Source of the DNA: Candidatus Kerfeldbacteria bacterium
GTDB lineage: Bacteria > Patescibacteriota > Patescibacteriia > UBA10025 > JAHIVO01
NCBI GenBank assembly: GCA_047946875.1
Contig: CP181398.1
Location: 777,041-841,040, forward strand
DNA length: 64,000 nucleotides
Direction of reading: 5' to 3'
In this document: piece after piece, positions 1 through 64,000 of the stretch
Position numbering within the stretch: the stretch's first letter is position 1
How the letters are laid out: every line of letters starts with the position of its first letter
The notes under the pieces: generated by a model
Told to the model about the DNA's origin: nothing
Database searches by the model: none
The model's input: the letters and a program-made list of their open reading frames with translations, nothing else
Translations under genes and position numbers: made by a program

Positions 1-3000
1 GTAACCCTCCATCAAGACAATACCAAGTAGAAAAATTAGTATCAAAGTTATTATTGGTAGTAATAGTATCTATTTTAGGATATTGAACAGAATCTTCAAA
101 TGGTAAAGTTTCGCCAGCACTAACGTTTGGCCAAGGACTCTCACATAAAATATTCCTTATGGAAACATTCTGGGTCAAAGAACCATAATTAAAAGTTGAA
201 CCATCAGCACCTATGCTTAACGAAGCTGCTCCATTCTGATTATTTGAAGTTATGTATCGACTGTTATCTACTCCTGTTACTGTCGTAGTAAATATATCTA
301 CTGGATCATTCTCAGTCCATGCCCAGGTAAAAGAACCAATGGTAAGATTTTGATTATTATTATCACGGGGCGTTGCAGTATACAAATGTTGATTACCTGG
401 CATTGGTACATAATCTCCAAGACAAGCATCTCCTGCACAAGTAAATAAATCACCATAATATGAAATATCATAGGTGGATAATGGTAAAATAGTTGATTGA
501 ACTAATAAGTTATCAACCTGACAAATAATATCCCCCGTTGTAAATGAAATATGAAAATCAGGATATATATCAGGGTATACATTAGAAGTAAAATATACAG
601 GATCATGTTCCATAGCAATGCCTAGCGTAGATAACACTCCTTCCGGACCTGCTTTCATAAACAAATGATAAACTGTAGTTGGATCCATTAGGCCTGTTGG
701 ACTGATTATTATTTCGTCTCCGGCCAGACTTACAGAAGCTGTAAGTGGAATAAGCACTCCACCCTCTATTATCATAATATTAATGTCATTAACAGTGGCT
801 GGATCAATAGCAGCACCAGCAAAATAAATAGATATTGATGCATTCCTGCATACATTACCCGCACCATCAACTGGGATAGTACTCGTAATAAATGGGCGAT
901 TATAACAGCAAGTATCTTTACCACAAAACTCTGTACCACACTGCGCATCACCAGGGGCTGGGTCCGAAGGATCATAATCACAACCACAATACAGACCTCT
1001 TTGATTATTGGTACAATTACCTTTATTAGCTACGCAAGTCAAACCTGTGCTAGAAATTTGCTGATCATTTGGCTCATTCAGTACATTATTATTATTAACA
1101 TCTGGATCACAACATGTTATACAACTATTATTTGCAGGTACTCCTATAGTTGTTATTGTTTTTGGAGGAGCATCAAAATCTCCATTCCCATCTGGATCAA
1201 GATTTCCAGAATTATCTATACAACGATAATTATTGTCTGTAACTAAAGGTGCCGGTGCCCCACAAAATCCATTACTTGTAAAATTTGCCGGCAGTTGACA
1301 TGCACTTCCTGGACCACCTAAACTACAAAATCCACCAGATGGATCACATATATTAGTAGTAGTATTACAACAACTCCCAAAACCTGCATCGATACAGTGA
1401 CTATTATTACTACAACTGATGCCAAAATTTACCTCATTAGAATCACAATACAATGGTCCCGCAGGTTCAATCACAGAAATTCTAGTCTTGCCAGTAACAG
1501 CACCCAAAGGCACTGTAACATTATCAAAAGTTGTATCAAAACCTTGCCCAGTAATATCATTAATATATCCTCCAACTCCGTCATCAAATCGAGCTATCGT
1601 TTGTGGTGTATTATTCAAAGTTAAATTATAACCATTATAGGTAATTGGGTTAGTCCCTTCATAAGCAGCTGCTGGAACAACATTACATAACCCAGGTAAA
1701 CCCGTTATCGGTGGTTGCGCACCACTAGCACATAAGTTTGTTGCAGTAAACATTACTGTTGGCGCTTGTGCTGCATTTGATAATCCATCGACTGTATTAA
1801 TCCGTACACCATACAGACCTATAGCTGGTACATTTACAGTTGCGATTATTTCACTATCTGTCCAAGGATTAGCACAATTGAAGATTCCAGGGTTCCCACC
1901 AAATTCCAGAACTCCAGTAATATTACCAAAATTACATCCAGTAATTGTTACTGTAGTACCAGTCGGACCAGAGTCAGGATTAAGTCCCCAACCAAGAGGT
2001 TGTATAGGTGGTAATGGAACCGTCAAATCACCCACCCAAGGAGTACATTTAAAAGTAGTCAAATCACAAGTACTATGATTACCGTCAACAGGACAAGCGT
2101 TTTCACAATCAATATTATTAGTACAATCATTAATAGTTAACTCCCCTTGAATAGACGCATTACCGGGACCAATAATATCCTGAGCCGACGCCTCAACGAA
2201 TACTGGGGTTCCGTCGGTATTAACGTCAGTATGAATAACCGCATTATTACCACCTGGATTTGGAGGAACGATTGGGATTGTGGCACGTGCAGGACGTGGC
2301 GGTGCTGGATCAACTACCGTCCAAGTCCAATCAAATCCAATTGGATTCAATACTTGTCCAGCTAAGTTACAAGAATCAGGAAAACCAACCGCAGAACCTA
2401 TATAATTTAAATTTAGATTAATTTGTCTTGTAATAGGTATGCCAGGATTCATAACAACATTATCTATCTCACAAACAGTCGGATCAATCCTTGTTTTGAA
2501 TGTCCATGAATATGCATCAAGAGTTCCATCATCACTATCATCGAAATTCAAACCCCCTAAGCTACTTCCAGGGATAGCATTAATTTCTATCCCTTTCATT
2601 AAAACAACTCTATAATATGTATTTGGTGCAAGATTAGCATTAGGACTAATATCGATATTAGTAAAAGTAGTGAAAATACTAGTTGGATTATTACCTATCT
2701 GAGCTAAGCCAGTTACAAAGCTACAACTAGAATCTGTACAACTATATAATTTTACATTAGCAGCATTAATAGAAGCTGTGACGTCATAACTTACGTCAGC
2801 CTGAATCATCGCATTAACACAAGCGCTATCACAAACAGGACTTCTATTAATGACGACTGGATGGTTTGGAGGAATAGGCATAACTGTAAAATCTACTGGA
2901 TTACTGGCCCCAGCATTATTTATGATGGTTACAGCATTAAGTCCAAAAGTTGCAATATTAGGAGCAATACTTGGCACCTCTGTGCTAATAAAATTATCAA

Positions 3001-5218
3001 CCCAAGAATTAATTGGAGCGTCATTTGCATCAAAATTTACTACTTGAGTCACATTATGAGGATCAAATCTTATACCTGATAAACTCACCGTCGTACCATG
3101 ATAACCACTAGCTGGATTTATCCCCCAAATACAAGGTCCACCTGAAATATTAGGATCACTAACATAATAATAAGCACCAAGATTATCAGACGTAGCCACC
3201 CCAAAGGCTGGATCAATATAAGAAATCTCAATTTGTGGCTTCGGTCTCTCAAACTGCACAAACGGTGCAGGAATCGTACTTGTTAGATTTGTAGCTGTAA
3301 CCCCGCCAACTATACCAGGAGTAATTGGTGCTGGTGGTGGTGGTATAATATTGTGATCAGTAAATTCGAAATTTGTAATTGTTGCTGGATGCGCTGTTGT
3401 ACCTTGAAAACAAGAACCAACTACTGTAATACACTGTTCTCGTAATCCACTACCTGGGGCAATATGTGATATATATGGAGCACACTCACAAAGATCTGGA
3501 GTAGTTACTGAAAAACTCCAATCATATAGCAATGGATTTAAATCTTTATCTATTGGTTTATTTGTAATGACATGCACCGTGTAATCTACTCCGGAAACTA
3601 ATGGTACTGGATTAAGGGCGGCATCTGCTGGATGAAATTGAAATACTCTAAAATGATTATTTATCACATTACCAGCCACAGATAAATCCACGTCATCAAT
3701 TATTTCTATATAACCACCAATACCATAAATAGCATATGGACCAGCTGGTGGACGAGTAGAGGCGTCTATCATGGCCTCAAAATGATCTCCATTAGAACCA
3801 TCTATCATAATAGTAACTTCATCATAATACATGCTTGTATTGAAAGGTACGGTAATAACAATATCAGGACAGACTAATAAATCACCAGGAGCTGGATTTA
3901 CTAGTCCCACGCCAGGAACCAAATCATTAGTTTGAAATTCCCAAGGCAGATAAGCAACCATGTCATTGCCACACAAATCTTGTACTCCTGATACTGTTAC
4001 TCGATACCATGTAAATGGCTCCAAAACTAATCCAGCATCAAGATGAACACTAAAACCTTGTGGCGTAATATAAACATTAAGATCAGTAGTATTATTTACT
4101 GTACTATCTACAGCACCAAGCTGACCATCTAATTGCTCAAGTACAAAATTTGCTACTATTGGATGCCCAGGATTCATTGAATCATCTATAGTCGTCGCAT
4201 CTATTGCTTCATTAAAATTTATACTAAATATTGGGACTCTAGTTACATCTCTGTCTTCATAACTTGGACTTGCCTGATCAGACAATGGATATGTAGAAAC
4301 AATTTCGGGATCAACATCATCTACTGTAGTACCTACTTCAAACTGCCAATAATATGCATCATCAGTAGCTCCTGTTAGCGGATGATCATCTAAAATAGCG
4401 CCAGCTAAAGCATCAGCCAATGGATTAGACTTATTATCAGTTACTGATATAGGTATCCATAATCTGTAATTAGTATTTTGAACAAGACTGCCAAATAAAG
4501 TATCATCATGCTTCAAAGTAAAACCATTATTGAATGTTACTAATTCAAGCGGGGTTAGAAAAGGTGTGGCAGGAGGGCTAGGATAATGCCATCCACTCCA
4601 AATACCTGAGCCTTGTGGCAGAGTTTCTTCTTCAATATATATTAAGTCAGAATTGTCACCAGCAAATACGGCTGCAAAAGTAGCTGGATCAATTTTATTA
4701 TTAAACACAGACTGTAACCTACTACACATAGTTACATCCACAGCCCAATCAGTTCCAGAAGCAACACTTGTCTGAGTATAATTCCAAGTAAACTCATATG
4801 GTGGGAAAACACTACTAGAACCACTACCCGTACCAGGACCACCAGTAACTTTATTAGCTGTATCAACTATAAAGGAAACAATAGCCCAAGATAATAAAAC
4901 AATCACCAAGCCAATAGCAGCTTGGGTAATAATTTTCTTAGCTTTGGCAATTTTATCTTCGTTACCAGCTGCAGTCATCCAAATAAATCCACCGTAAATC
5001 ATCATTATAACCGCCACTAAACCAAGGAATCCTAAAGCCCACTGTATGATATTAATGATTGTTGACTCTAAATCTGCCGTACCTAAGCTCAATGTAGTAC
5101 CAATATTTGGGTCTACGGTCACAGCATATACCTGACTTGCAACAAGTAATCCACCAGCAATCAAAATGAATACAAACAAACCTGTGAATATTCCAAAAAA
5201 TATATTTTTTTTATTCAT
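1..5218 (-). CDS. Giant secreted/surface protein, paralog of the 3314-aa gene; N-terminal ~1740 codons only, 3' end runs off the window start
   Basis: The minus-strand frame is open from the ATG at 5218-5216 (MNKKNIFFGIFTGLFVFILIAGG...) to position 1. The DNA is near-identical to 10026-15243 (offset 10025). The encoded N-terminus matches the 3314-aa protein: signal-anchor, then a two-helix hydrophobic pilin-like segment. It is absent from the ORF track, presumably because it is truncated by the window edge. Confidence 0.6.
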   Translation of the reverse strand, partial: MNKKNIFFGIFTGLFVFILIAGGLLVASQVYAVTVDPNIGTTLSLGTADLESTIINIIQWALGFLGLVAVIMMIYGGFIWMTAAGNEDKIAKAKKIITQAAIGLVIVLLSWAIVSFIVDTANKVTGGPGTGSGSSSVFPPYEFTWNYTQTSVASGTDWAVDVTMCSRLQSVFNNKIDPATFAAVFAGDNSDLIYIEEETLPQGSGIWSGWHYPSPPATPFLTPLELVTFNNGFTLKHDDTLFGSLVQNTNYRLWIPISVTDNKSNPLADALAGAILDDHPLTGATDDAYYWQFEVGTTVDDVDPEIVSTYPLSDQASPSYEDRDVTRVPIFSINFNEAIDATTIDDSMNPGHPIVANFVLEQLDGQLGAVDSTVNNTTDLNVYITPQGFSVHLDAGLVLEPFTWYRVTVSGVQDLCGNDMVAYLPWEFQTNDLVPGVGLVNPAPGDLLVCPDIVITVPFNTSMYYDEVTIMIDGSNGDHFEAMIDASTRPPAGPYAIYGIGGYIEIIDDVDLSVAGNVINNHFRVFQFHPADAALNPVPLVSGVDYTVHVITNKPIDKDLNPLLYDWSFSVTTPDLCECAPYISHIAPGSGLREQCITVVGSCFQGTTAHPATITNFEFTDHNIIPPPPAPITPGIVGGVTATNLTSTIPAPFVQFERPKPQIEISYIDPAFGVATSDNLGAYYYVSDPNISGGPCIWGINPASGYHGTTVSLSGIRFDPHNVTQVVNFDANDAPINSWVDNFISTEVPSIAPNIATFGLNAVTIINNAGASNPVDFTVMPIPPNHPVVINRSPVCDSACVNAMIQADVSYDVTASINAANVKLYSCTDSSCSFVTGLAQIGNNPTSIFTTFTNIDISPNANLAPNTYYRVVLMKGIEINAIPGSSLGGLNFDDSDDGTLDAYSWTFKTRIDPTVCEIDNVVMNPGIPITRQINLNLNYIGSAVGFPDSCNLAGQVLNPIGFDWTWTVVDPAPPRPARATIPIVPPNPGGNNAVIHTDVNTDGTPVFVEASAQDIIGPGNASIQGELTINDCTNNIDCENACPVDGNHSTCDLTTFKCTPWVGDLTVPLPPIQPLGWGLNPDSGPTGTTVTITGCNFGNITGVLEFGGNPGIFNCANPWTDSEIIATVNVPAIGLYGVRINTVDGLSNAAQAPTVMFTATNLCASGAQPPITGLPGLCNVVPAAAYEGTNPITYNGYNLTLNNTPQTIARFDDGVGGYINDITGQGFDTTFDNVTVPLGAVTGKTRISVIEPAGPLYCDSNEVNFGISCSNNSHCIDAGFGSCCNTTTNICDPSGGFCSLGGPGSACQLPANFTSNGFCGAPAPLVTDNNYRCIDNSGNLDPDGNGDFDAPPKTITTIGVPANNSCITCCDPDVNNNNVLNEPNDQQISSTGLTCVANKGNCTNNQRGLYCGCDYDPSDPAPGDAQCGTEFCGKDTCCYNRPFITSTIPVDGAGNVCRNASISIYFAGAAIDPATVNDINIMIIEGGVLIPLTASVSLAGDEIIISPTGLMDPTTVYHLFMKAGPEGVLSTLGIAMEHDPVYFTSNVYPDIYPDFHISFTTGDIICQVDNLLVQSTILPLSTYDISYYGDLFTCAGDACLGDYVPMPGNQHLYTATPRDNNNQNLTIGSFTWAWTENDPVDIFTTTVTGVDNSRYITSNNQNGAASLSIGADGSTFNYGSLTQNVSIRNILCESPWPNVSAGETLPFEDSVQYPKIDTITTNNNFDTNFSTWYCLDGGL

Positions 5219-5227
5219 AAAATGATT
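1..5227. repeat. Copy 1 of a ~5.2-kb direct duplication; ~100% identical to copy 2 from ~1000 to 5227 and ~90% in 1-1000
   Basis: Six-frame ORFs 1001-1246, 1397-1624, 1419-1631, 1878-2078, 2147-2365, 2850-3047 and 2861-3079 have identical translations to ORFs at +10025. Direct reading of lines 4861-5220 against 14881-15245 shows only isolated SNPs, e.g. acctaaGctc versus acctaaActc. Confidence 0.9.
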
Positions 5228-5307
5228 TTTTGTAAAATATATATATTCTCCTATAAGAAACTCTAAAATTCATAGCACTTTAATAAAAATAATTTACTAA
5301 AATATTT

Positions 5308-8300
5308 TTATAACTCAATTATATCCCATATCGTTCCTACGCCAGGTATAGTTCCTTGTAAATTCCATGTTATCCCTTCATCATCCGAACGTGCAACATC
5401 ACCATTGCTTCCATAAACATATAATGCTCCATCTAGAACTTCTATTACTCCGCTCGAAATCGAGGCAGTGCCAACGTTAGTCCAAGTTACTCCATCATTA
5501 TTTGAACGATAAATTTGTGTAGCGGGACCGGACCCGACAGCCGCAAATAAATCACTATTAAATAAAACAATTGAGGATACCATTGTATAAATTCCAAAAT
5601 CTATCTGCATATTCCATGAAATACCATGATCAGGGCTAAGGTATATTCTGCCATACTGATCGTTTAATGCAGATGCTACGTCCTCGAAACGTGCGCCTAC
5701 AATTAAATTGCTATTTTGTTCAATTACCGCATCAACTCTCTTTACATCTACTCCTAAATCGCCGGGGTCGTCAAACCAAGTAATACCGTCATTTAATGAA
5801 TAAAACATATCACCATTTTCTTGAGTACCCGCCCAAAGGTCGCCACCAAAATCAATAATCGACCAAACGCGTATAGCACCCGCCAAATCACCGCTAGGAT
5901 TCCAACTTGCGCCACCATTATCTGAATAAAAAATATTACCTCCAGGACGAGTACCTGCCAGTAATCTATTATTATGATTAAGTATTATATCAATATTACC
6001 AGCATCAAATCCACCGATGGTTAAATTGGCTGTATCATACCACGTTGCCCCATTGTTATCTGAACGATAAATATTTCCATCAGGGCTTGAACCAACATAA
6101 TACGAACCTAATCGTTCGACAAAAGAATCTGCGTACACTTGTCCAGGTAAATCAACAATATGAGTCCAGGTGGCTCCACTATCATTTGTACCCCATATCC
6201 CTCCACTAACATTACCGGTAGCAGCTAAAAAGGTTGCGGCAGCAGGACAATCGGTGTCAGTTGCGAATGTACATACAGGAGCGCCTACTCCAGAAGGACA
6301 ACATCCGTTCCCATCTTGACATCCACAATCTGGATCTTGGACAACAGAACACAAAAGAGGACAACCACCACCACAGAGAGGTGTAGTTGGCACACAAGCA
6401 GGAGCCGCACCACCAAATGCATAAAGAGTAAACACAAAATCTACATCATTGGCAGGATTTACCAAATCAGCAAGTTTTATCCAATTATTACCATTGTCAG
6501 TTGATCTATAAACTGCAGCGCTTGTAGTACCAATAAACATTGCATTGTTATCAGAGGCTGAACTAATTATATTTAAAGCACCTGCGGGTACAGTTCCAAG
6601 GGCTGTCCATGTCCCAATACCAGATCTTCTATAAAAATTTTCACTATCTCCTCCAGCATAAACGAATCCTCCATTTTCCATTAATGTGTATATAGCAAGT
6701 GTAGGCATATTAGTAACAGTCCAAGTTACTCCACTATTTGTAGATTCATAAATATGTCCATTTTGACTAGCAACAATAATTGAACTTCCAAAGGATAATA
6801 TCTCACTTATAGTCCCTCCTCCGGTATCCATTACTTCAATACATGGTAAGGCTCCAGCAACGCATCTATAAACTTTACCGGTAAGCAATCCAGCATAAAC
6901 ATCAGAACCATCTTGAGCCAGGGCATCAACTTGAGTAGTAAAAACAGTCAGTAAATTCCACGTAGTTCCCAAATCAGATGATGTGAAAATTCCTTCATCT
7001 GTAGCTGCATATATTTTACCACCAAAAAATATGAGATCTTCAGCATCACCTGATGTACCAAGAGGATTAGGAGTAACAGCCCAATTAAGACCTCCATCGT
7101 TAGATATAAGAACAACATGTCCCCCTCCGGGTCCAAAAGAACCTTGTAAACCAGCAAATAAAACACCACCAACATTCAGAAAGGATTCAGGATAAGACGT
7201 ACCACCAGCACTAAAATTATTATTCCAAGTGGAACCGCCATCATTAGTTAAAAAAATATCTGCAGTTGAACCGGAATGTGTACCTACCATTATATCCGCA
7301 GCTATCGGTGGAATTGCCGGCGGTGGACAATCATTATCAGTTGCAAATGTACATCCCAATCCTGCAGGACAACACCCATTGTTATCTTGGCATGCACAGT
7401 CAGGATCTTCTACTATCGTACATATAGGAGGGCAAGCTGGGATACCACCACAGAGAGGGACACTAGGAACACAAACAGGGGCACCACATGCACCAGCCAC
7501 ACTAGGTATATTATCATAAAAACTAATATTGCCAGCGTTATCTTCTGCTATCACGTCTACATAAAATGATGTATTTGAAATATCAGAAGTCCAAACACCT
7601 TCAAAAATATTATCTAAGTCTGGGTCTGTCATTGCTACAGGATTATTAGCACTAATTACTGATATTCCATCAGGATTTTGTAATACTGCTTGTACACTAG
7701 CTATACCATCAGCGTCTGTAACCTCAGCCCTAAAACAAAAGTCAGTGCCTGTACCACCAGTAGGCGGATTAACAGTTGGCATGATAATTTGAGGTCCACC
7801 ATTTCCTCTAACATTAACCAATATTTCAATACTTTCACTCCTATTCCCAGCTGTATCTACTGCCTCTGCTTGAATAGAATGCCAACCATCAGTCAATACA
7901 TCTGTATTAATAGCATATGAGTATGGAACCAACGGATCAACAAACTGTCGATGATAATCAATATAGAAATTTACATGCTGAACACCACGATTATCATTAG
8001 CGTCTACTTCAATATCTATATCACCAACTACCGCTGTACCATAAATTGGCGTTGGTGGATGTATAAAAGATATTGTTGGCGCGATCTTATCATTCATCTC
8101 ATTATCTACAGGAATAGTTATAGTAGCACTACCAATATTCCCATACATATCATATGCATCTATCCGAATATCATGCTCTTCATTAAGATACCCTAAGGTG
8201 TCCCATTCCCAAGTCCATTGATTGTTAGCAACATGAGTTGCATTACCTCGGAAAATATTATCAACAAAAACTTGAACATAATCAATCCAATTCAAATCAT

Positions 8301-11300
8301 CTACTGTAATATCTATATCAATTACATCTTTTCTTTGACATATTATTCCAGCTCCACATGGAGTAACTTGATTACAAGGCGGGCCAACACCTGAACAAGT
8401 ACCCGGAATATTACCAATAGTAACTACTGGAGCAGTAGTATCAAAATTTTCTACCTTTACAAAAATAGTTTTAGTAGAAACAAGCGTTGTGTTATCTGTC
8501 GCCGTAGCTATAAGTGTATAAATACCATTTGGCGTATCTGGAGCAATTGGTGGACCAGTACAATCCCCAACAGTATCCCAAAGGTGTGTACCAGAATATG
8601 GATTTGATAATCCTCCAAACACATGAAGGGCACAAGGAGTTTCTACCCCATCACTATCAAACGCATGTATTTCTACACCTATAATACCGCCATCATCAGA
8701 AGCGACAACATCTATTGGTACAGTCCCCGTAATAGTCTGACCATCTGCCAAAGAAATAATATCAATGAAAGGAGGATTGTTAACAACTCCAGAATTATTT
8801 ATTACTAAAGTATATGTAGGGCTATTGCTCCAATTTCCAACATTGTCATATGCTTTTAATAGTAAACTATGATTACCATCAACATACTCATTAGAAATAA
8901 AATTCCATGACCAACTAGCAGGATCATCATCTGTATACTTGTATTGACCATCGATATAAAATTCTACTTTAGCTACACCCGTAGCTGTAGCAATAGGCAG
9001 ATCAGTCAAAATAACTTCTACGGCCTGTGTTCCATTAACATTATTAAAAATATTAGCTACCGGAGCAACAGTATTTAAAGTAACCGCATCAAACTGAGGA
9101 CCAACACGATCTGTGATCGTCCCAGTAACATTCTTAAAATAATTAAAACAATTACAATCTGCATTAGTAAAAGAACTGCATGGATCAAACACTCCAGCCA
9201 AACCGATATTCCAAGTATTGAATCCCCCATATATTAAGTATTCTAAATGTCCATAAAGATCTACATTCTTACCATCTGGAGATACTATATATTGATAAGT
9301 ATAAGAATTTGAAGGGCAGAAATATTCTTGATTTGTATCATCCCAACAAGTACTTGTATTAAAAGGTGCTAAACAAATATCAAAAATATTATAAGGATCA
9401 GTCGGCATACTCAATCCAAGACTTGAGCCCAACTTATCACTCCAAGAAGGCCAACCTGAAGAAGTAAGATTTTTGATATAAGTACCTCCTTCTAGTTTTG
9501 GAAATTCTCCATTTATTTCTTTATATTCCAAAGCGCCAGTATAAATGTCATTAAGATCACTAACTCTCTTCATATCTCGATGCATTTTTTCTTTATTAGT
9601 ATCTGTATCATTAATAGTAAATTTCCAATTAGCTAACAATGCATTATAAATACTTAATGTTTCAGCAGAAGCTCCTTCGTTATATGAAATCAAATATAAT
9701 TGTGGGTATAAGGCATCTCCAACCTGTGCTGCACCGTCAAAACCAGTACCTGAGATATTCCAAGCTGCTACATATACTGTTCTACCTGACCTGATCGCGT
9801 TATATCCATCCACTACAATATCTTGTGGGGCTGGGGCAGCAGAACCAAAATGATTAAAATACCATTCTCTAGCTGACTTACCTTCTTCATTTTCATAAAC
9901 CCTAATACCAATCGCATCGTCTGACAAATCTCGTAAGAAGAAAAATTCTTTTAATAATTCATCCACCCCAATAGTACTAGGTGTACCTTCATGAACCACC
10001 GTATCAATCACTAGTTTTAAGGTTGGTAACCCTCCATCAAGGCAATACCAAGTAGAAAAATTAGTATCAAAGTTATTATTGGTAGTAATAGTATCTATTT
10101 TAGGATATTGAACAGAATCTTCAAATGGTAAAGTTTCGCCAGCACTAACATTTGGCCAAGGACTCTCACATAAAATATTCCTTATGGAAACATTCTGGGT
10201 CAAAGAACCATAATCCGTACTAGCAACACCTATGCTTAACGAAGCTGCTCCATTCTGATTATTTGAAGTTATATATCGAGCATTTGGTGGACCTGGGTTT
10301 GTAGTTGTAAAAATATCTATTGGATCATTCTCGGTCCATGTCCAGGTAAAAGAACCGATGGTAAGATTTTGATTATTGTTATCACGGGGCGCTGCAGTAT
10401 ACGCATGCTGATTACCTGCCAAGCCTGGTACTGGTACATAATCCCCAAGACAAGCATCTCCTGCACAAGTAAATAAATCACCATAATCTGAAATGTCATA
10501 AGTGTATAATGGTAAAATAGTTGATTGAACTAATAAGTTATCAACCTGACAAATAATATCCCCCGTTGTAAATGAAATATGAAAATCAAGATATGGATCA
10601 GGGTATACATTAGAAGTAAAATAGGGACCTGGTTCCATAGCAATGCCTTGCGTAGATAACACTCCTTCCGGACCTGCTTTCATATACAAATCATAATTTG
10701 TAGTTTGATCCATTAGACCTGTTGGACTGATTATTATTTCATCTCCGGCCAAACTTACAGAAGCCGTAAATGGAATAGACACTCCACCATTTTCTAAAAT
10801 AATATTAGTATCATTAACAGTAGCTGGATCAATAGCAGCGCCAGCAAAATAAATAGATATTGATGCATTCCTGCATACATTACCCGCACCATCAGCTGGG
10901 ATAGTACTCGTAACATCTGGGCGATTATAACAGCAAGTATCTTTACCACAAAACTCTGTACCACACTGCGCATCACCAGGGGCTGGGTCCGAAGGATCAT
11001 AATCACAACCACAATACAGACCTCTTTGATTATTGGTACAATTACCTTTATTAGCTACGCAAGTCAAACCTGTGCTAGAAATTTGCTGATCATTTGGCTC
11101 ATTCAGTACATTATTATTATTAACATCTGGATCACAACATGTTATACAACTATTATTTGCAGGTACTCCTATAGTTGTTATTGTTTTTGGAGGAGCATCA
11201 AAATCTCCATTCCCATCTGGATCAAGATTTCCAGAATTATCTATACAACGATAATTATTGTCTGTAACTAAAGGTGCCGGTGCCCCACAAAATCCATTAC

Positions 11301-14300
11301 TTGTAAAATTTGCCGGCAGTTGACATGCACTTCCTGGACCACCTAAACTACAAAATCCACCAGATGGATCACATATATTAGTAGTAGTATTACAACAACT
11401 CCCAAAACCTGCATCGATACAGTGACTATTATTACTACAACTGATGCCAAAATTTACCTCATTAGAATCACAATACAATGGTCCCGCAGGTTCAATCACA
11501 GAAATTCTAGTCTTGCCAGTAACAGCACCCAAAGGCACTGTAACATTATCAAAAGTTGTATCAAAACCTTGCCCAGTAATATCATTAATATATCCTCCAA
11601 CTCCGTCATCAAATCGAGCTATCGTTTGTGGTGTATTATTCAAAGTTAAATTATAACCATTATAGGTAATTGGGTTAGTCCCTTCATAAGCAGCTGCTGG
11701 AACAACATTACATAACCCAGGTAAACCCGTTATCGGTGGTTGCGCACCACTAGCACATAAGTTTGTTGCAGTAAACATTACTGTTGGCGCTTGTGCTGCA
11801 TTTGATAATCCATCGACTGTATTAATCCGTACACCATACAGACCTATAGCTGGTACATTTACAGTTGCGATTATTTCACTATCTGTCCAAGGATTAGCAC
11901 AATTGAAGATTCCAGGGTTCCCACCAAATTCCAGAACTCCAGTAATATTACCAAAATTACATCCAGTAATTGTTACTGTAGTACCAGTCGGACCAGAGTC
12001 AGGATTAAGTCCCCAACCAAGAGGTTGTATAGGTGGTAATGGAACCGTCAAATCACCCACCCAAGGAGTACATTTAAAAGTAGTCAAATCACAAGTACTA
12101 TGATTACCGTCAACAGGACAAGCGTTTTCACAATCAATATTATTAGTACAATCATTAATAGTTAACTCCCCTTGAATAGACGCATTACCGGGACCAATAA
12201 TATCCTGAGCCGACGCCTCAACGAATACTGGGGTTCCGTCGGTATTAACGTCAGTATGAATAACCGCATTATTACCACCTGGATTTGGAGGAACGATTGG
12301 GATTGTGGCACGTGCAGGACGTGGCGGTGCTGGATCAACTACCGTCCAAGTCCAATCAAATCCAATTGGATTCAATACTTGTCCAGCTAAGTTACAAGAA
12401 TCAGGAAAACCAACCGCAGAACCTATATAATTTAAATTTAGATTAATTTGTCTTGTAATAGGTATGCCAGGATTCATAACAACATTATCTATCTCACAAA
12501 CAGTCGGATCAATCCTTGTTTTGAATGTCCATGAATATGCATCAAGAGTTCCATCATCACTATCATCGAAATTCAAACCCCCTAAGCTACTTCCAGGGAT
12601 AGCATTAATTTCTATCCCTTTCATTAAAACAACTCTATAATATGTATTTGGTGCAAGATTAGCATTAGGACTAATATCGATATTAGTAAAAGTAGTGAAA
12701 ATACTAGTTGGATTATTACCTATCTGAGCTAAGCCAGTTACAAAGCTACAACTAGAATCTGTACAACTATATAATTTTACATTAGCAGCATTAATAGAAG
12801 CTGTGACGTCATAACTTACGTCAGCCTGAATCATCGCATTAACACAAGCGCTATCACAAACAGGACTTCTATTAATGACGACTGGATGGTTTGGAGGAAT
12901 AGGCATAACTGTAAAATCTACTGGATTACTGGCCCCAGCATTATTTATGATGGTTACAGCATTAAGTCCAAAAGTTGCAATATTAGGAGCAATACTTGGC
13001 ACCTCTGTGCTAATAAAATTATCAACCCAAGAATTAATTGGAGCGTCATTTGCATCAAAATTTACTACTTGAGTCACATTATGAGGATCAAATCTTATAC
13101 CTGATAAACTCACCGTCGTACCATGATAACCACTAGCTGGATTTATCCCCCAAATACAAGGTCCACCTGAAATATTAGGATCACTAACATAATAATAAGC
13201 ACCAAGATTATCAGACGTAGCCACCCCAAAGGCTGGATCAATATAAGAAATCTCAATTTGTGGCTTCGGTCTCTCAAACTGCACAAACGGTGCAGGAATC
13301 GTACTTGTTAGATTTGTAGCTGTAACCCCGCCAACTATACCAGGAGTAATTGGTGCTGGTGGTGGTGGTATAATATTGTGATCAGTAAATTCGAAATTTG
13401 TAATTGTTGCTGGATGCGCTGTTGTACCTTGAAAACAAGAACCAACTACTGTAATACACTGTTCTCGTAATCCACTACCTGGGGCAATATGTGATATATA
13501 TGGAGCACACTCACAAAGATCTGGAGTAGTTACTGAAAAACTCCAATCATATAGCAATGGATTTAAATCTTTATCTATTGGTTTATTTGTAATGACATGC
13601 ACCGTGTAATCTACTCCGGAAACTAATGGTACTGGATTAAGGGCGGCATCTGCTGGATGAAATTGAAATACTCTAAAATGATTATTTATCACATTACCAG
13701 CCACAGATAAATCCACGTCATCAATTATTTCTATATAACCACCAATACCATAAATAGCATATGGACCAGCTGGTGGACGAGTAGAGGCGTCTATCATGGC
13801 CTCAAAATGATCTCCATTAGAACCATCTATCATAATAGTAACTTCATCATAATACATGCTTGTATTGAAAGGTACGGTAATAACAATATCAGGACAGACT
13901 AATAAATCACCAGGAGCTGGATTTACTAGTCCCACGCCAGGAACCAAATCATTAGTTTGAAATTCCCAAGGCAGATAAGCAACCATGTCATTGCCACACA
14001 AATCTTGTACTCCTGATACTGTTACTCGATACCATGTAAATGGCTCCAAAACTAATCCAGCATCAAGATGAACACTAAAACCTTGTGGCGTAATATAAAC
14101 ATTAAGATCAGTAGTATTATTTACTGTACTATCTACAGCACCAAGCTGACCATCTAATTGCTCAAGTACAAAATTTGCTACTATTGGATGCCCAGGATTC
14201 ATTGAATCATCTATAGTCGTCGCATCTATTGCTTCATTAAAATTTATACTAAATATTGGGACTCTAGTTACATCTCTGTCTTCATAACTTGGACTTGCCT

Positions 14301-15252
14301 GATCAGACAATGGATATGTAGAAACAATTTCGGGATCAACATCATCTACTGTAGTACCTACTTCAAACTGCCAATAATATGCATCATCAGTAGCTCCTGT
14401 TAGCGGATGATCATCTAAAATAGCGCCAGCTAAAGCATCAGCCAATGGATTAGACTTATTATCAGTTACTGATATAGGTATCCATAATCTGTAATTAGTA
14501 TTTTGAACAAGACTGCCAAATAAAGTATCATCATGCTTCAAAGTAAAACCATTATTGAATGTTACTAATTCAAGCGGGGTTAGAAAAGGTGTGGCAGGAG
14601 GGCTAGGATAATGCCATCCACTCCAAATACCTGAGCCTTGTGGCAGAGTTTCTTCTTCAATATATATTAAGTCAGAATTGTCACCAGCAAATACGGCTGC
14701 AAAAGTAGCTGGATCAATTTTATTATTAAACACAGACTGTAACCTACTACACATAGTTACATCCACAGCCCAATCAGTTCCAGAAGCAACACTTGTCTGA
14801 GTATAATTCCAAGTAAACTCATATGGTGGGAAAACACTACTAGAACCACTACCCGTACCAGGACCACCAGTAACTTTATTAGCTGTATCAACTATAAAGG
14901 AAACAATAGCCCAAGATAATAAAACAATCACCAAGCCAATAGCAGCTTGGGTAATAATTTTCTTAGCTTTGGCAATTTTATCTTCGTTACCAGCTGCAGT
15001 CATCCAAATAAATCCACCGTAAATCATCATTATAACCGCCACTAAACCAAGGAATCCTAAAGCCCACTGTATGATATTAATGATTGTTGACTCTAAATCT
15101 GCCGTACCTAAACTCAATGTAGTACCAATATTTGGGTCTACGGTCACAGCATATACCTGACTTGCAACAAGTAATCCACCAGCAATCAAAATGAATACAA
15201 ACAAACCTGTGAATATTCCAAAAAATATATTTTTTTTATTTCGTACCCCCAT
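5308..15252 (-). CDS. Giant secreted surface protein, 3314 aa. It has an N-terminal signal-anchor plus two-helix pilin-like hydrophobic segment, T/N/G-rich Ig-like/beta-rich repeats, two Cys-rich modules and two BNR/Asp-box (SxDxGxTW) beta-propeller-like repeat blocks at the C-terminus.
   Basis: Single 9945-nt ORF with ATG at 15252-15250. N-terminus MGVRNKKNIFFGIFTGLFVFILIAGG, then IINIIQWALGFLGLVAVIMMIYGGFIWMTAAGNEDKIAKAKKIITQAAIGLVIVLLSWAIV. C-terminal third contains about 11 Asp-box motifs (SNDGGLNW, SSDLGTTW, STNSGVTW, STDNGNNW, TNDSGATW, SDNNGATW, SDNGGASW, SLNDGITW, SPDHGISW, SNNDGVTW, SDDEGITW). Two CxxC-rich linkers are present (CGAPVCVPSVPLCGGIPACPPICTIVEDPDCACQDNNGCCP and ACVPTTPLCGGGCPLLCSVVQDPDCGCQDGNGCCP). 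Confidence 0.85.
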   Translation of the reverse strand: MGVRNKKNIFFGIFTGLFVFILIAGGLLVASQVYAVTVDPNIGTTLSLGTADLESTIINIIQWALGFLGLVAVIMMIYGGFIWMTAAGNEDKIAKAKKIITQAAIGLVIVLLSWAIVSFIVDTANKVTGGPGTGSGSSSVFPPYEFTWNYTQTSVASGTDWAVDVTMCSRLQSVFNNKIDPATFAAVFAGDNSDLIYIEEETLPQGSGIWSGWHYPSPPATPFLTPLELVTFNNGFTLKHDDTLFGSLVQNTNYRLWIPISVTDNKSNPLADALAGAILDDHPLTGATDDAYYWQFEVGTTVDDVDPEIVSTYPLSDQASPSYEDRDVTRVPIFSINFNEAIDATTIDDSMNPGHPIVANFVLEQLDGQLGAVDSTVNNTTDLNVYITPQGFSVHLDAGLVLEPFTWYRVTVSGVQDLCGNDMVAYLPWEFQTNDLVPGVGLVNPAPGDLLVCPDIVITVPFNTSMYYDEVTIMIDGSNGDHFEAMIDASTRPPAGPYAIYGIGGYIEIIDDVDLSVAGNVINNHFRVFQFHPADAALNPVPLVSGVDYTVHVITNKPIDKDLNPLLYDWSFSVTTPDLCECAPYISHIAPGSGLREQCITVVGSCFQGTTAHPATITNFEFTDHNIIPPPPAPITPGIVGGVTATNLTSTIPAPFVQFERPKPQIEISYIDPAFGVATSDNLGAYYYVSDPNISGGPCIWGINPASGYHGTTVSLSGIRFDPHNVTQVVNFDANDAPINSWVDNFISTEVPSIAPNIATFGLNAVTIINNAGASNPVDFTVMPIPPNHPVVINRSPVCDSACVNAMIQADVSYDVTASINAANVKLYSCTDSSCSFVTGLAQIGNNPTSIFTTFTNIDISPNANLAPNTYYRVVLMKGIEINAIPGSSLGGLNFDDSDDGTLDAYSWTFKTRIDPTVCEIDNVVMNPGIPITRQINLNLNYIGSAVGFPDSCNLAGQVLNPIGFDWTWTVVDPAPPRPARATIPIVPPNPGGNNAVIHTDVNTDGTPVFVEASAQDIIGPGNASIQGELTINDCTNNIDCENACPVDGNHSTCDLTTFKCTPWVGDLTVPLPPIQPLGWGLNPDSGPTGTTVTITGCNFGNITGVLEFGGNPGIFNCANPWTDSEIIATVNVPAIGLYGVRINTVDGLSNAAQAPTVMFTATNLCASGAQPPITGLPGLCNVVPAAAYEGTNPITYNGYNLTLNNTPQTIARFDDGVGGYINDITGQGFDTTFDNVTVPLGAVTGKTRISVIEPAGPLYCDSNEVNFGISCSNNSHCIDAGFGSCCNTTTNICDPSGGFCSLGGPGSACQLPANFTSNGFCGAPAPLVTDNNYRCIDNSGNLDPDGNGDFDAPPKTITTIGVPANNSCITCCDPDVNNNNVLNEPNDQQISSTGLTCVANKGNCTNNQRGLYCGCDYDPSDPAPGDAQCGTEFCGKDTCCYNRPDVTSTIPADGAGNVCRNASISIYFAGAAIDPATVNDTNIILENGGVSIPFTASVSLAGDEIIISPTGLMDQTTNYDLYMKAGPEGVLSTQGIAMEPGPYFTSNVYPDPYLDFHISFTTGDIICQVDNLLVQSTILPLYTYDISDYGDLFTCAGDACLGDYVPVPGLAGNQHAYTAAPRDNNNQNLTIGSFTWTWTENDPIDIFTTTNPGPPNARYITSNNQNGAASLSIGVASTDYGSLTQNVSIRNILCESPWPNVSAGETLPFEDSVQYPKIDTITTNNNFDTNFSTWYCLDGGLPTLKLVIDTVVHEGTPSTIGVDELLKEFFFLRDLSDDAIGIRVYENEEGKSAREWYFNHFGSAAPAPQDIVVDGYNAIRSGRTVYVAAWNISGTGFDGAAQVGDALYPQLYLISYNEGASAETLSIYNALLANWKFTINDTDTNKEKMHRDMKRVSDLNDIYTGALEYKEINGEFPKLEGGTYIKNLTSSGWPSWSDKLGSSLGLSMPTDPYNIFDICLAPFNTSTCWDDTNQEYFCPSNSYTYQYIVSPDGKNVDLYGHLEYLIYGGFNTWNIGLAGVFDPCSSFTNADCNCFNYFKNVTGTITDRVGPQFDAVTLNTVAPVANIFNNVNGTQAVEVILTDLPIATATGVAKVEFYIDGQYKYTDDDPASWSWNFISNEYVDGNHSLLLKAYDNVGNWSNSPTYTLVINNSGVVNNPPFIDIISLADGQTITGTVPIDVVASDDGGIIGVEIHAFDSDGVETPCALHVFGGLSNPYSGTHLWDTVGDCTGPPIAPDTPNGIYTLIATATDNTTLVSTKTIFVKVENFDTTAPVVTIGNIPGTCSGVGPPCNQVTPCGAGIICQRKDVIDIDITVDDLNWIDYVQVFVDNIFRGNATHVANNQWTWEWDTLGYLNEEHDIRIDAYDMYGNIGSATITIPVDNEMNDKIAPTISFIHPPTPIYGTAVVGDIDIEVDANDNRGVQHVNFYIDYHRQFVDPLVPYSYAINTDVLTDGWHSIQAEAVDTAGNRSESIEILVNVRGNGGPQIIMPTVNPPTGGTGTDFCFRAEVTDADGIASVQAVLQNPDGISVISANNPVAMTDPDLDNIFEGVWTSDISNTSFYVDVIAEDNAGNISFYDNIPSVAGACGAPVCVPSVPLCGGIPACPPICTIVEDPDCACQDNNGCCPAGLGCTFATDNDCPPPAIPPIAADIMVGTHSGSTADIFLTNDGGSTWNNNFSAGGTSYPESFLNVGGVLFAGLQGSFGPGGGHVVLISNDGGLNWAVTPNPLGTSGDAEDLIFFGGKIYAATDEGIFTSSDLGTTWNLLTVFTTQVDALAQDGSDVYAGLLTGKVYRCVAGALPCIEVMDTGGGTISEILSFGSSIIVASQNGHIYESTNSGVTWTVTNMPTLAIYTLMENGGFVYAGGDSENFYRRSGIGTWTALGTVPAGALNIISSASDNNAMFIGTTSAAVYRSTDNGNNWIKLADLVNPANDVDFVFTLYAFGGAAPACVPTTPLCGGGCPLLCSVVQDPDCGCQDGNGCCPSGVGAPVCTFATDTDCPAAATFLAATGNVSGGIWGTNDSGATWTHIVDLPGQVYADSFVERLGSYYVGSSPDGNIYRSDNNGATWYDTANLTIGGFDAGNIDIILNHNNRLLAGTRPGGNIFYSDNGGASWNPSGDLAGAIRVWSIIDFGGDLWAGTQENGDMFYSLNDGITWFDDPGDLGVDVKRVDAVIEQNSNLIVGARFEDVASALNDQYGRIYLSPDHGISWNMQIDFGIYTMVSSIVLFNSDLFAAVGSGPATQIYRSNNDGVTWTNVGTASISSGVIEVLDGALYVYGSNGDVARSDDEGITWNLQGTIPGVGTIWDIIEL
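10026..15252. repeat. Copy 2 of the ~5.2-kb direct duplication (5' half of the 3314-aa gene)
   Basis: Same as copy 1. Identity ends exactly at the start-codon region: both copies share ...aaaaaatatattttttttatt and then diverge (MNKK... versus MGVRNKK...). Upstream regions are unrelated. Confidence 0.9.
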
Positions 15253-15298
15253 AATTATAATTAAAAATTTATTGACAAGCTATTTAAATTTCTAAAGT

Positions 15299-15739
15299 CT
15301 AACCCAACTCATCTTTGACAATCTGGGTCACCAGTTTACCGTCAGCCTGACCATTCAATTTAGCCATTGTCTGACCCATCACTGCCCCAAAATTCTTATT
15401 ATCACCCATTTTATCGATAATTTCTAAAACAATTTTTTTTACATCATCTTCAGACATCTGCTCTGGTAAATATTTTTCTATAATCTTCAATTCATCTTTT
15501 TCTTTTTGTGCCATTTCTTCTCGCCCACCTTTTGCAAAAGAATCCGCTGCTTCTTTTCGTCTTTTTGCTTGGTTGGACAATACTGACAAAACCTCATCAT
15601 CACCTAATTCTTTTTTCTTTAATTCAATAGACTTATTTTGCAATGCACTTTTTACCATACGCAAAACAGACACTTCTAATTCATTTTTCTGTGTCATGGC
15701 TTGTCTAATATCTTGTTCTATTTTGTTTTGCAAAGACAT
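15299..15739 (-). CDS. yqeY: GatB/YqeY domain protein
   Basis: 146 aa. Full-length collinear resemblance to YqeY family (MSLQNKIEQDIRQAMTQKNELEVSVLRMVKSALQNKSIELKKKELGDDEVLSVL...AKRRKEAADSFAKGGREEMAQKEKDELKIIEKYLPEQMSEDDV). Confidence 0.8.
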   Translation of the reverse strand: MSLQNKIEQDIRQAMTQKNELEVSVLRMVKSALQNKSIELKKKELGDDEVLSVLSNQAKRRKEAADSFAKGGREEMAQKEKDELKIIEKYLPEQMSEDDVKKIVLEIIDKMGDNKNFGAVMGQTMAKLNGQADGKLVTQIVKDELG

Positions 15740-15770
15740 AGCTAATAAAAAGTTATGTTTTGTATAAAAA

Positions 15771-16070
15771 TTACTTTTTTATTCTTGCTTGAAGGAGTTT
15801 TTTTATTGTCCCTCTTTTATTAGGTCTTCTTGGATCAATAAAATCATCTAACTTACCGATCTTTCGAAGTAACTCTTTTTTATCTTTGATTAGAGTACGT
15901 CTAGCAGCATCTCCTTTTTTCTCCAATTTACTTTTTTTAATAGAGTAATATCTACCTTTTTTAGCCTGTAATAAAATACCACTTGATTGAACTCGTTTTG
16001 TAAATCTCCTTATTAAACTTTCGGCTGATTCACTGTCTTTCTTTTTTACTTCTACCACTTGAGAATACAC
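15771..16070 (-). CDS. rpsU: 30S ribosomal protein S21
   Basis: 99 aa, basic, with the motif ...SAESLIRRFTKRVQSSGIL...RRYYSIKKSKLEKK typical of S21. GTG start abuts an AAGGAGG Shine-Dalgarno; the true start may be the second GTG at ~16058. Confidence 0.75.
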   Translation of the reverse strand: MYSQVVEVKKKDSESAESLIRRFTKRVQSSGILLQAKKGRYYSIKKSKLEKKGDAARRTLIKDKKELLRKIGKLDDFIDPRRPNKRGTIKKLLQARIKK

Positions 16071-16227
16071 CTCCTTTTCAATATTTTTTTAGTTATTTAA
16101 TATTAATAATATACCACTTATTTAGCACTATTGTCAATTAATGTTATTAATATATTAGAAAAAACAACAAATATATTGTTTAATAATATTCATTAGCTAA
16201 TGTTAGCAATTATTGTTCTTTTTTAAG

Positions 16228-16268
16228 CTGTCCGCCCCCGCCTACGTCGTCACTTTGGCGGGCAGGTC
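16228..16268. other. GC-rich palindromic hairpin (ccgcccccgcc...ggcgggcagg) in an AT-rich intergenic region
   Basis: A ~40-nt island of >70% GC with inverted repeat CCGCC/GGCGG arms between rpsU and the HIT gene. No T-tract in terminator orientation. Resembles the GC-rich inserts in the tRNA-Val loci. Confidence 0.4.
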
Positions 16269-16591
16269 TAGAGGTCTGCCAAAAAATGTATATGTAGATG
16301 CATTACTTCTTGCCCACAATCTTTACCAGTATTTACTACCAACTTATACCCTTTTTCATTTAATCCTAGATTATTTGCAATTTCTTTTGTCCCTAACATC
16401 ATATCTGACAACAACTTACTATCATCCATATCTAGATGTAACATCGATTTGATATGTTTTTTCGGTATAAACAAGTAATGAATCGGCGCCTTAGGAACAA
16501 TATCTTTGATTACTATAAAATTATCTCGATCTAAAATATATTCCGTGGGTATTTCTTTGTTTATTATTTTACAAAAAATGCAATCATCCAT
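16268..16591 (-). CDS. HIT-family (histidine triad) nucleotide hydrolase
   Basis: 107 aa. Histidine triad HLHIHFL near the C-terminus and N-terminal CIFCKII motif typical of HinT-like proteins. Confidence 0.85.
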   Translation of the reverse strand: MDDCIFCKIINKEIPTEYILDRDNFIVIKDIVPKAPIHYLFIPKKHIKSMLHLDMDDSKLLSDMMLGTKEIANNLGLNEKGYKLVVNTGKDCGQEVMHLHIHFLADL

Positions 16592-16603
16592 AATTAGCTC
16601 TAA

Positions 16604-18055
16604 TTATAACTTCTTTTCTTTTTTTTCATTTTTCTCCTTGACTCCATATTTCTCCAATCTTTTTTGTAACTCTGGGATTATCTTATCAAAATCTACAGTT
16701 TCTTGAATTCCGTTTTCCATATCTCTAATTAAGATTGTTCCATCTAATATTTCTTTTTGTCCGATAATAATCGTATACTTTGCATATTTTTTATTTGCTT
16801 GTTCCATCTGATTTTTCAATCCATCTTTAGAAAAATTTTCTGCAATTTTAAAACCTAATAATCTTAAATCCTCAAATAATTTTAAAGATTTTTTTCTAGC
16901 TTCATCACCTAGCTGAGCTACGAATAAATCAGGTTTCTGCTCCCCAGGAACTTTTATATCTCTATTTTTTAGCTCAATAACCAACCTCTCCACACCACAA
17001 GCAAACCCCATGGCAGGAGTTTCTTGACCGCCGAGTGCTTCTACTAATTGATTATACCGACCTCCTCCTCCAAGAGCGCTCTGTGAACCAGGTTTAGCTT
17101 TCTTATCTTCATGATCAGATTCTATATTTTCTTCCTCTTTTTTATCATCTTTCTTTTCTTCAGTTTTAACCAATTCATTTTTTTCTTCCGTCTTTTCTAT
17201 CTCAACCGTATTATCTGGCCAAATTTCAAAAACTGTACCAGAATAATAATCCAAACCACGTACTAAACGTGAATTCAAAACATAAGGGACCTCCATACTA
17301 TCAAGATGCTCTAATACTTTAACGAAATGCTGATTTGAATCTTCATCTAAATAATCAATAATTTGCGGCGCATCTTGAGATAGCAATTTACAATCTTCTT
17401 CTTTACAATCCAGTAATCGTAAAGTATTTTTTGTCATTCTTTTTTTACAGTCTTCACACAATGAATTTTTTCGTGAACGATAATAATCCAATAAAGCTTT
17501 TCTATATACTTCTCTACTCTCAACAGACCCAATACTATTGACCTGCAATGATACTGGTAAACCAAGTTCTTTATATAAATTAAAAGACATCATCATGAGC
17601 TGTGCATCAACGACTGGATGATTCTCTCCAATAACTTCAAATCCAAACTGATGAAATTGTCTATATCGGCCAGCTTGTGGTCGATCATACCTAAAAAACG
17701 GCCCATAATAAAACAATTTAACGGGTTGTGGTCTATTTAGCATCCCGTGTTCTATATAAGCTCTAACTACACCAGCCGTCCCTTCTGGACGAAGTGATAT
17801 TGAATCGCCTCCCCTATCTTCAAATGTATACATTTCCTTTTCAACAATATCTGTCTCTTTACCCACCGATCTTACAAATAAAGATGTATCTTCTAATATA
17901 GGCATATCGATACGTCCATAACTATAAACATTAGCAATCTCCTCAACTTTATTTCTAATATAAATCCAATACTTCTGATCCTCAGGTAAGATATCTTTCA
18001 TCCCTCTTAATTTCTGCAATGATTTTTTTAATTTTACTGGTGCTTTTGTTGGCAT
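16604..18055 (-). CDS. hisS: Histidine--tRNA ligase
   Basis: 483 aa with class II aaRS motifs (RPEGTAGVVRAY, FYYGPFFRYDRPQAGRYRQFHQFG, GGGGRYNQLVEALGG) and a C-terminal anticodon-binding domain. Carries a ~45-aa E/K-rich low-complexity insertion (EKTEEKNELVKTEEKKDDKKEEENIESDHEDKK). Confidence 0.9.
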   Translation of the reverse strand: MPTKAPVKLKKSLQKLRGMKDILPEDQKYWIYIRNKVEEIANVYSYGRIDMPILEDTSLFVRSVGKETDIVEKEMYTFEDRGGDSISLRPEGTAGVVRAYIEHGMLNRPQPVKLFYYGPFFRYDRPQAGRYRQFHQFGFEVIGENHPVVDAQLMMMSFNLYKELGLPVSLQVNSIGSVESREVYRKALLDYYRSRKNSLCEDCKKRMTKNTLRLLDCKEEDCKLLSQDAPQIIDYLDEDSNQHFVKVLEHLDSMEVPYVLNSRLVRGLDYYSGTVFEIWPDNTVEIEKTEEKNELVKTEEKKDDKKEEENIESDHEDKKAKPGSQSALGGGGRYNQLVEALGGQETPAMGFACGVERLVIELKNRDIKVPGEQKPDLFVAQLGDEARKKSLKLFEDLRLLGFKIAENFSKDGLKNQMEQANKKYAKYTIIIGQKEILDGTILIRDMENGIQETVDFDKIIPELQKRLEKYGVKEKNEKKEKKL

Positions 18056-18057
18056 AG

Positions 18058-18708
18058 TTAATTTGTTATTAAATTATATTCTGGGGCTGAGAAACTACTA
18101 AATTGATCAAATGGCCATACTCTCAACCAAGCTCGCCCAATTATATTATCTCCATTTAGAGGTCCAAAACTTCTAGAATCTAAACTCACTGGCCTATTAT
18201 CCCCCATTAAATAATATTCTTCCTCGCCTATTTCTTCTTTTTTATAACCCGATGTTATCATACCATCTTTTAAATAACTTTCAGATAATAAAAATCCATT
18301 AATGTTTTCATTATTATGAATAATAATATCACCATCCTTAATCTCAACAGTTTCACCAGGTAAACCTATGATTCTTTTAATTAAATAATCAGATTTTTTT
18401 TCTGGAACTTTTACTACTACAACATCCCCACGTTCTGGATCAGTAAAACGATAAGTTATTTCATCAACAATTAAATACTCATTATCATAATAATTTGGCT
18501 CCATGGATGCTCCTCGAACATAAAAAGGTTGAAACAAAAAATATCTAATTGGTATTATTACCACTAGTGCTATCAAAACTATTTTAACCAATTCTATAAT
18601 AAAACCTTTTGGAGATTTAGCAAAAGATGGAATATCATCATTTTGATTATCTTTATTATCATTCTCACTCTTCTTATTTTGATTTACTGATTTGTCCGTT
18701 TGTTTCAT
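18058..18708 (-). CDS. lepB: Signal peptidase I
   Basis: 216 aa. TM helix, then catalytic Ser box GASMEP, Lys box YLIKRIIGLPGE and GDNR box typical of S26 peptidases. N-terminal N/K/D-rich low-complexity extension. Confidence 0.9.
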   Translation of the reverse strand: MKQTDKSVNQNKKSENDNKDNQNDDIPSFAKSPKGFIIELVKIVLIALVVIIPIRYFLFQPFYVRGASMEPNYYDNEYLIVDEITYRFTDPERGDVVVVKVPEKKSDYLIKRIIGLPGETVEIKDGDIIIHNNENINGFLLSESYLKDGMITSGYKKEEIGEEEYYLMGDNRPVSLDSRSFGPLNGDNIIGRAWLRVWPFDQFSSFSAPEYNLITN

Positions 18709-18749
18709 AAAATTTTTTTAGTATCGATTGTTTATTTTTATTTGGTGAA

Positions 18750-18811
18750 TGGTGGGTTCGAGAGGAGTTGCCCCGCAGTGCGGGATCCCGTTCGCGAGAA
18801 ACCTCTAAATT
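18750..18811 (-). other. Truncated duplicate of the 3' 28 nt of tRNA-Val(GAC) (T-arm 5' strand to CCA), interrupted in the T-loop by a 29-nt GC-rich palindrome
   Basis: 18750-18770 (tggtgggttcgagaggagttg) is identical to 18852-18872, the tRNA 3' end. 18805-18811 (aacctct) matches 18873-18879. The intervening ccccgcagtgcgggatcccgttcgcgaga forms a CCCGCA/TGCGGG hairpin. No 5' half of a tRNA is present. Confidence 0.6.
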
Positions 18812-18851
18812 ATGTTATCTCTTTCAAATGATTTTATAAAGTTTTCTAAGC

Positions 18852-18928
18852 TGGTGGGTTCGAGAGGAGTTGAACCTCTGACCTCCACAATGTCAATGTG
18901 GCGCTCTAACCAACTGAGCTACGAACCC
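18852..18928 (-). tRNA. tRNA-Val (anticodon GAC), CCA encoded
   Basis: The reverse complement GGGTTCGTAGCTCAGTTGGTTAGAGCGCCACATTGACATTGTGGAGGTCAGAGGTTCAACTCCTCTCGAACCCACCA folds as a canonical cloverleaf. Anticodon loop is TTGACAT; discriminator is A73. Confidence 0.9.
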
Positions 18929-18948
18929 AATATAAATAGTCCTATGAA

Positions 18949-19081
18949 TGGTCGAGGCTGAATTCGAACCAGCGACTTCTGCAATGTGAATACAGCGCTC
19001 CCCGCCCGTACCAAACGGGTACGTTCGGGCGGGTAACTTCATCCCGCCTGTTCTAGGCGGGGCAAGCTGAGCTACACGACC
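18949..19081 (-). tRNA. tRNA-Val (anticodon CAC) interrupted by a 62-nt GC-rich structured insertion in the D-loop (intron-like, or a pseudogene)
   Basis: The reverse complement reads GGTCGTG TA GCTC AGCTTG [62 nt] GAGC G CTGTA TTCACAT TGCAG AAGTC GCTGG TTCGAAT TCAGC CTCGACC A. All canonical positions are in place (U8, A14, U33, anticodon CAC, A37, T54-T55-C56, A58, A73) apart from a U6-U67 mismatch. No encoded CCA. Confidence 0.65.
19001..19062. repeat. 62-nt GC-rich palindromic insert inside the tRNA-Val(CAC) D-loop: two hairpins CCCCGCC-n7-GGCGGG and CCCGCCCG...CGGGCGGG
   Basis: cccgcccgtaccaaacgggtacgttcgggcggg taacttcat cccgcctgttctaggcgggg. >70% GC in a ~30% GC context, with two perfect inverted repeats. 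Confidence 0.7.
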
Positions 19082-19229
19082 ACATTATCTTAAGCGCTGA
19101 TACAAGATTTTTGATATTAAATTAATATTACCAATTCATCAAAAAAACCCTTTAAATACGTAATAATTGGTACAATTATACCACAAAAAAACAAAAAGTC
19201 AAGAAAAAATACCTACCTAAATCAATGCA

Positions 19230-21701
19230 TTACTTATCATCTTCAGGTGCAGAAAGATTACCTAAATCTGACGGTAAATCAGGAATATTTTTATCCTTCC
19301 TTACTTTAGTTTTTTTTGCTTTATCACTCTTTTTATTATTTTTCTTTACTGCTTTTTTTGTAACTTTTTTTTCAGCTGGAGGATTAACATCATTTTTATC
19401 ATCATCATTTGGATCTTTATCCATTACCACTTCTTCATCTTCAAGATGTATCTGCACATCTTTTTCATTCAAATGTTTAACGACCGTTTCTTCTTCACCT
19501 TTAACTTTCTTGTTAAGTTCTGCCGTAAAATGAATTGATCCACGATATTTTCCAATTGAAACTGTTTTACTATGGAAACTAGAATATCCTGATTTAACTA
19601 TAACTAAATAGTATTTACCAGATGGCAACAATGCATTAAATTGACCTCGTGAATTAGTAACTTTAGTAGCCACAACCATGCCAGTTTCTACATTATAAAT
19701 TCTGATAATTGCCATCTCAATTGGGTCTTCTGTATCCTTATCTTTAACTACACCCAAAGATTTACCAAGCCTCTTATTAATCAATGCTCTTAAAGCTAAT
19801 AATACTCCATAAAGGGATAAGATAACAAAATTACTTGTCTTTGGCTGTATAATTAAAGTACCCCAACTCAATAAAGTACCTACTATTAATAACGGTATAC
19901 TTATTTTTTCTAAGATATGACCAATATAACTAATAAATCTTAACCATTTTAATCTGCCTGGCGATATTGCTTTCATATTTGGATCTAACGGAATATTCAT
20001 CGCAAAAAATCCACCCTCTTTACCTTCAATTTCTAAAGTGTCCCCACGATAAACGTTATCATACTGACTAACAGAATCTGTCTTTAAGACATGGGATGGA
20101 AAGACATAACCAGGAGAACTAGCTGTAACAAAATATTTTCCTTTATCAATAATAAAACCAAATCTACCTTGACTATCAGCAATCTGACTTTCTTTTAACT
20201 TATTAAACTCACGGGTAAATATCTTGATAATAGCTCTAGGAATAGGTTTACCACTAATACTATCAAAAACCGTACCCCAAGAACGACGTTTTTTTCCTAA
20301 CATTATTGGTACAAGCCAGAAATATCCAAACCTGAAGAATAAATATAAAATATTATATATATTTGAGGTAGTGGCTACAACCAAAGCAATTCCAGTGGCA
20401 GCTATAACTGCTGAAGTTGCCATCACTGGTGTAACAACTGTTTCTACTACCTCGACAATCCCTTCATTATTTTTCAAAGATTTTAATGCATCGCCAATTG
20501 CTTCTGTAAAATCACGAATAGGTGCAGGTATAATACTATTAAAAGTATCTACTATTTTTTCAGCTAAAGGTTTTGCTAGTTCATCTATCTCTTCAATTAT
20601 TACACCTGGCTTAGCCTCTGGATCTATAATAATAAAACTATTACTAGCGCTCGTAGAATTACTCGCATTATCATAAGCTATAGCAGTCACTGAATGACTA
20701 CCTATTACTAATTCTGGTAAAGTAAATGGCGTAGTATCTCCAATATTAATTCCTACTGGATTACCTTGATCTGTTATTAAATCATAATGATGAATTCCTG
20801 ATGTATCGTCAGTAGTTTCAAAACTAATACGAGGATTTGTAACGGTAGTCCTTTTACCATCAAGTAATGTGATAGGAAAATTATTTGGAGGGGTTGTATC
20901 AATTTGTACTTTAAAGTGACTCGTAGGTCCCCAACCATCTTGATTTTGTGCACGAATATGGAAATACCATACTCCATCTCCAGTACCAACAAAACTAGTA
21001 GAGCTATCCGTAGTATCTACTATTTTGTCAGGGATATTCTCAGCCTGATCATCAAATGAAAAGCTATAACCAACATTATCATTCTCAGTTGACCATGAAA
21101 AAGATGTATCTGGATTTGCATACCAGGAATTCTGATCTGGGTGAGAAGATGAAGAAATAGTAGGTGTAGTAGGTAATTCTAAATCTGGTTCTGGGGGCTC
21201 TTCACCTGGCTCAGCAATAACATAAGTACCAGAGCCTGTACCACTCAACAAATCAGTGCCAACTGTAGCAGCTTCGTTGGACAGAACCAACGCTCCACCC
21301 ATCGTCGCATTTGCCGTCCCAGCTGACTTAGTTCTAAAACTAATTGTAAGCACTAAACCTGAAGTTCCATTATATCCACCTGCCAGACCACCTGGTAACC
21401 CGCCAGCGAATGTAATAGTACCACTAATATTTGAATAATTTGGAATTACTGGCCATAAAGTAAAAATACCACTACTAGAAACATTTGTTACTTCCAACAA
21501 GTTGGTCGGAAAAGATACTGTAGCCTGAGCAGCATTCATCGACTGTCCTCCAGAATTTACATATAATCCTACATTAAAACTATCACCAATCTCATATGAA
21601 GAATTTGAAGGACTAAAAAATAGAGTAGCTGCCTCAGCAATGTTAGGAGCAAACAATAAACCAAATATTAATAATATAGCAACAAAAATCTTTTTTGCCA
21701 T
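19230..21701 (-). CDS. Membrane-anchored surface protein. Domain order: N-terminal signal peptide, cohesin-like domain, FN3/Ig-like beta modules, TM helices, two carboxypeptidase-regulatory-like (transthyretin-fold) domains, K/D-rich C-terminal tail.
   Basis: ATG at 21701 (MAKKIFVAILLIFGLLFAPNIAEA) lies 8 nt after a GAGGG motif. The ORF track starts 22 codons upstream. The cohesin-like signature SFNVGLYVNSGGQSMNAAQATVSFPTNLLEVTNV is present, plus CarbopepD_reg-like stretches GKPIPRAIIKIFTREF...DSQGRFGFIIDKGKYFVTASSPGY and GMVVATKVTNSRGQFNALLPSGKYYLVIVKSGY. Confidence 0.6.
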   Translation of the reverse strand: MAKKIFVAILLIFGLLFAPNIAEAATLFFSPSNSSYEIGDSFNVGLYVNSGGQSMNAAQATVSFPTNLLEVTNVSSSGIFTLWPVIPNYSNISGTITFAGGLPGGLAGGYNGTSGLVLTISFRTKSAGTANATMGGALVLSNEAATVGTDLLSGTGSGTYVIAEPGEEPPEPDLELPTTPTISSSSHPDQNSWYANPDTSFSWSTENDNVGYSFSFDDQAENIPDKIVDTTDSSTSFVGTGDGVWYFHIRAQNQDGWGPTSHFKVQIDTTPPNNFPITLLDGKRTTVTNPRISFETTDDTSGIHHYDLITDQGNPVGINIGDTTPFTLPELVIGSHSVTAIAYDNASNSTSASNSFIIIDPEAKPGVIIEEIDELAKPLAEKIVDTFNSIIPAPIRDFTEAIGDALKSLKNNEGIVEVVETVVTPVMATSAVIAATGIALVVATTSNIYNILYLFFRFGYFWLVPIMLGKKRRSWGTVFDSISGKPIPRAIIKIFTREFNKLKESQIADSQGRFGFIIDKGKYFVTASSPGYVFPSHVLKTDSVSQYDNVYRGDTLEIEGKEGGFFAMNIPLDPNMKAISPGRLKWLRFISYIGHILEKISIPLLIVGTLLSWGTLIIQPKTSNFVILSLYGVLLALRALINKRLGKSLGVVKDKDTEDPIEMAIIRIYNVETGMVVATKVTNSRGQFNALLPSGKYYLVIVKSGYSSFHSKTVSIGKYRGSIHFTAELNKKVKGEEETVVKHLNEKDVQIHLEDEEVVMDKDPNDDDKNDVNPPAEKKVTKKAVKKNNKKSDKAKKTKVRKDKNIPDLPSDLGNLSAPEDDK

Positions 21702-21726
21702 AATATCTACCCTCTCTCTTATATTT

Positions 21727-22881
21727 TTAATCTTCTTTTTTTGGTTGTGAGCGAACTTTAAATGCAAGAAATAATAGTAGTAAGATAATTATACTTATAA
21801 CTATTATTAAAAATAATGAATAAACTGTATCATCTCCAAAAAATGGACTCTTATTTTCAAATGGAACTATACCTAAATTTTTCTGTGTATAATTACCAGC
21901 TCGATCAAATGCAGTGACTGTAATAAGATTACTTCTACTTTGATCTTCTAAAATATATGGTGATGTGACATGGGTTGTAGATTTGTCACCTTCTTTAACA
22001 TCATAATAGTCAATACCGGAGCCTTTGTCAGTGGTAGAAAAAATTAAAATATATTTTCCATCATACAAAGTTGGTTCTTTTGAAATAACTGTATCAATAT
22101 CTAATGGTGCCTTACTATCAATCATAGCTCTCCTCTTACCAATCACTTCCCAATCTCCATCACCTATTTTTTCTTTCAATATAAAATAATATACTCCATC
22201 AGCTAAATCAGAAAAATTGACTTTACCGGTCGTTGATTCTCTATTATTATCAGGTTCTTCATCTGAATAATTACTCAAAATATAACTATAGATTGCATCT
22301 TTCTTTTGCTCCCACTCAACATTAAAATTATTATTTTTATACCAAGTACTCTCTTCTGGATGAGTAGAAGATTCAATATTAATAAATGTTGTATCGCTTA
22401 CACTAAATATTCCTGAAATTTTATTTAATTCTACCTCTGTCCCCAATCCATCATTTAGTAAGACTTTTGTACTTTCATTATCAAAATCTACTTCACCAAC
22501 ACCTGGAATTTTTGTTTTGAAAGTAATTGTTGCAATCTTACCATCTAATACCATGCTACCGCCGGGAATTCCGCCAGCTAATGAAATAATTCCCGCTGAT
22601 TCCTCAACAATCGGTTCTTTTATCCATAAAGTTAAAAAAGAGCCCCCACGTGATACTTTAACAACTTCCAATAAATCTGTTGGATATGTTATTGTTGTTT
22701 TTACCGCATTAATAATTTCTTGCTCACTATTCAAATGTATTTCAGCTAAAAAAGTTTCCCCTTTTGCAAATTCTTTTTGTACGGGATTTACAGAAATTAT
22801 TGCAGCCTGAGCTTGACTGAAAAATATTACACCAAAAATAATTAGTGGTAATATGATTAAAGTTTTTTTGAATGTAAACAT
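21727..22881 (-). CDS. Secreted cohesin-like domain protein with FN3/Ig-like module and a C-terminal TM anchor; paralog of the N-terminal part of the 19230-21701 gene
   Basis: ATG at 22881 (MFTFKKTLIILPLIIFGVIFFSQAQA). The track's 22908 is a TTG start. Cohesin-like signature EIHLNSEQEIINAVKTTITYPTDLLEVVKV...ISLAGGIPGG parallels the neighbouring gene. C-terminal hydrophobic SLFLIIVISIIILLLLFLAF is followed by KVRSQPKKED. Confidence 0.55.
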   Translation of the reverse strand: MFTFKKTLIILPLIIFGVIFFSQAQAAIISVNPVQKEFAKGETFLAEIHLNSEQEIINAVKTTITYPTDLLEVVKVSRGGSFLTLWIKEPIVEESAGIISLAGGIPGGSMVLDGKIATITFKTKIPGVGEVDFDNESTKVLLNDGLGTEVELNKISGIFSVSDTTFINIESSTHPEESTWYKNNNFNVEWEQKKDAIYSYILSNYSDEEPDNNRESTTGKVNFSDLADGVYYFILKEKIGDGDWEVIGKRRAMIDSKAPLDIDTVISKEPTLYDGKYILIFSTTDKGSGIDYYDVKEGDKSTTHVTSPYILEDQSRSNLITVTAFDRAGNYTQKNLGIVPFENKSPFFGDDTVYSLFLIIVISIIILLLLFLAFKVRSQPKKED

Positions 22882-22895
22882 AATATTATAACAAT

Positions 22896-23807
22896 TTATT
22901 CTGTCCAATAAAATAGCATGATACTAAAGTCAACAATATTTACTATACCATCACTATTAATATCTGCTCTTTCATTAGCAGGATTTGCTGTATTCCAATA
23001 AAATAATAAAATACTAAAATCAACTAAATTCACAAAAGTATCACAATTAATATCCCCAGGTAATGCGCCATCACAAATATTTGGCTCATCAGCCGTTACA
23101 TTAAATATAACACTTTTACTAAATTCTGAGACCGCATCATTTACAGGTTCTATGGCTTGAGCCTTTGCCTCATGAGAGCCTTCTGCTAAATCATCAGCAT
23201 CATATAACTGTATCCATCTACCATTTGTATCAGCACTGGCTATACTTACTGCAATATGTTGTTCTCCAGCCGCAGCCCCGACCACTGGTGATGTTAATGT
23301 TACATTTACTTCACTATCAGGCACAGTAGTCCCTGATAAAGTAATAGTTTCACCACTAGAAATATTGGTTTGATCAGCTTCGATTGTCGGTCCTAAAAAG
23401 ATACCGCTGATCGTAGTAGTAGTACCTGTAGTTAAGGTTAATGTAAAATTTGATTGTTTACCCTCTAAACCATCTTGATCAAGACCAATCACAGAAAAGG
23501 TATAAGTGCCTGGATCAATAATTGCAGAAACTTCAAAGATTGCCTGAGATGTTGTAGAAATAATAGACAAAATTGATCCATCCTGACTAAAAGTCACAGT
23601 AGCAGATGGATAAGCTATCCCTCGAAATACAACTGTAGTATCTGGATCTTCTAATGGAGGTTCAGAAGCAACTGTAGCTGTAACAATAACCTGCTGAGAA
23701 GATTGTGCATCTACATAAGATACAACAGAATATCCCGCGACCAATAAGATCAGCGGGATAATCAGATATACAAAAAATTTAATTAAGTTAGGTCTTCTTT
23801 TTTTCAT
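22896..23807 (-). CDS. Secreted Ig-like/beta-rich protein with a C-terminal type-I dockerin domain
   Basis: 303 aa. N-terminal signal-anchor. The C-terminus carries two calcium-binding dockerin repeats: GDINCDTFVNLVDFSILLFYW and ADINSDGIVNIVDFSIMLFYW (D-x-N-x-D-G-x-V-N-x-x-D-F). Confidence 0.7.
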   Translation of the reverse strand: MKKRRPNLIKFFVYLIIPLILLVAGYSVVSYVDAQSSQQVIVTATVASEPPLEDPDTTVVFRGIAYPSATVTFSQDGSILSIISTTSQAIFEVSAIIDPGTYTFSVIGLDQDGLEGKQSNFTLTLTTGTTTTISGIFLGPTIEADQTNISSGETITLSGTTVPDSEVNVTLTSPVVGAAAGEQHIAVSIASADTNGRWIQLYDADDLAEGSHEAKAQAIEPVNDAVSEFSKSVIFNVTADEPNICDGALPGDINCDTFVNLVDFSILLFYWNTANPANERADINSDGIVNIVDFSIMLFYWTE

Positions 23808-23811
23808 TCAC

Positions 23812-24810
23812 CTATTTTTTTGCTTTTTTTATTATCCAAGCGTTATACTTTTTAAACAAGAATATTAATAATAATATCCCAAATACAATTACTATAAACC
23901 AGACTAATAATAAACGCCATGGCATGACCCAAAAAGTAACAGTTCCCGTATCTGAAACTATTTGGCTAGTTCCCGCGGTAATACTCAGAGTTGCTGTGTA
24001 TTTTCCAAAAGCAAAATTATCTTTTTCATTTCCAAATTCTTGCCAAAAGTCTGACCAAAAATTACCTGATACATTATCAACATTACCTTTTTCCCAAACA
24101 ATATCATATTTTCTGGTTGATTTTGGTAAAGTAGCACCTTTACTTGCATTGAAATCCAAAGTATCTGTAGTCTTACCAAATAAATTATTAATTTCTACAT
24201 TACCAACCGGTTTCAGATGAACATTACCAGTATTATTAAATCTAGAAACAAATCCTACAGGCAATCTATTAAACATTTTTTGACCATCTTCTACTATAAA
24301 TTCACTGATTGATCCCTGCTCATTAACATCACCCTCTACACTGGCCAAAATCAATGTACCAATTTTGGAGGCAACTTTAACCTGACCTTCTTCTGGTGCT
24401 GCTGAAGTAAAAAATAATGCTGCATAGTGACCACCTGGATCTGCATTTATCGGAGGATTAATAATAACCGAGACTTCATACCTTTCTCCAGATTCAATAA
24501 CAATAGGTCCTTCTTCGACATTCATCCAAGTACTTAAACCTATAGACTCAGTATTAAAGTCAAAATCAGGTTGACCAGTATCATCTTTTGCTGTGAAACT
24601 TCTAGCCTCTGTATAAAGCTCTATTGTTTCAGATGTTTCATTAAATAACTTAATAACTGTATTTACAGCTTGACCAGGTGTTAGACCTAATTCTAAAGTT
24701 GGAGGAATTAATGTGATTGCTTGAGCGGATGGAGCGATCCCAAAACCTATAATTGCAATAGCAAAAATAAACGCTATATAAATAATTTTCTTCTTAAAAT
24801 GTTGAAACAT
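23812..24810 (-). CDS. Secreted beta-rich cell-surface protein with C-terminal TM anchor (CscA/DUF916-like architecture, tentative)
   Basis: 332 aa. Signal peptide ending SAQA; conserved core ...PGGHYAALFF...KIGTLILASVEGD...; C-terminal LLLVWFIVIVFGILLLIFLF followed by KKYNAWIIKKAKK. Clear paralog of 24833-25768. Confidence 0.5.
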   Translation of the reverse strand: MFQHFKKKIIYIAFIFAIAIIGFGIAPSAQAITLIPPTLELGLTPGQAVNTVIKLFNETSETIELYTEARSFTAKDDTGQPDFDFNTESIGLSTWMNVEEGPIVIESGERYEVSVIINPPINADPGGHYAALFFTSAAPEEGQVKVASKIGTLILASVEGDVNEQGSISEFIVEDGQKMFNRLPVGFVSRFNNTGNVHLKPVGNVEINNLFGKTTDTLDFNASKGATLPKSTRKYDIVWEKGNVDNVSGNFWSDFWQEFGNEKDNFAFGKYTATLSITAGTSQIVSDTGTVTFWVMPWRLLLVWFIVIVFGILLLIFLFKKYNAWIIKKAKK

Positions 24811-24832
24811 TTTTTTTATTTTAACTAATTAT

Positions 24833-25768
24833 TTATTCTTGCTGTGGTGTCTCATTCTTACTAGATTTCTTAGACATTTTAATGATTAAAGCAATCAATA
24901 AAATTAATACTAGAATGATAACAATAACTATTACTATACCCGTAGTAGTCATTACCCAAAATTCAATAGCTTCCGTATCTGTTACAGTGCCGTCTGTCAT
25001 AGTCAATGTAGCTGTGAATTTACCAAAACCAGTAACATCCCAATTTGCAACTGCAAACTCTCTTACAGATCCTGCTAATATTGCACCTTTTTCGCTATTT
25101 ACTGCAATTGATTCAACGTCTTTACCAAACATATCTGTAATTACTACAGTACCAGCTGGTTTTATATGAGCTTCACCAGTATTTTTAAAACGTACTGCAA
25201 ATTTTACGGCACCATCAGAATAGTTTGTTTTATCTGAAGTAAAAGTAGCAATACTACCTGCTTCAGTATAATCTCCTGCTACAGTAGCCATGAATAGAGT
25301 ACCTAATTTTGACTCTATTAATAATTGACCGTCTTGTTGATCAGGTAATGTTTCATTAAAGAATACTGCTACATAATGTCCTCCAGCTGTTGCATTTGCT
25401 GGTGTATCAAAAGTCACAGTTACCTCTTGAGTTGCGCCAACTTTGATTGTAATAGGACCTTCATCAACATCTACCCAAGTAGCAATACCAGTTTGAGCAG
25501 CTTCAAAATCAAAAGCTGGTTGACCAGTCTCGCCCTCGGCAGTAAAATTGATTACTTCTGTTTCTAATTTTATCTCTTCTTGTGTGTCATTTTTTAGTTC
25601 TACGACTGCTACTGTCTTTTCTCCCGCCGTCAGATCAACCTCCATAATAGCGGGGGTAAGACCTAAAGCTGATACCTGTGAAGGTACAACCAGCAAAGCA
25701 GCGAAGAACAGAGTAGTGATTCCTAGAAAAATAGTTTTTTTAAACATATATTCTATTTTATTAATCAT
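24833..25768 (-). CDS. Secreted beta-rich cell-surface protein with C-terminal TM anchor; tandem paralog of 23812-24810
   Basis: 311 aa. AGGAGGGG Shine-Dalgarno upstream of the ATG at 25768. Collinear with the neighbouring gene (GETGQPAFDFEAAQTGIATWVDVDEGPITIKVGATQEV...AGGHYVAVFF...KLGTLFMATVAGD). C-terminal IVIVIVIILVLILLIALII followed by KMSKKSSK. Confidence 0.5.
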   Translation of the reverse strand: MINKIEYMFKKTIFLGITTLFFAALLVVPSQVSALGLTPAIMEVDLTAGEKTVAVVELKNDTQEEIKLETEVINFTAEGETGQPAFDFEAAQTGIATWVDVDEGPITIKVGATQEVTVTFDTPANATAGGHYVAVFFNETLPDQQDGQLLIESKLGTLFMATVAGDYTEAGSIATFTSDKTNYSDGAVKFAVRFKNTGEAHIKPAGTVVITDMFGKDVESIAVNSEKGAILAGSVREFAVANWDVTGFGKFTATLTMTDGTVTDTEAIEFWVMTTTGIVIVIVIILVLILLIALIIKMSKKSSKNETPQQE

Positions 25769-25835
25769 TAATATCTACTCCCCTCCTAATTGTTCTTAAA
25801 TGAATATTTAAGTGAGAGTAAAAAATTTAGTTAGC

Positions 25836-26852
25836 TTAAAATAAACCAGTTGTAACTAAGGTTACAGTGTTGGTATAAGTCCCGGCTTCAGTTGTACCAG
25901 CAATGGATGCCAAGAAACATAATGTAGTAGCATCAGTTGAAACAGCGCCAGTTGCAGCAGCAAAAGTCTGAGGAGAAGCAGTTAATGCTGTAGCATTTGA
26001 TGTAGTTCCTGTATCAGCACAAGATGTTGGACTCCAAATACCTATCGTATTACCTGAATCTGAAGATGAAGCACCAAATTCTTCTGTACCAGCAACGATA
26101 GTACCGCCAGCAGTATCAGAAATAGTATCAGAAGCAACTGAAGTTAATGTATTATCGTAATATACTGTAGAACTATATCCATTTGCAGCATTAGTAGTAA
26201 CTGTTGAAGTAATACCATCTTGTGAGATCAAGGAAGCTGATAATGTCCCAAGATCAATAGTATTGGCACTTAAAGCTACTGTAATTGTTGGTTCAACATC
26301 AGCCGAAACAACTACCTGATCATCAGCTATAATATCTACAGCTACTTGTTGACTATCAATTACTGCCTGAGCAGCAGTTCTAGTCTGAACGGTAATAACT
26401 CCAGTAGTACCGGTAGTTGGTGTACCAAGAGCACCAGCTCCTGAATCAGTTATTAAAACACCGTATTCAGTGGAGGCAGTTAAATTAGTAACCCCTGTAA
26501 TAGTTAGAGTATCTGGTGTACCAGCACAAGTGGCAACTAATGTACCTGGCAATGCATTTGCACCATAGGTTGTACTACCAGCAGCAATAATAGTGTCAGC
26601 TGTGCGACACCATAAACCATTATCAGCAGCCGGGAAAATAATATGCACCTCAGCCTCAGTACCACTATTTCCAGCTGGGACAGTAAATACGATATTATGA
26701 CTAACTCCGCTAGTCAAACTTTGTTTTTGTCGATTCATATGATCCTCGACTGTTTCCAATGATTCTGCTTTTGCAATTTGTGCTGGCAATAACATTACCA
26801 TAACAAAAATCGCCATAAACATTACCATGGACATTTTTTTGAGTAATTTCAT
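25836..26852 (-). CDS. Secreted T/S/G/A-rich surface protein whose C-terminal ~150 aa are homologous to the C-terminus of the 4784-aa giant protein (WxL-like cell-wall-binding domain, tentative)
   Basis: 338 aa. Signal peptide MKLLKKMSMVMFMAIFVMVMLLPAQIAKA. C-terminal TIDLGTLSASLISQDGITSTVTTNAANGYSSTVYYDNTLTSVASDTISDTAGGTIVAGTEEFGASSSDSGNTIGIWSPTSCADTGTTSNATALTASPQTF... aligns residue-by-residue with the giant protein's C-terminus. Confidence 0.6.
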   Translation of the reverse strand: MKLLKKMSMVMFMAIFVMVMLLPAQIAKAESLETVEDHMNRQKQSLTSGVSHNIVFTVPAGNSGTEAEVHIIFPAADNGLWCRTADTIIAAGSTTYGANALPGTLVATCAGTPDTLTITGVTNLTASTEYGVLITDSGAGALGTPTTGTTGVITVQTRTAAQAVIDSQQVAVDIIADDQVVVSADVEPTITVALSANTIDLGTLSASLISQDGITSTVTTNAANGYSSTVYYDNTLTSVASDTISDTAGGTIVAGTEEFGASSSDSGNTIGIWSPTSCADTGTTSNATALTASPQTFAAATGAVSTDATTLCFLASIAGTTEAGTYTNTVTLVTTGLF

Positions 26853-26969
26853 AAGTTTTCTTTATTAATTAACTTATTTTATTAATTTATTAATATTACT
26901 TTATTATTATATCATACTTTTTAAGAAATTGCAACCTAATATATAAATTTTACCACAATATTACAGCTA

Positions 26970-29900
26970 TTAATATAAACTTGTAGCAACTATTGTAATA
27001 GTAGAAGTATAAGCTCCTGCATCAGTTAAACCGCTAATAGAACCTAATATACATAATTCTGTTTGATGAGTGCTAACAACACCTGTGGCCCCTGCAAAAG
27101 TCTGAAGTGAGGTCGTTAAAGCGGTAGCATTCGATGTAGTCCCCGTATCTGCACAAGAAGTAGGACTCCAAATACCAATATCATATCCAGATCTCGATGA
27201 AGATGCACCATATTCCTCTGTGCCAGCTACGATAGTCCCTCCTGTAGTATCAGCAATCGTATTACCTATTGAAGTCAATGAATTATCATAATAAACCGAT
27301 GCTTGATATCCATTGGACGCATCAGTACTTACTGTCAGAGTCACTCCGTCCTGACTTACCAACGACTCTAATAATGTACCAAGATCAATACTGTTTGGAC
27401 TCAGGGATACTGTCATACCTACGAATAACCAACAATCGTTATTTTGAGAATTTACATTTGTCCCACCGGTAGCATCTATAGTATCTCCTCCACAAGCATA
27501 CGAATCTTGAACATCAGTATAAGTAACTATCTGCGTACCATCACTAGTCAGATTCCATTGAGTACCTGGAGTTGATGAGCGTAAAGTAACTAAGTTTCCA
27601 GAGGTGCCATTGAAACTTACGTTATTAAAAGTATAAGTACTACCCGCATTAAATTCTAATTGGGTATTGGCGGTATCAGCCGTGAAATTATTATCAACAT
27701 CAGCGGCTGCCGCAAAATCAACATCCGGATCAGAAGCGCCAGCATTTGTAATTGTAAGATTATAGAATCTATCGGAAGTACCAGTCATTTGACCCGATAA
27801 TATTTGCTGAGAAGAACCGTCTAGATAGACTGTACCGGACTGATCAGTGAAATTATCATTATTAGTCCAATCTCCCGCAAGATATATTGCATTGTCCTCT
27901 CCACTTTTTACATCTAGAGTACCACCGGTTATTAATAAATCATTATTTATATCAAGAATGGATTCAAGGGTAAAGGTAATATTATTTCCCGTATCATCAA
28001 AAGTAATATCATTGAAGTCGTCTGTAGTAGCGCCGGTAGAATCTATTGTCGGTGATCCGCTTGTAGCATCAAATGTTATAGTACCCGATCTGCATAAAAA
28101 TATATCATCATTATCCCAGCTTCCGCCAACTGTGATCGCATTATTTTCACCACTTACCGCATCCAGATGACCGTTTGTAATTGTAACGTTGTTAAGCACA
28201 ACTAACGGATCTTCTACTTCAACAATTAAATTATAAGTGCCAGCACCGTCATCTATAACGAGATTATAGAGTGAGCCAGTACCAGCGGTAATAAGATCAC
28301 TGGTTATATCACTCACAGAAGATGGTATATTAAAGGTTAAAGTAGAACCGACATTCGTTCCAGCGCTATTTAATAATGAAGCGCCTGACTGTAAATCAAA
28401 CTTACCATCTGTATTCATCTGTGTGCCATCTGTTTCTACATCATCATCAACATCCAAAGTACCGCCACCCGAGCCAGCATCAGTGGAAATAGTAATGCCA
28501 CCCAAACCAATATCAAGATCATATCCATTTGTATTAAGTATATCACCATCATTAATAGTTAGAGTTTTAGCTAATAAATCACTGGCTAGATCAGTGGTAT
28601 CCGGAGAAGTACCTATTTCCAAATTACCGACATCCTGCTGTGGTGAAGTATTGTCCGTAAAGGTCAAATCCCCATCCAGTATTAATTCTCCTGTTCCAGC
28701 GGTAGCGTTATTAAATGTCGTTCCGGACGCCAAGGTAAAATTACCTGCAGCATTGAGATTGCTATCTACTTCCTGCGTAAACACACCCGTATCGGCTATA
28801 TCAAACGTACCATTCACATCCATTGCATCAGCGCTAGCAACACTGCCAGTACCTGACACCTTAAAATTCTGCAATGTTTGGCTGGCTGAAGTAACGGTCT
28901 TTGTCGCGCCGGTCATGTCAATTGTCGATGTTCCAGCAGTGACTGTACCACCGGTCATATCAAGATTACCAGCCATGGTATGAGTAGCATTTGCCAGGGT
29001 AACAGAGCCTGAAAGAGTTAAATTTTGTAATGTCTGTGAGGCGGAAGTAAGGGTGCCAGTGCCATTCATTACCAAAGTATTACCTGAAGTAGCCGTGTAG
29101 GTTCCGTCAGTAAAATTCACATTACCGGAAACAGTCCAAGTTCCAGTGCCTGAGGTAATTATTTCAGATCCATCATCCGCACCGATGAAGTCAAAATCTC
29201 CCTCAATATCAAATGCTGGATTATTCGTCACGCCGGCAAACGTAACATTCTGTGTGCCGTCAGCTATGATATATAAATTACCGTCAATATCCTGGGTTGC
29301 CGTTGCAAGCGGAGTAATCGTGTACGGCGTGCTGTTATCATCATTAAATATTTCCACATCACTGCCATATGTGCGCGCGGGCATAGTCGTGGTATTGCCA
29401 TTTGATGTATCAAAGCGCACCAGTGAACTTAATGTACCTGCAGTAGGTATCGTGGTACCGGAATTAATAGTCAGACGGCCGGCGCCAGAAATCGTACCGT
29501 CAAGCGTGAAACCGCTACCGGTCCATGTGACCGTTCGGCTTGTTTCGATAGCAAGTGAATCTCCCGTATCAACATCAAGTGTATTGCTTACTAACGGATC
29601 GTCAGCCCCCGTATCAGTATCAACGGTGATCGTATTCGTCGTTGCACCGTCTCCAATGGTGAGATCATAAAATGTAGTGTCGCCCAAACCATTAATATCA
29701 TGGCTTGCCACGTTTTCACCGGTAAGTGTTACACTACCGGTCCCCGGGGTAAAATTTCCACTGTTGTTTGTCCAGTCACCCTGTACTTCCATTGCTTCAC
29801 CTTGTGCATCAAAATATATACCACTATCAAGTGTGTAGTTTCCCTTCAACACCAATAATTGCTGGCTCGCGTCATTACTCAATAAACACGGCGTACCGAC

Positions 29901-32900
29901 CGTACCGCGGCTGATTTGCAGATTATAAAATTCAGGCGCATCATCACTCCACTGGTACACCTGGCCTTGAGCAGAACTCGCGCCTGACGGATCATCAATG
30001 ACTATAGTCCCGCCGGTAACCGTCGTGGTAGTAAGTGGTTTCTCATTGTACACGATAAACGAACGGCCAGTTAATGTACCGCCGGTCATATTAAAAGTTA
30101 CTGTCTCTCCGCCGTCATTATGCCGCGCGAGTTCAATGGCTCCATCCGCAACAGTACTCGCCCGCACCGTTCCACCCGCCAGCGTGATTATCCCCTGATT
30201 CAAATTAATGTTAGTACCAACATCCACGCTGCCGTCATTGAAATTAGTAATCTGCGAATTACTTCCGCGCATGTTTAACGCACCCGTAACATCAACATTA
30301 GCTCCTGTATTGAAATTGAGAGTACCGGCTTCTTGCCAAATATTGCCGGCAACCGTCACTGCGCTTGCTATTGTTGCTGTACCACCATTAACATAAAAAT
30401 TATCCTTAACATCCACGGTTCCGCCACTAAACGAATTGGTGCCGCCGTTTATTATTAAGTCTTCTGTCGTACCATTACCAATCGTGAGTGTACCCGCGGT
30501 AACATTTATATTCCCGGCAGATGTTATATTATCTCCATTTACTGTTGCGTCGGCACTCACATTAAGTGTTGCATTCGCATCAATGTCTATATCCAGACCA
30601 ATAATCGATGTTGCCGTATCAAGATGAACTGTGGCATTGTCATCAATGTGCAGATTACCGCCAGTTGCGTCAGTGGTTACCATACCGCCAGGATCAAATG
30701 TATCACCGGTCCACGCATGCAGCTCCATGCCCGACTCTGTTGTCAGCGCGCCCGCAATAACCGCATACCGTATGCCAGCATCAGCATTATCACCGGTCAA
30801 TAACTTAGCGTTTGTCATTGGCCCGGCATTCTCATGTCGAACAATCATCCTATTTTGGTATAGATTAAGTCCGGAAATATTCGACGATATGTCAGCCGCT
30901 AGTGTTGCTGTAGTCGCATGTGGTGTTTCGCTATTATCAATATAGAGCACTATAGGATCGCCACCAGCTGTTGGATCTGTTGCCGGGATAGTGAACGTAC
31001 CACCTGCACTATCGCATTCATACTCGGATGCAGTTCCGCCGTTTGTTGCCGCGTGGACTGTCAATGGATCTGCGGAACAGTCATACACACTTATACCATC
31101 ATCACTGTAAATCGTTCCGGTCAACGTAATACCATCAAATATCCAGCAGTCGTTATTTCCGGAATCAGTGTTGGTGCCATTTGACGCATCAATCCAGTCG
31201 CCGCCGCACGCGTACGAGTACTTTACATCAATGTATGATACATCGGTCTGCGTGCCGGTTACCACCAAATTCCAGTCGCTGGTCGTAGAACTTTGGAACG
31301 TTATTTCATTTCCGACACCTGAAGAACCGGCCCAGTTGATATTTGGAAACGTATACGTCGATCCCGCTTCATATTCAACAGTAACGCCCGCTGTTGTAAT
31401 TGTATAGTTATTTTCGGTTTCAACGGCTGCTCCGAAATCAACAGTTCCGCCACTATTGGTAATAGTTAGGTTATAAAAATCAGAAGAACCTGTCATAGTG
31501 CCTGACAATGACTGAGTAGAAGAACCGGCCAAAACAACAGTTCCATTGTTATCAGTAAACGTGCCATTATTGGTATAGTTACCATTAATATCAAGTGTTG
31601 AACTACTGGAAGCAGATAGCGTGGTAGCAGTATCAATACTCACGTCTCCACTCACTACTAATGATGGATCGTTGGTATTCAAATCTACCGTGGTTGCGCC
31701 GGTACCATCTTGGATAAGTATTAAATCACCAGAGATTGGATACGACCCCGATGCGGCTGTAATAGAATTTGATGAATTACTTCCATACAACTCCACATCC
31801 CCTCCGTACGTACGGGCATCAAATGTAGTATTGGCAATATTACCAGCACTGGCATCATAGCGGACAATACTATTGATCGTTCCTCCCGTGCCAGGACCAG
31901 CGGATGTATCAGTAAACCTAAGTGTGCCAGCTCCTTCAACAGTACCTAAATTAGCAAAAGTTGAGCCGGTATGTGTTACTGTACGACCAGCGCCAATCGA
32001 GAGTGTACCACCCGCACCAAAATTTCCATAAGCACTACTGATTGTGAAATCCGTATTTATAACCGAGATAGCTACATCAGACGCCGAATCAAGTTTGAAA
32101 TCATAAAAAGTTTCCCCGCCAACATCTATAGTATTGTCAGCGCCATGCATTATAACTTCTCCGGTCCCTTCTATTAAATCTGTCAGATCGGCCTTAATAT
32201 ATAGATCACCATAAACACTTATATCGCCACTGATATCATAGGTGCCACCACTATCCGGATCGAGCGAAAGATTATCAAAACTTCCACCCCCCGACACAGT
32301 TACTGAGCCAGTATTAGTAAATTTAAATGTTGAATCCTCTGTCGTTTTATTAACTATAACCATACTTGTTATTGGTGTACCACTTCCTGACATTTCCCAT
32401 GTCTTAGCGCCACCTGCTGCAGCTGAAAGTTTAGCAAACCAAACATCGTCCCCTGCTCCAGCACACGTATCCCTTGCTAATGTATTTGTTATCTTGATAT
32501 CACCACTACCCGTAGCTGACAGTATTCGATCTCCACTACACGCCCCTATAATATCAAAATATAAATCATAAAATGTCCACGTACTACTATTGCCACCAAT
32601 ATTACCTGCAGCGGGCAGCCCAACAGTTACTGTCCCACCGGTCATTGTGATAACGCCATCACCTGTAATATCCCCGCCGTTGGCGGTAAGATCGTTTGAA
32701 CCGGTCAGTGTCGTGCCGGTACCAACGGTGACATCACCGTTTGTAGTCAGCGCATCAGCTAAGGTAATGGTGCCGGTACCGGATGTCTCAAAATCATACA
32801 GAGATTTACCCGCCGCGGTGAGTGAGGGAGTAACACCGTCCATTACCAAAGTATGCCCAGAAGTGGCTGTAAATGTATCACAATTAGTAAGGTCTACGTT

Positions 32901-35900
32901 ACCCTCAATGTTCCAGGTTCCAGTGCCGGTATTAATCGTGTTAGTAGACGCTCCGCAGGAGAAATTGCCACCAACGTCTAAACTGACATTATTATCAGCA
33001 CCATCAATCGTTACGCTGTTAGTCCCGTCACCAATTGTTAGGTTATTATTTATATCATTAGCGAGAGCAGAAGCATACTCAAATGTGTATGATGGTGAAC
33101 CTCCTGACGGTATTAATTCTAAGTTATAGTAAGATCCTCCAGATCCATCTCTGGCAATGTCTGTATCCCCAGTACCGGTGTACTGAAAAGTAGAAGTATT
33201 TCCTATTAACCTCCCCTCGTTAAAAAAAGGCATAGTCTCATCAGTAGTACCAGATCCTGAAAGAATCCATGTTTTTTCACCGGCATCCAATGTATGAAAT
33301 CGTTCTATTACCTCACAAAAATCCCAGGTTGTGATCAGCTGATTGGTAATGGTCATACTGCCAGTCCCAATAGCCGTCGTAGTATATTCACCACATGGAA
33401 GTTGCGTAAAAGAGAGATTATAAAATGTCCAGTTGCTGTCTCCGCCTATAGTCCCATCCGTAGACAAGGTTACCGTACCGCCGGTCATATTGACCGTACC
33501 ATCACCAGTCAGGTTACCACCGTGAACAACCAGAGAGCCAGTACCTTGCACGGTGGCACCGGTATCCACATACTGATTACCACCAGTGCCTGACGTGGTC
33601 ACCCCACCACCCGGATCATAGGTATCACCAGTCCAAATATGCAATTCAAATTCTGAATCAATAGTCACGTTATTTGAATCAACCTTAAACTTAATATCGC
33701 TATCACCTGTATCCCGATCGCCTGACTCAAGATTGGTGTTGGTAATAGACGCTCCAGTATCATTCCTGACAATGACTGCGGCCGCGTACACATCAACATC
33801 AGCTGTATCAGTTCCGTCAACCTTGAATGCAGTTGTTCCTTCATAGGTGCCGTGATCATCCAGGTAAATAGTGACAATATCTCCGCTTGAGGATGCAATA
33901 CTGCCGACTGAATAATCCCCATTGCCATCCGTAGTACCAAAATTCATATTATTACCATTAACATTCACCTGAACTAATATGCCAGAACCGGCATTCGTTG
34001 ACTTATTCTCCTGATACACCGTGCCACCAATGGTAATAATATCGCTAAAAAGCCAATTCGTATTGTTTCCACAATGAGTATTAGTCCCGTCATCAGCATC
34101 AATTTGAAAACCAGTATCTGTTGCATCAGACCGCGACACATCCACATACGAAACCACACTAGTATTAGCTACATCCAGAAGCCATGTGCCGGAAGTAAGG
34201 TTTGAATTTCTAAATACAATATCATTACCGGAAGAACCAGTCCAATCAATATTAGTGAACGCATATGTAGATCCAGAATTATATTCCACTTTTACGTTAT
34301 CATTAACGGTAAAGGTGCCGGTAGCTGTAGCTGCGGCCGCAAAATCAATACCAGGGGTAAATGAAGTAGCACAGCCAGAAACACTTCCAGTGGTATTAGT
34401 AATGGTCAGGTTATAAAAATCAGAGGAACCGGTCATCGTACCCGATAAGGTCTGTTGCACGGTACCGGCCAAAACGACTGTCCCGCTGTTGTCAGTAAAC
34501 GTGCCGTTATTGGTATAATCGCTCTTTAAAGTTAGGCTAGTACTGCTTGGCGCGGAAAAAATCGTATTAACGCCAATAGTGATAGTCTTGGTAAAATTAA
34601 TAGTTGGATCGTTTGTATTCAGATCAAAAGTAGTGGCTCCAGTTCCGCCCTGTATCAGTTCCAAGTCTCCATAAACATTATATGTACCCGCTGCTGATGT
34701 GACCGTATTAGAAGAGTTATTACCATATATTTCAACATACAGATAATCACGAGCTGACATCGTTTGGCTGTTGCTTGACGAATCAAAACGCACGATAATA
34801 TTAGTTGCAAATGCTCCTGTTGTTGGGAATGCGGCTGATGGTTGGTAGACCAAAGTGCCATTACCCATCACGTAGCCGTCGAAAGTAAATGATCCCGTAC
34901 TCGTTACAGTCAAAGAACGATCTATACTAATATACAAAAAATCATTAGTGTTAACGTCAAGCGTACCGGTAACGATAGGATCATCAGTGCCCTCTATTGA
35001 TACTGTACCTGCAGATCCATCACCAATAGTAAGATTATTAAACGTGGTATCACTTGAGCCATTTATTGCAGGAGAGCCTGTCATGGTAACGGTACTTGTA
35101 CTTGCTGTAAAGGTGCCATTATTATCCCAATTACCATCCAAGCTATATGTATTAGCTCCATCTGAGGCAAGTGTGCCATCAATACTAATAGTAACATTAT
35201 GCGCGTTCATCGTTCCTGCGGAATCCATAGTTAATGTATCATCAGCCAAAATATCTATGGTGTCGTCAGCATACGCACCATCTTCATCCACATTCAATAC
35301 ACCCGCATTGGCAGTATGCATGATATTGCCATTTTGATCATTATCATAAGAGCCCAGCTGGGTAACAGTTAATGTCACTCCAGTATCAGCACTTCCAACT
35401 GACAATACGTTCTGATTTAGTACCATGCCGGTAATATCATCCGCACCGTCATACTCTGTAACAGCAGTAGATTGATCCCCATCTGTCGCTGTGTCAATGA
35501 ATACGGTTATTACTTCTCCTCCTGACAAAGCTGGGTCCGTATCAACATTCCAGGCACTTGCGCTTATTACGAAACTATCAGCTTGCAACACACCATTGAC
35601 TGCAATTTTCACCGTACCGGAAGAATTTGATGAACCTGCAACATTTGTATTAGATGAAGGAAAAGTCCAAGCAGTATTATTGCTACAGTCGGTGTTAGTA
35701 CCGTCATCAGCATCAATATCCACACCGGGAGTAGCATCAGACCATGACACGTCCACATAGGAAACAACACTTGAGTTGGTCACATCCAAATCCCAAGCGG
35801 ATGAGCCCGTTGAACCTTTGAAGTAGATTTCATTTCCAGATGAACCCGTCCAATCAATATTAGTAAATGCGTAGGTTGATGTGGAATTGTACTCTACGTT

Positions 35901-38900
35901 TGCATTGTCATTAACCGTGAAAGTACCTGTAGCCGTAGCAGCATCAGCGAACACAATGCCAGCAGTAGTAAATGATGCGCAGCCCGTGACAATTCCGGAT
36001 GTATTTGTGACAGTCAAATTATAAAAAGATTCTGAGTCTGATGTTATGGTTTGTGTTGATGAACCATCCAAGACAACCGTATTTCCACTGGTGGCAGTAT
36101 ATGTCCCGTCTGTAAAATCAATGGCTCCAGATACAGTCCACATACCTGTTCCAGAAGTTATAATCCCAATTCCAGAACCACCACCACCATAAGCTAATAC
36201 ACTTGTAATATTTACTGTTGGGTTGTACGTTCCGCCGTCAAGAGTAATATTTTGCGTATTTTGCGCCGAGACATACAAGGAATTCGAAAAATTTAGAGTT
36301 TGACTTGCACCAGTACCTAACATAACTGTACGTGCATTGGTGGTGCTATTATTGTACACCTGAACCTGATGGCCATACGTACGCTGTGACAATATTTGAT
36401 CATTAAACGTAGCGTCCATCCTGAGCGACGATGAAAGCGTTCCAGTCGTAGGGAAAGCTGATGAAGGCTGATATGCAAAAAGTCCACCTCCTGAAATCGT
36501 ACCATCAAGCGTGAGTGAACCCGCATTACCAAGCGTAACAATATTTGAAACGCCAAGTGATAATGTATCACCCGAGTCTATATCAAACGTACCCGTAACA
36601 GTTGGATCTTCAGATCCACCCACTGTTACTGTCCCTGCGGTCCCATCACCAATAGTAAGATTATTAAATGTAGTATCACTAGCGCCATTTATAGAAGAAG
36701 TTCCTGTCATAGTGACTGTACTTGTATCAGCTGTGAAGGTACCGCCATTAGTATAATCTCCTGCAATACTTATAGCACTAGATCCTGCAGTAAACACGGC
36801 ACTACTATTAATAACTAAATCCCCTCCAATAGAAAGGGCTTCATTAGTGGTACCAAATGTTTGAGAACCGTTAATAGTTAAATCATTCGCAACATTGAAT
36901 CCCAAAGAATTCACATCAATAGTCGTAGTATCTGCAATCACAATATTATAGAAACTTACACCGGCCTTACGAATATCAATTCCTCCTACTGAATTATCAT
37001 CATCAATAATAAAAGTTCCCCCTGATATAGTGCCCCATCTAGCCAGCGCTGTATTCGACAAATTTATCTCCTCTGTGGTAATTGTACCTGATCCGGTCAT
37101 GGTAAAATCAAGACCTGTGTCATTTGGAGCCATATAAAAATATCCGGAAGGACCTACAGAATGAGTACCACCATTGAAATTGAAATCACCTTCATTTATT
37201 ACCCAGTATCCAACTTCCGTAACTACAGACCCTGCATTCAGATTTAATACACTTGTTGCCCCGTCAAGAGTAACTCTATCTAGAATATCCACATCAGCGC
37301 TACCACTTATTGTTGCCGTACCACCAGTCAATATAAAATCATCACCAATATCCGTGGTACCACCACTGATATTCACCGCACCTGATGTCATATTTAAATC
37401 TTCTGTAGTGCTATTACCAATTATAAAAGTTCCAGCGGTATGATTCAGAGTCCCTCCACTTACCAAAACTTCATTAGCTTCTACGATTGTAGAATTTTGT
37501 ACATGAAGCGTACCTCCGGATGGAACATCAATATCTCCAGCAATAACATTACTAATCGTATCAAGATAAGCAGTCCCTCTGACATCAAAATCTCCAGTTA
37601 CACTAGTCGTAGTAATCCTACCATTTGGATCAAAAGTATGACCAGTATATACAAAAAGTTGAATCCCTGTCTCCACAACCAAAGTATCAGTTATTGCATC
37701 TATAGCATCATAAAGCATATCTACTGAGTTTTGGTCATTATCATATGCATCCATATCGTCAACATTTATACTGGTTCCTTGCTCATGCCTCACCATTACC
37801 GTATTTTGATATATTCTCAAATTATCTCCGGTAACTATATCCCCTCCGTCACTAACAGTAACCGTATTACCCAATATTGATCCGCCGTCAATATAAAATG
37901 TCAGCTGGTCTCCTGCGCTGGTAGTAACTCCGGTAATGGAAAAATTACCACTAGAATCGGTTGCATCACAATCTCCGCCCGCAGTCGCATTTACAGCCAC
38001 ACAAACACTAGTACCTGTAGTAATTGGGGTTCCTTCAGTATCATCAGTATAAGCTATACCATCAAAATCATAGCCACCGCCACCACCGCCACACGATGTA
38101 CATTCAGCTAATATAAAATTAGTTTGAAGTGGATCATGCGCGGGGGCATTATATCCAGACAATGTAATATCATGCTTATGACCAGCTGTTGCAAATTGAC
38201 TACCTGCGCTTGCACTACCATCTATACCTGCTGAATCTCCTGAAGTCCCAACTGTATTTGAATGAGCAACTCCAGCACTACCACTAGTAGTACCTGAGCT
38301 ATCTGCTGTTTGGATATATCTGTTTTGATAAGGACTAGTGTTAGAGATAGTAGTCCAACCAGTTGGTGGGGTTCCGTCAAATAGAGCAATCATCCCAATA
38401 GGAACAGATGGTGGTGTACCATTTTGCTCATATAATTTAAGAGTTACATATTCAGGTACTGATGTAGCACTAGCCGTAGTAGTAGGAGTGCTAGGTGCAG
38501 CATGAGTATGAACTATTGCATCATGGACATTGGGAGTAATTCCTGAAAATACACCGACACTACCTGAACCAGCGTTAAGAGACCCCCAGGTAACTCCGTG
38601 TGTATGAGTATCACTTCCACCGGTCGTATGTGATGAGTCAAGTTTCACTAAGCGACTATCGGCCGCTGAAAAACGTACCCAAGGACTAGATGGTTCTGAT
38701 CCAGTCTTAAAAAAAGCGAAAGCATCAAGCGGTATAGTGCTTGGCGTGGAATCAAGTGAATCATAACGATAAAGATAATATGTATAATGTGCCGGATTAT
38801 TATCAGCAGCTGCCACAGTAGTAGTATTAGCTGTATGAGTATGAGCTCCTGTCGATATCAACGTACATCCTCTTCCACATATAGTATCTGGACCCGTACT

Positions 38901-41270
38901 ACTTGATCCACTACCAACGCCCGTAGAGAAAGTATGACTATGAGTTGCCGCGCCACCACTAGTAGAAAATGCAGATGCTCCTCTTACAAAATCACCATCA
39001 TAGGTTGTAATATTAGTCCAACCAGCTCCTGGCGTAGAATCAGCACCTAATAAATATAAATAAGTTGCATCAATAGCCATCTGCCATTGTCGTCCTTCAT
39101 CCCAAGTATCTCCTACTGAAGCTGGTCCTACAAAATAAAGAGCTGGACTTTCTTCTGGAGTTTTAAAATTATAAGTTACTTCTATAGATTCCCCTGCCTT
39201 AATAGTTCTATTCCAAGATAAGGTATTTAATATTTCTGTACCCGAATCATATTTACCCAAAGAAGCATCACCATAATCTTTTAATTCATAATCACTGTTC
39301 ACAATTTCTTTAATTTCACCAACGATATCTTCATAAGCAGTAACTTTTAATGTCATTGGTTGATATATGTAAGGAAATACCCTAGTTGGACCATCTCTCT
39401 GGATTGTAAATCTTGGCGATTCTTTGATTTGAAAAGTATCCGATATCGAATTGGTACCATTATAATGAGTAGCGGTAACATTAATTTGATAAGTTCCTGG
39501 AACATCGGTTGTATAAGTAGCAAAATAATCAGGTCCATGATATTCACCCTTAATCTGGCAAAATTCACTAATTGTTATAGTTCCATCAGCTGTTTTTTTT
39601 GTTATTACATTTCCATTTGGATCAATAATATCTAACACAACATCAGCATTACAAACTATGTCACCTGCATGATCTAGAACACCAATTGAAAAAAGTGTTT
39701 CCTGACCTATTTTTTGAATAGCAAAGTCAGGATTAATAGCTAATACCCCCCAAGTAAAGTCTTGTATTATTTCCTTTATCACACCTTCCTGGTCAATAAT
39801 CATTTTGACCTGATATTTGCCTGGTTTATCAAATTTCGCGTTATCAAATGAATATTTATCAGTTTTTATCTTACCTTTATCAACCTTTTCTACTGTGTAT
39901 GTTGCCTCAATAACCTCTCCTTTTGGATTTAATAATTGTATATCAGTCACTACTCTTTGTTTTGGATCAACTCCCAAAAATGCAAAAGATGATTCTTCTT
40001 CTACATCAACTTCAATTATAGGTTTTTCATTTACCGTCAGATCATTGTCTTCGATAGTAACACTTTGTTCTATTTCTGCTACCACTTTTTCAGCTTCTTG
40101 TAACTCAATGTCAAAAAATAGTCCATCTAAATATGCCGTTGATTCTTCTGCCCCTGGAACAGCATTATAATCTAATTTAACTTGAAACTTATTAAATTCT
40201 TCTAATTCATAGATATTATCAATATCAACTTTAAAATATCCCTCATTGGTTGCATTACTCACTTCTTCATAAAGAGAAATTGATCTAGCAATCTGCCAAG
40301 TATCTCCATCATCAACAGAATATGATAAAATTACCACATCTTCATTATCGGGAAATGTATCCGCAGCAAATGAGACATATAGTGAAATTCTGGTGATCAG
40401 CGCTGTATCTAACACAGAATCTGGAATGCTATATCCCCAAGCCTTGAAAATATTATTTTGATTCGGTACTACCAACTCTGGCTCAGCAATTTCTACAACT
40501 ATATCTTCTACTTCAGTGGCAACTTCAATCTCCTCAACTAGAGGATCTGGTTTCTCAATAATTTCTATTATAGTTTCTTCTGGTTCAGTTGTAGTATCTT
40601 CAATTGGCACTTCTGGTAAATCATTAACATCTGAAGTAACAACTTCATCTATCGTACCTACTGGAATAATAATTTCGTCTTCCTCTCCCAATACTTGAAT
40701 TGGCTTGTTGTTAAAAAAAGCAGAATTATCTTTTGTGAAATTATTTTTAGGAGAGTTGGATAATAAATCTACCTTCTTAGCATTTTCTGCACTCATCCAA
40801 CCGCTTACTTCTGTTGGCTCTAAAATAATATTATAAATTTTAGATGAGTTTTCATCCGCTTGGACCATAAATATATATGTAAAAAAAGTTACCTGAATTG
40901 TTAAAAATGCAAAAGCAACTAGCGACACCGAGTAAATAAAGACGGAAAACTTTTTACTGATCCATAATAATTTTATTTTTTCAAAAGACCAACCAGGTTG
41001 AATAACATACTTACTTACTTCTGGCTCAGGTAATTTTTCTTTATCATTTTCATTTCCAAAGTTTGATTTTTTAGAAGAAGGTAGTAATTCCAAATACAAT
41101 TTTTCTACTGTTTCATTTTCATATCGTCTATCTTTTCTTACTCCGATTCTTACTGCTTTTAATTTTCCCGTTTTATCCCAATTCCGGAGTGTGTTTGGAT
41201 GAATACTAAAGATCTTACTGACTTGATCAATAGTCAATAAAGTAGGCAAAGACTTAAAATTAACCCCCAT
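26970..41270 (-). CDS. Giant (~4766-4784 aa) cell-surface protein. Domain order: N-terminal MerR/excisionase-type HTH, TM signal-anchor, acidic linker, Ig-like domains, phage-tail-collar-like HxH modules, >3000 aa of T/G/N/S-rich beta-helix-type repeats in four large modules, C-terminal ~150-aa domain shared with the 338-aa protein.
   Basis: One uninterrupted 14.3-kb ORF. The track start at 41324 is TTG; the first ATG is 41270 (MGVNFKSLPTLLTIDQVSKIFSIHPNTLRNWDKTGKLKAVRIGVRKDRRY = HTH_17-like). The only TM segment is FSVFIYSVSLVAFAFLTIQVTFFTYIFMV, 110 aa further on. The module-terminal motif ...YTF.NIDW.GSSGN...SYVDV...GTNT..NN..W.F recurs four times. Confidence 0.8.
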   Translation of the reverse strand: MGVNFKSLPTLLTIDQVSKIFSIHPNTLRNWDKTGKLKAVRIGVRKDRRYENETVEKLYLELLPSSKKSNFGNENDKEKLPEPEVSKYVIQPGWSFEKIKLLWISKKFSVFIYSVSLVAFAFLTIQVTFFTYIFMVQADENSSKIYNIILEPTEVSGWMSAENAKKVDLLSNSPKNNFTKDNSAFFNNKPIQVLGEEDEIIIPVGTIDEVVTSDVNDLPEVPIEDTTTEPEETIIEIIEKPDPLVEEIEVATEVEDIVVEIAEPELVVPNQNNIFKAWGYSIPDSVLDTALITRISLYVSFAADTFPDNEDVVILSYSVDDGDTWQIARSISLYEEVSNATNEGYFKVDIDNIYELEEFNKFQVKLDYNAVPGAEESTAYLDGLFFDIELQEAEKVVAEIEQSVTIEDNDLTVNEKPIIEVDVEEESSFAFLGVDPKQRVVTDIQLLNPKGEVIEATYTVEKVDKGKIKTDKYSFDNAKFDKPGKYQVKMIIDQEGVIKEIIQDFTWGVLAINPDFAIQKIGQETLFSIGVLDHAGDIVCNADVVLDIIDPNGNVITKKTADGTITISEFCQIKGEYHGPDYFATYTTDVPGTYQINVTATHYNGTNSISDTFQIKESPRFTIQRDGPTRVFPYIYQPMTLKVTAYEDIVGEIKEIVNSDYELKDYGDASLGKYDSGTEILNTLSWNRTIKAGESIEVTYNFKTPEESPALYFVGPASVGDTWDEGRQWQMAIDATYLYLLGADSTPGAGWTNITTYDGDFVRGASAFSTSGGAATHSHTFSTGVGSGSSSTGPDTICGRGCTLISTGAHTHTANTTTVAAADNNPAHYTYYLYRYDSLDSTPSTIPLDAFAFFKTGSEPSSPWVRFSAADSRLVKLDSSHTTGGSDTHTHGVTWGSLNAGSGSVGVFSGITPNVHDAIVHTHAAPSTPTTTASATSVPEYVTLKLYEQNGTPPSVPIGMIALFDGTPPTGWTTISNTSPYQNRYIQTADSSGTTSGSAGVAHSNTVGTSGDSAGIDGSASAGSQFATAGHKHDITLSGYNAPAHDPLQTNFILAECTSCGGGGGGYDFDGIAYTDDTEGTPITTGTSVCVAVNATAGGDCDATDSSGNFSITGVTTSAGDQLTFYIDGGSILGNTVTVSDGGDIVTGDNLRIYQNTVMVRHEQGTSINVDDMDAYDNDQNSVDMLYDAIDAITDTLVVETGIQLFVYTGHTFDPNGRITTTSVTGDFDVRGTAYLDTISNVIAGDIDVPSGGTLHVQNSTIVEANEVLVSGGTLNHTAGTFIIGNSTTEDLNMTSGAVNISGGTTDIGDDFILTGGTATISGSADVDILDRVTLDGATSVLNLNAGSVVTEVGYWVINEGDFNFNGGTHSVGPSGYFYMAPNDTGLDFTMTGSGTITTEEINLSNTALARWGTISGGTFIIDDDNSVGGIDIRKAGVSFYNIVIADTTTIDVNSLGFNVANDLTINGSQTFGTTNEALSIGGDLVINSSAVFTAGSSAISIAGDYTNGGTFTADTSTVTMTGTSSINGASDTTFNNLTIGDGTAGTVTVGGSEDPTVTGTFDIDSGDTLSLGVSNIVTLGNAGSLTLDGTISGGGLFAYQPSSAFPTTGTLSSSLRMDATFNDQILSQRTYGHQVQVYNNSTTNARTVMLGTGASQTLNFSNSLYVSAQNTQNITLDGGTYNPTVNITSVLAYGGGGSGIGIITSGTGMWTVSGAIDFTDGTYTATSGNTVVLDGSSTQTITSDSESFYNLTVTNTSGIVTGCASFTTAGIVFADAATATGTFTVNDNANVEYNSTSTYAFTNIDWTGSSGNEIYFKGSTGSSAWDLDVTNSSVVSYVDVSWSDATPGVDIDADDGTNTDCSNNTAWTFPSSNTNVAGSSNSSGTVKIAVNGVLQADSFVISASAWNVDTDPALSGGEVITVFIDTATDGDQSTAVTEYDGADDITGMVLNQNVLSVGSADTGVTLTVTQLGSYDNDQNGNIMHTANAGVLNVDEDGAYADDTIDILADDTLTMDSAGTMNAHNVTISIDGTLASDGANTYSLDGNWDNNGTFTASTSTVTMTGSPAINGSSDTTFNNLTIGDGSAGTVSIEGTDDPIVTGTLDVNTNDFLYISIDRSLTVTSTGSFTFDGYVMGNGTLVYQPSAAFPTTGAFATNIIVRFDSSSNSQTMSARDYLYVEIYGNNSSNTVTSAAGTYNVYGDLELIQGGTGATTFDLNTNDPTINFTKTITIGVNTIFSAPSSTSLTLKSDYTNNGTFTDNSGTVVLAGTVQQTLSGTMTGSSDFYNLTITNTTGSVSGCATSFTPGIDFAAAATATGTFTVNDNVKVEYNSGSTYAFTNIDWTGSSGNDIVFRNSNLTSGTWLLDVANTSVVSYVDVSRSDATDTGFQIDADDGTNTHCGNNTNWLFSDIITIGGTVYQENKSTNAGSGILVQVNVNGNNMNFGTTDGNGDYSVGSIASSSGDIVTIYLDDHGTYEGTTAFKVDGTDTADVDVYAAAVIVRNDTGASITNTNLESGDRDTGDSDIKFKVDSNNVTIDSEFELHIWTGDTYDPGGGVTTSGTGGNQYVDTGATVQGTGSLVVHGGNLTGDGTVNMTGGTVTLSTDGTIGGDSNWTFYNLSFTQLPCGEYTTTAIGTGSMTITNQLITTWDFCEVIERFHTLDAGEKTWILSGSGTTDETMPFFNEGRLIGNTSTFQYTGTGDTDIARDGSGGSYYNLELIPSGGSPSYTFEYASALANDINNNLTIGDGTNSVTIDGADNNVSLDVGGNFSCGASTNTINTGTGTWNIEGNVDLTNCDTFTATSGHTLVMDGVTPSLTAAGKSLYDFETSGTGTITLADALTTNGDVTVGTGTTLTGSNDLTANGGDITGDGVITMTGGTVTVGLPAAGNIGGNSSTWTFYDLYFDIIGACSGDRILSATGSGDIKITNTLARDTCAGAGDDVWFAKLSAAAGGAKTWEMSGSGTPITSMVIVNKTTEDSTFKFTNTGSVTVSGGGSFDNLSLDPDSGGTYDISGDISVYGDLYIKADLTDLIEGTGEVIMHGADNTIDVGGETFYDFKLDSASDVAISVINTDFTISSAYGNFGAGGTLSIGAGRTVTHTGSTFANLGTVEGAGTLRFTDTSAGPGTGGTINSIVRYDASAGNIANTTFDARTYGGDVELYGSNSSNSITAASGSYPISGDLILIQDGTGATTVDLNTNDPSLVVSGDVSIDTATTLSASSSSTLDINGNYTNNGTFTDNNGTVVLAGSSTQSLSGTMTGSSDFYNLTITNSGGTVDFGAAVETENNYTITTAGVTVEYEAGSTYTFPNINWAGSSGVGNEITFQSSTTSDWNLVVTGTQTDVSYIDVKYSYACGGDWIDASNGTNTDSGNNDCWIFDGITLTGTIYSDDGISVYDCSADPLTVHAATNGGTASEYECDSAGGTFTIPATDPTAGGDPIVLYIDNSETPHATTATLAADISSNISGLNLYQNRMIVRHENAGPMTNAKLLTGDNADAGIRYAVIAGALTTESGMELHAWTGDTFDPGGMVTTDATGGNLHIDDNATVHLDTATSIIGLDIDIDANATLNVSADATVNGDNITSAGNINVTAGTLTIGNGTTEDLIINGGTNSFSGGTVDVKDNFYVNGGTATIASAVTVAGNIWQEAGTLNFNTGANVDVTGALNMRGSNSQITNFNDGSVDVGTNINLNQGIITLAGGTVRASTVADGAIELARHNDGGETVTFNMTGGTLTGRSFIVYNEKPLTTTTVTGGTIVIDDPSGASSAQGQVYQWSDDAPEFYNLQISRGTVGTPCLLSNDASQQLLVLKGNYTLDSGIYFDAQGEAMEVQGDWTNNSGNFTPGTGSVTLTGENVASHDINGLGDTTFYDLTIGDGATTNTITVDTDTGADDPLVSNTLDVDTGDSLAIETSRTVTWTGSGFTLDGTISGAGRLTINSGTTIPTAGTLSSLVRFDTSNGNTTTMPARTYGSDVEIFNDDNSTPYTITPLATATQDIDGNLYIIADGTQNVTFAGVTNNPAFDIEGDFDFIGADDGSEIITSGTGTWTVSGNVNFTDGTYTATSGNTLVMNGTGTLTSASQTLQNLTLSGSVTLANATHTMAGNLDMTGGTVTAGTSTIDMTGATKTVTSASQTLQNFKVSGTGSVASADAMDVNGTFDIADTGVFTQEVDSNLNAAGNFTLASGTTFNNATAGTGELILDGDLTFTDNTSPQQDVGNLEIGTSPDTTDLASDLLAKTLTINDGDILNTNGYDLDIGLGGITISTDAGSGGGTLDVDDDVETDGTQMNTDGKFDLQSGASLLNSAGTNVGSTLTFNIPSSVSDITSDLITAGTGSLYNLVIDDGAGTYNLIVEVEDPLVVLNNVTITNGHLDAVSGENNAITVGGSWDNDDIFLCRSGTITFDATSGSPTIDSTGATTDDFNDITFDDTGNNITFTLESILDINNDLLITGGTLDVKSGEDNAIYLAGDWTNNDNFTDQSGTVYLDGSSQQILSGQMTGTSDRFYNLTITNAGASDPDVDFAAAADVDNNFTADTANTQLEFNAGSTYTFNNVSFNGTSGNLVTLRSSTPGTQWNLTSDGTQIVTYTDVQDSYACGGDTIDATGGTNVNSQNNDCWLFVGMTVSLSPNSIDLGTLLESLVSQDGVTLTVSTDASNGYQASVYYDNSLTSIGNTIADTTGGTIVAGTEEYGASSSRSGYDIGIWSPTSCADTGTTSNATALTTSLQTFAGATGVVSTHQTELCILGSISGLTDAGAYTSTITIVATSLY

Positions 41271-41484
41271 TTTTTTTGGGTGCTTATTTTTTTTACCTAG
41301 TTTAAACACTTTAAATATATGCAAAACTTTTTTATTATTTTAGCTTTGCTTAAGTTAGCAAAAAATTTAACTTAACTTAACAAACATAACAAAACTATTA
41401 TATAATATTATTATGATTTTGTCCAATAAAAATAACTCTCATCATCTTTATAAATGATTCGAATGATTTAAATTATGATTAAAC

Positions 41485-42195
41485 TTATTTAACTTTAGAA
41501 AACCTTAACTTAATAACATTGATAAAACTTTCCAATATTATCCCACTATTAAATTTTGAATTACCTGCTCGCCTCTCAACAAAAATGATCGGAGTCTCTA
41601 CAATTGAAAAACCTTTTTTTTCTGCTTTGTAAGATAGCTCTATCTGAAAATTATATCCGCTCGATTGAATGTTATCCAAATCTAAATTTTCCAAAACTTT
41701 TCTATTCCAACATTTATAGCCACCTGTTAGATCTTTGATAGGTGTCATTAGTATTGCCCTAACCATAGTATTGGCTAGCCAGCTAATAAATCTACGAAAC
41801 CAATTCCAATTCTCTACTCCACCGCCAGGGATATTTCTGGAACCAAGCACTACATCATATTTTTTTGCCTTGTCTAAAAAATCAGGAAGATACTTTGGCT
41901 GATGAGAAAAATCGGCATCCATTTCAAAAATATATTCGTTGCTCGGGTCTTCTAATGCTTTTTTGAAACCTGCAACATAGGCAGGGCCTAAGCCTTCTTT
42001 TTTTTCACGATGTATCACTGAAATATTTTCGTTACTATTGGCCAGTTGATCAGCAATCTGACCCGTACCATCTGGAGAATTATCATCAACAATTATTATC
42101 TTCAAATCTCTTATTCCAATAGAAAAAATTTCCTTGGTGATTGCCAAGATATTTTCCTTCTCATTATAAGTAGGTAATATAATTATCGGTCTCAT
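41485..42195 (-). CDS. Family 2 glycosyltransferase, polyprenol-phosphate mannose/glucose synthase (DPM1-like)
   Basis: 236 aa. Motifs ILPTYNE, IIVDDNSPDGT, DADFSH and GSRN are typical of Dpm1/GtrB-type GT2 enzymes. Confidence 0.8.
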   Translation of the reverse strand: MRPIIILPTYNEKENILAITKEIFSIGIRDLKIIIVDDNSPDGTGQIADQLANSNENISVIHREKKEGLGPAYVAGFKKALEDPSNEYIFEMDADFSHQPKYLPDFLDKAKKYDVVLGSRNIPGGGVENWNWFRRFISWLANTMVRAILMTPIKDLTGGYKCWNRKVLENLDLDNIQSSGYNFQIELSYKAEKKGFSIVETPIIFVERRAGNSKFNSGIILESFINVIKLRFSKVK

Positions 42196-42277
42196 AATAT
42201 TGGCATTTTAGCATAACTAATACCCCTTTTCAACTTTGACCTAAGCTGATTTTTTTATTATAATATAATAAGTTTAT

Positions 42278-43762
42278 ATGCCAAACTTAATTGATGAAAA
42301 TGAAAAAAAGATAGACACAAAGGTAGATACTAGTGTATATCATACCAAAACCAAAAATAAGAAAAAGTCGCGATGGTGGTGGTCGACTTTAATATTATTT
42401 CTGGTAATTTTTTTAATTGGCGTAGGATTTTTGTCAAAGATTGTCTTAGCAATTAATAGTACTAATAGTGAATCAGGTGAAAAAGTTAATTTTTTCGACC
42501 AAATTAGGCATCTTATAATCAACCCAGAAAAAAATATTGTTGGAGAAGAAGAGGATAGAATTAATATTCTACTTGCTGGAATTGGTGGATCGGGACATGA
42601 TGGTGCTTATTTAGCTGACACTATCATAATAGCTAGCATTAAACCGTCCACTCAGGAAGTTGCAACTATCTCAATTCCACGTGATCTATATGTAGAAATA
42701 CCTGAATATGGTTGGCGTAAAATCAATAATGCTCTGGCTTTTGGTTATATATATGATTATCCGGGTGGCGGAGAAATATTATTAAAAGAAACAATAGAAA
42801 ATTTACTAGATATTCCTATTCATTATTACGCTCGTATTGATTTTAATGGTTTTAGTCAGGTAATAGATGATGTAGGTGGTCTAGAAATTATGGTTGAAAA
42901 CAGCTTTACAGACTATTCATATCCCGATAACAACTATGGGTATCAAACAATCAGCTTTACCGAAGGATTGGAGAAAATGGATGGTGATCGCGCCCTAAAA
43001 TATGTACGTTCCCGAAAAGGAACAAATGGTGAAGGGTCGGATTTTGCAAGATCTAGAAGACAACAAATAGTATTACTTGCCCTTAGAGACAAACTAGTTT
43101 CACTAAATACCCTACTAAATCCCTCAAAAATTATTACAATCCTTGATAATTTAGGTAAACATAACAAAACCAACCTTGAAATATGGGAAATACTTGAATT
43201 AGGAAAAATGGTACAAGGATTAGATCAAAATAGTATTATTACGCAAGTTATTGACAATGGGACAAACGGTTTACTCATATCTGATCATACGATAGATGGT
43301 GCATATATTTTGAGACCAGAAAGTGGTGATTTTTTAGAAATACAATATTTAGTAAAAAACATTTTTGATAATACCTTTATAAATAAAGAAAATGCTCGTC
43401 TTGAAATCCAAAACAGCACAAAAGAGGCAGGCCTTGCTTCAAAAACAGCAGATAAACTTGAAGCGCTAAATTATACTGTCGCTGGTATTGGGAATGCTGA
43501 CACTGATACACCACTAGAAAAAACAACTATTTATGACTTGTCAGGAGGAACAAAACCATATACTATAATAAACCTTAAGAATATGTTAAATGCTGACATA
43601 TCCTCATTATTACCTCCTTTTATGGTAGAAAGTCATCCAACTTACCAAGCATTAATAGCTCCCACTACCAATAAAAATCTAAATACTAACGAAGAAGAAG
43701 TAGATATTTTGATAGTCATAGGTAGTGATCAAATCATTACTAACGAAACTGAAACTCAATAA
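42278..43762 (+). CDS. LytR-CpsA-Psr (LCP) family cell-envelope phosphotransferase with C-terminal LytR_C domain
   Basis: 494 aa. N-terminal TM; LCP core (INILLAGIGG...TIIIASI...ISIPRDLYVEIP...DGDRALKYVRSRKG...DFARSRRQQ). C-terminal domain with conserved patterns. Confidence 0.8.
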   Translation: MPNLIDENEKKIDTKVDTSVYHTKTKNKKKSRWWWSTLILFLVIFLIGVGFLSKIVLAINSTNSESGEKVNFFDQIRHLIINPEKNIVGEEEDRINILLAGIGGSGHDGAYLADTIIIASIKPSTQEVATISIPRDLYVEIPEYGWRKINNALAFGYIYDYPGGGEILLKETIENLLDIPIHYYARIDFNGFSQVIDDVGGLEIMVENSFTDYSYPDNNYGYQTISFTEGLEKMDGDRALKYVRSRKGTNGEGSDFARSRRQQIVLLALRDKLVSLNTLLNPSKIITILDNLGKHNKTNLEIWEILELGKMVQGLDQNSIITQVIDNGTNGLLISDHTIDGAYILRPESGDFLEIQYLVKNIFDNTFINKENARLEIQNSTKEAGLASKTADKLEALNYTVAGIGNADTDTPLEKTTIYDLSGGTKPYTIINLKNMLNADISSLLPPFMVESHPTYQALIAPTTNKNLNTNEEEVDILIVIGSDQIITNETETQ

Positions 43763-43777
43763 AAAAATAACCACTTT

Positions 43778-45100
43778 ATGAAAAAAAATTTACCACGCGT
43801 TGCCTTAGTTGGGAGGATAAATGCTGGCAAGTCAACTCTTTTTAATACCCTAACAGAAACCACCAAAGCAATCGTCTCGCCCGTACCAGGCACGACGCGT
43901 GATTTAAATTTATCTGATATTTCATGGCGAGACAAATCATTCACTCTTATTGATACTGGTGGTCTTGATGCCGCATACTTAGGAGAGATAGAAGGATATG
44001 TCCAGAAGAAGGCTTACGAAACTATCATGGACTCAGATCTTATTTTATATGTAATAGATGGTAAACAAGAAATCACAGCCGAAGATAGGAAAATTGCCAG
44101 GTTTCTTAAAAAAAGTAAAAAGAAAGTAATTTTAGCAATAAACAAAGTTGATGGACCAAGAATAAAAAAAAATGTTTCCCCAGACATCTTTAAACTAGGC
44201 TTCAAAGTTATTGCTTATTGTTCAGCTGCTTCTGGAGTAGGCACAGGAGATTTATTAGATACATTAATTAAACATGTACCTCTAAAAAAACTAGTTGAAC
44301 GACAGATAGACCTTCGCTTATCGATAATTGGTAAAACAAACGTAGGAAAATCATCCATCTTAAATTCATTGCTTGGAGATGACAGAGCTATAGTTACTCC
44401 CGTTCCTCACACTACTCGTGAACCACAAGATACTGAGATTAAATACAAAGGAAAAAATATTCTAATAGTTGATACCGCAGGATTAAGAAAAAAAAGAAAA
44501 CTTTCAGATGATATAGAAAAAAAGAGCGTCCTAAGAACCTATGAAGCGATAAAAAGCTCTCACATATCTTTATTCGTCGTAGATGCCGACCAACCACTTA
44601 GTAGCCAAGACCAAAATATAGCTGAACTTGCCTTGGAAAGTAAAAACGGCGTTATTATAGTTGTAAATAAATGGGATTTAATAAAAGATAAAGACCCGGC
44701 TACCATAAATAAGTTTACCAAATATTACGATCGTTTTTTACCTTGGATGGACTGGGCTCCATATATATTTACCTCTGTCAAAGAGAAAAAAAGAATTCAT
44801 AAACTATTACAATTAGCTCTAGATATACAAGCTGAACGTGAAAAAGAAATACCAGAAGAAGAACTAAAAAACATTGTCAAAAGGACGTACAGAAAGAAAG
44901 CAAAGGCAAGTCGTGGGAAAAAATCCACAGAACCAATTACTATGCAACAAAGTGGAATCAATCCCCCATTTTTCGAATTACTTGTTTACAAACCACACCT
45001 CATTCATCAGGCATATCTAAACTTATTAAAGAATAAAATCAGAGAAAAATATGGCTTCAAAGGTACGCCTATTGTAATTAATATGAAAAAAGTAAAATAA
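43778..45100 (+). CDS. der: Ribosome-biogenesis GTPase Der (EngA), two tandem GTPase domains plus KH-like C-terminus
   Basis: 440 aa. Two P-loops (GRINAGKSTLFN and GKTNVGKSSILN) and two DTGG/DTAG motifs. Confidence 0.9.
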   Translation: MKKNLPRVALVGRINAGKSTLFNTLTETTKAIVSPVPGTTRDLNLSDISWRDKSFTLIDTGGLDAAYLGEIEGYVQKKAYETIMDSDLILYVIDGKQEITAEDRKIARFLKKSKKKVILAINKVDGPRIKKNVSPDIFKLGFKVIAYCSAASGVGTGDLLDTLIKHVPLKKLVERQIDLRLSIIGKTNVGKSSILNSLLGDDRAIVTPVPHTTREPQDTEIKYKGKNILIVDTAGLRKKRKLSDDIEKKSVLRTYEAIKSSHISLFVVDADQPLSSQDQNIAELALESKNGVIIVVNKWDLIKDKDPATINKFTKYYDRFLPWMDWAPYIFTSVKEKKRIHKLLQLALDIQAEREKEIPEEELKNIVKRTYRKKAKASRGKKSTEPITMQQSGINPPFFELLVYKPHLIHQAYLNLLKNKIREKYGFKGTPIVINMKKVK

Positions 45101-45104
45101 TTAT

Positions 45105-45686
45105 ATGAAACTTATCGTCGGCTTAGGAAATCCAGGAAAAGAATATCAAAATACAAGACATAATATTGGTTTTCAAATTTTGGATACATTAAATAATCTA
45201 CCAAATTATAATCACCTTTCTTTCAATGAAGATAAAAAATTCCATGGAATTATGGCTAAAGACCAAAATATTATTTTATTTAAGCCGTCTACTTTTATGA
45301 ACAATTCTGGAGAAGCAGTGAGAGCAGTTACTGATTATTTTAAAATTAATTCAAAAGATATACTAATAATTCATGACGACCTAGATATTGATTTTGGTAA
45401 CATTAAAATCCAACAAGGTAAGTCAGCTGCTGGACACAATGGGGTATCCTCTATTATTAGTCATCTTGGCAACAATGATTTCTGGAGACTTAGATATGGG
45501 GTAGCAGGCGAATCAAGAGGTCAAATACCTGGTGATAAATACGTATTATCTAGATTTTCCGCTGAAGAAGAGATTGATCTTCCAGAAAAAACAATGATTG
45601 CTACGAATGCTGTAAAAAACTTTATTGAACAAGGAGCTGAAATAACTGCTCAAAAATATAACCAAATTGCTAAAAAAGAGGTATAA
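45105..45686 (+). CDS. pth: Peptidyl-tRNA hydrolase
   Basis: 193 aa. MKLIVGLGNPGKEY...TRHNIGF signature and conserved catalytic His in HN. Confidence 0.9.
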   Translation: MKLIVGLGNPGKEYQNTRHNIGFQILDTLNNLPNYNHLSFNEDKKFHGIMAKDQNIILFKPSTFMNNSGEAVRAVTDYFKINSKDILIIHDDLDIDFGNIKIQQGKSAAGHNGVSSIISHLGNNDFWRLRYGVAGESRGQIPGDKYVLSRFSAEEEIDLPEKTMIATNAVKNFIEQGAEITAQKYNQIAKKEV

Positions 45687-45713
45687 TAAAAACATAAATA
45701 ATAACTACTCTTT

Positions 45714-46787
45714 ATGGACACACAAAGTAAGCTACTGATGGATAAAATATTAAGTGTTGTAGCAGAACAAAGAGCCTCTGACTTACATTTGTCAGTAGGG
45801 AGTGTTCCTATTATTAGATTAGATGACAAACTTATTACTCTTGAGAATGAAGATGTTATTACTAAAGAATTTATTCAAGGATTTGTTGATGATCTACTTG
45901 ATAAAGACCAAAAAAAAACATTGGAAGAGAAAAAAGAAGTAGTCCTTGCTTATCAATTCCAAAAAAGAGCAAGATTTAGAATTAATATTTTTTATCAAAA
46001 AGGTGTATTGGCTGTATATTTTAGACTTATTGGTGATACCATTATCCCATTACAAAAACTTGGTCTACCGGATACCCTCCAAAAATTTACTCAGCTACCC
46101 AAAGGTTTGGTCATAACTAGTGGATCATTTGGCTCTGGTAAAACAAGTACTGCAGCTTCAATGATAGATTATATCAATCAAACGACTTCATCATATATAC
46201 TTACTATAGAAGAGCCGATCGAATATATCTTTCAAAACAAAAAAAGCATTATCGAACAACGAGAAGTTGGTCGTGACACTATCTCTTTTGAACAAGCATT
46301 GAGTACAATCACTCAAGAAGATGTTGACCTACTATATGTTTCTGAATTAACAACAAAAAAAATAATTAAAGATATTTTGAATATTGCTGCCTCAGGTAGA
46401 TTGGTCATCGCAAATATTGAAGCAGATACAATTATAAAAACATTTGAAGCAGTCATATATAATTTCCCATCAAATGAACAACAGCAGATAAGAGAATTAT
46501 TATCACAAAACTTAGCAGGTATTATCTGCCAAAGATTAGTACCAAAGATTGGCGGCGGACAAATAGCAGTAGCAGAAATTCTAACTTCTACTCCCCCAAT
46601 CCAATCACTAATCAAAGAAGGATCTCTATATCAAATGAATAATATAATCCAAACATCTAGAGAAGAGGGTATGGTTTCCTTAGACTGGTCACTAGCAGAA
46701 CTAATAAAAACAAATCAAATTTCTTTAGATGATGCTCTTAAAAACGCAAGCGACCCTCAACAACTAAAGTATATGCTCAAAGCCTAA
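45714..46787 (+). CDS. pilT: Type IV pilus retraction ATPase PilT/PilU family
   Basis: 357 aa. ASDLHLSVGSVPIIRLDD..., ARFRINIFYQKG..AVYFRLI, Walker A GSFGSGKTS. The size excludes PilB (no N-terminal domain). Confidence 0.8.
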   Translation: MDTQSKLLMDKILSVVAEQRASDLHLSVGSVPIIRLDDKLITLENEDVITKEFIQGFVDDLLDKDQKKTLEEKKEVVLAYQFQKRARFRINIFYQKGVLAVYFRLIGDTIIPLQKLGLPDTLQKFTQLPKGLVITSGSFGSGKTSTAASMIDYINQTTSSYILTIEEPIEYIFQNKKSIIEQREVGRDTISFEQALSTITQEDVDLLYVSELTTKKIIKDILNIAASGRLVIANIEADTIIKTFEAVIYNFPSNEQQQIRELLSQNLAGIICQRLVPKIGGGQIAVAEILTSTPPIQSLIKEGSLYQMNNIIQTSREEGMVSLDWSLAELIKTNQISLDDALKNASDPQQLKYMLKA

Positions 46788-46799
46788 CTTTATAAAAAT

Positions 46800-47855
46800 A
46801 TGTTAAAAAAATTATTCACAAACAAAGATAGTACTAACTCAATGGTAGGAGTAGATCTTGGTGTTGCAACTATTAAAATTGTAGAATTAAAAAATGAAAA
46901 TAAGAAACCAACTCTAGTCACTTACGGGGTGTCCTCAGGAGACCGCCAAGCTACCAAAGAAATACATCAAAATATTTCCCCAGATTTAATATACTTAATG
47001 CAACAGGCAAGAACAACAACAACTAACGTTGTTGGCGCTCTACCAACATCAAGTGTCTTTAGTACAATTATTGATTTTCCAAAAATGCCTACCAAAGAAA
47101 TTGATTCTGCAATCAAATGGGAAGCTAGAAAATTAATTCCCCTACCTTTAGAAAAAATGTCACTTCACTGGCACATTTTACCGACAGTCGGTAAAACCAA
47201 AGATGATGATTCTATTAAAGTAATACTGAGCGCGGCACCAACTGAAACAACTACAAAATATCTTAAAATTTTTAAAGCGGCAAATTTAAGTCTACTTAGT
47301 CTAGAAACAGAAATCAAAGCTCTACAAAGATCTTTACTAACCCCCACTGATAAAACCAGTTTAATTATAGATATTGGCGCAAATAATACTAATATGATTA
47401 TTTATGATAATAATCTTCCTTTACTAAATAAAAATATCGATATTGGTGGAGAAACTCTAACCTCTCATATTGCAAAAACTATAAATATTAATTTTGAACG
47501 TGCAGCCCAATTAAAAAAACAACTAGGAATGTCTACTTTTGACCAAGCTTCACATCCTGCAGTCAAAGCTATGAAATTTGCTATTGATAATATTATTATT
47601 AGAGATATTAAACATTTAATTACAGTACTAGGAAACTCTACACAGAATAAAATTAATAATATTATTTTAACTGGCGGTGGTGCCCACTTAAAAAATCTAG
47701 ATAAATATCTGGAAAATGAATTAAAAATAAATACAAGAGTAGGAGACCCTTGGCATAAAATATCTTATCCAAAAGAACTAAAATCAGAACTAGGAAAAAT
47801 TGGTACGAAAATGTCAGTAGCCATAGGTCTAGCTCTCAAGGTAGTTGAAAAATAA
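46800..47855 (+). CDS. pilM: Type IV pilus assembly protein PilM (actin-like ATPase)
   Basis: 351 aa. VGVDLGVATIKIVEL N-terminus and ILTGGGAHLKNL near the C-terminus, typical of PilM. No pilN/pilO follows. Confidence 0.75.
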   Translation: MLKKLFTNKDSTNSMVGVDLGVATIKIVELKNENKKPTLVTYGVSSGDRQATKEIHQNISPDLIYLMQQARTTTTNVVGALPTSSVFSTIIDFPKMPTKEIDSAIKWEARKLIPLPLEKMSLHWHILPTVGKTKDDDSIKVILSAAPTETTTKYLKIFKAANLSLLSLETEIKALQRSLLTPTDKTSLIIDIGANNTNMIIYDNNLPLLNKNIDIGGETLTSHIAKTININFERAAQLKKQLGMSTFDQASHPAVKAMKFAIDNIIIRDIKHLITVLGNSTQNKINNIILTGGGAHLKNLDKYLENELKINTRVGDPWHKISYPKELKSELGKIGTKMSVAIGLALKVVEK

Positions 47856-48100
47856 ATATAAAAAAAATACCGCCCAATTTACTGCCTCCAAGCGTAAGGT
47901 ATCATAGAATAATCTACAAAACCTTAACTCAAGGCTACTCGTAGGATTCTAGGAGGGGTGAATCATACTTTTACCGCTTGATAGGCAGAAAACTAAACGA
48001 TATCGTTTTTTAGTTTTCCACTTGATTTTTTAAGATTCAACTGTAATAATGCATAGTAGCAAACCTTAAATAATATGTCAAGACTTCCCATCAATATGTT

Positions 48101-51100
48101 ATGGGAAAATTGGCTTATTTAAGCGTTTTTTGCCATTTTAACCAAAACAAAGTGACGGAAAAATCCAAAAAATTGAAGACCGGCAAACCTGAAATTAATC
48201 AAAATATTGCAAAAATACTAAAAAAAGAAAATGCAATATCAATTACAGGACTGCCCAATCTTACTTCTCTAACATATTTCATATCAGTAAATCATGCCTT
48301 AGATGAAAAGGTTGTCTTTTGGTTGATAAAAAAAGAAGAAATGTCCGCAAGTCAGCAACTTCTGTACCATTGGCACAAAATATTTAAAAACAAAAGAATT
48401 ATCTGGTCACTTGATGAAATAAATCCAATGCGCGCTCAAGAATTATCTAGTCAAATACCACAAATTATTCTCGTCGATATTGCCAGCCTTAATGAAAAAC
48501 TCCCCTCTCTAAACAATAAGATTGAACATGAACTAACATTATCAAGAGGTCAACAATTTACCCCAGCTACTCTTTCACAAAAAATGATCTCTTTTGGCTA
48601 TGAATTTAGCAACCACGCAAGTCAATCAGGATATTTTTCTAGGCGAGGTGGCGTTGTAGACATTTATCCAACTAACCATGAAGATCCGATCAAAATAGAA
48701 TTTGATAATAACAGTATAAATCAAATAAACACCTATAATCCTATCAACAAAAGGATCAATGAAGAAATAAAAAATATTACATTAATAGCTAATAAATTCT
48801 CAGGAGCAAATAGTCGTACTAATTGGTTAGGCTACTTAGAAAGTATTAATAAATCTATAATTATTTACCAGGATAATGAAGAATTCAATAATATTCTAGT
48901 CAACTGGCGAGAATTAAGAAATAAAATAAAACCTTATCAACAAATTATAATTAAAGATTTTGAAAAAAATGCTACAGACCTTGGTTTCAAAACAGCTGAT
49001 ATATATCATCAAGATTACAATAAATTTGTTTCTGATTTAAAATCTTATAATAAGAATAAATGGAAAATTGGGATAGCAACTGACAAAATTAAAAATATTC
49101 AAGAATTATTAAAAGAAAAGAAATCAGATAAAATTCCGATCGCATATTGGCCATTTATTAATCATCTAAATGGCTTTGTTAATGAAACAGAAAAAATTGC
49201 CCTCATAACTGACAAAGAAATTTTTGGTGAAGAGACTATAAAAAGCGAGTCACCTCATCAGCGAGTTGATCAAGCTTTTATGATTGGTTTAAAAGAAGGT
49301 GATTACGTAGTTCACCTCGACCATGGTATAGGTAGATTTGTTGGTATGAGCAAACATGAAATTGAAGGAATATTAAAAGAATATTTTGTAGTACAATATG
49401 CAGAAGGTGACAAAATATCTGTACCAGTAGAAACAGCTGATAAGCTTTCAAAATATATTGGTATGGCTCATCCAAAGATGCATCGACTCTCAGGCGGACA
49501 TTGGTATCAGATTACTAGAAAAGTGAAACAAGAAGCAAAAGTACTAGCGCAAGAATTATTAAAAATATATGCCAGTAGAGAAATGATAAAAATAAAGCCC
49601 TTTGCAAAAAATCTAGAAATAGAGAATGAACTAGCAGAAACATTCCCCTACAAAGAAACACCAGATCAAGCAAGGGCAATTGCCGATGTAAAAAATGAAT
49701 TAGAGAAAGAAACTCCTATGGATCACTTGATTTGTGGTGATGTAGGGTTTGGTAAAACAGAAGTTGCTGTTCGAGCTGCCTTCAAAGCAGTAGCTAACAA
49801 AAAACAAGTTGCTCTACTATCTCCTACTACTATCCTAACTCAACAACACTATGATACTTTTAGAGAAAGATTAAAAAAATTTCCAATCAAAGTTGGTATA
49901 TTATCCAGATTTGAATCTGATAAAGAACAAGCCGATACCATAGAAAAATTAAAAAGTGGTTTAATAGATATAGTTATAGGTACTCACAGGCTACTCTCCA
50001 GTGATGTTAATTTCAAAAATTTAGGATTAATCATTATTGATGAAGAACAGAGATTTGGAGTAAAAGCTAAAGAAAGATTAAAAGCTTACAGGTCTCAATC
50101 TCATATCCTCACCTTAACAGCCACTCCAATACCACGTACTTTGAATATTGCTTTATCTGGTGTACGTGACGTTAGTATTATTGAGACTCCACCAGAAGGT
50201 AGACTACCAATCGACACTTTCATAGAACCATATACAGATGAAACTGTTAAAAAAGCAATAGTAAAAGAGCTTAAACGTGATGGTCAAGTTTATTATCTTC
50301 ATAACAAAGTAGAAACAATAAATATCGCCGCTCGTGAAATACAAAAACTAGTCCCCAAAGCTAAAATTGGAATCGCCCACGGTCGTTTACCAGAAAAAGA
50401 TCTAGCAAAAGCAATGGGAGATTTTGATACAAGAAAAACAAATATTTTGGTATGTTCTACAATTATAGAAAATGGACTAGATCTACCAAATGTAAATACA
50501 ATGATAGTTAATAATGCTACTAATTTCGGACTAGCCCAACTTTACCAACTTCGAGGAAGAATAGGACGCGGAAATAGACAGGCCTATGCTTATTTTCTTT
50601 ATCATCGCAAGAAACTAAAAGGAAACGCCAAAAAAAGATTACAAGCTTTAATGGAAGCAAAAAAATTAGGAAGTGGTTTTCAACTTGCTCTAAGAGATCT
50701 AGAAATTAGAGGGGCTGGTAATATTTTAGGAAAAGAACAACATGGTAAAGTTTCGGCAATTGGCCTCTCATTATATACAAGGTTATTAGCCCAAGCGATT
50801 GAAGAACTAAAATTTGGCAAAGTGCAAGATCCTATTCGTGATATTATTATAGATCTTCCTCTCCCCGCATATATACCTGCAGAATTTTTACAAGAAGAAG
50901 AAAGATTATTGCTCTATCAAAAAATGGCAAGTATTACTAAGCTAGAAGAATTAAAAGAACTACATGATAGAATTATTCGTTCGCGAACTCGCGAAGAGCA
51001 AAGGACTTTCCCACAAGAAATTACAAATCTATTTTCAATTTTAGAAATAAAACTACTTTGTCAGCAAACTGACATCTCTCATATTGACACTACACAAATG

Positions 51101-51301
51101 ACTGACGATTTCGGACATAAACAACGTCGAATTATTATTAAATTCCTCTTCCCACTCAAACCAGAACCACTAGCAAAACTTTTGCAAAAGAATCCTAAAT
51201 GGCAATTCAAAGATGATAATATAAAAATCGATCTTACTGATCTAGGTACAGAATGGTTAACTGAACTAAAAAAAGTGCTCAGACTATTTAAAAATAAATA
51301 A
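48101..51301 (+). CDS. mfd: Transcription-repair coupling factor
   Basis: 1066 aa. UvrB-homology N-region, RNAP-interacting domain, superfamily-2 helicase motifs (CGDVGFGKTEVAVRAAF, DEEQRFGV, TATPIPRT) and TRCF C-terminal domain. Confidence 0.9.
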   Translation: MGKLAYLSVFCHFNQNKVTEKSKKLKTGKPEINQNIAKILKKENAISITGLPNLTSLTYFISVNHALDEKVVFWLIKKEEMSASQQLLYHWHKIFKNKRIIWSLDEINPMRAQELSSQIPQIILVDIASLNEKLPSLNNKIEHELTLSRGQQFTPATLSQKMISFGYEFSNHASQSGYFSRRGGVVDIYPTNHEDPIKIEFDNNSINQINTYNPINKRINEEIKNITLIANKFSGANSRTNWLGYLESINKSIIIYQDNEEFNNILVNWRELRNKIKPYQQIIIKDFEKNATDLGFKTADIYHQDYNKFVSDLKSYNKNKWKIGIATDKIKNIQELLKEKKSDKIPIAYWPFINHLNGFVNETEKIALITDKEIFGEETIKSESPHQRVDQAFMIGLKEGDYVVHLDHGIGRFVGMSKHEIEGILKEYFVVQYAEGDKISVPVETADKLSKYIGMAHPKMHRLSGGHWYQITRKVKQEAKVLAQELLKIYASREMIKIKPFAKNLEIENELAETFPYKETPDQARAIADVKNELEKETPMDHLICGDVGFGKTEVAVRAAFKAVANKKQVALLSPTTILTQQHYDTFRERLKKFPIKVGILSRFESDKEQADTIEKLKSGLIDIVIGTHRLLSSDVNFKNLGLIIIDEEQRFGVKAKERLKAYRSQSHILTLTATPIPRTLNIALSGVRDVSIIETPPEGRLPIDTFIEPYTDETVKKAIVKELKRDGQVYYLHNKVETINIAAREIQKLVPKAKIGIAHGRLPEKDLAKAMGDFDTRKTNILVCSTIIENGLDLPNVNTMIVNNATNFGLAQLYQLRGRIGRGNRQAYAYFLYHRKKLKGNAKKRLQALMEAKKLGSGFQLALRDLEIRGAGNILGKEQHGKVSAIGLSLYTRLLAQAIEELKFGKVQDPIRDIIIDLPLPAYIPAEFLQEEERLLLYQKMASITKLEELKELHDRIIRSRTREEQRTFPQEITNLFSILEIKLLCQQTDISHIDTTQMTDDFGHKQRRIIIKFLFPLKPEPLAKLLQKNPKWQFKDDNIKIDLTDLGTEWLTELKKVLRLFKNK

Positions 51302-51345
51302 TTAATTTTCTTGCTATAAATCAAATACCAATGTATAATTGCAAT

Positions 51346-51376
51346 AGACCTTCCCCAAAGAAAGGTCTTTTTTTAT
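51346..51376 (+). terminator. Rho-independent terminator after mfd (agacctt-ccccaaaga-aaggtct + T7), abutting the dprA start codon
   Basis: Perfect 7-bp stem, 9-nt loop and a run of 8 T. A TATAAT box at 51334-51339 lies just upstream, so dprA expression may involve read-through. Confidence 0.6.
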
Positions 51377-52483
51377 ATGCAAACAAAAAAATCTAATTTA
51401 TCAACAGACATTCAATATTGGATAGCCTTCTCATATATAAATGGGATTGGTCCACAAAAAATTAAATTAATTTATAATCATTTTTCCAGTTTAAAAGATG
51501 CCTGGCAAGCACCCAAAGAAGAGTATTTTAAAATTGGTTTAAATACTAAAGATATTCATGCTCTCAACGAAGCAAGAAATAAATTAATACCAGAAAAATT
51601 ATACAATGATATAATAAAAAATAAAATTAATATAGTTACGCTGAAAGATAATAATTATCCTCTTCTTTTAAGAGAGATTTATTCTCCACCACCAATTCTT
51701 TATTATAAAGGTAAATTGCCAGATAACTCTAATATGTCATTAGGGGTAGTAGGTACTAGGAAAACAAGTATCTACGGTAGACAGGCTTCCCTTGATCTGG
51801 TTAGCATACTAGCTAAGACTGGATTAATAATAGTGTCGGGTCTAGCTCTTGGCATAGACACCCTAGCTCATCAAACTACTCTGAAATATGGAGGAATAAC
51901 CATGGCTATTCTAGGCTGTGGACTTGATATTATTTATCCATCATCGAATTATCAACTAGCTAAAAATATTGTTTTCAATGGTGGGTGTATAATATCTGAA
52001 TATCCACCTGGTACCAAGCCACTAAAACAGCATTTTCCAGCCCGTAATCGTATTATTGCAGGTATTACCAAGGGAGTGCTTGTTATAGAAGGTGGTCATA
52101 AATCCGGCTCACTGATCACTGCTCGCTTTTCACTAGACTATAATAGAGAGGTAATGGCTATTCCGGGTAGCATATTTAATACTAATGCGGAAGGAACTAA
52201 CCATTTACTAAAAAATGGCGCTCATTTAATAAGTAATGCAGAAGATGTATTAAATGTTCTAGACTTACAATATATTCAAAAATATAAAGAAACTCAACAA
52301 GCTTTACCAAAAAACTCAGAAGAAAAAATATTATACGAAATAATAACAAAATCACCTATCCATATTGACGAAATAATTCAACAGTGTAAACTACAAATCA
52401 GTATTATAAATGCCACACTGACTATCATGGAAATGAAAGGTTTAATAAAAAATCTTGGTGGTGGAAATTTTATACGAAATTAA
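51377..52483 (+). CDS. dprA: DNA-processing protein DprA (Smf)
   Basis: 368 aa. Rossmann-like core GVVGTRKTSIYGRQ...VSGLALGIDTLAHQTTL...ILGCGLDIIYP. Confidence 0.85.
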   Translation: MQTKKSNLSTDIQYWIAFSYINGIGPQKIKLIYNHFSSLKDAWQAPKEEYFKIGLNTKDIHALNEARNKLIPEKLYNDIIKNKINIVTLKDNNYPLLLREIYSPPPILYYKGKLPDNSNMSLGVVGTRKTSIYGRQASLDLVSILAKTGLIIVSGLALGIDTLAHQTTLKYGGITMAILGCGLDIIYPSSNYQLAKNIVFNGGCIISEYPPGTKPLKQHFPARNRIIAGITKGVLVIEGGHKSGSLITARFSLDYNREVMAIPGSIFNTNAEGTNHLLKNGAHLISNAEDVLNVLDLQYIQKYKETQQALPKNSEEKILYEIITKSPIHIDEIIQQCKLQISIINATLTIMEMKGLIKNLGGGNFIRN

Positions 52484-52573
52484 TATCTACCTGCCTATTC
52501 ATGGGCACAATAAATTTTTTCTACTTTAAAAAACTTGCATTATTTTTCAAAGTATTGTACATATATAGTTATT

Positions 52574-54769
52574 ATGAAATTATTAATAGTTGAGTCGCCA
52601 ACCAAAGCAAAAACAGTTTCCAAATTATTAGGAACAAAATCTCCTTACACCGTTAAAGCAAGTGTTGGGCATGTTCGCGATTTACCAAAAAGTAATAAAA
52701 AAGCGATTGACATTGAAGGTGGTTTTATTCCTCATTATGAGATATCCCCCAAGAAACAAGATATAGTAGATGAATTACGAAAATTAGCAAAAAAATCTGA
52801 TGAAGTTCTATTGGCCACTGATCCAGATCGTGAAGGAGAAGCAATCGCCTGGCATATTGCTGAAATATTAAAAGAAGCTAATTATAAAAAAGAGATAAAA
52901 AGAGTTGAATTTCATGAAATAACCAAAGCAGCTATTGACGAAGCAGTTAGCCATCCAAAAGAAATAGACCAAAACCTACGTATAGCTCAGGAAGCTAGGC
53001 GTGTTTTAGATAGACTAGTGGGCTACGATCTAAGTGGCTTAATATGGAAAAAGCTAAGATATGGTCTATCAGCTGGTAGAGTACAATCACCCGCTCTTAG
53101 AATCATAGTAGAGAAAGAAAGAGAAATACAAAAATTCACCCCCGAAACGTTTTGGGTACTGACTGCCGATCTAATTTTAAATAAAAAAGATCCCATAACC
53201 TTTAACTGTGCTGTAGAACCTCGAGACAAAAAAGAAGTTGATAATATTGTAAAACTAGGAAAAAAGGGAAATTGGGAAATTATCAGTGTAAAAGAAACAG
53301 AAACCAAACGATCCCCTCGCGCACCATTTACCACCTCTACTCTACAACAAACTGCAAGCTCCCGTTTTGGCTATACTCCATCTCGTACTATGAGAACTGC
53401 TCAAAAACTATATGAAGCGGGACATATCACTTATATGCGTACTGATAGCACAAATCTTAGTACCGAATCTCTAAAAAATATTAACAAAACTATATCTGAT
53501 GAATTTGGTGCAGAACTTTTTTTAGAAAAAACATATAAGACTAAAAGTAAAAATGCTCAAGAAGCTCATGAAGCAATAAGGCCATCTGATTTTTCCAAAA
53601 AAACTGCTGGTAATACAGATGATCAAAAAAAAGTATATGAATTAATATGGAGTAGAACTGTAGCCTCTCAGATGATAGATGCAAAATTATTAAGAACAAA
53701 AATTATTGCCAACATTACTAATGGTGAAATTCCAAATTTTAGTATTAATGGCACTCGCATCTTAAGCCAAGGATGGCTAATGGCAGATCCTGCCGCTCGA
53801 AATGATGAAGTAAATTTACCAATAGTTCAAGCATCAGATCCTCTTACTCTAGAAAAAATGAATTCACTAGAAAAAGAAACTCAACCTCCTCCACGCTATT
53901 CAGAAGCTGGTTTGGTTAAAGAATTAGAAAAACGAGGAATCGGACGACCCAGTACTTATGCTTCAATTATAAAAACTATAATTACTCGTGGGTATGTAGA
54001 AAAAGAAGGAAGTGCTCTCAAACCTACAGACACTGGAGAAGTTGTTAGTAAATTTCTTGAAGATCATTTTACTGATTATATTAGCGACTCCTTTACAGCA
54101 GAAATGGAAAATAATCTTGATGATATTGCAAATGGTAAAAAAGAATACAAAAAGACTCTAACTGATTTTTATAACCCATTTACTAAAGTAGTTAAATCAA
54201 AAGATAAAATTGATAAAATCACCAACCTCGGAGATGCTGATCCAAAACTTAAATGCCCAGAATGTGATGGCAAGATGATAATCAAGTTGGGTCGAACTGG
54301 TAAATTTATAAGTTGCGCAAAATTTCCTGACTGCAAAGGTGCTAGGACTATAGATGGCAATGAACTAGCCGGACCTAAAGAAATCGGAGAAGACTGTCCA
54401 AAATGTAAAGATGGTAAATTAGTAGAAAGAGAAGGTCGTTTTGGACTTTTTATCTCTTGTAACAATTATCCAAAATGTAAATTTATTAAAGATAGTGAAA
54501 ATAACCAAAATTCAACTGGTATTAAATGTCCAACATGTAATAAAGGTGAGATGATAGAAAGAAGAGGTAGGTTTGGATTATTCTATAGTTGTTCAGCATA
54601 TCCTGATTGTAAATATGCTATTAAAGCAAAACCAACTGGAAATCATTGTGAATATATGGGAGAGAATGGTAAATGTGGAGCATTAATGATGGAAGGAACA
54701 AAAACCATACCTGAAAGATGTAGTGACAAAGCATGTCCAAATCATAATCCTCATAAATTAAATAAATAA
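52574..54769 (+). CDS. topA: DNA topoisomerase I with four C-terminal C4 zinc ribbons
   Basis: Start MKLLIVESPTKAK (TOPRIM); the track ORF begins 13 codons earlier. Active-site region GHITYMRTDS. Zinc ribbons CPECDGKM...CAKFPDCKG repeat four times. Confidence 0.9.
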   Translation: MKLLIVESPTKAKTVSKLLGTKSPYTVKASVGHVRDLPKSNKKAIDIEGGFIPHYEISPKKQDIVDELRKLAKKSDEVLLATDPDREGEAIAWHIAEILKEANYKKEIKRVEFHEITKAAIDEAVSHPKEIDQNLRIAQEARRVLDRLVGYDLSGLIWKKLRYGLSAGRVQSPALRIIVEKEREIQKFTPETFWVLTADLILNKKDPITFNCAVEPRDKKEVDNIVKLGKKGNWEIISVKETETKRSPRAPFTTSTLQQTASSRFGYTPSRTMRTAQKLYEAGHITYMRTDSTNLSTESLKNINKTISDEFGAELFLEKTYKTKSKNAQEAHEAIRPSDFSKKTAGNTDDQKKVYELIWSRTVASQMIDAKLLRTKIIANITNGEIPNFSINGTRILSQGWLMADPAARNDEVNLPIVQASDPLTLEKMNSLEKETQPPPRYSEAGLVKELEKRGIGRPSTYASIIKTIITRGYVEKEGSALKPTDTGEVVSKFLEDHFTDYISDSFTAEMENNLDDIANGKKEYKKTLTDFYNPFTKVVKSKDKIDKITNLGDADPKLKCPECDGKMIIKLGRTGKFISCAKFPDCKGARTIDGNELAGPKEIGEDCPKCKDGKLVEREGRFGLFISCNNYPKCKFIKDSENNQNSTGIKCPTCNKGEMIERRGRFGLFYSCSAYPDCKYAIKAKPTGNHCEYMGENGKCGALMMEGTKTIPERCSDKACPNHNPHKLNK

Positions 54770-54777
54770 TATATAAT

Positions 54778-55269
54778 ATGACAGATACAAATCAAATGTG
54801 TGAAAAATGTGGGAAACCATTGGCAGTAAAAGAAGGTAAATTTGGAGAATTCTTAGCTTGTACTGGTTACCCAGAATGCACTAACACACAACAAATGAAT
54901 CCTGCAGATAAATCCCCTGGCGAAATTGAAATCCCAGCCGAAGATAAAACTTGTGAAAAATGTAGCAAACCGATGGCTATCAAAAATGGAAAATTTGGTC
55001 CTTTCTTAGCTTGTACTGGTTATCCTGACTGTCATAATATAAAAAATATTGAACAAAAGACTGGCGTCAAATGTCCTGAATGTGGCAAAGGTGATATAAT
55101 AGTAAAAAGATCAAGACAAGGTAAAATATTCTATGCTTGTAATCAATATCCTCAATGTAAATTTGCCCTCTGGTCAAAACCAACAGGTAAAAATTGTGAA
55201 AAATGTAAATCATTAATGATAGCGTCTGGTCAAGATTCTTCCATCTGCTCAAATAAGGAATGTAAGTAG
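54778..55269 (+). CDS. Stand-alone topoisomerase-type C4 zinc-ribbon protein (four zf-C4_Topoisom-like repeats)
   Basis: 163 aa of CEKCGKPLAVKEGKFGEFLACTGYPEC-type repeats, immediately downstream of topA and in a different frame. Confidence 0.7.
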   Translation: MTDTNQMCEKCGKPLAVKEGKFGEFLACTGYPECTNTQQMNPADKSPGEIEIPAEDKTCEKCSKPMAIKNGKFGPFLACTGYPDCHNIKNIEQKTGVKCPECGKGDIIVKRSRQGKIFYACNQYPQCKFALWSKPTGKNCEKCKSLMIASGQDSSICSNKECK

Positions 55270-55293
55270 TAGTAATAAATACACTCTAGTATT

Positions 55294-57726
55294 ATGTCCC
55301 ATAATAACGGCGATAATATATCCAATGAAACAATAAACAATAATTGGTATTTTAATAATACCTTTTTATATTTTATTATATTTTTTTCTGGTTTAGCTGC
55401 TCTTATTTATGAGCTAATTTGGATCAGGATGTTAAACTTAACCTTTGGAGTAAGTAGCTTTGCTATTGCTACTGTTATTTCAGTTTTTCTTCTAGGGATT
55501 GGCTTAGGTAGTTACTACTTTGGTAAAAAAGCAGAAACTATAAATAATATTTTAAAGACATACGCGTTTATTGAGTTGAGTATTGGAATTTTTTCTATTC
55601 TATCTTTCTTAATACTAAAATATGCCAATATTTATGAATTTATTATTTCTAATATTGGTAGCAGTGAAAACCTTTACCTACTTTCTTTAATTAGACTAAT
55701 TATCTCCATCATAATATTAATTATCCCAACTTTTCTAATTGGTGGAACTATTCCATTAATTGTTAAATTTTTAATTACTACTAATAAAAATTTAGGATCA
55801 AAATTCAGTACTATTTACTATATAAATATTTTAGGGGGTGTTACTGGAATTCTTCTAACTGGCCTAGTATTAATTCGTCAGTTTGGCGTCTGGAAAAGTT
55901 TTTCTATTGCTATTATTATAAATATTATTATTTTTATTAGTATAATTATTTTTAAAAAAAATATAAATTTTCAATCAGAAATTCATAACGAAATAACCGA
56001 ACAAGAAAATAATCAGTATAAACCTATAAAAAATTTCCTGCCAATCCTCTTCTTTAGTGGATTCATTGTACTTGGATTTGAGATCTTATGGATGCGGGTA
56101 CTTATTAACTTTGGTTCTGGAACCACCCTTTCATCAACCATGATTTTAGGAGGATTTTTACTAGGATTTTCGGCCGGAAGTTTTTATATTGCAAAACGAA
56201 TTGATAAAATGCTCAAACCTCTTAAAAACTTTGTTATATATTCTTTTCTTACTGGTTTGACCGGAGCTTTAATAATTTTCTTATTTGGACAATTAAATAC
56301 ATTTCTATCAGCACAATTCAGTACCTATGCCAGACTATTATTAGAATCGTGGTTAGGGCTTATTTTTGCATTTATTATTGCTGCAATCAGTGGCACCCTA
56401 TTTCCTTTAGGTCTTCGTTTATATGCAGGAAATAAAGAATCCATTGGAATAAAGACTGGAAAAATATATTTTATAAACTCAATTGGAACGGTGTTAGGGA
56501 GCTTGGTAACCGGTTTCATATTTATCCCGTTTTTTGGAATAAAAATATCTGGAATAATACTAATTATGCTCTGTTTCATTATTTCAATATATATAATATT
56601 TAAACAAAATTTAAATAAAAAGAAACTGCTAACACCAGCTATATCATTTTTTATTATTTCCTTAATATTTATTATTGTTAGTGGAAACACATTCCACCGT
56701 CAAAATGAAAATGAAACTGAGCTTTTTTATTCAGAAGGATTATCCGGAACTGTTACTGTTTTAGAAAATAATAATACCAACATTCCATATAAAACATTAT
56801 ATGTTGACAGCCAAGCAGTGGCAGGAACCTATCCGTCTGGCATTATTGATTCTAAAATTTTGGCACACATACCTATCCTTCTAACAAAGAACCCTTCCTC
56901 TGTGGCAACAATAGGTTATGGTACCGGTGGTACTAGTTATAGCATGATGCAATATGGTTTAGAAACTTATGCTATGGAAATTGAAGAACAGGTCATTGAA
57001 GCAAGTAAATTTTTTAATGATTTAAATCATGGCATAGAAACTGATCCATCTTTACATATTATTATTGACGATGCTAGATATACACTACAACAAACTAATA
57101 AAAAATTTGATACTATAGTTACTGATGTAACAAATCTTAAATATAAAAGTAATCCGTACTTATATACTGTAGAATATTTTCAAATAATGAAAGACAGCCT
57201 TACTCCACAAGGTGTTGGATCTGCTTGGGTCCCTCTTGGTGGTCTTTCATTTAACGATTTAAAAATTTTAACAGCAAGTTTTGAAAAAATATTCCCCCAT
57301 ACAACAATCTGGTATTACAATCTTGAAATAACAAGCTTTCTTGTTTTGATTGGTACGCCAGAAAAATTATCTATTAATCTTAATGATATAAAAAATAAAA
57401 TGGAACCAGTTCAAGAAGATCTATCAAGTATTTATATTAACAATGAATATGTTTTTAGTTCAATGCTTTTTCTTGGTGAAAATGATGTGGATGACCTAGT
57501 ACAAGGAATGCAACTACATACTGACGACTTTCCAATTTTAGAATTCTCAGATATTAGCTTCTATGTTTTATTCAACCCTATGGATAACTTAAAAAAATTA
57601 TTAAACTATCAAAAAGAATTATATAACACTTACTTTATTATGGATGAAGAGCAGGACTCCAACCTAATACAAGAATTTTATAATGGCAGACAATTAATCC
57701 ATCACTATATTGATGAACACAATTAA
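55294..57726 (+). CDS. Polytopic membrane protein fused to a spermidine-synthase-like (class I SAM-dependent) domain
   Basis: 810 aa. N-terminal ~470 aa has 10 or more TM helices (FFSGLAALIYELIWIRMLNLTFGVS...). The C-terminal fold is signalled by TIGYGTGGTS...IIIDDARYTL...FDTIVTDVT. Confidence 0.6.
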   Translation: MSHNNGDNISNETINNNWYFNNTFLYFIIFFSGLAALIYELIWIRMLNLTFGVSSFAIATVISVFLLGIGLGSYYFGKKAETINNILKTYAFIELSIGIFSILSFLILKYANIYEFIISNIGSSENLYLLSLIRLIISIIILIIPTFLIGGTIPLIVKFLITTNKNLGSKFSTIYYINILGGVTGILLTGLVLIRQFGVWKSFSIAIIINIIIFISIIIFKKNINFQSEIHNEITEQENNQYKPIKNFLPILFFSGFIVLGFEILWMRVLINFGSGTTLSSTMILGGFLLGFSAGSFYIAKRIDKMLKPLKNFVIYSFLTGLTGALIIFLFGQLNTFLSAQFSTYARLLLESWLGLIFAFIIAAISGTLFPLGLRLYAGNKESIGIKTGKIYFINSIGTVLGSLVTGFIFIPFFGIKISGIILIMLCFIISIYIIFKQNLNKKKLLTPAISFFIISLIFIIVSGNTFHRQNENETELFYSEGLSGTVTVLENNNTNIPYKTLYVDSQAVAGTYPSGIIDSKILAHIPILLTKNPSSVATIGYGTGGTSYSMMQYGLETYAMEIEEQVIEASKFFNDLNHGIETDPSLHIIIDDARYTLQQTNKKFDTIVTDVTNLKYKSNPYLYTVEYFQIMKDSLTPQGVGSAWVPLGGLSFNDLKILTASFEKIFPHTTIWYYNLEITSFLVLIGTPEKLSINLNDIKNKMEPVQEDLSSIYINNEYVFSSMLFLGENDVDDLVQGMQLHTDDFPILEFSDISFYVLFNPMDNLKKLLNYQKELYNTYFIMDEEQDSNLIQEFYNGRQLIHHYIDEHN

Positions 57727-57776
57727 CTAATAATATTATCTTATAAAATCCTATACTAATCTAGTAAAAATTAAAA

Positions 57777-57806
57777 AGTCCTGTTTTTAGGAAGCAGGAC
57801 TTTTGT
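57777..57806. terminator. Bidirectional rho-independent terminator (agtcctg-n11-caggact flanked by A and T runs) between convergent genes
   Basis: 7-bp perfect stem, TTTTGTG on the plus side and AAAAA before the stem. Sits between the 55294-57726 (+) gene and the 57808-58233 (-) gene. Confidence 0.65.
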
Positions 57807-57807
57807 G

Positions 57808-58233
57808 TTACTCATTTGTGAGTAAATCACTTTCGTTTATATCAAGAAATTTCAAAACTGTTATATTCTTCATAACATCATTAGTTTCAAAATATACCAA
57901 CAAAAACATTTTAAATACTAAGTCAGCAGCATTATCAATACTGGTACCAGGAAATAATTCTTGATGATGTTTTTTTACAAATTCAGCTAAATTATCACTT
58001 AGCACATCAGCAAGATGAGGAATTGGCAATTTTTTCAAAATTGAAAATCCAAATCCAGAGACCTGACTTATTACTTGTAAAGTACTATTTGCGTTATCGA
58101 TATCAAAATCGACATTTGCTATATCAGTATTGTTGGTAATTAACTTCTGTATTAATCTCATTTCATCACTAGATTTACCTAGTTTTGTTTCATATTTGAT
58201 TAATACTGCTTTCAACAAATCCTGTAATTGCAT
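57808..58233 (-). CDS. Hypothetical protein
   Basis: 141-aa ORF with an ATG start. Compositionally coding. No motif recognised. Confidence 0.45.
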   Translation of the reverse strand: MQLQDLLKAVLIKYETKLGKSSDEMRLIQKLITNNTDIANVDFDIDNANSTLQVISQVSGFGFSILKKLPIPHLADVLSDNLAEFVKKHHQELFPGTSIDNAADLVFKMFLLVYFETNDVMKNITVLKFLDINESDLLTNE

Positions 58234-58308
58234 CTCCTCTATCCTTTTTTATTATTATTTTTGTACAATAAAACGATTATAACACACAAGGCCCTGGTGT
58301 CAAAAAAA

Positions 58309-60555
58309 TTATTCTACAATCTCTTTAGGGTTGATCTCAGATAGAGATTTATTCAATTCTTCAATTTTTTGTAAAACTGTTTGATTATTAACATCTAATA
58401 CTATAATTCTCTCAAGATATTCTATTGATTTATCGATATCCCCTTTTAGTTCAAAAATGAATGCTACCTGCCATAATAAATCTATTGCATCAGGATACCT
58501 ATTTAACTCTTTTATAAACAACTCTAAAGATTTATCATATTCACCTTTTGTTTGATAAACTAGGCCAATATTATAATCAACTAAAAGATAATTTTCTTTT
58601 AATTGACGAGTTTTCTCAAAATCTTGTATCGCATAATCTAAAACAGACATAGCTTCAGCTAAAGATGATTCACTATTACTTGCAGTTAATATTGTTTGTG
58701 CCAATAATAATTTTGAACGACCTAAATTGAAATGAATTAATGGATTGTTCGGCTCAAGTTCTACAGCTAATAAATAGTCTTTTACGGCTAACTCATCTAC
58801 ATTGCCGACTATAGGACGTAGACTGTCATATATTATTGCCGATTTTTTATATACCAATGAATTTCCTTCATCGTATTGTTTGGCTAAATTTATATTATTT
58901 ATAACTTGCTGAGTAATTGTTCTGATATTTTCACTATTAACATCCTCAGTTTGACTAACTAACAATACTTGAGTTGTATAACCTTGTGCCAATGTTAAAT
59001 AATATTTCGACTCATACTTATTTAAATCTATTGCCTTATCAAGCTGCTTAAAAATATTATCCATATCTTCACCGGAGTTTATTTCATCTTGAACTTTTGT
59101 ATAATTATAATCAGCTAACCAAACGCGCAACCCAAATACTAAAAATAATATAATGCCTGCAGAAAAAATAATTATAATTGGTAAAAATACACGCTGCTCT
59201 TTACTTTTATTATTTAATTTTATTTCGTAAACATTATCATCTTTTTTATTCTCTTTGAATAAAGAAATACCAATAGCAAGAAACAACCAAAACATCCAAT
59301 AAATAATAAAATTAAATGGTATAAAAAATCCAACAACAAAAATGATTAATGAAATTGAAAATATCAATATCAACCAAACTGACTGACTATTTATTTGTTT
59401 ATAACTCATTATAAAGAAGAATCCTCTCTTAATATAGAACATCCCAAGTAATACAAATGCCAACATACCTCCTAAGCCTATGGTTGTAAAAATATTCCAA
59501 AATTCACTGCCTGATTTCAAAAATTGTAAATCCCATAATCCAGTAGAATTCAACATTTCCGGTCTTAATAAAGTAAAATCATAGACAAACGTTTGAGGAC
59601 CCGATCCAAACAAAGGAGATTTCACAAAACTATCCCAAGCAATTGAAGCAGATGTTTTTTGGTTTAAAAATATACTATCACTTACACCCTCAGGAATTAT
59701 ATTAGTAAAATCAATTAAAATAAATACTAATAATAGTACAACCAATAAAGTTGGAATAATAATCCATAATTTGGAAAGTTTCTTATCATCTAAAAATATT
59801 ATTTTTAATAACCAGATTAATAATATCCCTACTAATAAATAAATTATTAAAACTTTATTTAATAATAGTATTAATATTAAAGATAAAACTGTAACGATCC
59901 CTGCTGTAATTTTAAGCCACTTTTTATCATTAAATAACAAAAATCCAAAAGACAATACAAATATAATTAAAGAAAATATAGCTAAAGTTAGCGAAGAATT
60001 AGCTAATAAATTAAAATTAATATTCTGAGTAAATTCCCAAGGCAAAATGTGAATATTTCCTAATTGAAATAAATTAAACAGAACTATAATTATTCCTGAC
60101 CACCAAAATGAATATATTAATTTTTTTATCCCTTCCCAATCTCTAAATATATTAATAATCAAATAAAAAAATAGTATGTAACTAACAATACTAATAATAC
60201 TGGCACTAAAATATCCACTTATACCAACCGTACTAATATAATAATTTTTTGAAAATAAAAATGATATCAAATTAAAAAACAAAAACGCCAAAATAAACCA
60301 ATCTAAAAATGTTTTATTAAAATTTATTTTTTTTAATATAAATAACCTCCAAAGGTATAAACCAGTAATAATAAAAACGACAATCTGAAACAATAATGTT
60401 TTATTAAACTCTAATGGACTACTACTTACAGACAAAAAGAAAATCGGTAACACAAAAACCAACCCAATCATTATCCATTCGATTACTTTTCCTAAAGTGT
60501 CAGTATCTTTTTGGCGATTAAAAATACTTTTTTTAAATAGAGTCTTGAAATTCAT
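58309..60555 (-). CDS. Polytopic membrane protein with C-terminal TPR repeats (O-antigen-ligase/Wzy_C-like, tentative)
   Basis: 748 aa. ~12 predicted TM helices in the first 450 aa, with a large loop. C-terminal ~250 aa has TPR-like helical repeats (YESKYYLTLAQGY..., NNPLIHFNLGRSKL..., DYNIGLVYQTKGEYDKSLELF...). Confidence 0.4.
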   Translation of the reverse strand: MNFKTLFKKSIFNRQKDTDTLGKVIEWIMIGLVFVLPIFFLSVSSSPLEFNKTLLFQIVVFIITGLYLWRLFILKKINFNKTFLDWFILAFLFFNLISFLFSKNYYISTVGISGYFSASIISIVSYILFFYLIINIFRDWEGIKKLIYSFWWSGIIIVLFNLFQLGNIHILPWEFTQNINFNLLANSSLTLAIFSLIIFVLSFGFLLFNDKKWLKITAGIVTVLSLILILLLNKVLIIYLLVGILLIWLLKIIFLDDKKLSKLWIIIPTLLVVLLLVFILIDFTNIIPEGVSDSIFLNQKTSASIAWDSFVKSPLFGSGPQTFVYDFTLLRPEMLNSTGLWDLQFLKSGSEFWNIFTTIGLGGMLAFVLLGMFYIKRGFFFIMSYKQINSQSVWLILIFSISLIIFVVGFFIPFNFIIYWMFWLFLAIGISLFKENKKDDNVYEIKLNNKSKEQRVFLPIIIIFSAGIILFLVFGLRVWLADYNYTKVQDEINSGEDMDNIFKQLDKAIDLNKYESKYYLTLAQGYTTQVLLVSQTEDVNSENIRTITQQVINNINLAKQYDEGNSLVYKKSAIIYDSLRPIVGNVDELAVKDYLLAVELEPNNPLIHFNLGRSKLLLAQTILTASNSESSLAEAMSVLDYAIQDFEKTRQLKENYLLVDYNIGLVYQTKGEYDKSLELFIKELNRYPDAIDLLWQVAFIFELKGDIDKSIEYLERIIVLDVNNQTVLQKIEELNKSLSEINPKEIVE

Positions 60556-60557
60556 AT

Positions 60558-61421
60558 TTAATTTACTATCTTTCTTATTATTTCTTGAAGCTCCGCATTA
60601 GAATAAAAATGTATAGAAATTACTCCCTGACCTTTTTTATAACTTAATTCTACTTTGGTTCCTAGTGCTTCCTGTAGTAATTCTTCTTTTTCAGTCATAT
60701 TTACATCTTTAGAATTTCGATTTCGAGTATGTTTTTTTATAATGACTTTACCAGCCTTACTCTCAGTCTTTCTAACACTTAAACTGCCTGATAATATTTC
60801 CTTGAATAATCTTCTCCGTTGATCAACATCTTTTATTCCTAATAATACCTTAGCATGCCCTTCCGTTATCTTTCCTTCCTGCAATGATTTTTGTATCTCT
60901 GCTGATAATGTCAAGAGTCTAAGACTATTAGTTACAGCTGTGCGAGATTGTCCAATTTTTTTTGACACCTCCTCTTGAGTCAGATTAAACTCAGCTGCTA
61001 ATCTCTGATAGCCATAAGCTTTTTCTATTGGATTCAAATTCTGTCTCTGTACATTTTCGACTATGGCTAATTCCAATTTTTGCTGTTCTGTTGCTGTCCT
61101 TACTACAACAGGTACTTTTGATAAGCCAGCAATTTTAGATGCTCGCAAACGTCTCTCACCCGCGATCAATTCATATCCACTACCAACTTCATTAACAATC
61201 AAAGGTTGAATAATCCCATGCTCTTTGATGGAATTTACCAAATCTTCCAGCATATCTCTATCAAAATGATGACGAGGTTGATGGGGATTTGGTTGTATTT
61301 TATCCAAAGAAATTTCAAAAGTCTTTTCTTTGCCACCTATAATTTCTTCACTGATATTTTCTTTAATACTTTTTACTGGGATCAATGAGCCTAACCCTCG
61401 GCCAAGTGAACTATTACTCAT
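60558..61421 (-). CDS. parB: Chromosome partitioning protein ParB/Spo0J
   Basis: 287 aa. GRGLGSLIP, ParB box IQPLIVNEVGSGYELIAGERRLRASKIAGL, HTH region. Confidence 0.9.
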   Translation of the reverse strand: MSNSSLGRGLGSLIPVKSIKENISEEIIGGKEKTFEISLDKIQPNPHQPRHHFDRDMLEDLVNSIKEHGIIQPLIVNEVGSGYELIAGERRLRASKIAGLSKVPVVVRTATEQQKLELAIVENVQRQNLNPIEKAYGYQRLAAEFNLTQEEVSKKIGQSRTAVTNSLRLLTLSAEIQKSLQEGKITEGHAKVLLGIKDVDQRRRLFKEILSGSLSVRKTESKAGKVIIKKHTRNRNSKDVNMTEKEELLQEALGTKVELSYKKGQGVISIHFYSNAELQEIIRKIVN

Positions 61422-61427
61422 ATTATA

Positions 61428-62189
61428 TTATTCTAAACTAATTAATTCTTGTGCTAATCTTTTGTAAGCCTTACCACCAGCAGACCTCTTATCATAGTGT
61501 AAAATACTTTTACCAAAACTAGGCGCTTCAGCTAGTTTTACATTACGAGGAATTACTGTTCGAAAAATTCTATCTGGAAAATATTTATATAATTCTTCAA
61601 AAACATCTTTTGATAATTTATTTCTATCATCATACATAGTCATGACCGCTCCCATTATTGATAAACCTGGTTTTAAACCATCTCTCACTAAATTAACAGT
61701 ATTTAACAACTGACCCAATCCTTCTAAAGCATAATATTCTGTCTGAACAGGTATCAAAGCATGATCAGAAGCAACTAAACCATTGACTGTTAGTAAACAT
61801 AAGGATGGCGGACAATCAATAAGAATATAATCATAATCATTACGTACTTCCAATATTGCGTCATGTAGTCTAAACTCTCTTTTTTCCATATCAACCAACT
61901 CAACTCTTGCTCCGGCCAAAGAAGGTGTGGCTGGGGCAATACTTAATCCATCAACATTAGATGGTTTGATTACTTTTTTAATAGATAGTTCTGAAATTAT
62001 GGGGTTATATATACCATGCTCTAATTCATTATTATTAATACCTAATCCTGAAGATGCATTGCCTTGAGGATCAAGATCAACTAATAAGACAAATTTACCA
62101 TGATGTGCTAAAAATGCAGCTAAATTAACTGCTGTGGTAGTCTTACCAACCCCCCCTTTTTGATTAACTATTGATATTATTTTAGACAT
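61428..62189 (-). CDS. parA: Chromosome partitioning ATPase ParA/Soj
   Basis: 253 aa. Deviant Walker A NQKGGVGKTTTAVNLA, then DLDPQGN, DCPPSL. Confidence 0.9.
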   Translation of the reverse strand: MSKIISIVNQKGGVGKTTTAVNLAAFLAHHGKFVLLVDLDPQGNASSGLGINNNELEHGIYNPIISELSIKKVIKPSNVDGLSIAPATPSLAGARVELVDMEKREFRLHDAILEVRNDYDYILIDCPPSLCLLTVNGLVASDHALIPVQTEYYALEGLGQLLNTVNLVRDGLKPGLSIMGAVMTMYDDRNKLSKDVFEELYKYFPDRIFRTVIPRNVKLAEAPSFGKSILHYDKRSAGGKAYKRLAQELISLE

Positions 62190-62228
62190 AAGTAAAAATA
62201 TTTATGAATATATTATAGCAAATAAACG

Positions 62229-62257
62229 TTGACAAAAACAGTGTTTTTCTTTAGAAT
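62229..62257 (+). promoter_or_regulatory. Consensus sigma70-type promoter TTGACA-N17-TAGAAT, 22 nt upstream of tRNA-Leu
   Basis: The -35 TTGACA (62229-62234), a 17-nt spacer and the -10 TAGAAT (62252-62257) are read directly from the sequence. Confidence 0.6.
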
Positions 62258-62279
62258 CAGTCTATCATCATTTTTATAA

Positions 62280-62363
62280 GCCGGGATGGCGGAACTGGTA
62301 GACGCACAGGACTCAAAATCCTGCGGGGGCAACTCCATGAGAGTTCAAGTCTCTCTCCCGGCA
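62280..62363 (+). tRNA. tRNA-Leu (anticodon CAA), class II with long variable arm, no encoded CCA
   Basis: GCCGGGA TG GCGG AACTGGTAGA CGC A CAGGA CTCAAAA TCCTG [variable arm] GAGAG TTCAAGT CTCTC TCCCGGC A. Confidence 0.9.
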
Positions 62364-62380
62364 TATTTAATCTCAAATAC

Positions 62381-62409
62381 TTGCATTTATTAGCAATTTC
62401 CTATATAAT
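62381..62409 (+). promoter_or_regulatory. Consensus sigma70-type promoter TTGCAT-N17-TATAAT, 20 nt upstream of the initiator tRNA
   Basis: The -35 TTGCAT (62381-62386), a 17-nt spacer and the -10 TATAAT (62404-62409). Confidence 0.6.
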
Positions 62410-62429
62410 TGCTAAGAACTTTTATACAA

Positions 62430-62504
62430 CGCCGGGTAGAGCAGTGGCAGCTCGCGGGGCTCATAATCCCGAGGTCGTCGGTTCGAATCCGACCCCGGCA
62501 ACCA
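62430..62504 (+). tRNA. Initiator tRNA-fMet (anticodon CAT), CCA encoded
   Basis: C1-A72 mismatch, A11:U24 pair in the D-stem, G-C run in the anticodon stem, loop CTCATAA, T-loop TTCGAAT. These are hallmarks of bacterial initiator tRNA. Confidence 0.85.
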
Positions 62505-62634
62505 AATTTAACATCTTTTTATATAATATATCTCCACCGAACTCCGCATTGCGGGGTGAGGAAAAGGAGCAATGCAGGAAAGGTGGAGCTTTCTGGTTTA
62601 CCAGTAAGCGTAACCTGTGATGCTATTGCGACGC

Positions 62635-62708
62635 GGCAGGGTAGCTCAGATGGTTAGAGCGCGGGACTCATAAGCCCGAGGTCGCGGGTTCAATTCCCGC
62701 CCCTGCTA
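62635..62708 (+). tRNA. tRNA with anticodon CAT (elongator Met or lysidine-modified Ile2), no encoded CCA
   Basis: GGCAGGG TA GCTC AGATGGTTA GAGC G CGGGA CTCATAA GCCCG AGGTC GCGGG TTCAATT CCCGC CCCTGCT A. G1-U72 wobble and an A31-G39 mismatch. Confidence 0.8.
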
Positions 62709-62719
62709 TAAATAACTCT

Positions 62720-63520
62720 TCAAACTGAGTTATTTTTTTTGAAATTTATATAAATAAAAAATATTGTCCCAATAAAAAGTAAAATACTTATCCACTGAGT
62801 TAACAATAATGGCCCTACTGTTAATAAATCTACTTTAATGAAATCCAAACTAAAACGTACAACAGAAAACATAATAAAATACATCAAAGTCAACTTACCA
62901 ACTGGCCAATGTTTTTTATTATTAAACAACCAAAGCATCACGAAAAACACTCCCAACATTAATATTGATTCATACAAAAAAACTGGGTGAAAAAAATTTT
63001 CATTTATATACTCCAACGGCCTTCTATTAGTTTCTATAGGTAGTCCCCAGGTCACACTTGTGGGTAAACCAAATAATTCTTGATTGAAATAATTACCCCA
63101 ACGACCTATAGATTGCATCAATGGAAGCGCTATTACAATTAGATCTGTAAAGGCTAGAAAATTAATTTTTTTTATTCGTCCATAAATATACACTACCAAC
63201 AAATCCATTATCATTATCCCCTGTATCGCTAATCCACCATGCCATATTTTTACCAGCTCATTTAAATTTTCTACATAATAATCCCATTCACCAATAATAT
63301 GTCCAATTCTTCCACCAATCAAACTACTAATCAAAAGAATAAATAACAAATTATAAATGTGATTAACGTCAATGTTTCTTTTTTTTGCAAATTTTGTTAT
63401 CAATAATAATCCAACTATAACTACTAAAGCAATAATAATCCCATACCAATATATATCCAAAAAGCCAATCGAAAATGCGATTGGCTCTGGATTATAGTTA
63501 TGGAGAAAATTAATCCCCAT
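62720..63520 (-). CDS. lgt: Prolipoprotein diacylglyceryl transferase
   Basis: 266 aa. Seven TM helices and the Lgt signature GRWGNYFNQELFG. Confidence 0.9.
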   Translation of the reverse strand: MGINFLHNYNPEPIAFSIGFLDIYWYGIIIALVVIVGLLLITKFAKKRNIDVNHIYNLLFILLISSLIGGRIGHIIGEWDYYVENLNELVKIWHGGLAIQGIMIMDLLVVYIYGRIKKINFLAFTDLIVIALPLMQSIGRWGNYFNQELFGLPTSVTWGLPIETNRRPLEYINENFFHPVFLYESILMLGVFFVMLWLFNNKKHWPVGKLTLMYFIMFSVVRFSLDFIKVDLLTVGPLLLTQWISILLFIGTIFFIYINFKKNNSV

Positions 63521-63525
63521 ATTAT

Positions 63526-64000
63526 TTATTTTGCTAAAGCAGCATCAATAGCAGCAGCGAAACTTGCATAAGGCTGAGCACCTGATATCATTGTACCATT
63601 TACAAATATAGCTGGTGTACCCTGTACTCCTATTGCAGCCCCTTCATTAAAGTCATCAGTAATATCACTTGCATGTTCACCACCATCTAAACAACTGTCA
63701 AAAGTAGAAGTGTTCAAACCTAAAGTTACGGCATGAGCTTTCAAATCAGCAATAGTAATATTATCTTGGTCTGCATAGATTAAATCGTGCATCTCCCAAA
63801 ATTTATCTTGATCAGCTGCACACTCAGAAGCCTCAGCTGCTTTTTGTGCATTCTCATGAAACGATAATGGGAAATGTCTATAAATTAATTTAACTTTTCC
63901 ATCATACTCTTCTAATACCTGTTCAATTGTAGGTACTACACGACTACAAAATGGACATTCAAAATCAGAATATTCAATCAATGTTACAGTAGCATTTTTA
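63526..64000 (-). CDS. DsbA-like thiol:disulfide oxidoreductase (thioredoxin fold), probably N-terminally truncated by the window end
   Basis: CPFC active site 9 residues after the first Met of the listed ORF. The frame is still open to position 64000; DsbA proteins normally have a signal/TM segment upstream of CxxC. Confidence 0.7.
   Translation of the reverse strand, partial: KNATVTLIEYSDFECPFCSRVVPTIEQVLEEYDGKVKLIYRHFPLSFHENAQKAAEASECAADQDKFWEMHDLIYADQDNITIADLKAHAVTLGLNTSTFDSCLDGGEHASDITDDFNEGAAIGVQGTPAIFVNGTMISGAQPYASFAAAIDAALAK

Follow-up and report, generated by a model that had tools for sequence, protein, structure and literature searches.

Concerted evolution by gene conversion or unequal crossover is known from tufA/tufB, Helicobacter babA/babB and Neisseria opa, and surface-protein genes that lie as direct repeats in tandem will recombine. 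The lpl genes of Staphylococcus aureus, a cluster of tandem paralogues, provide a further case (PMC2568036). In the part of that report used here, adjacent same-strand paralogues share near-identical blocks that end abruptly at diverged ones, and the unit of exchange runs from the 3' end of one ORF across the spacer to the 5' end of the next. Two giant genes, A and B, in a 64-kb window of DNA from a Patescibacterium (the whole stretch analysed, 64,000 nucleotides) resemble lpl in these respects, their proposed 10,025-bp unit extending from just inside one start to the next start. They differ from lpl in comprising only two copies of 10 kb each, in having an unusually long identical tract of 4.3 kb and in belonging to an uncultured organism.

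Patescibacteria also carry tandem arrays of VirB2-like pilin genes (T4SS_pilin PF18895 / TrbC), which encode small proteins with an average identity of 25% and usually lie near virB4 (bioRxiv 10.1101/2025.01.22.634366). A and B are likewise tandem genes, and their N-terminal 130 aa correspond to the PF18895 domain. Unlike in those arrays, the hairpin of A and B anchors an ectodomain of 3,300 aa, the copies are >98% identical, and no VirB4, VirB6 or other T4SS component was found among the Pfam-scanned ORFs of the 64-kb window. Giant proteins of CPR or host-dependent bacteria have been reported from Vampirococcus lugosii (PMC8080830) and from Omnitrophota (bioRxiv 10.1101/2023.11.21.568195), and huge proteins are enriched in Peregrinibacteria (PMC11573180). 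The giants presented in the portions of these three reports that we draw on are, like A and B, membrane-anchored proteins of several thousand residues with Ig-like, Cys-rich and beta-propeller modules and a presumed role in host attachment. Those portions do not describe the yqeY-giant-ftsAZ family treated below, its VirB2-like anchor or a giant gene duplicated in tandem. With 3.3 kaa, A and B are smaller than the Omnitrophota giants as these are set out there.

In cassette systems such as Neisseria pilE/pilS, Borrelia vlsE and Anaplasma msp2, one expression site is accompanied by many promoterless partial cassettes. The A/B pair shares with them homologous surface-protein sequences in which conserved flanks surround a variable segment, but it consists of two complete genes with no extra cassettes in the 64-kb window. 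Diversity-generating retroelements are common in CPR and also localise variation within a surface protein. In contrast to these, A and B are accompanied by neither a reverse transcriptase nor a template repeat in the window, and their changes are spread over the four bases and the three codon positions, include indels and extend over 700 nt.

Two adjacent giant genes and their blocks of identity

Gene A (window positions 5308-15252; all features given here lie on the minus strand) is an intact ORF of 3314 aa that begins MGVRNKKNIFF. Its neighbour in direct orientation, gene B (1-5218), begins MNKKNIFF, and its 5' 1739 codons are stop-free up to the window edge, giving a protein of >1739 aa. 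The two are 89 nt apart, counted from the stop codon of A to the ATG of B (5219-5307). Intact ORFs on the same strand bear out the tandem paralogous giant genes described in the first-pass annotation. Its 5.2-kb repeat at a distance of 10,025 bp was also recovered when the window was compared with itself by blastn, which aligned 1-5215 with 10026-15240 at 98.2% identity over 5,224 columns. The same search of the 64-kb window gave no second long repeat beyond the A/B pair. Recombination makes a perfect direct repeat of 4.3 kb unstable, and such repeats are also known to trap assemblers.

Identity is unevenly distributed along the repeat. A position-by-position comparison of 893-5215 (aa 2-1442 of B) with 10918-15240 (aa 5-1445 of A) found one difference in 4,323 bp, a synonymous SNP (5087 G / 15112 A), so that dS is 0.001 and dN is 0. 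The annotation had reported near-identity with isolated SNPs for about 1000-5227; the near-identity holds, but there is one SNP only, and the alignment of the copies that it had proposed sets the tract edge at 893 in B and 10918 in A. Beyond this edge lies a divergent island, 190-892 in B (aa 1443-1676) and 10215-10917 in A (aa 1446 to about 1680), with 89 differing columns and ~87% identity over 703 bp. Every indel block in the island preserves the frame, and dS is 0.17 and dN 0.10 (dN/dS 0.59). The distal block (1-189 versus 10026-10214), which covers the beginning of the best-conserved stretch of the family core, is again 99% identical, with 2 SNPs only (positions 17 and 125) and a dS of about 0.05. 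The divergence and indels previously assigned to the whole of 1-1000 are real, but they are bounded to 0.7 kb.

The switches from block to block (1/4,323, 89/703 and 2/189 differences) are abrupt and statistically significant. The heterogeneity is beyond chance both for the island against the tract (p = 5e-77) and for 2/189 against 1/4323 (p = 0.005). As far as this comparison of the copies goes, the jump in dS from 0.001 to 0.17 points to recombination, in the form of gene conversion or an imported patch, or to very recent duplication. The proposal that the 5' 4.2 kb were either converted or recently duplicated is upheld by this abrupt change, and both of its readings fit. Since 99% identity returns in 1-189, A and B are probably homologous well past the window edge. 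A mosaic in which only the 5' half is homogenised is probably wrong, because identity is 99% past the island and the junction fits the duplication of a whole 10,025-bp unit.

At the 5' end, identity begins at the first base after the ATG of B (5215 = 15240). B starts ATG AAT AAA AAA AAT (MNKKN), A starts ATG GGG GTA CGA AAT AAA AAA AAT (MGVRNKKN), and the sequences 5' of the two start codons are unrelated. This agrees with the earlier claim that identity ends where the starts differ; the promoter difference that was part of it is not supported. The 46-nt spacer between yqeY and A (15253-15298), which is unrelated to the A-B spacer, contains a match to a TTGTCA ... TATAAT-like promoter. A scan of the 89-nt A-B spacer found no consensus promoter or terminator, and B is therefore probably co-transcribed with A.

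The A-rich string AATAAAAAAAAT (5205-5215), which encodes NKKN and includes an A8 run, lies directly after the ATG of B and recurs in A at 15230-15240 (codons 5-8). Slippage at a homopolymer near the 5' end can make a gene phase-variable, and the A8 run is present in both copies; the AT-rich window holds 26 such runs, so the one in AATAAAAAAAAT may be chance. Secreted proteins in the window generally open with K-rich, A-rich strings. The starts of orthologues (MGIENKK and MTTQNKK) resemble that of A, pointing to M-x-x-x-NKK as the ancestral form. In one relative (L017), the single giant gene is followed by a gene that starts ATGAACAAAAAAAAT, which is MNKKN as in B. Short tandem repeats were rejected as the cause of the duplication, the only one at the junction being a trivial 21-nt array.

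A giant protein family and its single-copy locus

Judged by homology, the giant gene is a member of a large family of Patescibacteria proteins that is uncharacterised and ranges from 1,800 to 6,000 aa. They share a layout of signal peptide, VirB2-like "T4SS_pilin" membrane hairpin and Cys-rich and Ig-rich ectodomain. We found 244 representatives at E<=1e-30 that are colinear from residue 1 (core aa 1 to about 2000), and their alignment has about 100 invariant columns and an invariant Cys/Trp pattern. In A, Pfam and the conservation profile place the hairpin at aa 53-120, after the signal peptide, and a Cys-rich/Ig-rich conserved core up to ~aa 2000. The T4SS_pilin match (PF18895) scores 44.0 bits against a cut-off of 26.6 and covers profile positions 4-71 of 71, while the sequence was judged by eye for the signal peptide and for two hydrophobic helices. 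With ~3,190 more residues beyond the hairpin, A is not a small pilin (about 100-150 aa). Its C-terminal third is lineage-specific and, according to Pfam, consists of three Big_7 domains, a Big_13 domain and two BNR/Sortilin-like propellers. A PDB sequence search with A gave no match, and Foldseek returned generic Ig-string matches only, such as S-layer proteins and titin. A and B most likely encode a giant protein that is anchored in the membrane and belongs to the envelope or surface of a Peregrinibacteria-like Patescibacterium.

The island encodes a two-domain Ig-like cassette that consists of a Big_5 domain (A aa 1444-1527, by Pfam) and a second beta-sandwich in the structure model. The two copies are distinguished there by peptides such as PDVTSTIPADGAGN and PFITSTIPVDGAGN. 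The cassette coincides with a length-variable, poorly conserved region of the family (266-760 aa), where identity dips at aa 1501-1700. Substitutions in the island are unbiased across bases, with 24, 22 and 28 changes at codon positions 1, 2 and 3. When mapped on the structure model, the differences are spread evenly over strands and loops, with no loop enrichment. Neither this modelled spread nor the dN/dS of 0.59 gives a positive sign that the differences would be adaptive.

Three mechanisms of diversification were considered for the island and rejected. A diversity-generating retroelement was dismissed as no reverse-transcriptase domain was present in the Pfam-scanned ORFs of the window and the substitution spectrum is unbiased. 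Silent donor cassettes were sought by tblastn with both island variants, which matched A and B only in the 64-kb window. Loop-focused diversification was dropped because the structure model shows no loop excess of differences. We found no evidence of a programmed variation system, and the antigenic or adhesin variation suggested in the first-pass annotation was speculation, given that silent cassettes, a reverse transcriptase, an A-bias and a concentration in loops were all missing from the window and the island.

Upstream of A lie lepB, hisS, HIT, S21-like and yqeY genes (15299-18708), as identified from Pfam, the ORF list and synteny. This order indicates that the locus is orthologous to the single-copy locus of relatives. 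In six of them (L017, L019, L020, L021, L022 and L023) it reads lepB-hisS-HIT-S21-yqeY-giant(T4SS_pilin, Big_5, Big_7)-TSP3_bac genes-ybeY-dagK-ftsA-ftsZ, with one giant gene each. About 23 relatives have the full or partial arrangement, and the window itself shows the upstream half. The distance from yqeY to ybeY is 7.7-15 kb in 12/12 distinct relatives with both flanks visible, which is room for one copy. This argues that the duplication is lineage-specific and, on the evidence of synteny, that the two-copy state is derived. DNA repeats of >=250 bp were absent from every locus with the family core that we examined. Small pilin gene arrays with 76-91% DNA repeats were seen in metagenome loci.

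The closest relatives in the collections searched are 37-44% identical in the giant protein and 66% in HisRS. The informative ones were found through the giant protein itself: HisRS-based synteny in GTDB representative genomes gave distant relatives only (44-47%), in which the giant gene is not beside hisS. A protein search with A aa 1-700 had a best identity of 37%. For B aa 1240-1739 there was no protein match at E<=1e-10, nor any in the genome and metagenome collections scanned, and the databases searched held no exact matches to A and HisRS. An Rfam scan of the DNA found tRNAs only. The window also contains dprA and type IV pilus genes, which are competence-type machinery.

Origin of the pair and competing explanations

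The best explanation as a whole is a lineage-specific tandem duplication via unequal crossover, followed by conversion between the copies, to which we assign a probability of roughly 0.6. That A and B are real tandem paralogues is very likely. The duplicated unit of 10,025 bp would start at codon 5 of the giant gene, run through its stop codon and the 89 nt of spacer behind it, and close with an ATG. The unequal crossing-over probably took place between two copies of AAT AAA AAA AAT (NKKN), one at codons 5-8 of the giant gene and the other at codons 2-5 of a small secreted-protein gene that was originally next downstream, making AATAAAAAAAAT at 5205-5215 the proposed site. A crossover at NKKN would leave the junction exactly at the start codon and in frame, and B would take over the translation-initiation region of the neighbour. 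Identity would stop at the ATG because the start of B is apparently the initiation region of this former downstream gene. Likewise, the A-B spacer would once have lain upstream of the gene that came after the single giant gene.

The 3' part of B and what comes after it are outside the window, so that the whole-gene duplication and the junction model are predictions. If the whole unit was duplicated, B should be colinear with 5308-10025 and total about 3,311 aa. Its stop should be followed by a second 89-nt spacer and by ATGAATAAAAAAAAT, in fusion with a small gene for a secreted protein of the TSP3_bac/Big_7 type. A roughly 380-aa ORF, ybeY, dagK, ftsA and ftsZ would come further downstream.

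After the duplication, RecA-type gene conversion between the direct repeats would hold the first 4.3 kb and the post-island block virtually identical, while the 0.7-kb island for two Ig-like domains stayed, or became, 13% different. Continuous conversion would account for near-identity at any sampling time. The cell could then make two isoforms that differ in the Ig cassette and possibly also in their 3' parts. An island identity of 87% would hinder conversion and import equally. If the paralogues are real, we put an older duplicate homogenised by conversion at about even odds, and a very recent duplication with an imported patch appears rather unlikely.

Such an import, for instance through natural transformation, would have put a diverged allele of another strain in place of ~0.7-0.9 kb of one copy by homologous recombination, after a very recent whole-gene tandem duplication and with no intragenomic conversion. 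Near-identity on both sides of the island would then reflect one imported tract of typical length, and an island region that is length-variable and poorly conserved in the family could be hypervariable between strains. The dprA and type IV pilus genes in the window and the single copy in all relatives are also consistent with this. However, two rare events, the duplication and the import, would both have to become frequent before more than one SNP had accumulated in 4.3 kb, and no donor allele is known, as the databases hold no close relative. Taken on its own, we consider this history unlikely.

An assembly artefact is improbable. The genome would have a single giant gene, or a pair of lower similarity, and the tandem arrangement or the mosaic would stem from a mis-join caused by repeats or by strain differences, or else from mixing of haplotypes in the consensus. 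Perfect 4.3-kb repeats and low-complexity A/T runs at a junction typically cause mis-joins in metagenomes, and there was no independent assembly of the locus in the collections searched. Yet the junctions are biologically coherent, with the in-frame ATG of B right after the spacer behind the stop of A; the island indels are all in-frame, and both ORFs are open. The SNP between the tracts argues against a simple loop traversed twice, and a strain bubble would not yield a novel spacer-ATG-NKKN junction, for which the orthologue starts and the downstream gene of L017 offer a plausible natural origin.

We also doubt that A and B form a two-copy module maintained for recombination on a core envelope protein of an episymbiont, in which the 4.3-kb handle drives frequent unequal exchange. 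If they did, lineages would alternate among one, two or more copies, and their Ig-like cassette, possibly along with the C-terminal modules, would be reshuffled, so that host-binding specificity could change rapidly with neither silent cassettes nor a dedicated enzyme. A dedicated variation system, with the identical 4.3 kb as a recombination handle that shuffles cassettes (the Ig pair, perhaps C-terminal modules) between an expressed and a reserve copy, is very improbable: the differences do sit in extracellular Ig-like domains, host-recognition variation is plausible in Patescibacteria as episymbionts and tandem variable VirB2-like pilin arrays are known in them (doi 10.1101/2025.01.22.634366), but no silent or partial cassettes were found elsewhere in the window, B is complete and has a start codon of its own, unlike a promoterless cassette, there are two variants only, no reverse transcriptase or recombinase lies nearby, the substitutions are not A-biased, the changes are not loop-enriched and no relative has a second copy.

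Meaning for assemblies and for the giant protein family

Duplication with recombination between the copies is an ordinary, textbook process; what is unusual is to meet it in a 10-kb gene of an ultra-small, uncultured bacterium with a reduced genome. For assembly work, the locus is one where Patescibacteria assemblies and gene catalogues are likely to break or collapse. The comparison of the copies also pinpoints the variable part of a conserved giant envelope protein, a cassette of two Ig domains, as against the 1,440 residues nearest the membrane, which stay identical. As a single-copy, syntenic and fast-evolving envelope giant, the protein is a good candidate for a host-contact or surface-layer protein. 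The duplication itself may be of less use than the large VirB2-like-anchored giant family fixed beside cell-division genes.

The repeat and its junction

Self-comparison of the window revealed a single long direct repeat, 1-5215 versus 10026-15240, with an offset of 10,025 bp and 98.2% identity over 5,224 columns. A second comparison recovered the same repeat piecewise, bearing out the duplication noticed in the first-pass annotation. Both copies are on the minus strand: gene A (5308-15252) is an ORF of 3314 aa, and gene B starts with an ATG at 5218-5216 and has 1739 codons, all open, up to the window edge.

Base-by-base alignment divided the repeat into three regimes. The identical tract (893-5215 and 10918-15240) differs at only one of its 4,323 bp, 5087 G versus 15112 A. 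It is followed by an island (190-892 and 10215-10917) with 89 differing columns, including several indel blocks that all keep the reading frame, and by a distal block (1-189 and 10026-10214) with only two SNPs. The density of differences in the identical tract contrasts with that in the island (p = 5e-77) and in the distal block (p = 0.005), which is not due to chance. Everything distal to about position 1000 had been described as diverged; instead, divergence is bounded to a 0.7-kb island and near-identity returns in 1-189. A Nei-Gojobori count on the codon alignment of A and B yielded a dS of 0.001 and a dN of 0 in the identical tract, a dS of 0.17 and a dN of 0.10 (dN/dS 0.59) in the island, and a dS of about 0.05 in the last 63 codons of the overlap.

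The identity between A and B starts at the first base 3' of B's ATG, so the boundary at the start codon reported previously holds. B reads ATG and then AAT AAA AAA AAT ATA, and A reads ATG GGG GTA CGA before the same five codons. The sequences upstream of this boundary are unrelated to each other: A is preceded by 46 nt and then yqeY, B by an 89-nt spacer (5219-5307) and then A's stop codon. Since orthologous giant proteins begin with M-x-x-x-N-K-K (MGIENKKSF in P0001, MTTQNKKKF in P0002), the start of A is ancestral and that of B is three codons shorter. The gene after the single giant gene starts with ATGAACAAAAAAAATAAG (MNKKNK) at the related locus L017 and with MNKHF at L020, and K-rich, A-rich strings generally open the secreted proteins of the window.

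The simplest reading of the junction is unequal crossing-over that paired the AAT AAA AAA AAT of the giant gene (codons 5-8) with a similar string in the gene downstream of it (codons 2-5). Such an event would duplicate a 10,025-bp unit and thereby place the neighbour's spacer and ATG, in frame, before codon 5 of the second copy. If so, B should be a copy of the whole gene, and its stop codon should be followed by the spacer and ATG once more, both in sequence beyond the window. In the Staphylococcus aureus lpl cluster (PMC2568036), too, the unit of exchange runs from the 3' end of one ORF across the spacer into the 5' end of the next. The 89-nt spacer showed no terminator-like or sigma-70-like site, and co-transcription of B with A is therefore possible.

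Both genes contain an A8 homopolymer (T8 on the plus strand), at 5205-5212 (codons 2-5 of B) and at 15230-15237 (codons 5-8 of A). Runs of A7-A8 also open the L017 orthologue and the gene downstream of it, and the window contains 26 A8-type runs. The run in A and B is possibly a slipped-strand on/off site, or simply what an AT-rich genome gives for an NKK signal-peptide n-region.

Locus and copy number in relatives

The window comes from the chromosome of a Patescibacterium with low GC content (0.30-0.38). Among the genes of the window are hisS, lepB, der, pth, mfd, dprA, topA, parAB, type IV pilus genes and tRNAs. The HisRS encoded here shares 44-47% identity with those of Peregrinibacteria/Peribacteria (GTDB representatives) and 50-66% with those of relatives recovered via the giant protein. 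Six relatives looked up by protein (L017/L018, L019, L020, L021, L022 and L023) share the order lepB-hisS-HIT-S21-yqeY-GIANT-small TSP3_bac genes-about 380-aa ORF-ybeY-dagK-ftsA-ftsZ. The same genes, including an S21-like ORF, are found upstream of the giant gene in the window. Scanning metagenomes with the family alignment added 80 loci, and the core gene adjoins yqeY and/or ybeY-ftsAZ in about 23 distinct loci (conserved-locus set: window 5308-15252; L017, L019-L028, L030-L032, L035-L041, L045, L046, L050 and L084).

The distance from yqeY to ybeY is 7.7-15 kb in all 12 loci where both flanks are visible, which leaves space for one giant gene only, and no locus carrying the family core contains internal DNA repeats of at least 250 bp. 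Two copies, as in the window, are therefore a derived state, and one not seen elsewhere so far. The giant protein, at 31-38% identity versus 55-68% for its neighbours, evolves much faster than they do, at about twice the rate.

Repeats in the metagenome loci occur only in small VirB2-like pilin gene arrays (76-91% identity, at most 700 nt), as described for CPR bacteria (bioRxiv 10.1101/2025.01.22.634366). Unlike A and B, the tandem arrays of that report consist of small, highly diverged pilins near virB4. The arrays seen here, in loci of other Patescibacteria, have 2-8 genes and repeats of 250-700 nt (L038, 2559-2886 versus 18143-18476; L051, L052, L053, L067, L092 and L098). A second pilin-domain match lies about 1.6-2.7 kb from the first in L050, L084, L086, L088, L094, L098 and L099, and about 15.5 kb away in L038.

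Other features of the window were also recorded. A third giant ORF (26970-41324, minus strand, 4784 aa) is unrelated to A and B. Its only Pfam match is an N-terminal HTH_17/MerR-type DNA-binding motif (aa 29-77), after which, by eye, come a hydrophobic segment and an acidic region with repeats. Its GC content is 0.40-0.46 versus about 0.32 in the flanks, and it has weak internal DNA repeats (34957-35125 versus 36583-36754; 31454-31577 versus 34394-34517; 34048-34419 versus 35661-36027). Upstream of lepB, six secreted-protein genes (19230-26852, minus strand) encode 338, 311, 332, 303 (dockerin domain), 393 (cohesin match in orthologues) and 845 aa (CarboxypepD_reg). This cluster, conserved at L019 1-5902, L021 1-6337 and L023 1-5533, suggests a cohesin-dockerin-type surface assembly in these Patescibacteria. 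The cluster and the GT2 gene are ordered differently in the window and in L023, and GT2 directly adjoins lepB in L017. Topoisomerase I is seemingly split on the plus strand into a 744-aa ORF with Toprim, Topoisom_bac domain and zinc ribbons (52535-54769) and, eight bases downstream, a 163-aa ORF made up of three more Zn_ribbon_Top1 motifs (54778-55269); either the gene is truly split, or its C-terminal zinc-ribbon region contains a stop or frameshift. Because parA and parB (60558-62189, minus strand) are present, with lgt and tRNA genes close by, the window may lie near the replication origin; its cumulative GC skew declines monotonically from end to end with no switch.

The giant protein and its Ig-like cassette

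Pfam identified a VirB2-like T4SS_pilin domain (PF18895, aa 53-120), Big_5 (aa 1444-1527), three Big_7, one Big_13 and two C-terminal BNR/Sortilin-like propellers in A. By eye, residues 8-34 resemble a cleavable signal peptide (VYA before the cleavage site, VT after it), and the pilin domain forms two hydrophobic helices with a basic loop between them. If so, about 3,190 residues would be extracellular, carried on a membrane hairpin.

An exhaustive HMMER search with aa 1-1200 of A matched 244 cluster representatives at E<=1e-30, rising to 4,773 at E<=1e-10, with lengths of 1,500-6,200 aa in nearly all matches listed. Many top matches are colinear with A from residue 1, with a best identity of only 40-44%. 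Sources, where they give a name, list these Patescibacteria proteins as 'pilin, partial' or 'Ig-like domain-containing protein'. In an alignment of A with 16 of the matches, about 2,000 residues form a conserved core; about 100 of its positions are invariant, with Cys and Trp frequent among them, and the C-terminal third is lineage-specific. The family architecture is a VirB2-like hairpin, a Cys/Trp-rich core and variable C-terminal modules. No solved structure related by sequence to A was found. The giant gene belongs to a large Patescibacteria family that is apparently undescribed.

The start of the island coincides exactly with the boundary of the Big_5 domain (A aa 1444-1446). An AlphaFold2 model of aa 1436-1745 (12 aligned sequences, mean pLDDT 70.9) has two beta-sandwich domains, the first of high and the second of moderate confidence. 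Foldseek matched it to generic Ig-like domain strings, including the S-layer proteins SbsC, SbsB and Sap, titin and RPTP Ig1-2. Within the family core no stretch is less conserved or more variable in length than this cassette, which ranges from 266 to 760 aa and is triplicated in P0016. The 42 amino-acid differences between A and B fall on 20 of 109 strand positions and 22 of 128 others, with no loop enrichment on the model (p = 0.87). Neither these differences nor the dN/dS gave positive evidence of adaptive diversification in the island, and a ratio of 0.59 would fit a fast-evolving protein under relaxed constraint.

Histories of the two copies

We consider A and B to be real tandem paralogues, with a probability of about 0.85. 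The largest share of this, about half, goes to an older duplication, its age reflected in the dS of about 0.17, after which gene conversion would have continually homogenised all but the island. We slightly prefer this among three histories because a continuous process explains near-identity at any sampling time, and because a diverged island reinforces itself as a conversion barrier. Less likely is that the duplication is very recent and that a diverged allele of another strain then replaced about 0.7-0.9 kb of one copy, since two rare events would have to be fixed within the time of one SNP. An assembly error is disfavoured and improbable: the junction keeps the frame and has a plausible biological origin, neither ORF is disrupted and the indels are in frame, the two tracts differ by a SNP, and a strain bubble would not yield a new spacer-ATG-NKKN junction. 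A programmed variation system, resembling the antigenic or adhesin variation raised in the first-pass annotation, is very improbable given only two complete genes, no silent cassettes in the window, no enzyme found and no second copy in any relative.

The 74 island substitutions are even across codon positions 1, 2 and 3 (24, 22 and 28) and across all base changes. A diversity-generating retroelement was rejected, as the substitutions lack adenine bias and no reverse transcriptase was found among window ORFs scanned against Pfam. There are no further copies of either island variant elsewhere in the window, and the one tandem repeat in it, at the junction, is a trivial 21-nt array.

That surface-protein genes duplicate in tandem and evolve in concert is well known, for example from the lpl cluster (PMC2568036). 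CPR and other host-dependent bacteria are known to have giant surface proteins (PMC8080830; 10.1101/2023.11.21.568195), and huge uncharacterised proteins are reportedly enriched in Peregrinibacteria (PMC11573180). The A-B pair looks like a real duplication of a giant gene, specific to its lineage and with an identical tract of unusual length, and serves as a warning for assemblies. Its main interest is as a pointer to a conserved, syntenic and uncharacterised family of pilin-anchored giant envelope proteins, which are candidates for a core envelope, S-layer or host-contact protein.

Follow-up and report, generated by a model that had tools for sequence, protein, structure and literature searches.

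Why should a genome carry, beside an intact tRNA gene, a second copy of that gene's 3' end that is itself split by a small GC-rich insert? The question is posed by the window analysed here, a 64-kb stretch of the 1.31-Mb genome of a Candidatus Kerfeldbacteria (CPR) bacterium, whose HisRS is identical to XOU93983.1 and whose gene content is bacterial (LepB-type signal peptidase, HisRS, HIT, S21 and YqeY). On the minus strand, which carries the promoter, the tRNA genes, the fragment and their inserts, the order is promoter, tRNA-Val(CAC), a 20-nt spacer, tRNA-Val(GAC), 45 AT-rich nt, the fragment, a 41-nt leader, lepB and hisS. The promoter of this unit (19175–19202) consists of TTGACT, 16 nt and TG-TATAAT, matches the consensus at 11 of 12 positions with an extended −10, and is conserved in two relatives, L002 and L003. 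The tRNA-Val(GAC) gene (18852–18928) is intact and presumably functional, with an encoded CCA. It is recognised by ARAGORN and Rfam (74 bits), is identical to its counterpart in a third relative, L090, at 77 of 77 positions, and differs from that of L002 by one compensated pair.

We found that 18750–18770 is a 21/21 copy of 18852–18872, the 3'-terminal 21 nt of tRNA-Val(GAC) including the CCA, exactly as a preliminary description of the locus had claimed; the identity stops at both edges. This piece, which lies 81 nt from the intact gene, comprises C56 to the end of the T loop, the 3' strand of the T stem, the 3' acceptor strand, the discriminator A and the CCA. The remaining 7 nt of the T arm, AACCTCT in plus-strand sense, recur as well. 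The same description had placed them at 18805–18811, whereas they lie at 18800–18806, a slip of 5 nt; they represent the 5' strand of the T stem plus T54-T55 (AGAGGTT in tRNA sense) and are identical to 18873–18879 of the intact gene, and the chance of meeting this heptamer within 60 nt is ~0.006. In tRNA sense the fragment reads AGAGGTT(TCTCGCGAACGGGATCCCGCACTGCGGGG)CAACTCCTCTCGAACCCACCA, with the insert in brackets, such that the T loop is split cleanly between T55 and C56 and no target duplication is present. The uninterrupted 28-nt sequence from T arm to CCA occurs once in the 64-kb window with up to 3 mismatches allowed, where none is expected by chance. No 5' portion of a tRNA was found upstream of the fragment, which is very probably a non-functional orphan derived from a former copy of tRNA-Val(GAC).

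The insert that separates the two pieces (CCCCGCAGTGCGGGATCCCGTTCGCGAGA; 18771–18799) is, as had been stated, exactly 29 nt long and rich in GC (72%, versus an average of 32% for the surrounding stretch). It had been described as one hairpin; it is predicted to form two small adjacent hairpins, with a fold that beats shuffled sequences modestly (z = −1.9). The fold of the whole fragment is no improvement on shuffles (z = −0.8).

A comparison with relatives, proposed in the preliminary description, proved informative. The locus is syntenic in nine of them, fetched via HisRS homologs (L002, L003, L085, L087, L090, L092, L094, L095 and L096), and a scan of a genome collection with the HisRS alignment, using generic back-translated patterns, returned only distant relatives (≤52% identity). 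The window pairs with L002 in a rough HisRS tree (87% identity). In L002, L003 and L090 both tRNA-Val genes are intact, and the fragment and its T-loop insert are absent. Hence the fragment, together with a D-loop insert in tRNA-Val(CAC) described below, arose after the window and L002 had diverged. The orphan 28 nt show no decay at all, and so either the event was very recent or gene conversion keeps the piece uniform.

These clean loci also bear on the idea that the fragment is a cis-regulatory or processing element (a terminator, attenuator or RNase site) placed between the tRNA genes and lepB/hisS. Such a role would suit its position in a single transcription unit, as a GC-rich hairpin within the lepB 5' leader, and comparable small hairpins are free-standing in spacers of other CPR genomes and in viral contigs. 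The element is nonetheless missing from L002, L003 and L090, which have the same operon; moreover, no terminator signature was detected in the tRNA-Val/lepB/hisS unit, and the fold of the fragment equals that of shuffles. We regard a regulatory or processing role as very improbable.

The sequences that flank the two tRNA ends differ in their affinities. The 41 nt that follow the fragment (18709–18749) align with the flank that follows tRNA-Val(GAC) in L002 (17/19, p ~0.03), whereas the 45 nt that follow the intact tRNA (18807–18851) show no similarity to that flank (p ~1). This 45-nt segment is AT-rich and reads as a TTAGAAA-type leader joined to a degenerate lepB start. It is unlike the leader and the lepB start of the window itself, both of which are of the L002 type, and it resembles the post-tRNA leader and lepB start of L085 (ATCATTT-GAAAGAGATAACA versus ATCATTTGGAAAGAGCGAACA; p = 0.009, uncorrected for about 10 comparisons). 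The TTAGAAA motif is common to the segment and to the post-tRNA sequence of L085, L087 and L095, and the matching stretch in L085 and L090 encodes the true N-terminus of LepB, MRLSFG(K/S)SEQR. Judged by these resemblances, the 45-nt segment most likely arrived with a replacement tRNA. The key homologies, of 20–30 nt, are individually modest: their p-values (0.03 and 0.009 here, 0.0012 for a match discussed below) are uncorrected and were chosen among about 10–18 comparisons.

Two simpler histories have to be weighed against these flanks. A local tandem duplication, by slippage or unequal exchange, could have copied the stretch from the T arm to the lepB start, with a hairpin inserted later; in its favour, the 28-nt sequence is present as two direct copies 81 nt apart, and a leader-like AT-rich stretch comes after each. 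The two leaders are dissimilar, though, while the second is still recognisably L002-like, and a duplication younger than the split from L002 should still be visible in them. Thus, tandem duplication is disfavoured, and we consider it highly unlikely.

The other history is integration at a tRNA gene, which the preliminary description had read from the duplicated 3' end. Here a phage or integrative element with a tyrosine integrase would have entered a core of tRNA-Val(GAC) running from the T loop to the 3' end, duplicated the tRNA end and later been almost entirely deleted. A direct repeat that begins in the T arm and stops exactly at the CCA is what such an event classically leaves, the downstream copy bears the original flank, and relatives without the repeat exist. 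However, only 45 nt separate the repeats, and these look like a leader and a lepB start rather than element DNA, while the 29-nt insert occupies the presumed crossover core. A search for recombinases, which the same description had suggested, returned none: Pfam domains of integrases, recombinases or transposases were absent from the scanned window ORFs of at least 150 aa, and none were present in the annotated neighbourhoods of the nine relatives. Viral contigs (IMG/VR) lacked the 24-mer spanning the junction of the tRNA and the 45-nt segment as well as a 20-mer from the 29-nt insert, the attP expected from this history being AGAGGTTCAACTCCTCTCGAACCCACCA followed by GCTTAGAAAAC; in metagenomes, the junction between the 45-nt segment and AGAGGTT had a single match, due to chance, inside an unrelated coding region. 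An integrase would also leave unexplained the nested whole tRNAs, inverted-repeat arms and 5' fragments of the relatives described below. An integrase scar is therefore unlikely.

A recombination scar, the other possibility raised at the outset, fits the locus better, the fragment being a displaced tRNA 3' end. Our preferred overall explanation, held with fair confidence, is that the fragment is the orphaned 3' end of a tRNA-Val(GAC) gene, displaced by a replacement cassette and with its T loop split by a hairpin; that it arose by replacement-type recombination rather than through an integrase is likewise rather probable. From the duplication and the flanks we infer the mechanism, the donor and the order of events as follows. 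The resident tRNA-Val(GAC) would once have stood directly before lepB, and the orphan would be its last 28 nt. An incoming tRNA-Val(GAC) would have carried about 45 nt of its own flank, a leader and first lepB codons of the type found in other relatives, and would have replaced positions 1–48 of the resident gene, leaving positions 49–76 orphaned. At one end the exchange would have relied on tRNA homology; at the other, an illegitimate joint would have formed at the 5' boundary of the resident gene's T stem. The simplest source would be DNA taken up from a related strain. DprA (2e-76), T2SSE and PilM, which are DNA-uptake/recombination and type IV pilus or competence-type genes, are encoded in the window. 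The 29-nt double-hairpin insert would have entered the T loop of the orphan afterwards, or possibly earlier.

The preliminary description had also ascribed a GC-rich palindrome to the neighbouring tRNA-Val-like gene, and rightly: the D loop of tRNA-Val(CAC) (18949–19081) holds a structured 63-nt insert composed of hairpin 1, the heptamer GAAGTTA and hairpin 2. The z-score of the fold is −5.6 for the insert alone and −3.6 for the cloverleaf plus insert. As it stands the gene is not called by ARAGORN and gives a partial Rfam match of 27.6 bits, below the gathering score; for ARAGORN to call it, both hairpins have to be deleted in silico and CTGG put back into the D loop. Uninterrupted orthologs in L090 and L002, two distant genomes, differ by one compensated pair. 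Compared with these, the tRNA-Val(CAC) of the window has six private substitutions, all from G/C to A/T and all uncompensated, among them a U·U mismatch at 6:67, whereas tRNA-Val(GAC) has no private changes. This pattern suggests that tRNA-Val(CAC) is probably under relaxed constraint and likely a pseudogene.

The two hairpins of the D-loop insert have counterparts in L087, where a 14-bp GC-rich stem (GCCCCGCACCTTCT / AGAAGGTGCGGGGT) in the D loop of a tRNA-Val(CAC) with a GGGCGAA acceptor encloses a complete second tRNA-Val(CAC). Hairpin 1 (19041–19063; GCCCCGCC TAGAACA GGCGGGAT) matches both ends of this stem (left, CTTGCCCCGC, p = 0.0035; right, TAGAA..GCGGGRTGAAGTTA, p < 0.0005). It looks like an empty version of the arms that, in L087 and L095, surround a whole tRNA-Val(CAC); either its cargo would have been deleted or its cargo would be still to come. 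Hairpin 2 (19001–19033; CCCGCCC..GGGCGGG) lies between GAAGTTA and the 3' strand of the D stem; its right arm, junction included, matches that of the D-loop nest in L087 (CGGG-CGGGGAGCG, p = 0.009).

Such structures are widespread at this locus. Pieces of tRNA-Val with GC-rich hairpins were found there in six of the nine relatives (L085, L087, L092, L094, L095 and L096), and in three of these (L087, L094 and L095) complete tRNA-Val genes lie between GC-rich inverted arms of 10–16 bp, within D or anticodon loops of an older tRNA-Val; the arms pair in MFE folds. L087 has a second nest besides that described above, in which a 5' piece (GGGCGGC..) with a D-loop double hairpin precedes a functional tRNA-Val(GAC) enclosed by arms, beyond which the outer gene resumes with its matching 3' two-thirds. 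In-silico excision of the L087 cassettes yields a tRNA-Val(CAC) and a tRNA-Val(GAC) that ARAGORN can call. In L095 the outer gene, with a GGTCGTG acceptor as in the interrupted gene of the window, is decayed; nested within it, and flanked in each case by arms, are an uninterrupted GGGCGAA tRNA (D loop) and a tRNA-Val(GAC) (anticodon loop). In L094 an older tRNA-Val(GAC) bears in its anticodon loop another tRNA-Val(GAC), enclosed by perfect arms of 16 bp; a second copy is dead, its D, anticodon and T loops all carrying inserts. The T-loop split of L094, AGAGGTT[93-nt insert]AACTCCTCT..CCA (also written AGAGGTT[93 nt]AACTCCTCTCGGACCCACCA), directly precedes lepB and has the same geometry as the window fragment. 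L092 has two tandem units of 119 nt, each composed of a tRNA 5' part with a D-loop double hairpin and then a tRNA without an anticodon arm, and ARAGORN calls no tRNA at this locus; L085 and L096 have decayed tRNA-Val pieces. That GC-rich palindromes recur in the loops of tRNA-Val is supported, with related inserts at the same loop positions of different tRNA-Val backbones in other genomes. The intact tRNA-Val(GAC) of the window has no inverted-repeat arms around it, which sets the local event apart from the clean nests of the relatives.

The same relatives bear on two further explanations. One is an assembly artefact at a short repeat, for which it might be said that the sole other contig recovered for lepB (1 kb) stops 20 nt upstream of the gene. 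Against this, comparable or more complex structures occur in several independent assemblies, one of them, that of L087, being identical in three samples (L087, L088 and L089), and a unique 29-nt GC-rich insert between exact tRNA sequence is atypical of repeat collapse; an artefact is very unlikely.

The other is that the fragment belongs to a functional disrupted tRNA (split, permuted or intron-containing), of which it would be the 3' half, with joining or splicing taking place in the RNA, as in some Archaea. Insert positions in D, anticodon and T loops do resemble non-canonical archaeal intron sites, the piece has a CCA end, and the GC-rich helices could hold halves together. Yet the genes present are bacterial, the sister genome L002 lacks the piece, and an intact tRNA-Val(GAC) lies 81 nt away. 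Neither a 5' partner half nor a complement of at least 10 nt to the 29-nt insert exists anywhere in the 64-kb window, and inspection of the sequences for bulge-helix-bulge introns, hammerhead-like cores and integron attC-like sites found nothing convincing. Interrupted copies gather uncompensated AT-biased changes, and simple removal of the hairpins does not make the tRNA-Val(CAC) of the window callable. At the anticodon site, the hosts lack the 3' strand of the anticodon stem, and so excision cannot restore a tRNA there. Taken together, a functional disrupted tRNA is extremely improbable, and displacement of the 3' end by a replacement cassette remains our preferred reading of the fragment.

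How would the nests of the relatives have spread? The D-site arms (CTTGCCCYGC ... GCRGGGTGAAGTT) are common to L087, L095 and hairpin 1 of the window, and the anticodon-site junctions (CATTGATCCCTC ... GGGATAAAGGTC) are common to L094 and L095 (p < 2e-4). L095 has as its cargo the tRNA that is the host in L094, yet the arms are homologous. A single transposase would be expected to leave the same ends everywhere. Arms tied to the loop site across hosts, with tRNA homology on both sides, argue instead for gene conversion, and the nested cassettes most likely spread in this homing-like way, via the flanking tRNA homology. In the relatives, a nested cassette would take over the function of the gene, and the outer shell would decay to 5' and 3' fragments. 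The small hairpins would be either collapsed arms without cargo or free loop-targeting hairpin elements. One speculative route would begin with nicks in the loops of extruded hairpins, followed by repair from a homologous tRNA-Val template.

What, then, is the 29-nt insert? A search confined to the window found no second copy with up to 3 mismatches. Extragenic islands of GC-rich hairpins number just three in the window, at 16.2, 18.8 and 19.0 kb, and thus fall within 3 kb. The 29-nt and tRNA-Val(CAC) inserts had been described as related to each other, which the alignment does not support (p ~0.1), and homology of the 29-nt insert to the T-loop insert of L094 is not significant (p = 0.14–0.49). 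The insert does align at 20 of 21 positions with the D-loop double hairpin of L092 (p = 0.0012 against dinucleotide shuffles, uncorrected; ~0.02 corrected), suggesting that a related elementary hairpin occupies different loops in different genomes. The 29-nt insert thus probably belongs to a loosely related set of loop-targeting GC-rich hairpin inserts of this clade.

A separate double hairpin, hpA+hpB, consists of TCCGCC-N3-GGCGGA followed by TCAGCC-N3-GGCTGA. It sits in tRNA D loops of L087 and L094, and stands free in spacers of more distant CPR genomes (L006, L009 and L011), in some cases beside tRNA-Val and tRNA-Ile genes. It also occurs in 10 viral contigs of 37–45% GC, sometimes in several copies each, and the complete second hairpin is present in all of these, though the search pattern did not demand it. 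No Rfam family corresponds to hpA+hpB, and Rfam searches of the window region and of the relatives' spacers returned tRNA signal alone, with no ribozyme, intron or other family. We built a covariance model, R1, from 12 copies of hpA+hpB; true copies score 38–52 bits. R1 gives no match at 18771–18799, and membership of the 29-nt insert was rejected, while the D-loop hairpins of the window give weak partial matches (E = 2.6 and 6.7). This lack of recognition keeps the window inserts out of the exact hpA+hpB subfamily. As for the nest junctions, the D-site arm junction was absent from viral contigs, and the 33 matches there to a GGGATAAAGGTC-type pattern are assumed to be due to chance.

By itself, the fragment is a known kind of thing in a new form, namely a recombination scar with a small palindromic insert, and the nested tRNA architecture of the relatives is the more novel part. 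We found no literature on interrupted or nested tRNA genes in CPR bacteria, for which only rRNA introns are reported, and we read the fragment as a local trace of an apparently undescribed process of tRNA-gene turnover. As a tentative general model, the clade may harbour a self-propagating system of tRNA-gene replacement ('Russian-doll tRNAs'), in which arm-bracketed tRNA-Val cassettes would home into D, anticodon and T loops via flanking tRNA homology, take over function and leave decaying shells. The cassettes would be accompanied by mini double hairpins with hairpin loops as their targets, a family also present in viral contigs, and the window fragment and tRNA-Val(CAC) would be fresh footprints of the system.

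These observations have several implications. Standard tRNA finders miss the interrupted copies, and so the tRNA complements of CPR bacteria can be misjudged. tRNA genes disrupted in the D, anticodon or T loop, with scattered fragments, had been regarded as a speciality of Archaea; here similar disruption is seen in a bacterial lineage, where it is resolved not by splicing but by a fresh gene nested in the old one, which offers a testable, ongoing model for the origin of disrupted tRNA genes. The site-specific arms of the nested cassettes point to homing through gene conversion, with no obvious enzyme involved. The double hairpins found in both CPR genomes and viral contigs may represent a novel class of mini-repeat, and possibly a marker linking phages to CPR hosts.

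Among known systems, phages and integrative elements leave attL/attR scars at tRNA genes, with cores that run from the T loop to the 3' end and with site preferences that belong to the integrases. The locus resembles these scars in having a direct repeat of the tRNA 3' end up to the CCA, a gene restored by incoming DNA, and an original end moved downstream with its flank. It differs from them in the window, where the filler is a 45-nt leader and lepB-like sequence, the insert sits in the presumed core and no integrase or element was found, and likewise in the relatives, with their complete tRNAs nested between inverted repeats and their 5' fragments. Another parallel may be homology-facilitated illegitimate recombination, defined in naturally transformable bacteria (PMC3240628), which combines a homologous with an illegitimate end and yields a small foreign patch and a partial duplication, as we infer for the window; a possible microhomology at the junction, GAGG, is uncertain.

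Disruption of tRNA genes has been described in Archaea, where a tRNA gene of Caldiarchaeum subterraneum is disrupted by a 1.8-kb mobile element that encodes a recombinase (PMC3293823), and where tRNA intron transposition and split tRNAs occur, the introns being spliced by an endonuclease (PMC10714607). Shared with these cases are fragments beside a newer gene copy, inserts in D, anticodon and T loops, and related inserts in different tRNAs. Unlike them, the present case is bacterial and yielded no enzyme; its interrupted copies decay, and in the relatives a whole nested tRNA supplies the function.

For the small hairpins, bacterial REP- and MITE-like palindromes form one comparison class. Another is formed by the repetitive single and double hairpin elements of mitochondria, which insert in spacers and rRNA genes and stay in the transcripts (PMC2800124). 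The hairpins described here differ from both in lying within the loops of functional tRNAs or their remnants and inside each other, and no transposase was identified for them. In other respects they are alike: all are short GC-rich hairpins, single or in tandem, with conserved stems and variable loops, set in an AT-rich genome, located in spacers and structural RNA genes, and varying in presence among relatives.

Synteny at the tRNA-Val locus differs among the window and its relatives. In three of the nine relatives that share the syntenic tRNA-Val/lepB/hisS locus (L085, L090 and L094), the tRNA-Val locus is preceded immediately upstream by a block of glycosyltransferase, LytR, EngA, Pth, T2SSE and PilM genes. 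By contrast, in the window, where the block occupies positions 41485-47855, and in the sister genome L002 and relatives L003, L087, L095 and L096, the two are separated by a stretch of about 22 kb that holds cohesin/dockerin-like and giant surface-protein genes. Thus, the tRNA-Val locus is also a synteny breakpoint. A 4784-aa ORF is found at 26970-41324 (minus strand), in a stretch with a GC content of 0.40-0.46, as against 0.30-0.35 around it.

Positions 1-5242 and 10026-15267 of the window are repeats of each other, offset by 10,025 nt and about 94% identical. A second tandem giant gene, which extends past the window start, contains a duplicate of the 5' part of the gene for a 3314-aa surface protein; in relatives, this protein has a T4SS_pilin-like N-terminus. 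We also observed a third lineage-specific GC-rich hairpin insert, of about 58 nt (CTGCCCGCC..GGCGGGGGCGGACAG), at 16221-16278 (minus strand). It intrudes into the 3' end of the HIT-family gene, whose product ends in HFLADL* in the window, as compared with HFLGG..., which is conserved in all nine relatives.

The promoter preceding the tRNA-Val genes and the ~30 nt after it (GTACCAATTATYACGT.TTTAAAGGGTTTTTT; 19130-19202, minus strand) show good conservation between the window and L002, and partial conservation in L003; equivalents occur in L002, L003, L087, L094 and L095. This promoter-proximal stretch may be a leader element. In L087, the start of the deposited lepB call (6247-6999) falls within a tRNA-Val(GAC) 3' remnant (VSNRQAKRAGERYLDTVEV...), and the true start is probably MRLTYSKKE, further downstream. 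Thus, gene calls can be corrupted by tRNA-Val remnants.

At 5925-6208, the relative L092 (GCA_016214565.1) carries two 119-nt units in tandem. Each consists of the 5' part of a tRNA-Val whose D loop contains a double hairpin, and the pair is followed by a tRNA-like gene without an anticodon arm. ARAGORN called no tRNA at this locus, suggesting that both tRNA-Val genes may have been lost there.

The double hairpin [TCCGCC-N3-GGCGGA][TCAGCC-N3-GGCTGA], which is conserved with variable loops and is absent from Rfam, is found in spacers of the IMG/VR viral contigs L131, L133, L134 and L137-L142 (37-45% GC), some of which carry several copies, and in spacers of the more distant CPR genomes L006 (4829), L009 (5877) and L011 (1521, 4061 and 4352). 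tRNA genes often adjoin it. Candidate identities for this double hairpin are a mini repeat element and a signal for processing or termination; it might also represent a link between phages and CPR hosts.

Follow-up and report, generated by a model that had tools for sequence, protein, structure and literature searches.

The D-loop of a tRNA-Val(CAC) gene in an uncultured CPR/Patescibacteria bacterium is split by 62 nt that, in our assessment, are probably not an intron but the outcome of two DNA-level insertions of small GC-rich selfish palindromes in a dispensable gene. The larger of the two palindromes, which we call X, belongs to a family that is present in several phyla, has a defined target and shows a hot spot in the D-loop of tRNA genes; its distribution points to a mobile element. 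The preliminary description of this DNA had left the choice between an archaeal-like intron of the BHB type and a mobile palindromic element that had inactivated the gene. As laid out below, it is the second proposal that agrees with the data, with loss of function being its less certain half. Throughout, "the window" denotes the whole stretch of 64,000 nucleotides that was analysed.

The valine tRNA gene and the two palindromes in its D-loop

Read on the minus strand from position 19081 to 18949, the gene has the order GGTCGTG-TA-GCTC-AGCTTG-[62 nt]-GAGC-G-CTGTA-TTCACAT-TGCAG-AAGTC-GCTGG-TTCGAAT-TCAGC-CTCGACC-A. The cloverleaf is complete, with a correct anticodon loop and the discriminator base A73. 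Both the anticodon arm (CTGTA-TTCACAT-TGCAG) and the T arm (GCTGG-TTCGAAT-TCAGC) can be read, and the acceptor stem GGTCGTG/CTCGACC contains a U6.U67 mismatch. The two strands of the D-stem are 68 nt apart, compared with 9 nt in relatives. Neither ARAGORN at default settings nor Rfam at the gathering threshold calls the gene. The Rfam tRNA model gives 27.6 bits against a gathering score of 29, matching the part 3′ of the insert and skipping the D-arm. Once the insert is deleted in silico, ARAGORN calls tRNA-Val(CAC) in 94 of 130 boundary variants and, with all arms readable, the assignment of a tRNA-Val(CAC) to this position is confirmed. The anticodon-loop intron models of ARAGORN, suggested earlier as a check, returned tRNA-Arg(ACG) with a 46-nt intron instead, a candidate that we rejected as a D-loop insert forced into the wrong model.

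The surroundings of the gene are bacterial and include signal peptidase I (LepB), HisRS, a HIT protein, S21 and YqeY. LepB is identical to a protein of a 'Candidatus Kerfeldbacteria' MAG, which assigns the host to the CPR/Patescibacteria. The neighbouring tRNA-Val(GAC) shows only 0-2 differences from its relatives. The promoter-like site upstream has 11 of 12 matches and an extended -10, and the same TTGACT...TATAAT block precedes the tRNAs in four related loci (L018, L019, L022 and L023); it likely marks the start of the tRNA-Val(CAC)/tRNA-Val(GAC) transcription unit. We also note that the interrupted gene retains all of its D-loop residues and that its promoter is conserved.

Base composition sets the insert apart from its flanks (31.5% GC): it has 66% GC overall and 73-74% in the two hairpins. 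When aligned to the ancestral loop AGTTGGTTA of relatives, the extra DNA amounts to 59 nt, in two blocks plus one extra base. Block 1, of about 25 nt, lies between G18 and G19 and includes a 19-nt palindrome, which has the outer stem and the GAAC motif of X without its inner hairpin. Block 2 is X itself, a 33-nt palindrome placed exactly between A21 and G22, and the final GTTA of the spacer separating the two palindromes would correspond to the retained D-loop nucleotides 19-21. The initial picture of a 62-nt doubly palindromic insert with more than 70% GC is accurate for the two hairpins but not for the insert as a whole, either in GC content or in the amount of added DNA. In the RNA fold (-58.2 kcal/mol, z = -3.7), the acceptor, anticodon and T arms are kept, the insert forms two hairpins, and the AAGUU of the spacer is paired with the AGCUU of the D-loop start. 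G18 and G19, about 25 nt apart, are both predicted to be paired, and a D-loop of 7-11 nt with adjacent, free G18 and G19 is missing from this fold.

The palindromes in the D-loop are not the only ones of their kind in the window. The pattern CCCGCC-N3-25-GGCGGG occurs three times, compared with 0.00 occurrences expected, and a near-copy of the third occurrence interrupts the T-loop of a Val(GAC) fragment in a related locus, L026. In the window too, a GC palindrome interrupts the T-loop of a displaced tRNA-Val(GAC) fragment (Table 1). Beyond the window, X is present in at least 120 metagenome contigs.

Table 1. Positions of tRNA genes, tRNA segments, palindromes and the promoter-like site in the window
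Feature	Position	Strand	Evidence
tRNA-Val(CAC) gene, full length with D-loop insert, CCA not encoded	18949..19081	-	sequence; Rfam; ARAGORN after deletion; synteny
5′ segment of tRNA-Val(CAC): acceptor GGTCGTG, U8A9, D-stem GCTC, D-loop start AGCTTG	19063..19081	-	sequence; L019 fragments
Short 19-nt palindrome, in tRNA sense CCCGCCTAGAACAGGCGGG, between G18 and G19	19043..19061		DNA hairpin -8.7 kcal/mol, z = -5.2
Spacer ATGAAGTTA separating the two palindromes	19034..19042	-	fold; comparison with the ancestral loop AGTTGGTTA in L018, L154
Element X, 33 nt, in tRNA sense CCCGCCCGAACGTACCCGTTTGGTACGGGCGGG, between A21 and G22	19001..19033		sequence; metagenome copies; L019
3′ segment of tRNA-Val(CAC): D-stem GAGC, anticodon arm (CAC), variable loop, T arm, acceptor 3′ strand, A73	18949..19000	-	sequence; Rfam
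Promoter-like site TTGACT-16-TG-TATAAT, about 93 nt upstream of tRNA-Val(CAC)	19175..19202	-	sequence match; block common to relatives
tRNA-Val(GAC), intact neighbour, CCA encoded	18852..18928	-	ARAGORN; Rfam 74 bits
Displaced tRNA-Val(GAC) 3′ fragment: AGAGGTT[29-nt GC hairpin, 18771-18799]CAACTCCTCTCGAACCCACCA	18750..18806	-	21-nt exact repeat of the gene's 3′ end
Third CCCGCC...GGCGGG palindrome, directly 3′ of the stop codon of the HIT-family gene	16237..16262		pattern match

Identity, distribution, target and tRNA hot spot of element X

Members of the X family are near-invariant palindromes of 32-33 nt, CCCGCCCGAACGTACC-loop-GGTACGGGCGGG, in which an outer stem of 7 bp leads through a GAAC bulge to an inner stem of 5 bp that is capped by a short loop. 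A metagenome scan with the pattern CCCGCCCG-NNN-GTACC-N3-6-GGTACGGGCGGG yielded at least 120 loci and at least 127 copies in at least 115 distinct flanking contexts. Among the matches listed, the three free positions of the bulge read AAC in 108 of 115, and variation is confined to the loop, which is GTTC in 80 cases and a tail of variants in the remainder. The GC content of the host loci in the same matches spans 28-58%. Exact protein look-up gave names to 2 of 13 proteins, and the named hosts among the matches listed are Ca. Scalindua (Planctomycetota) and Bacteroidota; the X-bearing contigs L060 and L083 encode TonB-dependent outer-membrane receptors. Patescibacteria are the source of the window and of the GIY-YIG homologues described below. 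No X was found in PLSDB plasmids (7.3 Gb), INPHARED phages (2.3 Gb) or IMG/VR. Palindromes that share the outer stem and the GAAC/GTTC motifs of X and have other inner parts are common in the same loci.

Comparison of filled and empty copies revealed that X inserts cleanly, with neither duplication nor loss of DNA; target-site duplications were absent from these comparisons and no transposase was seen. Among the matches listed, the flanks of X are symmetrically enriched, in G (-4) and T (-2) on one side and in A (+2) and C (+4) on the other, which corresponds to the weak palindrome GNTN/NANC (the slash marking the point of insertion). This preference persists when the tRNA cases are removed (p about 1e-4 to 1e-5 for each position, with n = 92 among the matches listed). 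The tRNA junction GGTTA/GAGC (G19-T-T-A21/G22-A-G-C25), that is, nt 21/22, fits the target, and this explains why tRNA position 21/22 is a hot spot. Among the matches listed, tRNA-derived DNA, about 1% of the sequence searched, holds 25 of 129 copies of X (p about 1e-22), of which 17-18 sit exactly at 21/22 and the others interrupt position 13/14, the anticodon loop or the T-loop. Both orientations are represented at 21/22 (8 forward, 12 reverse), suggesting an event at the level of DNA at a palindromic target rather than a feature of the RNA. D-loops with two hairpins, resembling that of the window, are present in L019, L112, L116, L121, L126 and L151. The proposal of an archaeal-like BHB intron is not supported by these data: there is no 3-4-3 motif, X occupies the same tRNA position in both orientations and resides mostly in non-tRNA DNA, and no Rfam intron family matches.

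Other ideas about X were considered and rejected. The loop variant CGTTT of the window copy might have served as a lineage marker, but the identical 33-mer is present in L098, an unrelated contig of 54% GC, making the variant uninformative. X might have arisen from a larger element by fusion of its terminal repeats; the X loci contained no longer inserts bracketed by halves of X. Finally, X might simply reside in the loops of other hairpins, for which there is weak support, since flanking stems of at least 6 bp accompany 6-9% of copies among the matches listed, compared with 0-3% in the control.

Deletion of X restores a complete tRNA in 0 of 127 metagenome copies, tRNA similarity ends between nt 27 and 45, and all 24 other tRNA-derived contexts of X are truncated; in at least 12 cases an intact tRNA adjoins the fragment that was hit (all among the matches listed). 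Two layouts are seen repeatedly. One has an intact copy of the tRNA in question 30-100 nt beyond the fragment (L038, L058, L060, L071, L100, L116 and L131). In the other, a GIY-YIG ORF of about 80 aa, with PF01541 as its only domain, lies between the fragment and the intact copy (L047, L048, L079, L065, L030, L049 and L126). The ORF of such a cassette begins around the anticodon loop of the fragment, runs into the intact tRNA and usually stops on the TAG of U8-A9-G10. In other loci, the GIY-YIG proteins adjacent to X have 79-94 aa and likewise PF01541 only. Among the matches listed, 14 of the 20 GIY-YIG ORFs in 716 kb of X-bearing loci are within 30 nt of X, and X is almost always upstream of the nearby ORF. 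The same architecture was found in three loci reached not through X but through homology to the GIY-YIG protein of L079 (L149, L151 and L152; L150, a second assembly of the L149 locus, is not counted separately). Each of them has, in this order, the 5′ part of a tRNA, interrupted at 21/22 by X or an X-like hairpin, the ORF and an intact tRNA, and the corresponding MAGs are named Paceibacterota/Patescibacteria. A nuclease ORF together with a partial duplicate of the target is seen in L047, L048, L079, L126, L149, L151, L152 and others, whereas the window locus has no ORF.

Among solved structures, those closest to the cassette protein are of UPF0213 proteins with a single GIY-YIG domain. X also sits within SRM-like hairpins in L045 and L122, in the latter beside a gene for a 94-aa GIY-YIG protein. 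A single-domain GIY-YIG nuclease is our leading candidate for the mover of X. The window yielded no gene for a nuclease or transposase, and its tRNA locus, like the loci of nine relatives, showed no GIY-YIG ORF. As a separate observation, the window gene is the only full-length tRNA among those carrying X in the matches listed, and it lacks an intact Val(CAC) copy next to it.

The locus in relatives and the fate of the gene

Relatives of the window locus were reached through LepB homologues; a scan of a genome collection with HisRS returned only relatives with at most 47% identity and without tRNA synteny. The order of the locus is kept in relatives: a CarboxypepD_reg protein, the promoter, tRNA-Val(CAC), tRNA-Val(GAC), lepB and hisS. 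At the syntenic site, L018, L022-L025 and L154 have an uninterrupted tRNA-Val(CAC) with the D-loop AGTTGGTTA and lack X, which is present at the orthologous site in the window and in L019. In L019, there are two 5′ fragments of the window-type gene that share the 5′ end GGTCGTGTAGCT(C). The second of these reads GCTC[43-nt GC hairpin]AGTTGGTTA[CCCGCCCGAACGTACCGTTCGGTACGGGCGGG]GAGCGC and then ends, truncated after nt 27; X lies between A21 and G22, in a position identical to that in the window. An intact tRNA-Val(CAC) of a different sequence is located 3′ of the truncated remnant. To judge from its sequence, this sister lineage has abandoned the window-type tRNA-Val(CAC) and replaced it.

Disturbance of valine tRNAs at this locus extends further. 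L154 has a different GC palindrome at the position between G18 and G19, and a segment holding another whole tRNA divides its Val(GAC) gene at 21/22. Fragments of tRNAs with GC palindromes are abundant in the stretch upstream of lepB, both in the window and in most of the relatives examined. Thus, the interrupted Val(GAC) 3′ fragment of the window is also found upstream of lepB in L026 and L153, and a 5′ fragment is found in L027. L057 has a mirror-type counterpart of the interrupted 3′ fragment.

Outside the D-loop, the window gene has diverged no further than intact orthologues have among themselves. Its 3′ segment differs from that of L154 at 3 of 52 positions and from that of L018 at 6 of 52, while LepB of L154 is only 68% identical to that of the window. 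The changes specific to the window are two C-to-T transitions that keep G.U pairs and one variable T-loop base. Since the gene is full length and has barely diverged, its insertion must be either recent or tolerated. A recent insertion would mean two independent hits at the hot spot, one in the window and one in L019. If, on the other hand, a single ancestral insertion is shared by the two, the gene has long been preserved with the insert, which would argue for function. The identities of LepB, HisRS and HIT among the window, L018 and L019 give a three-way split without resolution.

Would the cell be able to spare this tRNA? In the ORFs of the window, GUA makes up 36% of valine codons and GUG 12.5%. 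GUA can be read only by a tRNA with U34, so neither the GAC nor the CAC isoacceptor reads it, and tRNA-Val(UAC) also reads GUG. Given the share of GUA, tRNA-Val(UAC) must be encoded elsewhere in the genome, and tRNA-Val(CAC) is, in principle, dispensable. The concern raised in the preliminary description, that decoding of GUG hinges on the functionality of this gene, is weakened accordingly. Codon usage itself was rejected as a sign of tRNA loss, the GUG share not being below that of L018.

The explanation that we favour, two insertions of selfish palindromes into a dispensable gene, would operate as follows. X would insert cleanly at GNTN/NANC, the tRNA 21/22 junction being one such site, and insertions there may survive only in those copies that the cell can spare. 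Elsewhere, the spare copies would be truncated fragments left by GIY-YIG cassettes or other tRNA-replacement events; in this genome, the spare copy would be the resident tRNA-Val(CAC) itself. Such survivorship could explain the presence of X in spare tRNA copies in general. The locus is probably still transcribed from the conserved promoter, and in the resulting 133-nt product the D-loop residues would be locked in a three-way junction. In the predicted fold, base pairs join the loop residues on the two sides of the first palindrome, and G18 is set apart from G19, which should prevent the D-loop/T-loop elbow. The product is therefore most likely, as far as the model goes, unable to form the elbow or to act as a normal tRNA, and we infer that the window tRNA-Val(CAC) has lost its function. 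Inactivation by the element, as initially proposed, is thus probable, but it has to be squared with the full length of the gene and with a divergence not exceeding that of its intact orthologues.

An alternative that we consider unlikely, albeit with a real chance of being right, gives X a more active part. X could be a working part of the GIY-YIG cassettes that overwrite tRNA genes, for example the recognition hairpin of the nuclease, in which case the window gene would be a relic. Such a relic could arise by recombination between an X-bearing 5′ fragment and the downstream intact copy, across a short repeat 3′ of X, deleting the ORF and leaving a full-length tRNA that carries X. The closeness of X to most GIY-YIG ORFs and its nearly constant upstream position among the matches listed are what one would expect of a working part, as is the X or X-like hairpin at 21/22 in 3 of 3 independently found cassette loci. 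The UPF0213-like structure of the cassette protein and the X within an SRM-like hairpin next to the 94-aa GIY-YIG gene of L122 point in the same direction, as does the Ssn family, whose single-domain GIY-YIG proteins cut ssDNA site-specifically and are linked to hairpin repeats (PMC11893778). However, about 80% of X copies among the matches listed are in neither a tRNA nor a GIY-YIG context, X is unlike the published NTS/SRM consensus, and neither the window nor any of nine relatives has a GIY-YIG ORF at the locus. Moreover, survivorship in spare tRNAs accounts for the association without any functional link.

That the gene is still functional, the tRNA either tolerating two D-loop hairpins or being relieved of them by an activity at the RNA level, seems to us doubtful. 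The full-length cloverleaf with all D-loop residues kept between or beside the hairpins, the conserved promoter and the few substitutions that preserve pairing would be natural in a working gene. So would the lack of a replacement Val(CAC) in the locus and the use of GUG for one in eight valine codons (12.5%). Yet there is neither a BHB motif nor a group I or II signature that would provide for removal, and among the matches listed X is found in both orientations and mostly outside tRNAs. All 24 of the other 24 tRNA-derived contexts among these matches are truncated, and L019 has discarded the same gene. By established tRNA biology, the D-loop/T-loop elbow is needed by RNase P, the CCA-adding enzyme and the ribosome, and it should be blocked with G18 and G19 25 nt apart and, as predicted, both engaged in pairs. 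An artefact of assembly or sequencing, such as a chimeric join or an adapter-like hairpin, is hardly credible: a perfect-stem palindrome in many unrelated assemblies may superficially look technical, but X has at least 115 distinct flanks, natural loop variants and a site and target preference, it occupies the same site in the independently assembled L019 with diverged flanks, and identical cassettes appear in NCBI, ENA, JGI and Logan assemblies.

A broader reading, which we put forward tentatively and regard as possible though not probable, is that X and its relatives represent the mobility or recognition module of a multi-phylum selfish class not described before. Here, Ssn-like GIY-YIG nucleases would overwrite tRNA genes by partial duplication, and the 32-nt palindrome would home to junctions in the D-loop, T-loop or anticodon loop of the copies thus displaced. 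An early or ORF-less stage would then be seen in the window, where a full-length tRNA present as a sole copy carries the palindromes. Less likely than this selfish class is that we are dealing with the first bacterial tRNA that works with structured D-loop hairpins.

tRNA finders silently miss genes hit by palindromes, and in reduced CPR genomes this may mimic a missing isoacceptor. The nearly letter-perfect conservation of the 32-nt X across Patescibacteria, Bacteroidota and Planctomycetota implies a conserved protein partner and horizontal spread. The recurrent order of tRNA fragment, GIY-YIG ORF and intact tRNA suggests that selfish nucleases replace bacterial tRNA genes, and the Ssn family of site-specific ssDNA nucleases would gain a new specificity, should the nuclease bind X or the tRNA D-arm in single-stranded form. 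What is likely to surprise a specialist is an invariant 32-mer shared across phyla, its clean insertion at a fixed position in tRNAs and the overwriting of tRNA genes by partial duplication.

Comparison with known systems

The finding is akin to two known kinds of systems, small mobile palindromes and free-standing nuclease cassettes. A search of the literature by sequence and by topic found no published description of X, of the D-loop hot spot or of the cassettes composed of fragment, GIY-YIG ORF and intact tRNA.

Introns are the first group to compare. As in archaeal BHB introns, a short structured insert is found in a tRNA gene outside the anticodon loop. In contrast to them, the host is bacterial and the junctions have plain hairpin bases in both the MFE and the centroid folds; furthermore, removal of X alone leaves an abnormal loop, so that the second element must go too. 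Group I introns in tRNA genes of Patescibacteria are self-splicing, hundreds of nt long and located in the anticodon loop, for example at 35/36 (PMC13011429), and a recent survey of Patescibacteria tRNA introns lists group I and group II only. The phylum is the same and the interrupted tRNA genes are likewise missed by standard finders, but here the insertion amounts to 59-62 nt and is in the D-loop. Searching the insert with Rfam intron families gave no match even at E <= 10.

Mobile GC-rich palindromes are also familiar from mitochondria, as GC clusters and double-hairpin elements, and PstI palindromes flank mitochondrial tRNA genes in Neurospora. X resembles them in being a GC-rich, putatively mobile palindrome of AT-rich genomes, often near tRNA genes. 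The mitochondrial elements, on the other hand, are organellar, have other sequences and flank tRNAs instead of occupying a fixed position inside them. In bacteria, REP/BIME sequences with their RAYT transposases and MITE-like palindromes are small, imperfect, multi-copy and thought to be moved in trans, and the palindromic elements of Rickettsia insert inside genes, RNA genes included. X similarly is a small multi-copy palindrome in unrelated contexts. Unlike REP and MITE sequences, X is only 32-33 nt long and near-invariant across phyla instead of being lineage-specific. It also differs in causing no target duplication, having a defined palindromic target and a tRNA hot spot, and showing no Y1 transposase nearby.

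The cassettes, for their part, recall free-standing GIY-YIG homing endonuclease genes (HEGs), exemplified by T4 SegB in a phage tRNA cluster, and fungal mitochondrial HEGs, which duplicate part of the invaded gene. Common to both is a small GIY-YIG ORF at an essential gene, with one intact copy and a partial duplicate. The cassettes differ in placing the ORF between a full tRNA and a 5′ tRNA fragment that extends to about the anticodon loop; the window locus differs from HEG cassettes in having no ORF.

A further parallel may be drawn with the Ssn nucleases and the NTS/SRM hairpin repeats described by Chenal et al. 2025 (PMC11893778). The NTS/SRM consensus of that system is CGTCATTCCCGCG...GCGGGAATC, and the paper makes no mention of tRNA (PMC11893778). 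Like the SRM repeats, X and its relatives are short multi-copy GC-rich hairpins tied to genes for single-domain GIY-YIG proteins of 80-100 aa, and the hairpins flank the nuclease gene in an IS-like manner. Unlike them, X has a sequence different from the NTS/SRM consensus and a two-tier stem; X lies inside tRNA arms and other hairpins, including SRM-like ones, and the cassettes duplicate part of a tRNA gene.

Palindromes in and around tRNA-Val(GAC)

The intact tRNA-Val(GAC) gene of the window is followed, 45 nt downstream, by a displaced 3′ fragment of a tRNA-Val(GAC), whose T-loop is interrupted by a 29-nt GC hairpin. Two relatives of the window, L026 and L153, have an interrupted fragment of the identical type upstream of lepB, the signal peptidase I gene that neighbours the tRNA locus. 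In L026, the palindrome held by the T-loop of the fragment is nearly identical to the one found in the window behind a HIT-family gene. These two placements show that this second palindrome family, too, shifts its location.

Another relative, L154, encodes a LepB 68% identical to that of the window. Within its positions 1-620, the resident tRNA-Val(GAC) is interrupted at position 21/22 by an insert of ~180 nt, which includes a complete, different tRNA-Val(GAC) gene bracketed by the halves of a GC palindrome. Several further 5′ and 3′ tRNA fragments lie near this split gene.

Other features of the window and its annotation

Features of the window outside the interrupted tRNA-Val(CAC) gene
Feature	Position	Strand	Remarks
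Displaced 3′ fragment of tRNA-Val(GAC)	18750-18806	-	T-arm, 3′ strand of the acceptor and CCA
GC palindrome CCCGCC...GGCGGG	16226-16271		Directly 3′ of the HIT-family gene's stop codon
Giant ORF, 3314 aa	5308-15252	-	
Giant ORF, 4784 aa	26970-41324	-	
Dockerin-domain protein	22896-23807	-	Encoded beside the tRNA locus

The larger giant ORF lies within a stretch of 40-47% GC, compared with ~32% around it. A homologue in a relative has matches to T4SS-pilin and Ig-like domains. Cohesin-domain proteins are encoded beside the tRNA locus in L018, L022 and L023, which, like the window, come from CPR genomes. With intron detection on, ARAGORN reports 18948-19082 as a tRNA-Arg(ACG) with a 46-nt intron in the anticodon loop; this is a miscall of the interrupted gene, and one that could spread through automated annotation.

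GIY-YIG ORFs of the cassette loci

In cassette loci, a 5′ tRNA fragment is followed by a small GIY-YIG ORF and an intact copy of the tRNA. The ORF stops on a TAG that is the invariant U8-A9-G10 of the following tRNA (L047, L048, L079, L065, L030, L049, L126 and L151), and in L152 its ATG start coincides with nt 38-40 of tRNA-Ala. These boundaries place the ORF exactly between tRNA landmarks.

Palindrome X in repeats and Ssn-like hairpins

Palindrome X, the 32-33-nt GC-rich element also present in the interrupted gene, occurs in five copies in L070 and three in L139, in both cases at a constant place inside a repeated unit of 1.3-3 kb and with both flanks conserved. In L045 and L122, X occupies the loop of hairpins resembling the published motif GTCATYCCGGG...CCCGGRAT, related to Ssn (single-domain GIY-YIG nucleases with hairpin repeats). 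The X-bearing Ssn-like hairpin of L122, a palindrome nested within a palindrome, immediately follows a 94-aa GIY-YIG gene.

Follow-up and report, generated by a model that had tools for sequence, protein, structure and literature searches.

It was only in 2026 that Pam pili were recognised, from a single cultured Saccharibacterium. In Candidatus Mycosynbacter amalyticus the system comprises the pilins PamA and PamB, the chaperones PamC and PamD, the tip protein PamT and the anchor PamR (bioRxiv 10.64898/2026.03.03.709456). The strand that is donated from one subunit to another is the linker of the pilin, relatives of the pilin C-terminal domain form filaments in cryo-EM, and the pili were reported mainly from Saccharimonadia and Microgenomatia (bioRxiv 10.64898/2026.03.03.709456). 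PamR is an RbmA-like, transmembrane-anchored terminator (NF058578), and PamT is a small single-domain tip pilin (NF058579); the description of these pili rests on that one preprint, with the NCBIfam models NF058578, NF058579 and NF058581. A second related system is the WxL cluster, which contains a short and a long WxL protein together with WxLIP, a protein composed of DUF916, DUF3324 and a transmembrane helix (PMC10599100; PDB 9i1y, 9i25). WxL proteins are described as peptidoglycan-bound and not as filamentous.

The window analysed here, a stretch of 64,000 nucleotides, originates from Candidatus Kerfeldbacteria, a CPR bacterium, as a preliminary description made from the sequence had conditionally supposed. 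The seven consecutive minus-strand genes reported there (g1 to g7) were all recovered as open reading frames in the same places (Table 1). Their products had been described as exported or surface proteins only, in agreement with the hydrophobic segment that was observed at the N-terminus of all seven, with an AxA-like site after it. A hydropathy scan further identified a C-terminal transmembrane helix with a basic tail in g3, g4 and g6. In g6 and g7 the annotated TTG start probably lies too far upstream; the signal peptides are preceded by ATG codons at residues 10 and 23.

Table 1. Genes and features of the g1–g7 block, in window coordinates.
Feature	Position	Strand	Description
g1	26970-41324	minus	ORF, 4784 aa; giant protein, candidate pilus tip adhesin
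g1 helix-turn-helix domain, residues 29-77	41094..41240	minus	predicted cytoplasmic
g1 hydrophobic segment, residues 125-154	40863..40952	minus	from hydropathy scan and sequence reading
g1 C-terminal domain, residues 4637-4784	26973..27416	minus	Pam-pilin-type acceptor domain
g2	25836-26852	minus	ORF, 338 aa; candidate shaft pilin
g2 linker, residues 174-189, IIADDQVVVSADVEPT	26286..26333	minus	candidate donor strand
g3	24833-25768	minus	ORF, 311 aa; candidate membrane-anchored PapD-like/WxLIP-like chaperone
g4	23812-24810	minus	ORF, 332 aa; second chaperone candidate, paralogue of g3
g5	22896-23807	minus	ORF, 303 aa; candidate base/terminator subunit
g5 mature N-terminus, QQVIVTATVAS	23667..23699	minus	donor-strand look-alike
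g5 dockerin	22899..23060	minus	two Ca-binding-type repeats
g6	21727-22908	minus	ORF, 393 aa; candidate membrane anchor with cohesin-like domain
g6 cohesin-like domain, residues ~35-171	22396-22806	minus	
g7	19230-21767	minus	ORF, 845 aa; second cohesin-bearing anchor
g7 cohesin-like domain, residues ~46-185	21213-21632	minus	
Promoter-like site	19202-19175		between g7 and the signal peptidase I gene
Signal peptidase I gene	18058-18708	minus	neighbour of the block; PF10502, E = 6e-46

The signal peptidase I gene, said to lie immediately downstream, is indeed the neighbour beyond g7 but does not adjoin it; the two are 521 nt apart, and the gap holds a promoter-like site. The gene is probably its own transcription unit, and its product may process the seven AxA-type signal peptides. 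Signal peptidase I also lies downstream of the operon in one related locus (L001) and not in another (L002). In scans for promoters and terminators, the operon stretch (18000-27100) gave counts no higher than its shuffles, while the short stretch upstream of g1 (41200-42400) held promoter-like and terminator-like sites that both exceeded their own shuffles; the individual sites ahead of g1, g2 and the peptidase gene are no more than suggestive. None of the seven proteins contains an LPxT[GAN] motif, no sortase or usher family occurred among their Pfam matches listed at E ≤ 1, and no usher family among the NCBIfam matches so listed. A sortase pilus was rejected, given that these searches gave neither an LPXTG motif nor a sortase.

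The small protein g2 is composed of a signal peptide, an N-terminal β-sandwich (residues ~30-173), a linker and a C-terminal domain (190-338). It matched the NCBIfam model NF058581, CPR_Pam_pilin_C, over profile positions 3-148 of 148 (E = 1.1e-10, 41.8 bits), and the C-terminal 148 residues of g1 matched the same positions (E = 9.9e-8, 32.2 bits). Both scores are below the curated cut-off of 55 bits, and the proteins would receive no automatic NCBI naming; among the members of the g2 C-terminal-domain family, 35 of 45 matched the model. The C-terminus that the two proteins had been claimed to share was confirmed, with g2 190-338 and g1 4637-4784 showing 70% identity (E = 3e-58). The AlphaFold2 model of g2 (pLDDT 90.7) placed strands in residues 35-173 and 190-336 and left the linker (174-189) unpaired, and its structural neighbours were mostly generic Ig-like folds, which counts against the pilus reading. 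A phmmer search of g2 against PDB sequences returned nothing, and an exact look-up of the pilin in a contig index gave no record. The profile of the g2 family gave only chance antibody matches in the PDB, with neither a WxL nor a Pam entry; Pam structures have therefore apparently not yet been released.

The preliminary description had regarded the common domain as a WxL cell-wall-binding domain (PF13731), an assignment that the profile searches do not support. None of the 45 family members matched any Pfam WxL model at E ≤ 1, hhalign against six WxL domains gave a probability of 0.1%, and the domain contains no Trp-x-Leu motifs. Local and global hhalign runs and a shuffle-controlled hmmsearch likewise gave nothing significant for a relationship with WxL.

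The two genes that follow encode tandem paralogues, as had been noticed before (39% identity, E = 1.5e-67), with an additional insert of ~25 residues in g4 in the alignment with g3. The AlphaFold2 model of g3 (pLDDT 85) showed two Ig-like domains and a C-terminal transmembrane helix (275-303). In the Foldseek search, ranks 1 and 2 were taken by WxLIP of E. faecium (PDB 9i1y, 9i25), followed by the chaperones CsuC, CfaA, Caf1M, DraB and PapD (E ~1e-9 to 1e-6 for the chaperone–usher chaperones). The proposed DUF916/WxLIP type of both proteins was upheld by PF06030, which matched 8 of 18 family members (best E = 5.5e-9), by a match of the family profile to EfmWxLIP1 (E = 7e-5), and by hhalign against WxLIP (97.8% probability over 251 columns). 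The same family is found beside a Pam component: in locus L003, where a g2-like pilin and a homologue of PamR (E = 2.5e-56) are also encoded, three chaperone-like genes matched the g3 family profile (E = 1e-44 to 1e-57).

The analogy with the Csc/WxL clusters of Lactobacillales, on which the preliminary description was built, is consequently half right: g3 and g4 are WxLIP homologues, but the common C-terminal domain carries no detectable WxL similarity. One could still read the block as a WxL/Csc-type surface complex, in which g3 and g4 permanently hold the small and the giant protein by completing their C-terminal β-sandwich and no polymer is formed. In its favour, homology to the WxLIP component extends over both domains, the C-terminal transmembrane helix is the same, and the canonical WxL cluster likewise pairs a small with a very large secreted protein that have a C-terminal β-sandwich domain in common, together with a membrane-anchored DUF916 protein (PMC10599100). 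Moreover, WxLIP is predicted to supply the strand that completes the WxL sandwich, just as the C-terminal domain here is predicted to gain one from a WxLIP-like protein. We nevertheless regard this reading as rather unlikely, given that the common domain matches the Pam pilin domain, whose relatives form filaments, and that a static complex leaves the conserved donor-type linker of g2 and the donor-only g5 (both described below) unexplained. Unlike the WxL clusters, the locus also lacks an LPXTG partner of the CscD type, its pilin has an additional N-terminal domain as well as a donor strand, and a terminator and cohesin anchors are present.

The chaperone fold of g3, with its matches to CsuC, CfaA, Caf1M and PapD, is shared with the chaperone–usher pili (archaic Csu, class 5 CFA/I), as is a division of labour into an acceptor-only tip, a shaft subunit with donor and acceptor, and a donor-only terminator (compare FimH/PapG, FimA/PapA and PapH). 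The locus differs from them in having no usher match and putatively no outer membrane, in its membrane-tethered chaperones, in a donor that is an inter-domain linker rather than an N-terminal extension (except in g5), and in the anchoring, for which we propose a cohesin–dockerin pair.

That the filament would assemble by donor-strand exchange is deduced from the placement of the motifs. The linker of g2 was among the most conserved stretches of its family, with the consensus DDQVxVSATVDPT. In g1, the motif [VI]x[VI]x[AG]x[VI] was absent ahead of the C-terminal domain, and it was likewise missing upstream of this domain in 30 of 31 large homologues, whereas the pilins have it. Large proteins ending in a g1-type C-terminal domain occupied the same gene position in at least 31 related loci; most of them run into the locus edge, and the largest called gene encodes 9711 aa. 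Because the acceptor domain is present and the donor strand is absent, g1 is expected at the tip of the pilus.

The remainder of g1 is rich in Thr, Gly, Ser, Asp and Asn, and self-BLAST detected no internal repeats at E ≤ 1e-5. Its start is formed by a helix-turn-helix (HTH) domain and a membrane segment rather than by a short signal peptide. The HTH domain matched HTH_17 (E = 3e-5), MerR_1 (24.3 bits against a cut-off of 21.6 bits) and a BldC-type HTH (E = 5e-6), and it is in frame with the rest of g1 with no intervening stop codon. A metagenome scan confirmed no relatives of the HTH and transmembrane region. The hydrophobic segment, which ends in VQA↓DE, could serve as a signal anchor or else be cleaved off as a signal. 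An uncleaved segment after the 120-residue cytoplasmic HTH region would keep g1 tethered, counter to a position at the tip.

An N-terminal membrane anchor is central to another reading, which makes g1 a giant envelope or S-layer-like protein in its own right with a cytoplasmic HTH domain, gives its C-terminal domain the role of a mere chaperone-binding or wall-association module, and assigns the other genes to a separate small pilus. The promoter-like site between g1 and g2 would suit it, as would the in-frame HTH domain and membrane segment, which we take to resemble bitopic proteins such as RodZ. We consider it distinctly unlikely, as the VQA↓D site is of the signal-peptidase type and the acceptor-only C-terminal domain is conserved beside the pilin gene in the loci counted above. 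Furthermore, the large proteins of other lineages have a different N-terminus without an evident HTH domain, and in two of them a transmembrane segment is followed by an AxA-like site.

The fifth protein consists of a signal peptide, a donor-like strand, a Pro-rich linker, Ig-like domains and a dockerin, with neither a pilin acceptor domain nor a C-terminal transmembrane helix. Its N-terminal strand shows the V-x-V-x-A-x-V pattern of the g2 linker, and a donor-like motif directly follows the signal peptide in 99 of 120 g5 homologues. The motif together with a Pro-rich tail was found in 35 of 48 short homologues as compared with 18 of 455 background ORFs, an 18-fold enrichment. Donor strands of the same locus were slightly more identical than shuffled pairs (p ~0.004), in a weak test that is uncorrected for phylogeny. 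Some longer relatives, such as the 444-aa protein of locus L001, combine a full pilin N-terminal domain and its donor strand with Ig domains, and a dockerin replaces the C-terminal domain. Because the donor-like strand is present and the acceptor domain absent, g5 is expected to end growth and cap the base. When the g5 family was aligned with a PamR homologue by hhalign, only the N-terminal strand aligned, at a non-significant probability of 4.6%.

The canonical dockerin repeats that had been reported at the end of g5 are well supported (PF00404, 32.4 bits against the Pfam cut-off of 22.9). The domain is of type I, with two DxNxDGxVNxxD-type repeats in the sequence, DINCDTFVNLVD and DINSDGIVNIVD, and PF00404 was present in nearly all of the 120 g5 homologues listed. 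The cohesin-like domains proposed for the last two genes were found in both, although for g6 itself the match is borderline: its whole protein matched PF00963 at E = 0.0018, and the isolated domain scored 23.5 bits, just under the cut-off of 24.1. The model matched six of seven homologous N-terminal domains (best E = 4e-8), and the best PDB sequence match of g6 was a scaffoldin cohesin, only at E = 0.07. In g6 the signal peptide and cohesin-like domain are followed by two further β domains before the transmembrane helix. The first ~350 residues of g7 form a paralogous ectodomain (30% identity to g6, E = 8e-32), which precedes several internal hydrophobic segments, indicating a polytopic membrane region, and a Lys-rich tail. 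The two CarboxypepD_reg domains ascribed to g7 were verified, PF13620 scoring above threshold (64.5 bits) over two stretches. Orthologues of g7 at the same position measure 836 aa in locus L002 and 740-840 aa in loci L005 to L012, and in 68 of 71 loci the next gene after that of the dockerin protein is a cohesin gene.

With dockerin and cohesin-like domains side by side, and with CarboxypepD_reg domains, which often accompany carbohydrate-active or outer-membrane proteins, the block might be taken for a cellulosome-like scaffold for harvesting glycans or displaying enzymes, in which the cohesin–dockerin pair recruits degradative proteins and the giant protein binds the substrate. The type I dockerin with its two Ca-binding-type repeats and the cohesin-like β-sandwiches on the cell-anchored g6 and g7 do resemble cellulosomal modules. 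Pfam and NCBIfam searches found no catalytic domain in any of the seven proteins, so that the enzyme scaffold was rejected; because the cluster encodes no enzyme, the suggested glycan-harvesting role also lacks support. The sole dockerin sits not on an enzyme but on a structural protein with a donor-like strand, the cohesin proteins are membrane-anchored and bear one cohesin apiece, none being a multi-cohesin scaffoldin, the dockerin gene is embedded in a pilin–chaperone operon in 80 loci, and nothing in the window marks the organism as a fibre degrader. We hold such a scaffold to be highly improbable. The pair, previously viewed as a second layer of protein–protein docking, is better read as the anchor of the pilus base.

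The expectation that the block is conserved as a unit was borne out in diverse CPR lineages, in which its gene order recurs in most of the 80 loci: a large protein with the common C-terminal domain, pilin, chaperone(s), dockerin protein and cohesin protein(s). Taken together, we consider it probable that the cluster is a Pam-type donor-strand-exchange pilus operon, independent of usher and sortase, of a monoderm-like CPR bacterium, whose fibre would be put together outside the membrane. The observations behind this model are domain identities, homologies, predicted folds, motif positions and the conserved gene order.

As in Pam pili, the host is a CPR bacterium, all parts have Sec signal peptides, and neither usher nor sortase is involved. 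The pilin C-terminal domain is homologous and has paired cysteines, the pilin has two domains (an N-terminal sandwich and the C-terminal domain) with a conserved linker strand, as in PamA and PamB, and two paralogous PapD-like chaperones keep their C-terminal transmembrane helix, as in PamC and PamD. The locus differs in its lineage, Kerfeldbacteria of the Parcubacteria group, with scores under the NCBIfam cut-offs; in a tip candidate of 4,784 aa as opposed to the small single-domain PamT; in a terminator that ends in a dockerin, without a transmembrane helix or similarity to PamR; and in two added cohesin-bearing membrane proteins. PamR (NF058578) matched no protein of the window at E ≤ 1, and PamT (NF058579) gave only weak partial matches (E = 0.02-0.5), with no equivalog in the window. 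The earlier statement that such a system had not been described is outdated for the core, which the 2026 preprint and the NCBIfam models cover. The preprint makes no mention of cohesin, dockerin, WxL or DUF916 (bioRxiv 10.64898/2026.03.03.709456); the giant tip, the cohesin–dockerin base and the WxLIP link are absent from it.

We infer the protein–protein contacts, the order of assembly, the formation of a fibre and a role in host attachment. The seven proteins would leave the cell via Sec and be cut at their AxA sites. Judging from fold and homology, the membrane-tethered g3 and g4 would hold g1 and g2 by lending a strand to their Ig-like, incomplete C-terminal domains. As an acceptor without a donor, g1 could only start a fibre and would become its distal tip, a 4,600-residue adhesin or stalk. 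The g2 subunits would then join serially, with the linker strand DDQVVVSADV of each filling the groove of the preceding subunit, until the N-terminal strand QQVIVTATV of g5, which brings no acceptor domain, would end the growth. The C-terminal dockerin of g5 would plug into the cohesin-like domain that g6 or g7 keeps at a distance from the membrane, and would fasten the fibre to the envelope, and this pairing is probably how the fibre is held there.

CPR bacteria are believed to live on host cells, to which they attach by means that are largely unexplained, and their genomes hold many giant genes without an assigned role. In the operon, related to the Pam system and found in an organism of the Parcubacteria group, a plan of assembly can be read off in terms of tip, shaft, cap and socket; the tip of the fibre would go to a giant protein, and the cohesin–dockerin pair, known from cellulosomes, becomes a candidate fastening. 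The layout recurs in hundreds of CPR genomes. The operon type is likely a major surface structure of CPR bacteria, because relatives of the dockerin cap g5 occur in at least 548 species-level genomes and the chaperone family of g3 and g4 comprises about 19,000 clusters at 50% identity. The homology between the chaperones and WxLIP joins two separately studied systems, and chaperone-style strand donation supplies a mechanistic hypothesis for virulence-associated WxL clusters. More tentatively, it is possible, though somewhat less likely than not, that a modular plug-in pilus is common to much of the CPR radiation: its first donor-strand-exchange subunit would be a giant adhesin, reaching about 9,700 residues at most, a dockerin–cohesin fastener would take the place of a membrane helix or covalent wall link, and the machinery would be an evolutionary sister of the WxL/WxLIP clusters of Firmicutes. 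If true, WxL proteins would also use chaperone-type strand complementation and may polymerise, and many unexplained giant genes of CPR genomes would be assigned a role.

The seven consecutive minus-strand open reading frames at 19230-41324 of the window, here g1 to g7 in transcription order, probably encode a pilus of the Pam type, the donor-strand-exchange pilus of CPR bacteria. The cluster shares the pilin domain and the chaperones with the Pam pilus; in place of the tip protein PamT and the anchor PamR, it would have a giant tip that is acceptor-only and a base of dockerin and cohesin. We are more confident of the Pam-type pilus than of this reading as a whole and less confident of the docking step, and we infer the fibre itself and every contact between its proteins. 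The preliminary description had proposed a wholly undescribed WxL-like surface complex with cohesin-dockerin modules; the seven-gene cluster, surface role, dockerin, cohesin-like domains, DUF916 proteins, CPR origin and synteny stood up to the present analysis, whereas the WxL assignment and the claim of novelty did not.

Coordinates of the cluster genes and of neighbouring and related features (window positions unless a locus is named)
Feature	Positions	Strand	Detail
g1	26970-41324	-	4784 aa
g2	25836-26852	-	338 aa
g3	24833-25768	-	311 aa
g4	23812-24810	-	332 aa
g5	22896-23807	-	303 aa
g6	21727-22908	-	393 aa
g7	19230-21767	-	845 aa
g1 HTH, MerR/excisionase-type	41094-41240	-	residues 29-77; HTH_17 E=3e-5; MerR_1 above cut-off
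Sigma-70-like match upstream of g1	41397-41425	-	TGGACA-17-TATAAT
Sigma-70-like match upstream of g2	26906-26934	-	TTGCAA-17-TATAAT, extended TG
Family 2 glycosyltransferase and LytR-CpsA-Psr ligase	41485-43762	- and +, respectively	upstream of operon
Second giant ORF	5308-15252	-	3314 aa
PGA_cap-domain protein, locus L003	11398-12993		
Small upstream protein, locus L003	7603-8016		

The sequence similarities reported earlier within the cluster were found to be real. Residues 190-338 of g2 are 70% identical to residues 4637-4784 of g1 (E=3e-58), g3 is 39% identical to g4 (E=1.5e-67), and g6 is 30% identical to the first ~350 residues of g7 (E=8e-32). All seven proteins have an N-terminal hydrophobic segment with an AxA-type site behind it; a transmembrane helix plus a basic tail closes g3, g4 and g6, and g7 has several internal hydrophobic segments. 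The dockerin of g5 passed its Pfam threshold (32.4 bits vs 22.9), and CarboxypepD_reg was matched above threshold in two stretches of g7 (64.5 bits). The Pfam Cohesin match of whole g6 was weak (E=0.0018) and its isolated domain reached 23.5 bits (cut-off 24.1); of seven homologous N-terminal domains, taken from the window and from two related loci, six matched the family (best E=4e-8). NCBI places Ca. Kerfeldbacteria in the Parcubacteria group of Patescibacteria.

Pam pili were already described in a 2026 preprint, in which filaments of Ca. Mycosynbacter amalyticus were shown by cryo-EM to consist of PamA and PamB, the C-terminal domain being completed by the linker of the neighbouring subunit (bioRxiv 10.64898/2026.03.03.709456). 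The same operon encodes PamC and PamD, which are PapD-like chaperones retaining a C-terminal membrane helix, the one-domain tip PamT, and PamR, an RbmA-like membrane-anchored terminator (bioRxiv 10.64898/2026.03.03.709456). The profile NF058581 ("CPR_Pam_pilin_C, Pam pilus system pilin subunit") was matched by g2 (E=1.1e-10, profile positions 3-148 of 148), by the last 142 residues of g1 (E=9.9e-8) and by 35 of 45 diverse g2 homologues, all scoring below the NCBIfam cut-off of 55 bits, which makes this type a divergent branch. The AlphaFold2 model of g2 (pLDDT 90.7) has strands in residues 35-173 and 190-336 and leaves residues 174-189 unpaired, a predicted layout of two strand regions and a free linker that is also that of the Pam pilins. 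The linker, IIADDQVVVSADVEPT, is the candidate donor strand and is part of a stretch that is among the most conserved in the family (consensus DDQVxVSATVDPT).

The candidate acceptor is the C-terminal domain shared by g1 and g2, which had previously been assigned to WxL. No detectable WxL match was obtained with the Pfam models (0/45 g2 homologues at E<=1), with hhalign, in which the alignment of the shared domain and six WxL domains gave 0.1% probability, or among the structural neighbours of g2, which included no WxL chain; a shuffle-controlled hmmsearch was not significant for four of the six WxL sequences. A collinear resemblance was observed at the level of motifs (NGYxSxV vs GWxLxV, and terminal YTxTxTL vs YxTTLTW), which is only a lead for distant kinship. 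Given that the chaperones are homologous and the cluster designs parallel, a distant relationship between the two domains is plausible.

The assignment of g3 and g4 to CscA/DUF916 was correct, as structural, profile and alignment comparisons all matched them to WxLIP. The AlphaFold2 model of g3 (pLDDT 85) consists of a pair of Ig-like domains with a helix at the C-terminus, and its nearest solved structures in a Foldseek comparison were those of E. faecium WxLIP (PDB 9i1y and 9i25, E~7e-10), one alone and one complexed with a long WxL protein. Further matches were the chaperone-usher chaperones CsuC, CfaA, Caf1M, DraB and PapD, with RbmA as a third group among the closest structures. PF06030 (WxLIP_PGBD, formerly DUF916) was matched by 8 of 18 family members (best E=5.5e-9), EfmWxLIP1 was the sole PDB match of the family profile (E=7e-5), and hhalign against three WxLIPs from Lactobacillales plasmids gave 97.8% probability (E=1e-12, 251 columns across both domains). 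By sequence, the family is also assigned to the PamC/PamD type: three of its members (E=1e-44 to 1e-57), encoded in the related locus L003, adjoin a g2-like pilin and a clear PamR homologue (NF058578, E=2.5e-56). The family comprises 19,183 clusters at 50% identity (E<=1e-3). A hairpin strand of WxLIP is predicted to complete the beta-sandwich of WxL (PMC10599100), which is strand complementation of the chaperone type. The Pam preprint mentions neither WxL nor DUF916 (bioRxiv 10.64898/2026.03.03.709456). Our literature search found no paper in which a donor-strand or chaperone-usher mechanism is tied to WxL clusters.

In the logic of chaperone-usher pili, a subunit with an acceptor but without a donor strand, such as FimH or PapG, can only enter first. 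The strand motif [VI]x[VI]x[AG]x[VI] was not found ahead of the C-terminal domain of g1, and was likewise missing in 30 of 31 homologous large proteins of other genomes. As an acceptor-only subunit, g1 would by this logic enter first and form the distal tip of the fibre; g2, with donor strand and acceptor domain, would build the shaft, and g5, with a donor strand only, would enter last and form the base. The putative strand of g5, QQVIVTATVAS, directly follows the VDA/Q cleavage site with the V-x-V-x-A-x-V alternation of the g2 linker, and is followed in turn by a spacer rich in Pro, by Ig-like domains and by the dockerin. The motif was present at the mature N-terminus position in 99 of 120 g5 homologues, and together with a Pro-rich tail in 35 of 48 short homologues vs 18 of 455 unrelated ORFs of the same loci. 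In some genomes, longer dockerin proteins (444 aa in the related locus L001, others 437-460 aa) carry a full pilin N-terminal domain and donor strand, with Ig domains plus a dockerin occupying the place of the acceptor domain. The PamR homologue of L003 has a g5-like start, ATVVVTAAANGPLPP, but a membrane helix at its end; hhalign of the g5 family against it aligned only the N-terminal strand, not significantly. Pilin linker and g5-type strand of the same genome were alike at 4.53 of 7 positions vs 4.16 when shuffled (30 loci; p~0.004, ignoring the shared ancestry of loci), with the excess at groove-facing positions, a co-variation that weakly supports g5 as the base. A static WxL-like surface complex is improbable, as it leaves both the donor-only and acceptor-only designs and the Pam pilin match unexplained. 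A sortase pilus was excluded, there being no LPXTG motif in the seven proteins and no sortase among the Pfam matches listed at E<=1.

In both g6 and g7 a membrane anchor carries two beta domains, and the cohesin-like domain lies distal to these; the anchor of g7 is a polytopic region that has two CarboxypepD_reg domains and a tail rich in Lys. No membrane segment is present in g5, and on the simplest reading, therefore, its dockerin would bind these cohesins and fasten the Pam-type fibre non-covalently, a plug and socket that would in effect take the place of the PamR transmembrane helix. An enzyme scaffold of the cellulosome kind is unlikely: no catalytic domain was found in the seven proteins, and only one cohesin is present per anchor. 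Proteins of 561-598 aa in six other loci (L031, L049, L056, L065, L072 and L076) matched both dockerin-cap and cohesin profiles and may be adaptors that chain cohesin-dockerin links. A dockerin protein is reported to be essential in the Saccharibacterium Southlakia (PMC10633639).

The block was strongly conserved as a unit among 80 loci found with the g5 family in species-representative genomes, relatives of g5 occurring in at least 548 genomes. The gene directly after the dockerin gene is a cohesin gene in 68/71 loci, the one directly before it is a chaperone gene in 54/72, and a pilin-domain gene lies upstream in 34/55, a count from window-subfamily profiles that probably missed divergent pilins. 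Large same-strand ORFs ending in a pilin domain were identified in 31 loci, spanning ~700 to >3288 aa within the locus, most being cut by its edge; the largest called gene among the large homologues encodes 9711 aa. The record titles name Kerfeldbacteria, Parcubacteria/Paceibacterota, Kaiser-, Nealson-, Nomura-, Moranii-, Portnoy- and Falkowbacteria, Spechtbacterales, Minisyncoccales and Saccharibacteria. MAG records with the CPR-type operon are often titled 'uncultured Gammaproteobacteria', 'Pirellulales', 'Aminicenantia' or 'Limnocylindria' (L005, L006, L010, L016, L057, L003/L004 and others), which are probably mislabelled or mis-binned contigs, and the taxonomic spread read from titles therefore needs caution.

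Upstream of the operon are genes for a glycosyltransferase and a wall-polymer ligase, and a GT2 gene likewise adjoins the operon of L001; the pilus may be linked to the attachment of wall glycopolymers. In L003, a Pam-like locus of the PamR type, a PGA_cap-domain protein is encoded between the pilin and chaperone genes, and the small upstream protein has a peptidoglycan-binding-like motif. The sigma-70-like matches upstream of g1 and g2 are good ones, and the shaft pilin g2 could have a promoter of its own; promoter-like matches showed no excess over shuffled sequence in the stretch with the g2 site and reached ~2x the shuffle mean upstream of g1. The second giant ORF, for which BLAST found no relation to g1, begins with T4SS_pilin (PF18895, E=2e-11), followed by Big_5, Big_7, Big_13, sortilin-like and DUF6242 domains; for a huge surface protein to be fused with a type IV secretion pilin is unusual.

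The G+C content of the g1 core (window 28000-38000) is 40-46% vs 30-35% in the flanks, which fits the Thr/Gly/Ser/Ala/Asp-rich composition of the protein, so a foreign origin need not be invoked. No confirmed relatives of the g1 N-terminus were found in a metagenome scan; the large homologues of other lineages have a different N-terminus, which in two of them comprises a long basic region, a membrane segment and an AxA-like site. The first 120 residues of g1 are predicted to be cytoplasmic and hold the HTH in frame with the rest of the giant surface protein, upstream of its membrane segment. That g1 may be an uncleaved membrane protein is a real uncertainty; the hydrophobic segment ends in VQA/DE, a putative cleavage site that fits signal peptidase I. 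Were the segment cleaved, every export of a giant protein would leave a small HTH fragment tethered to the membrane.
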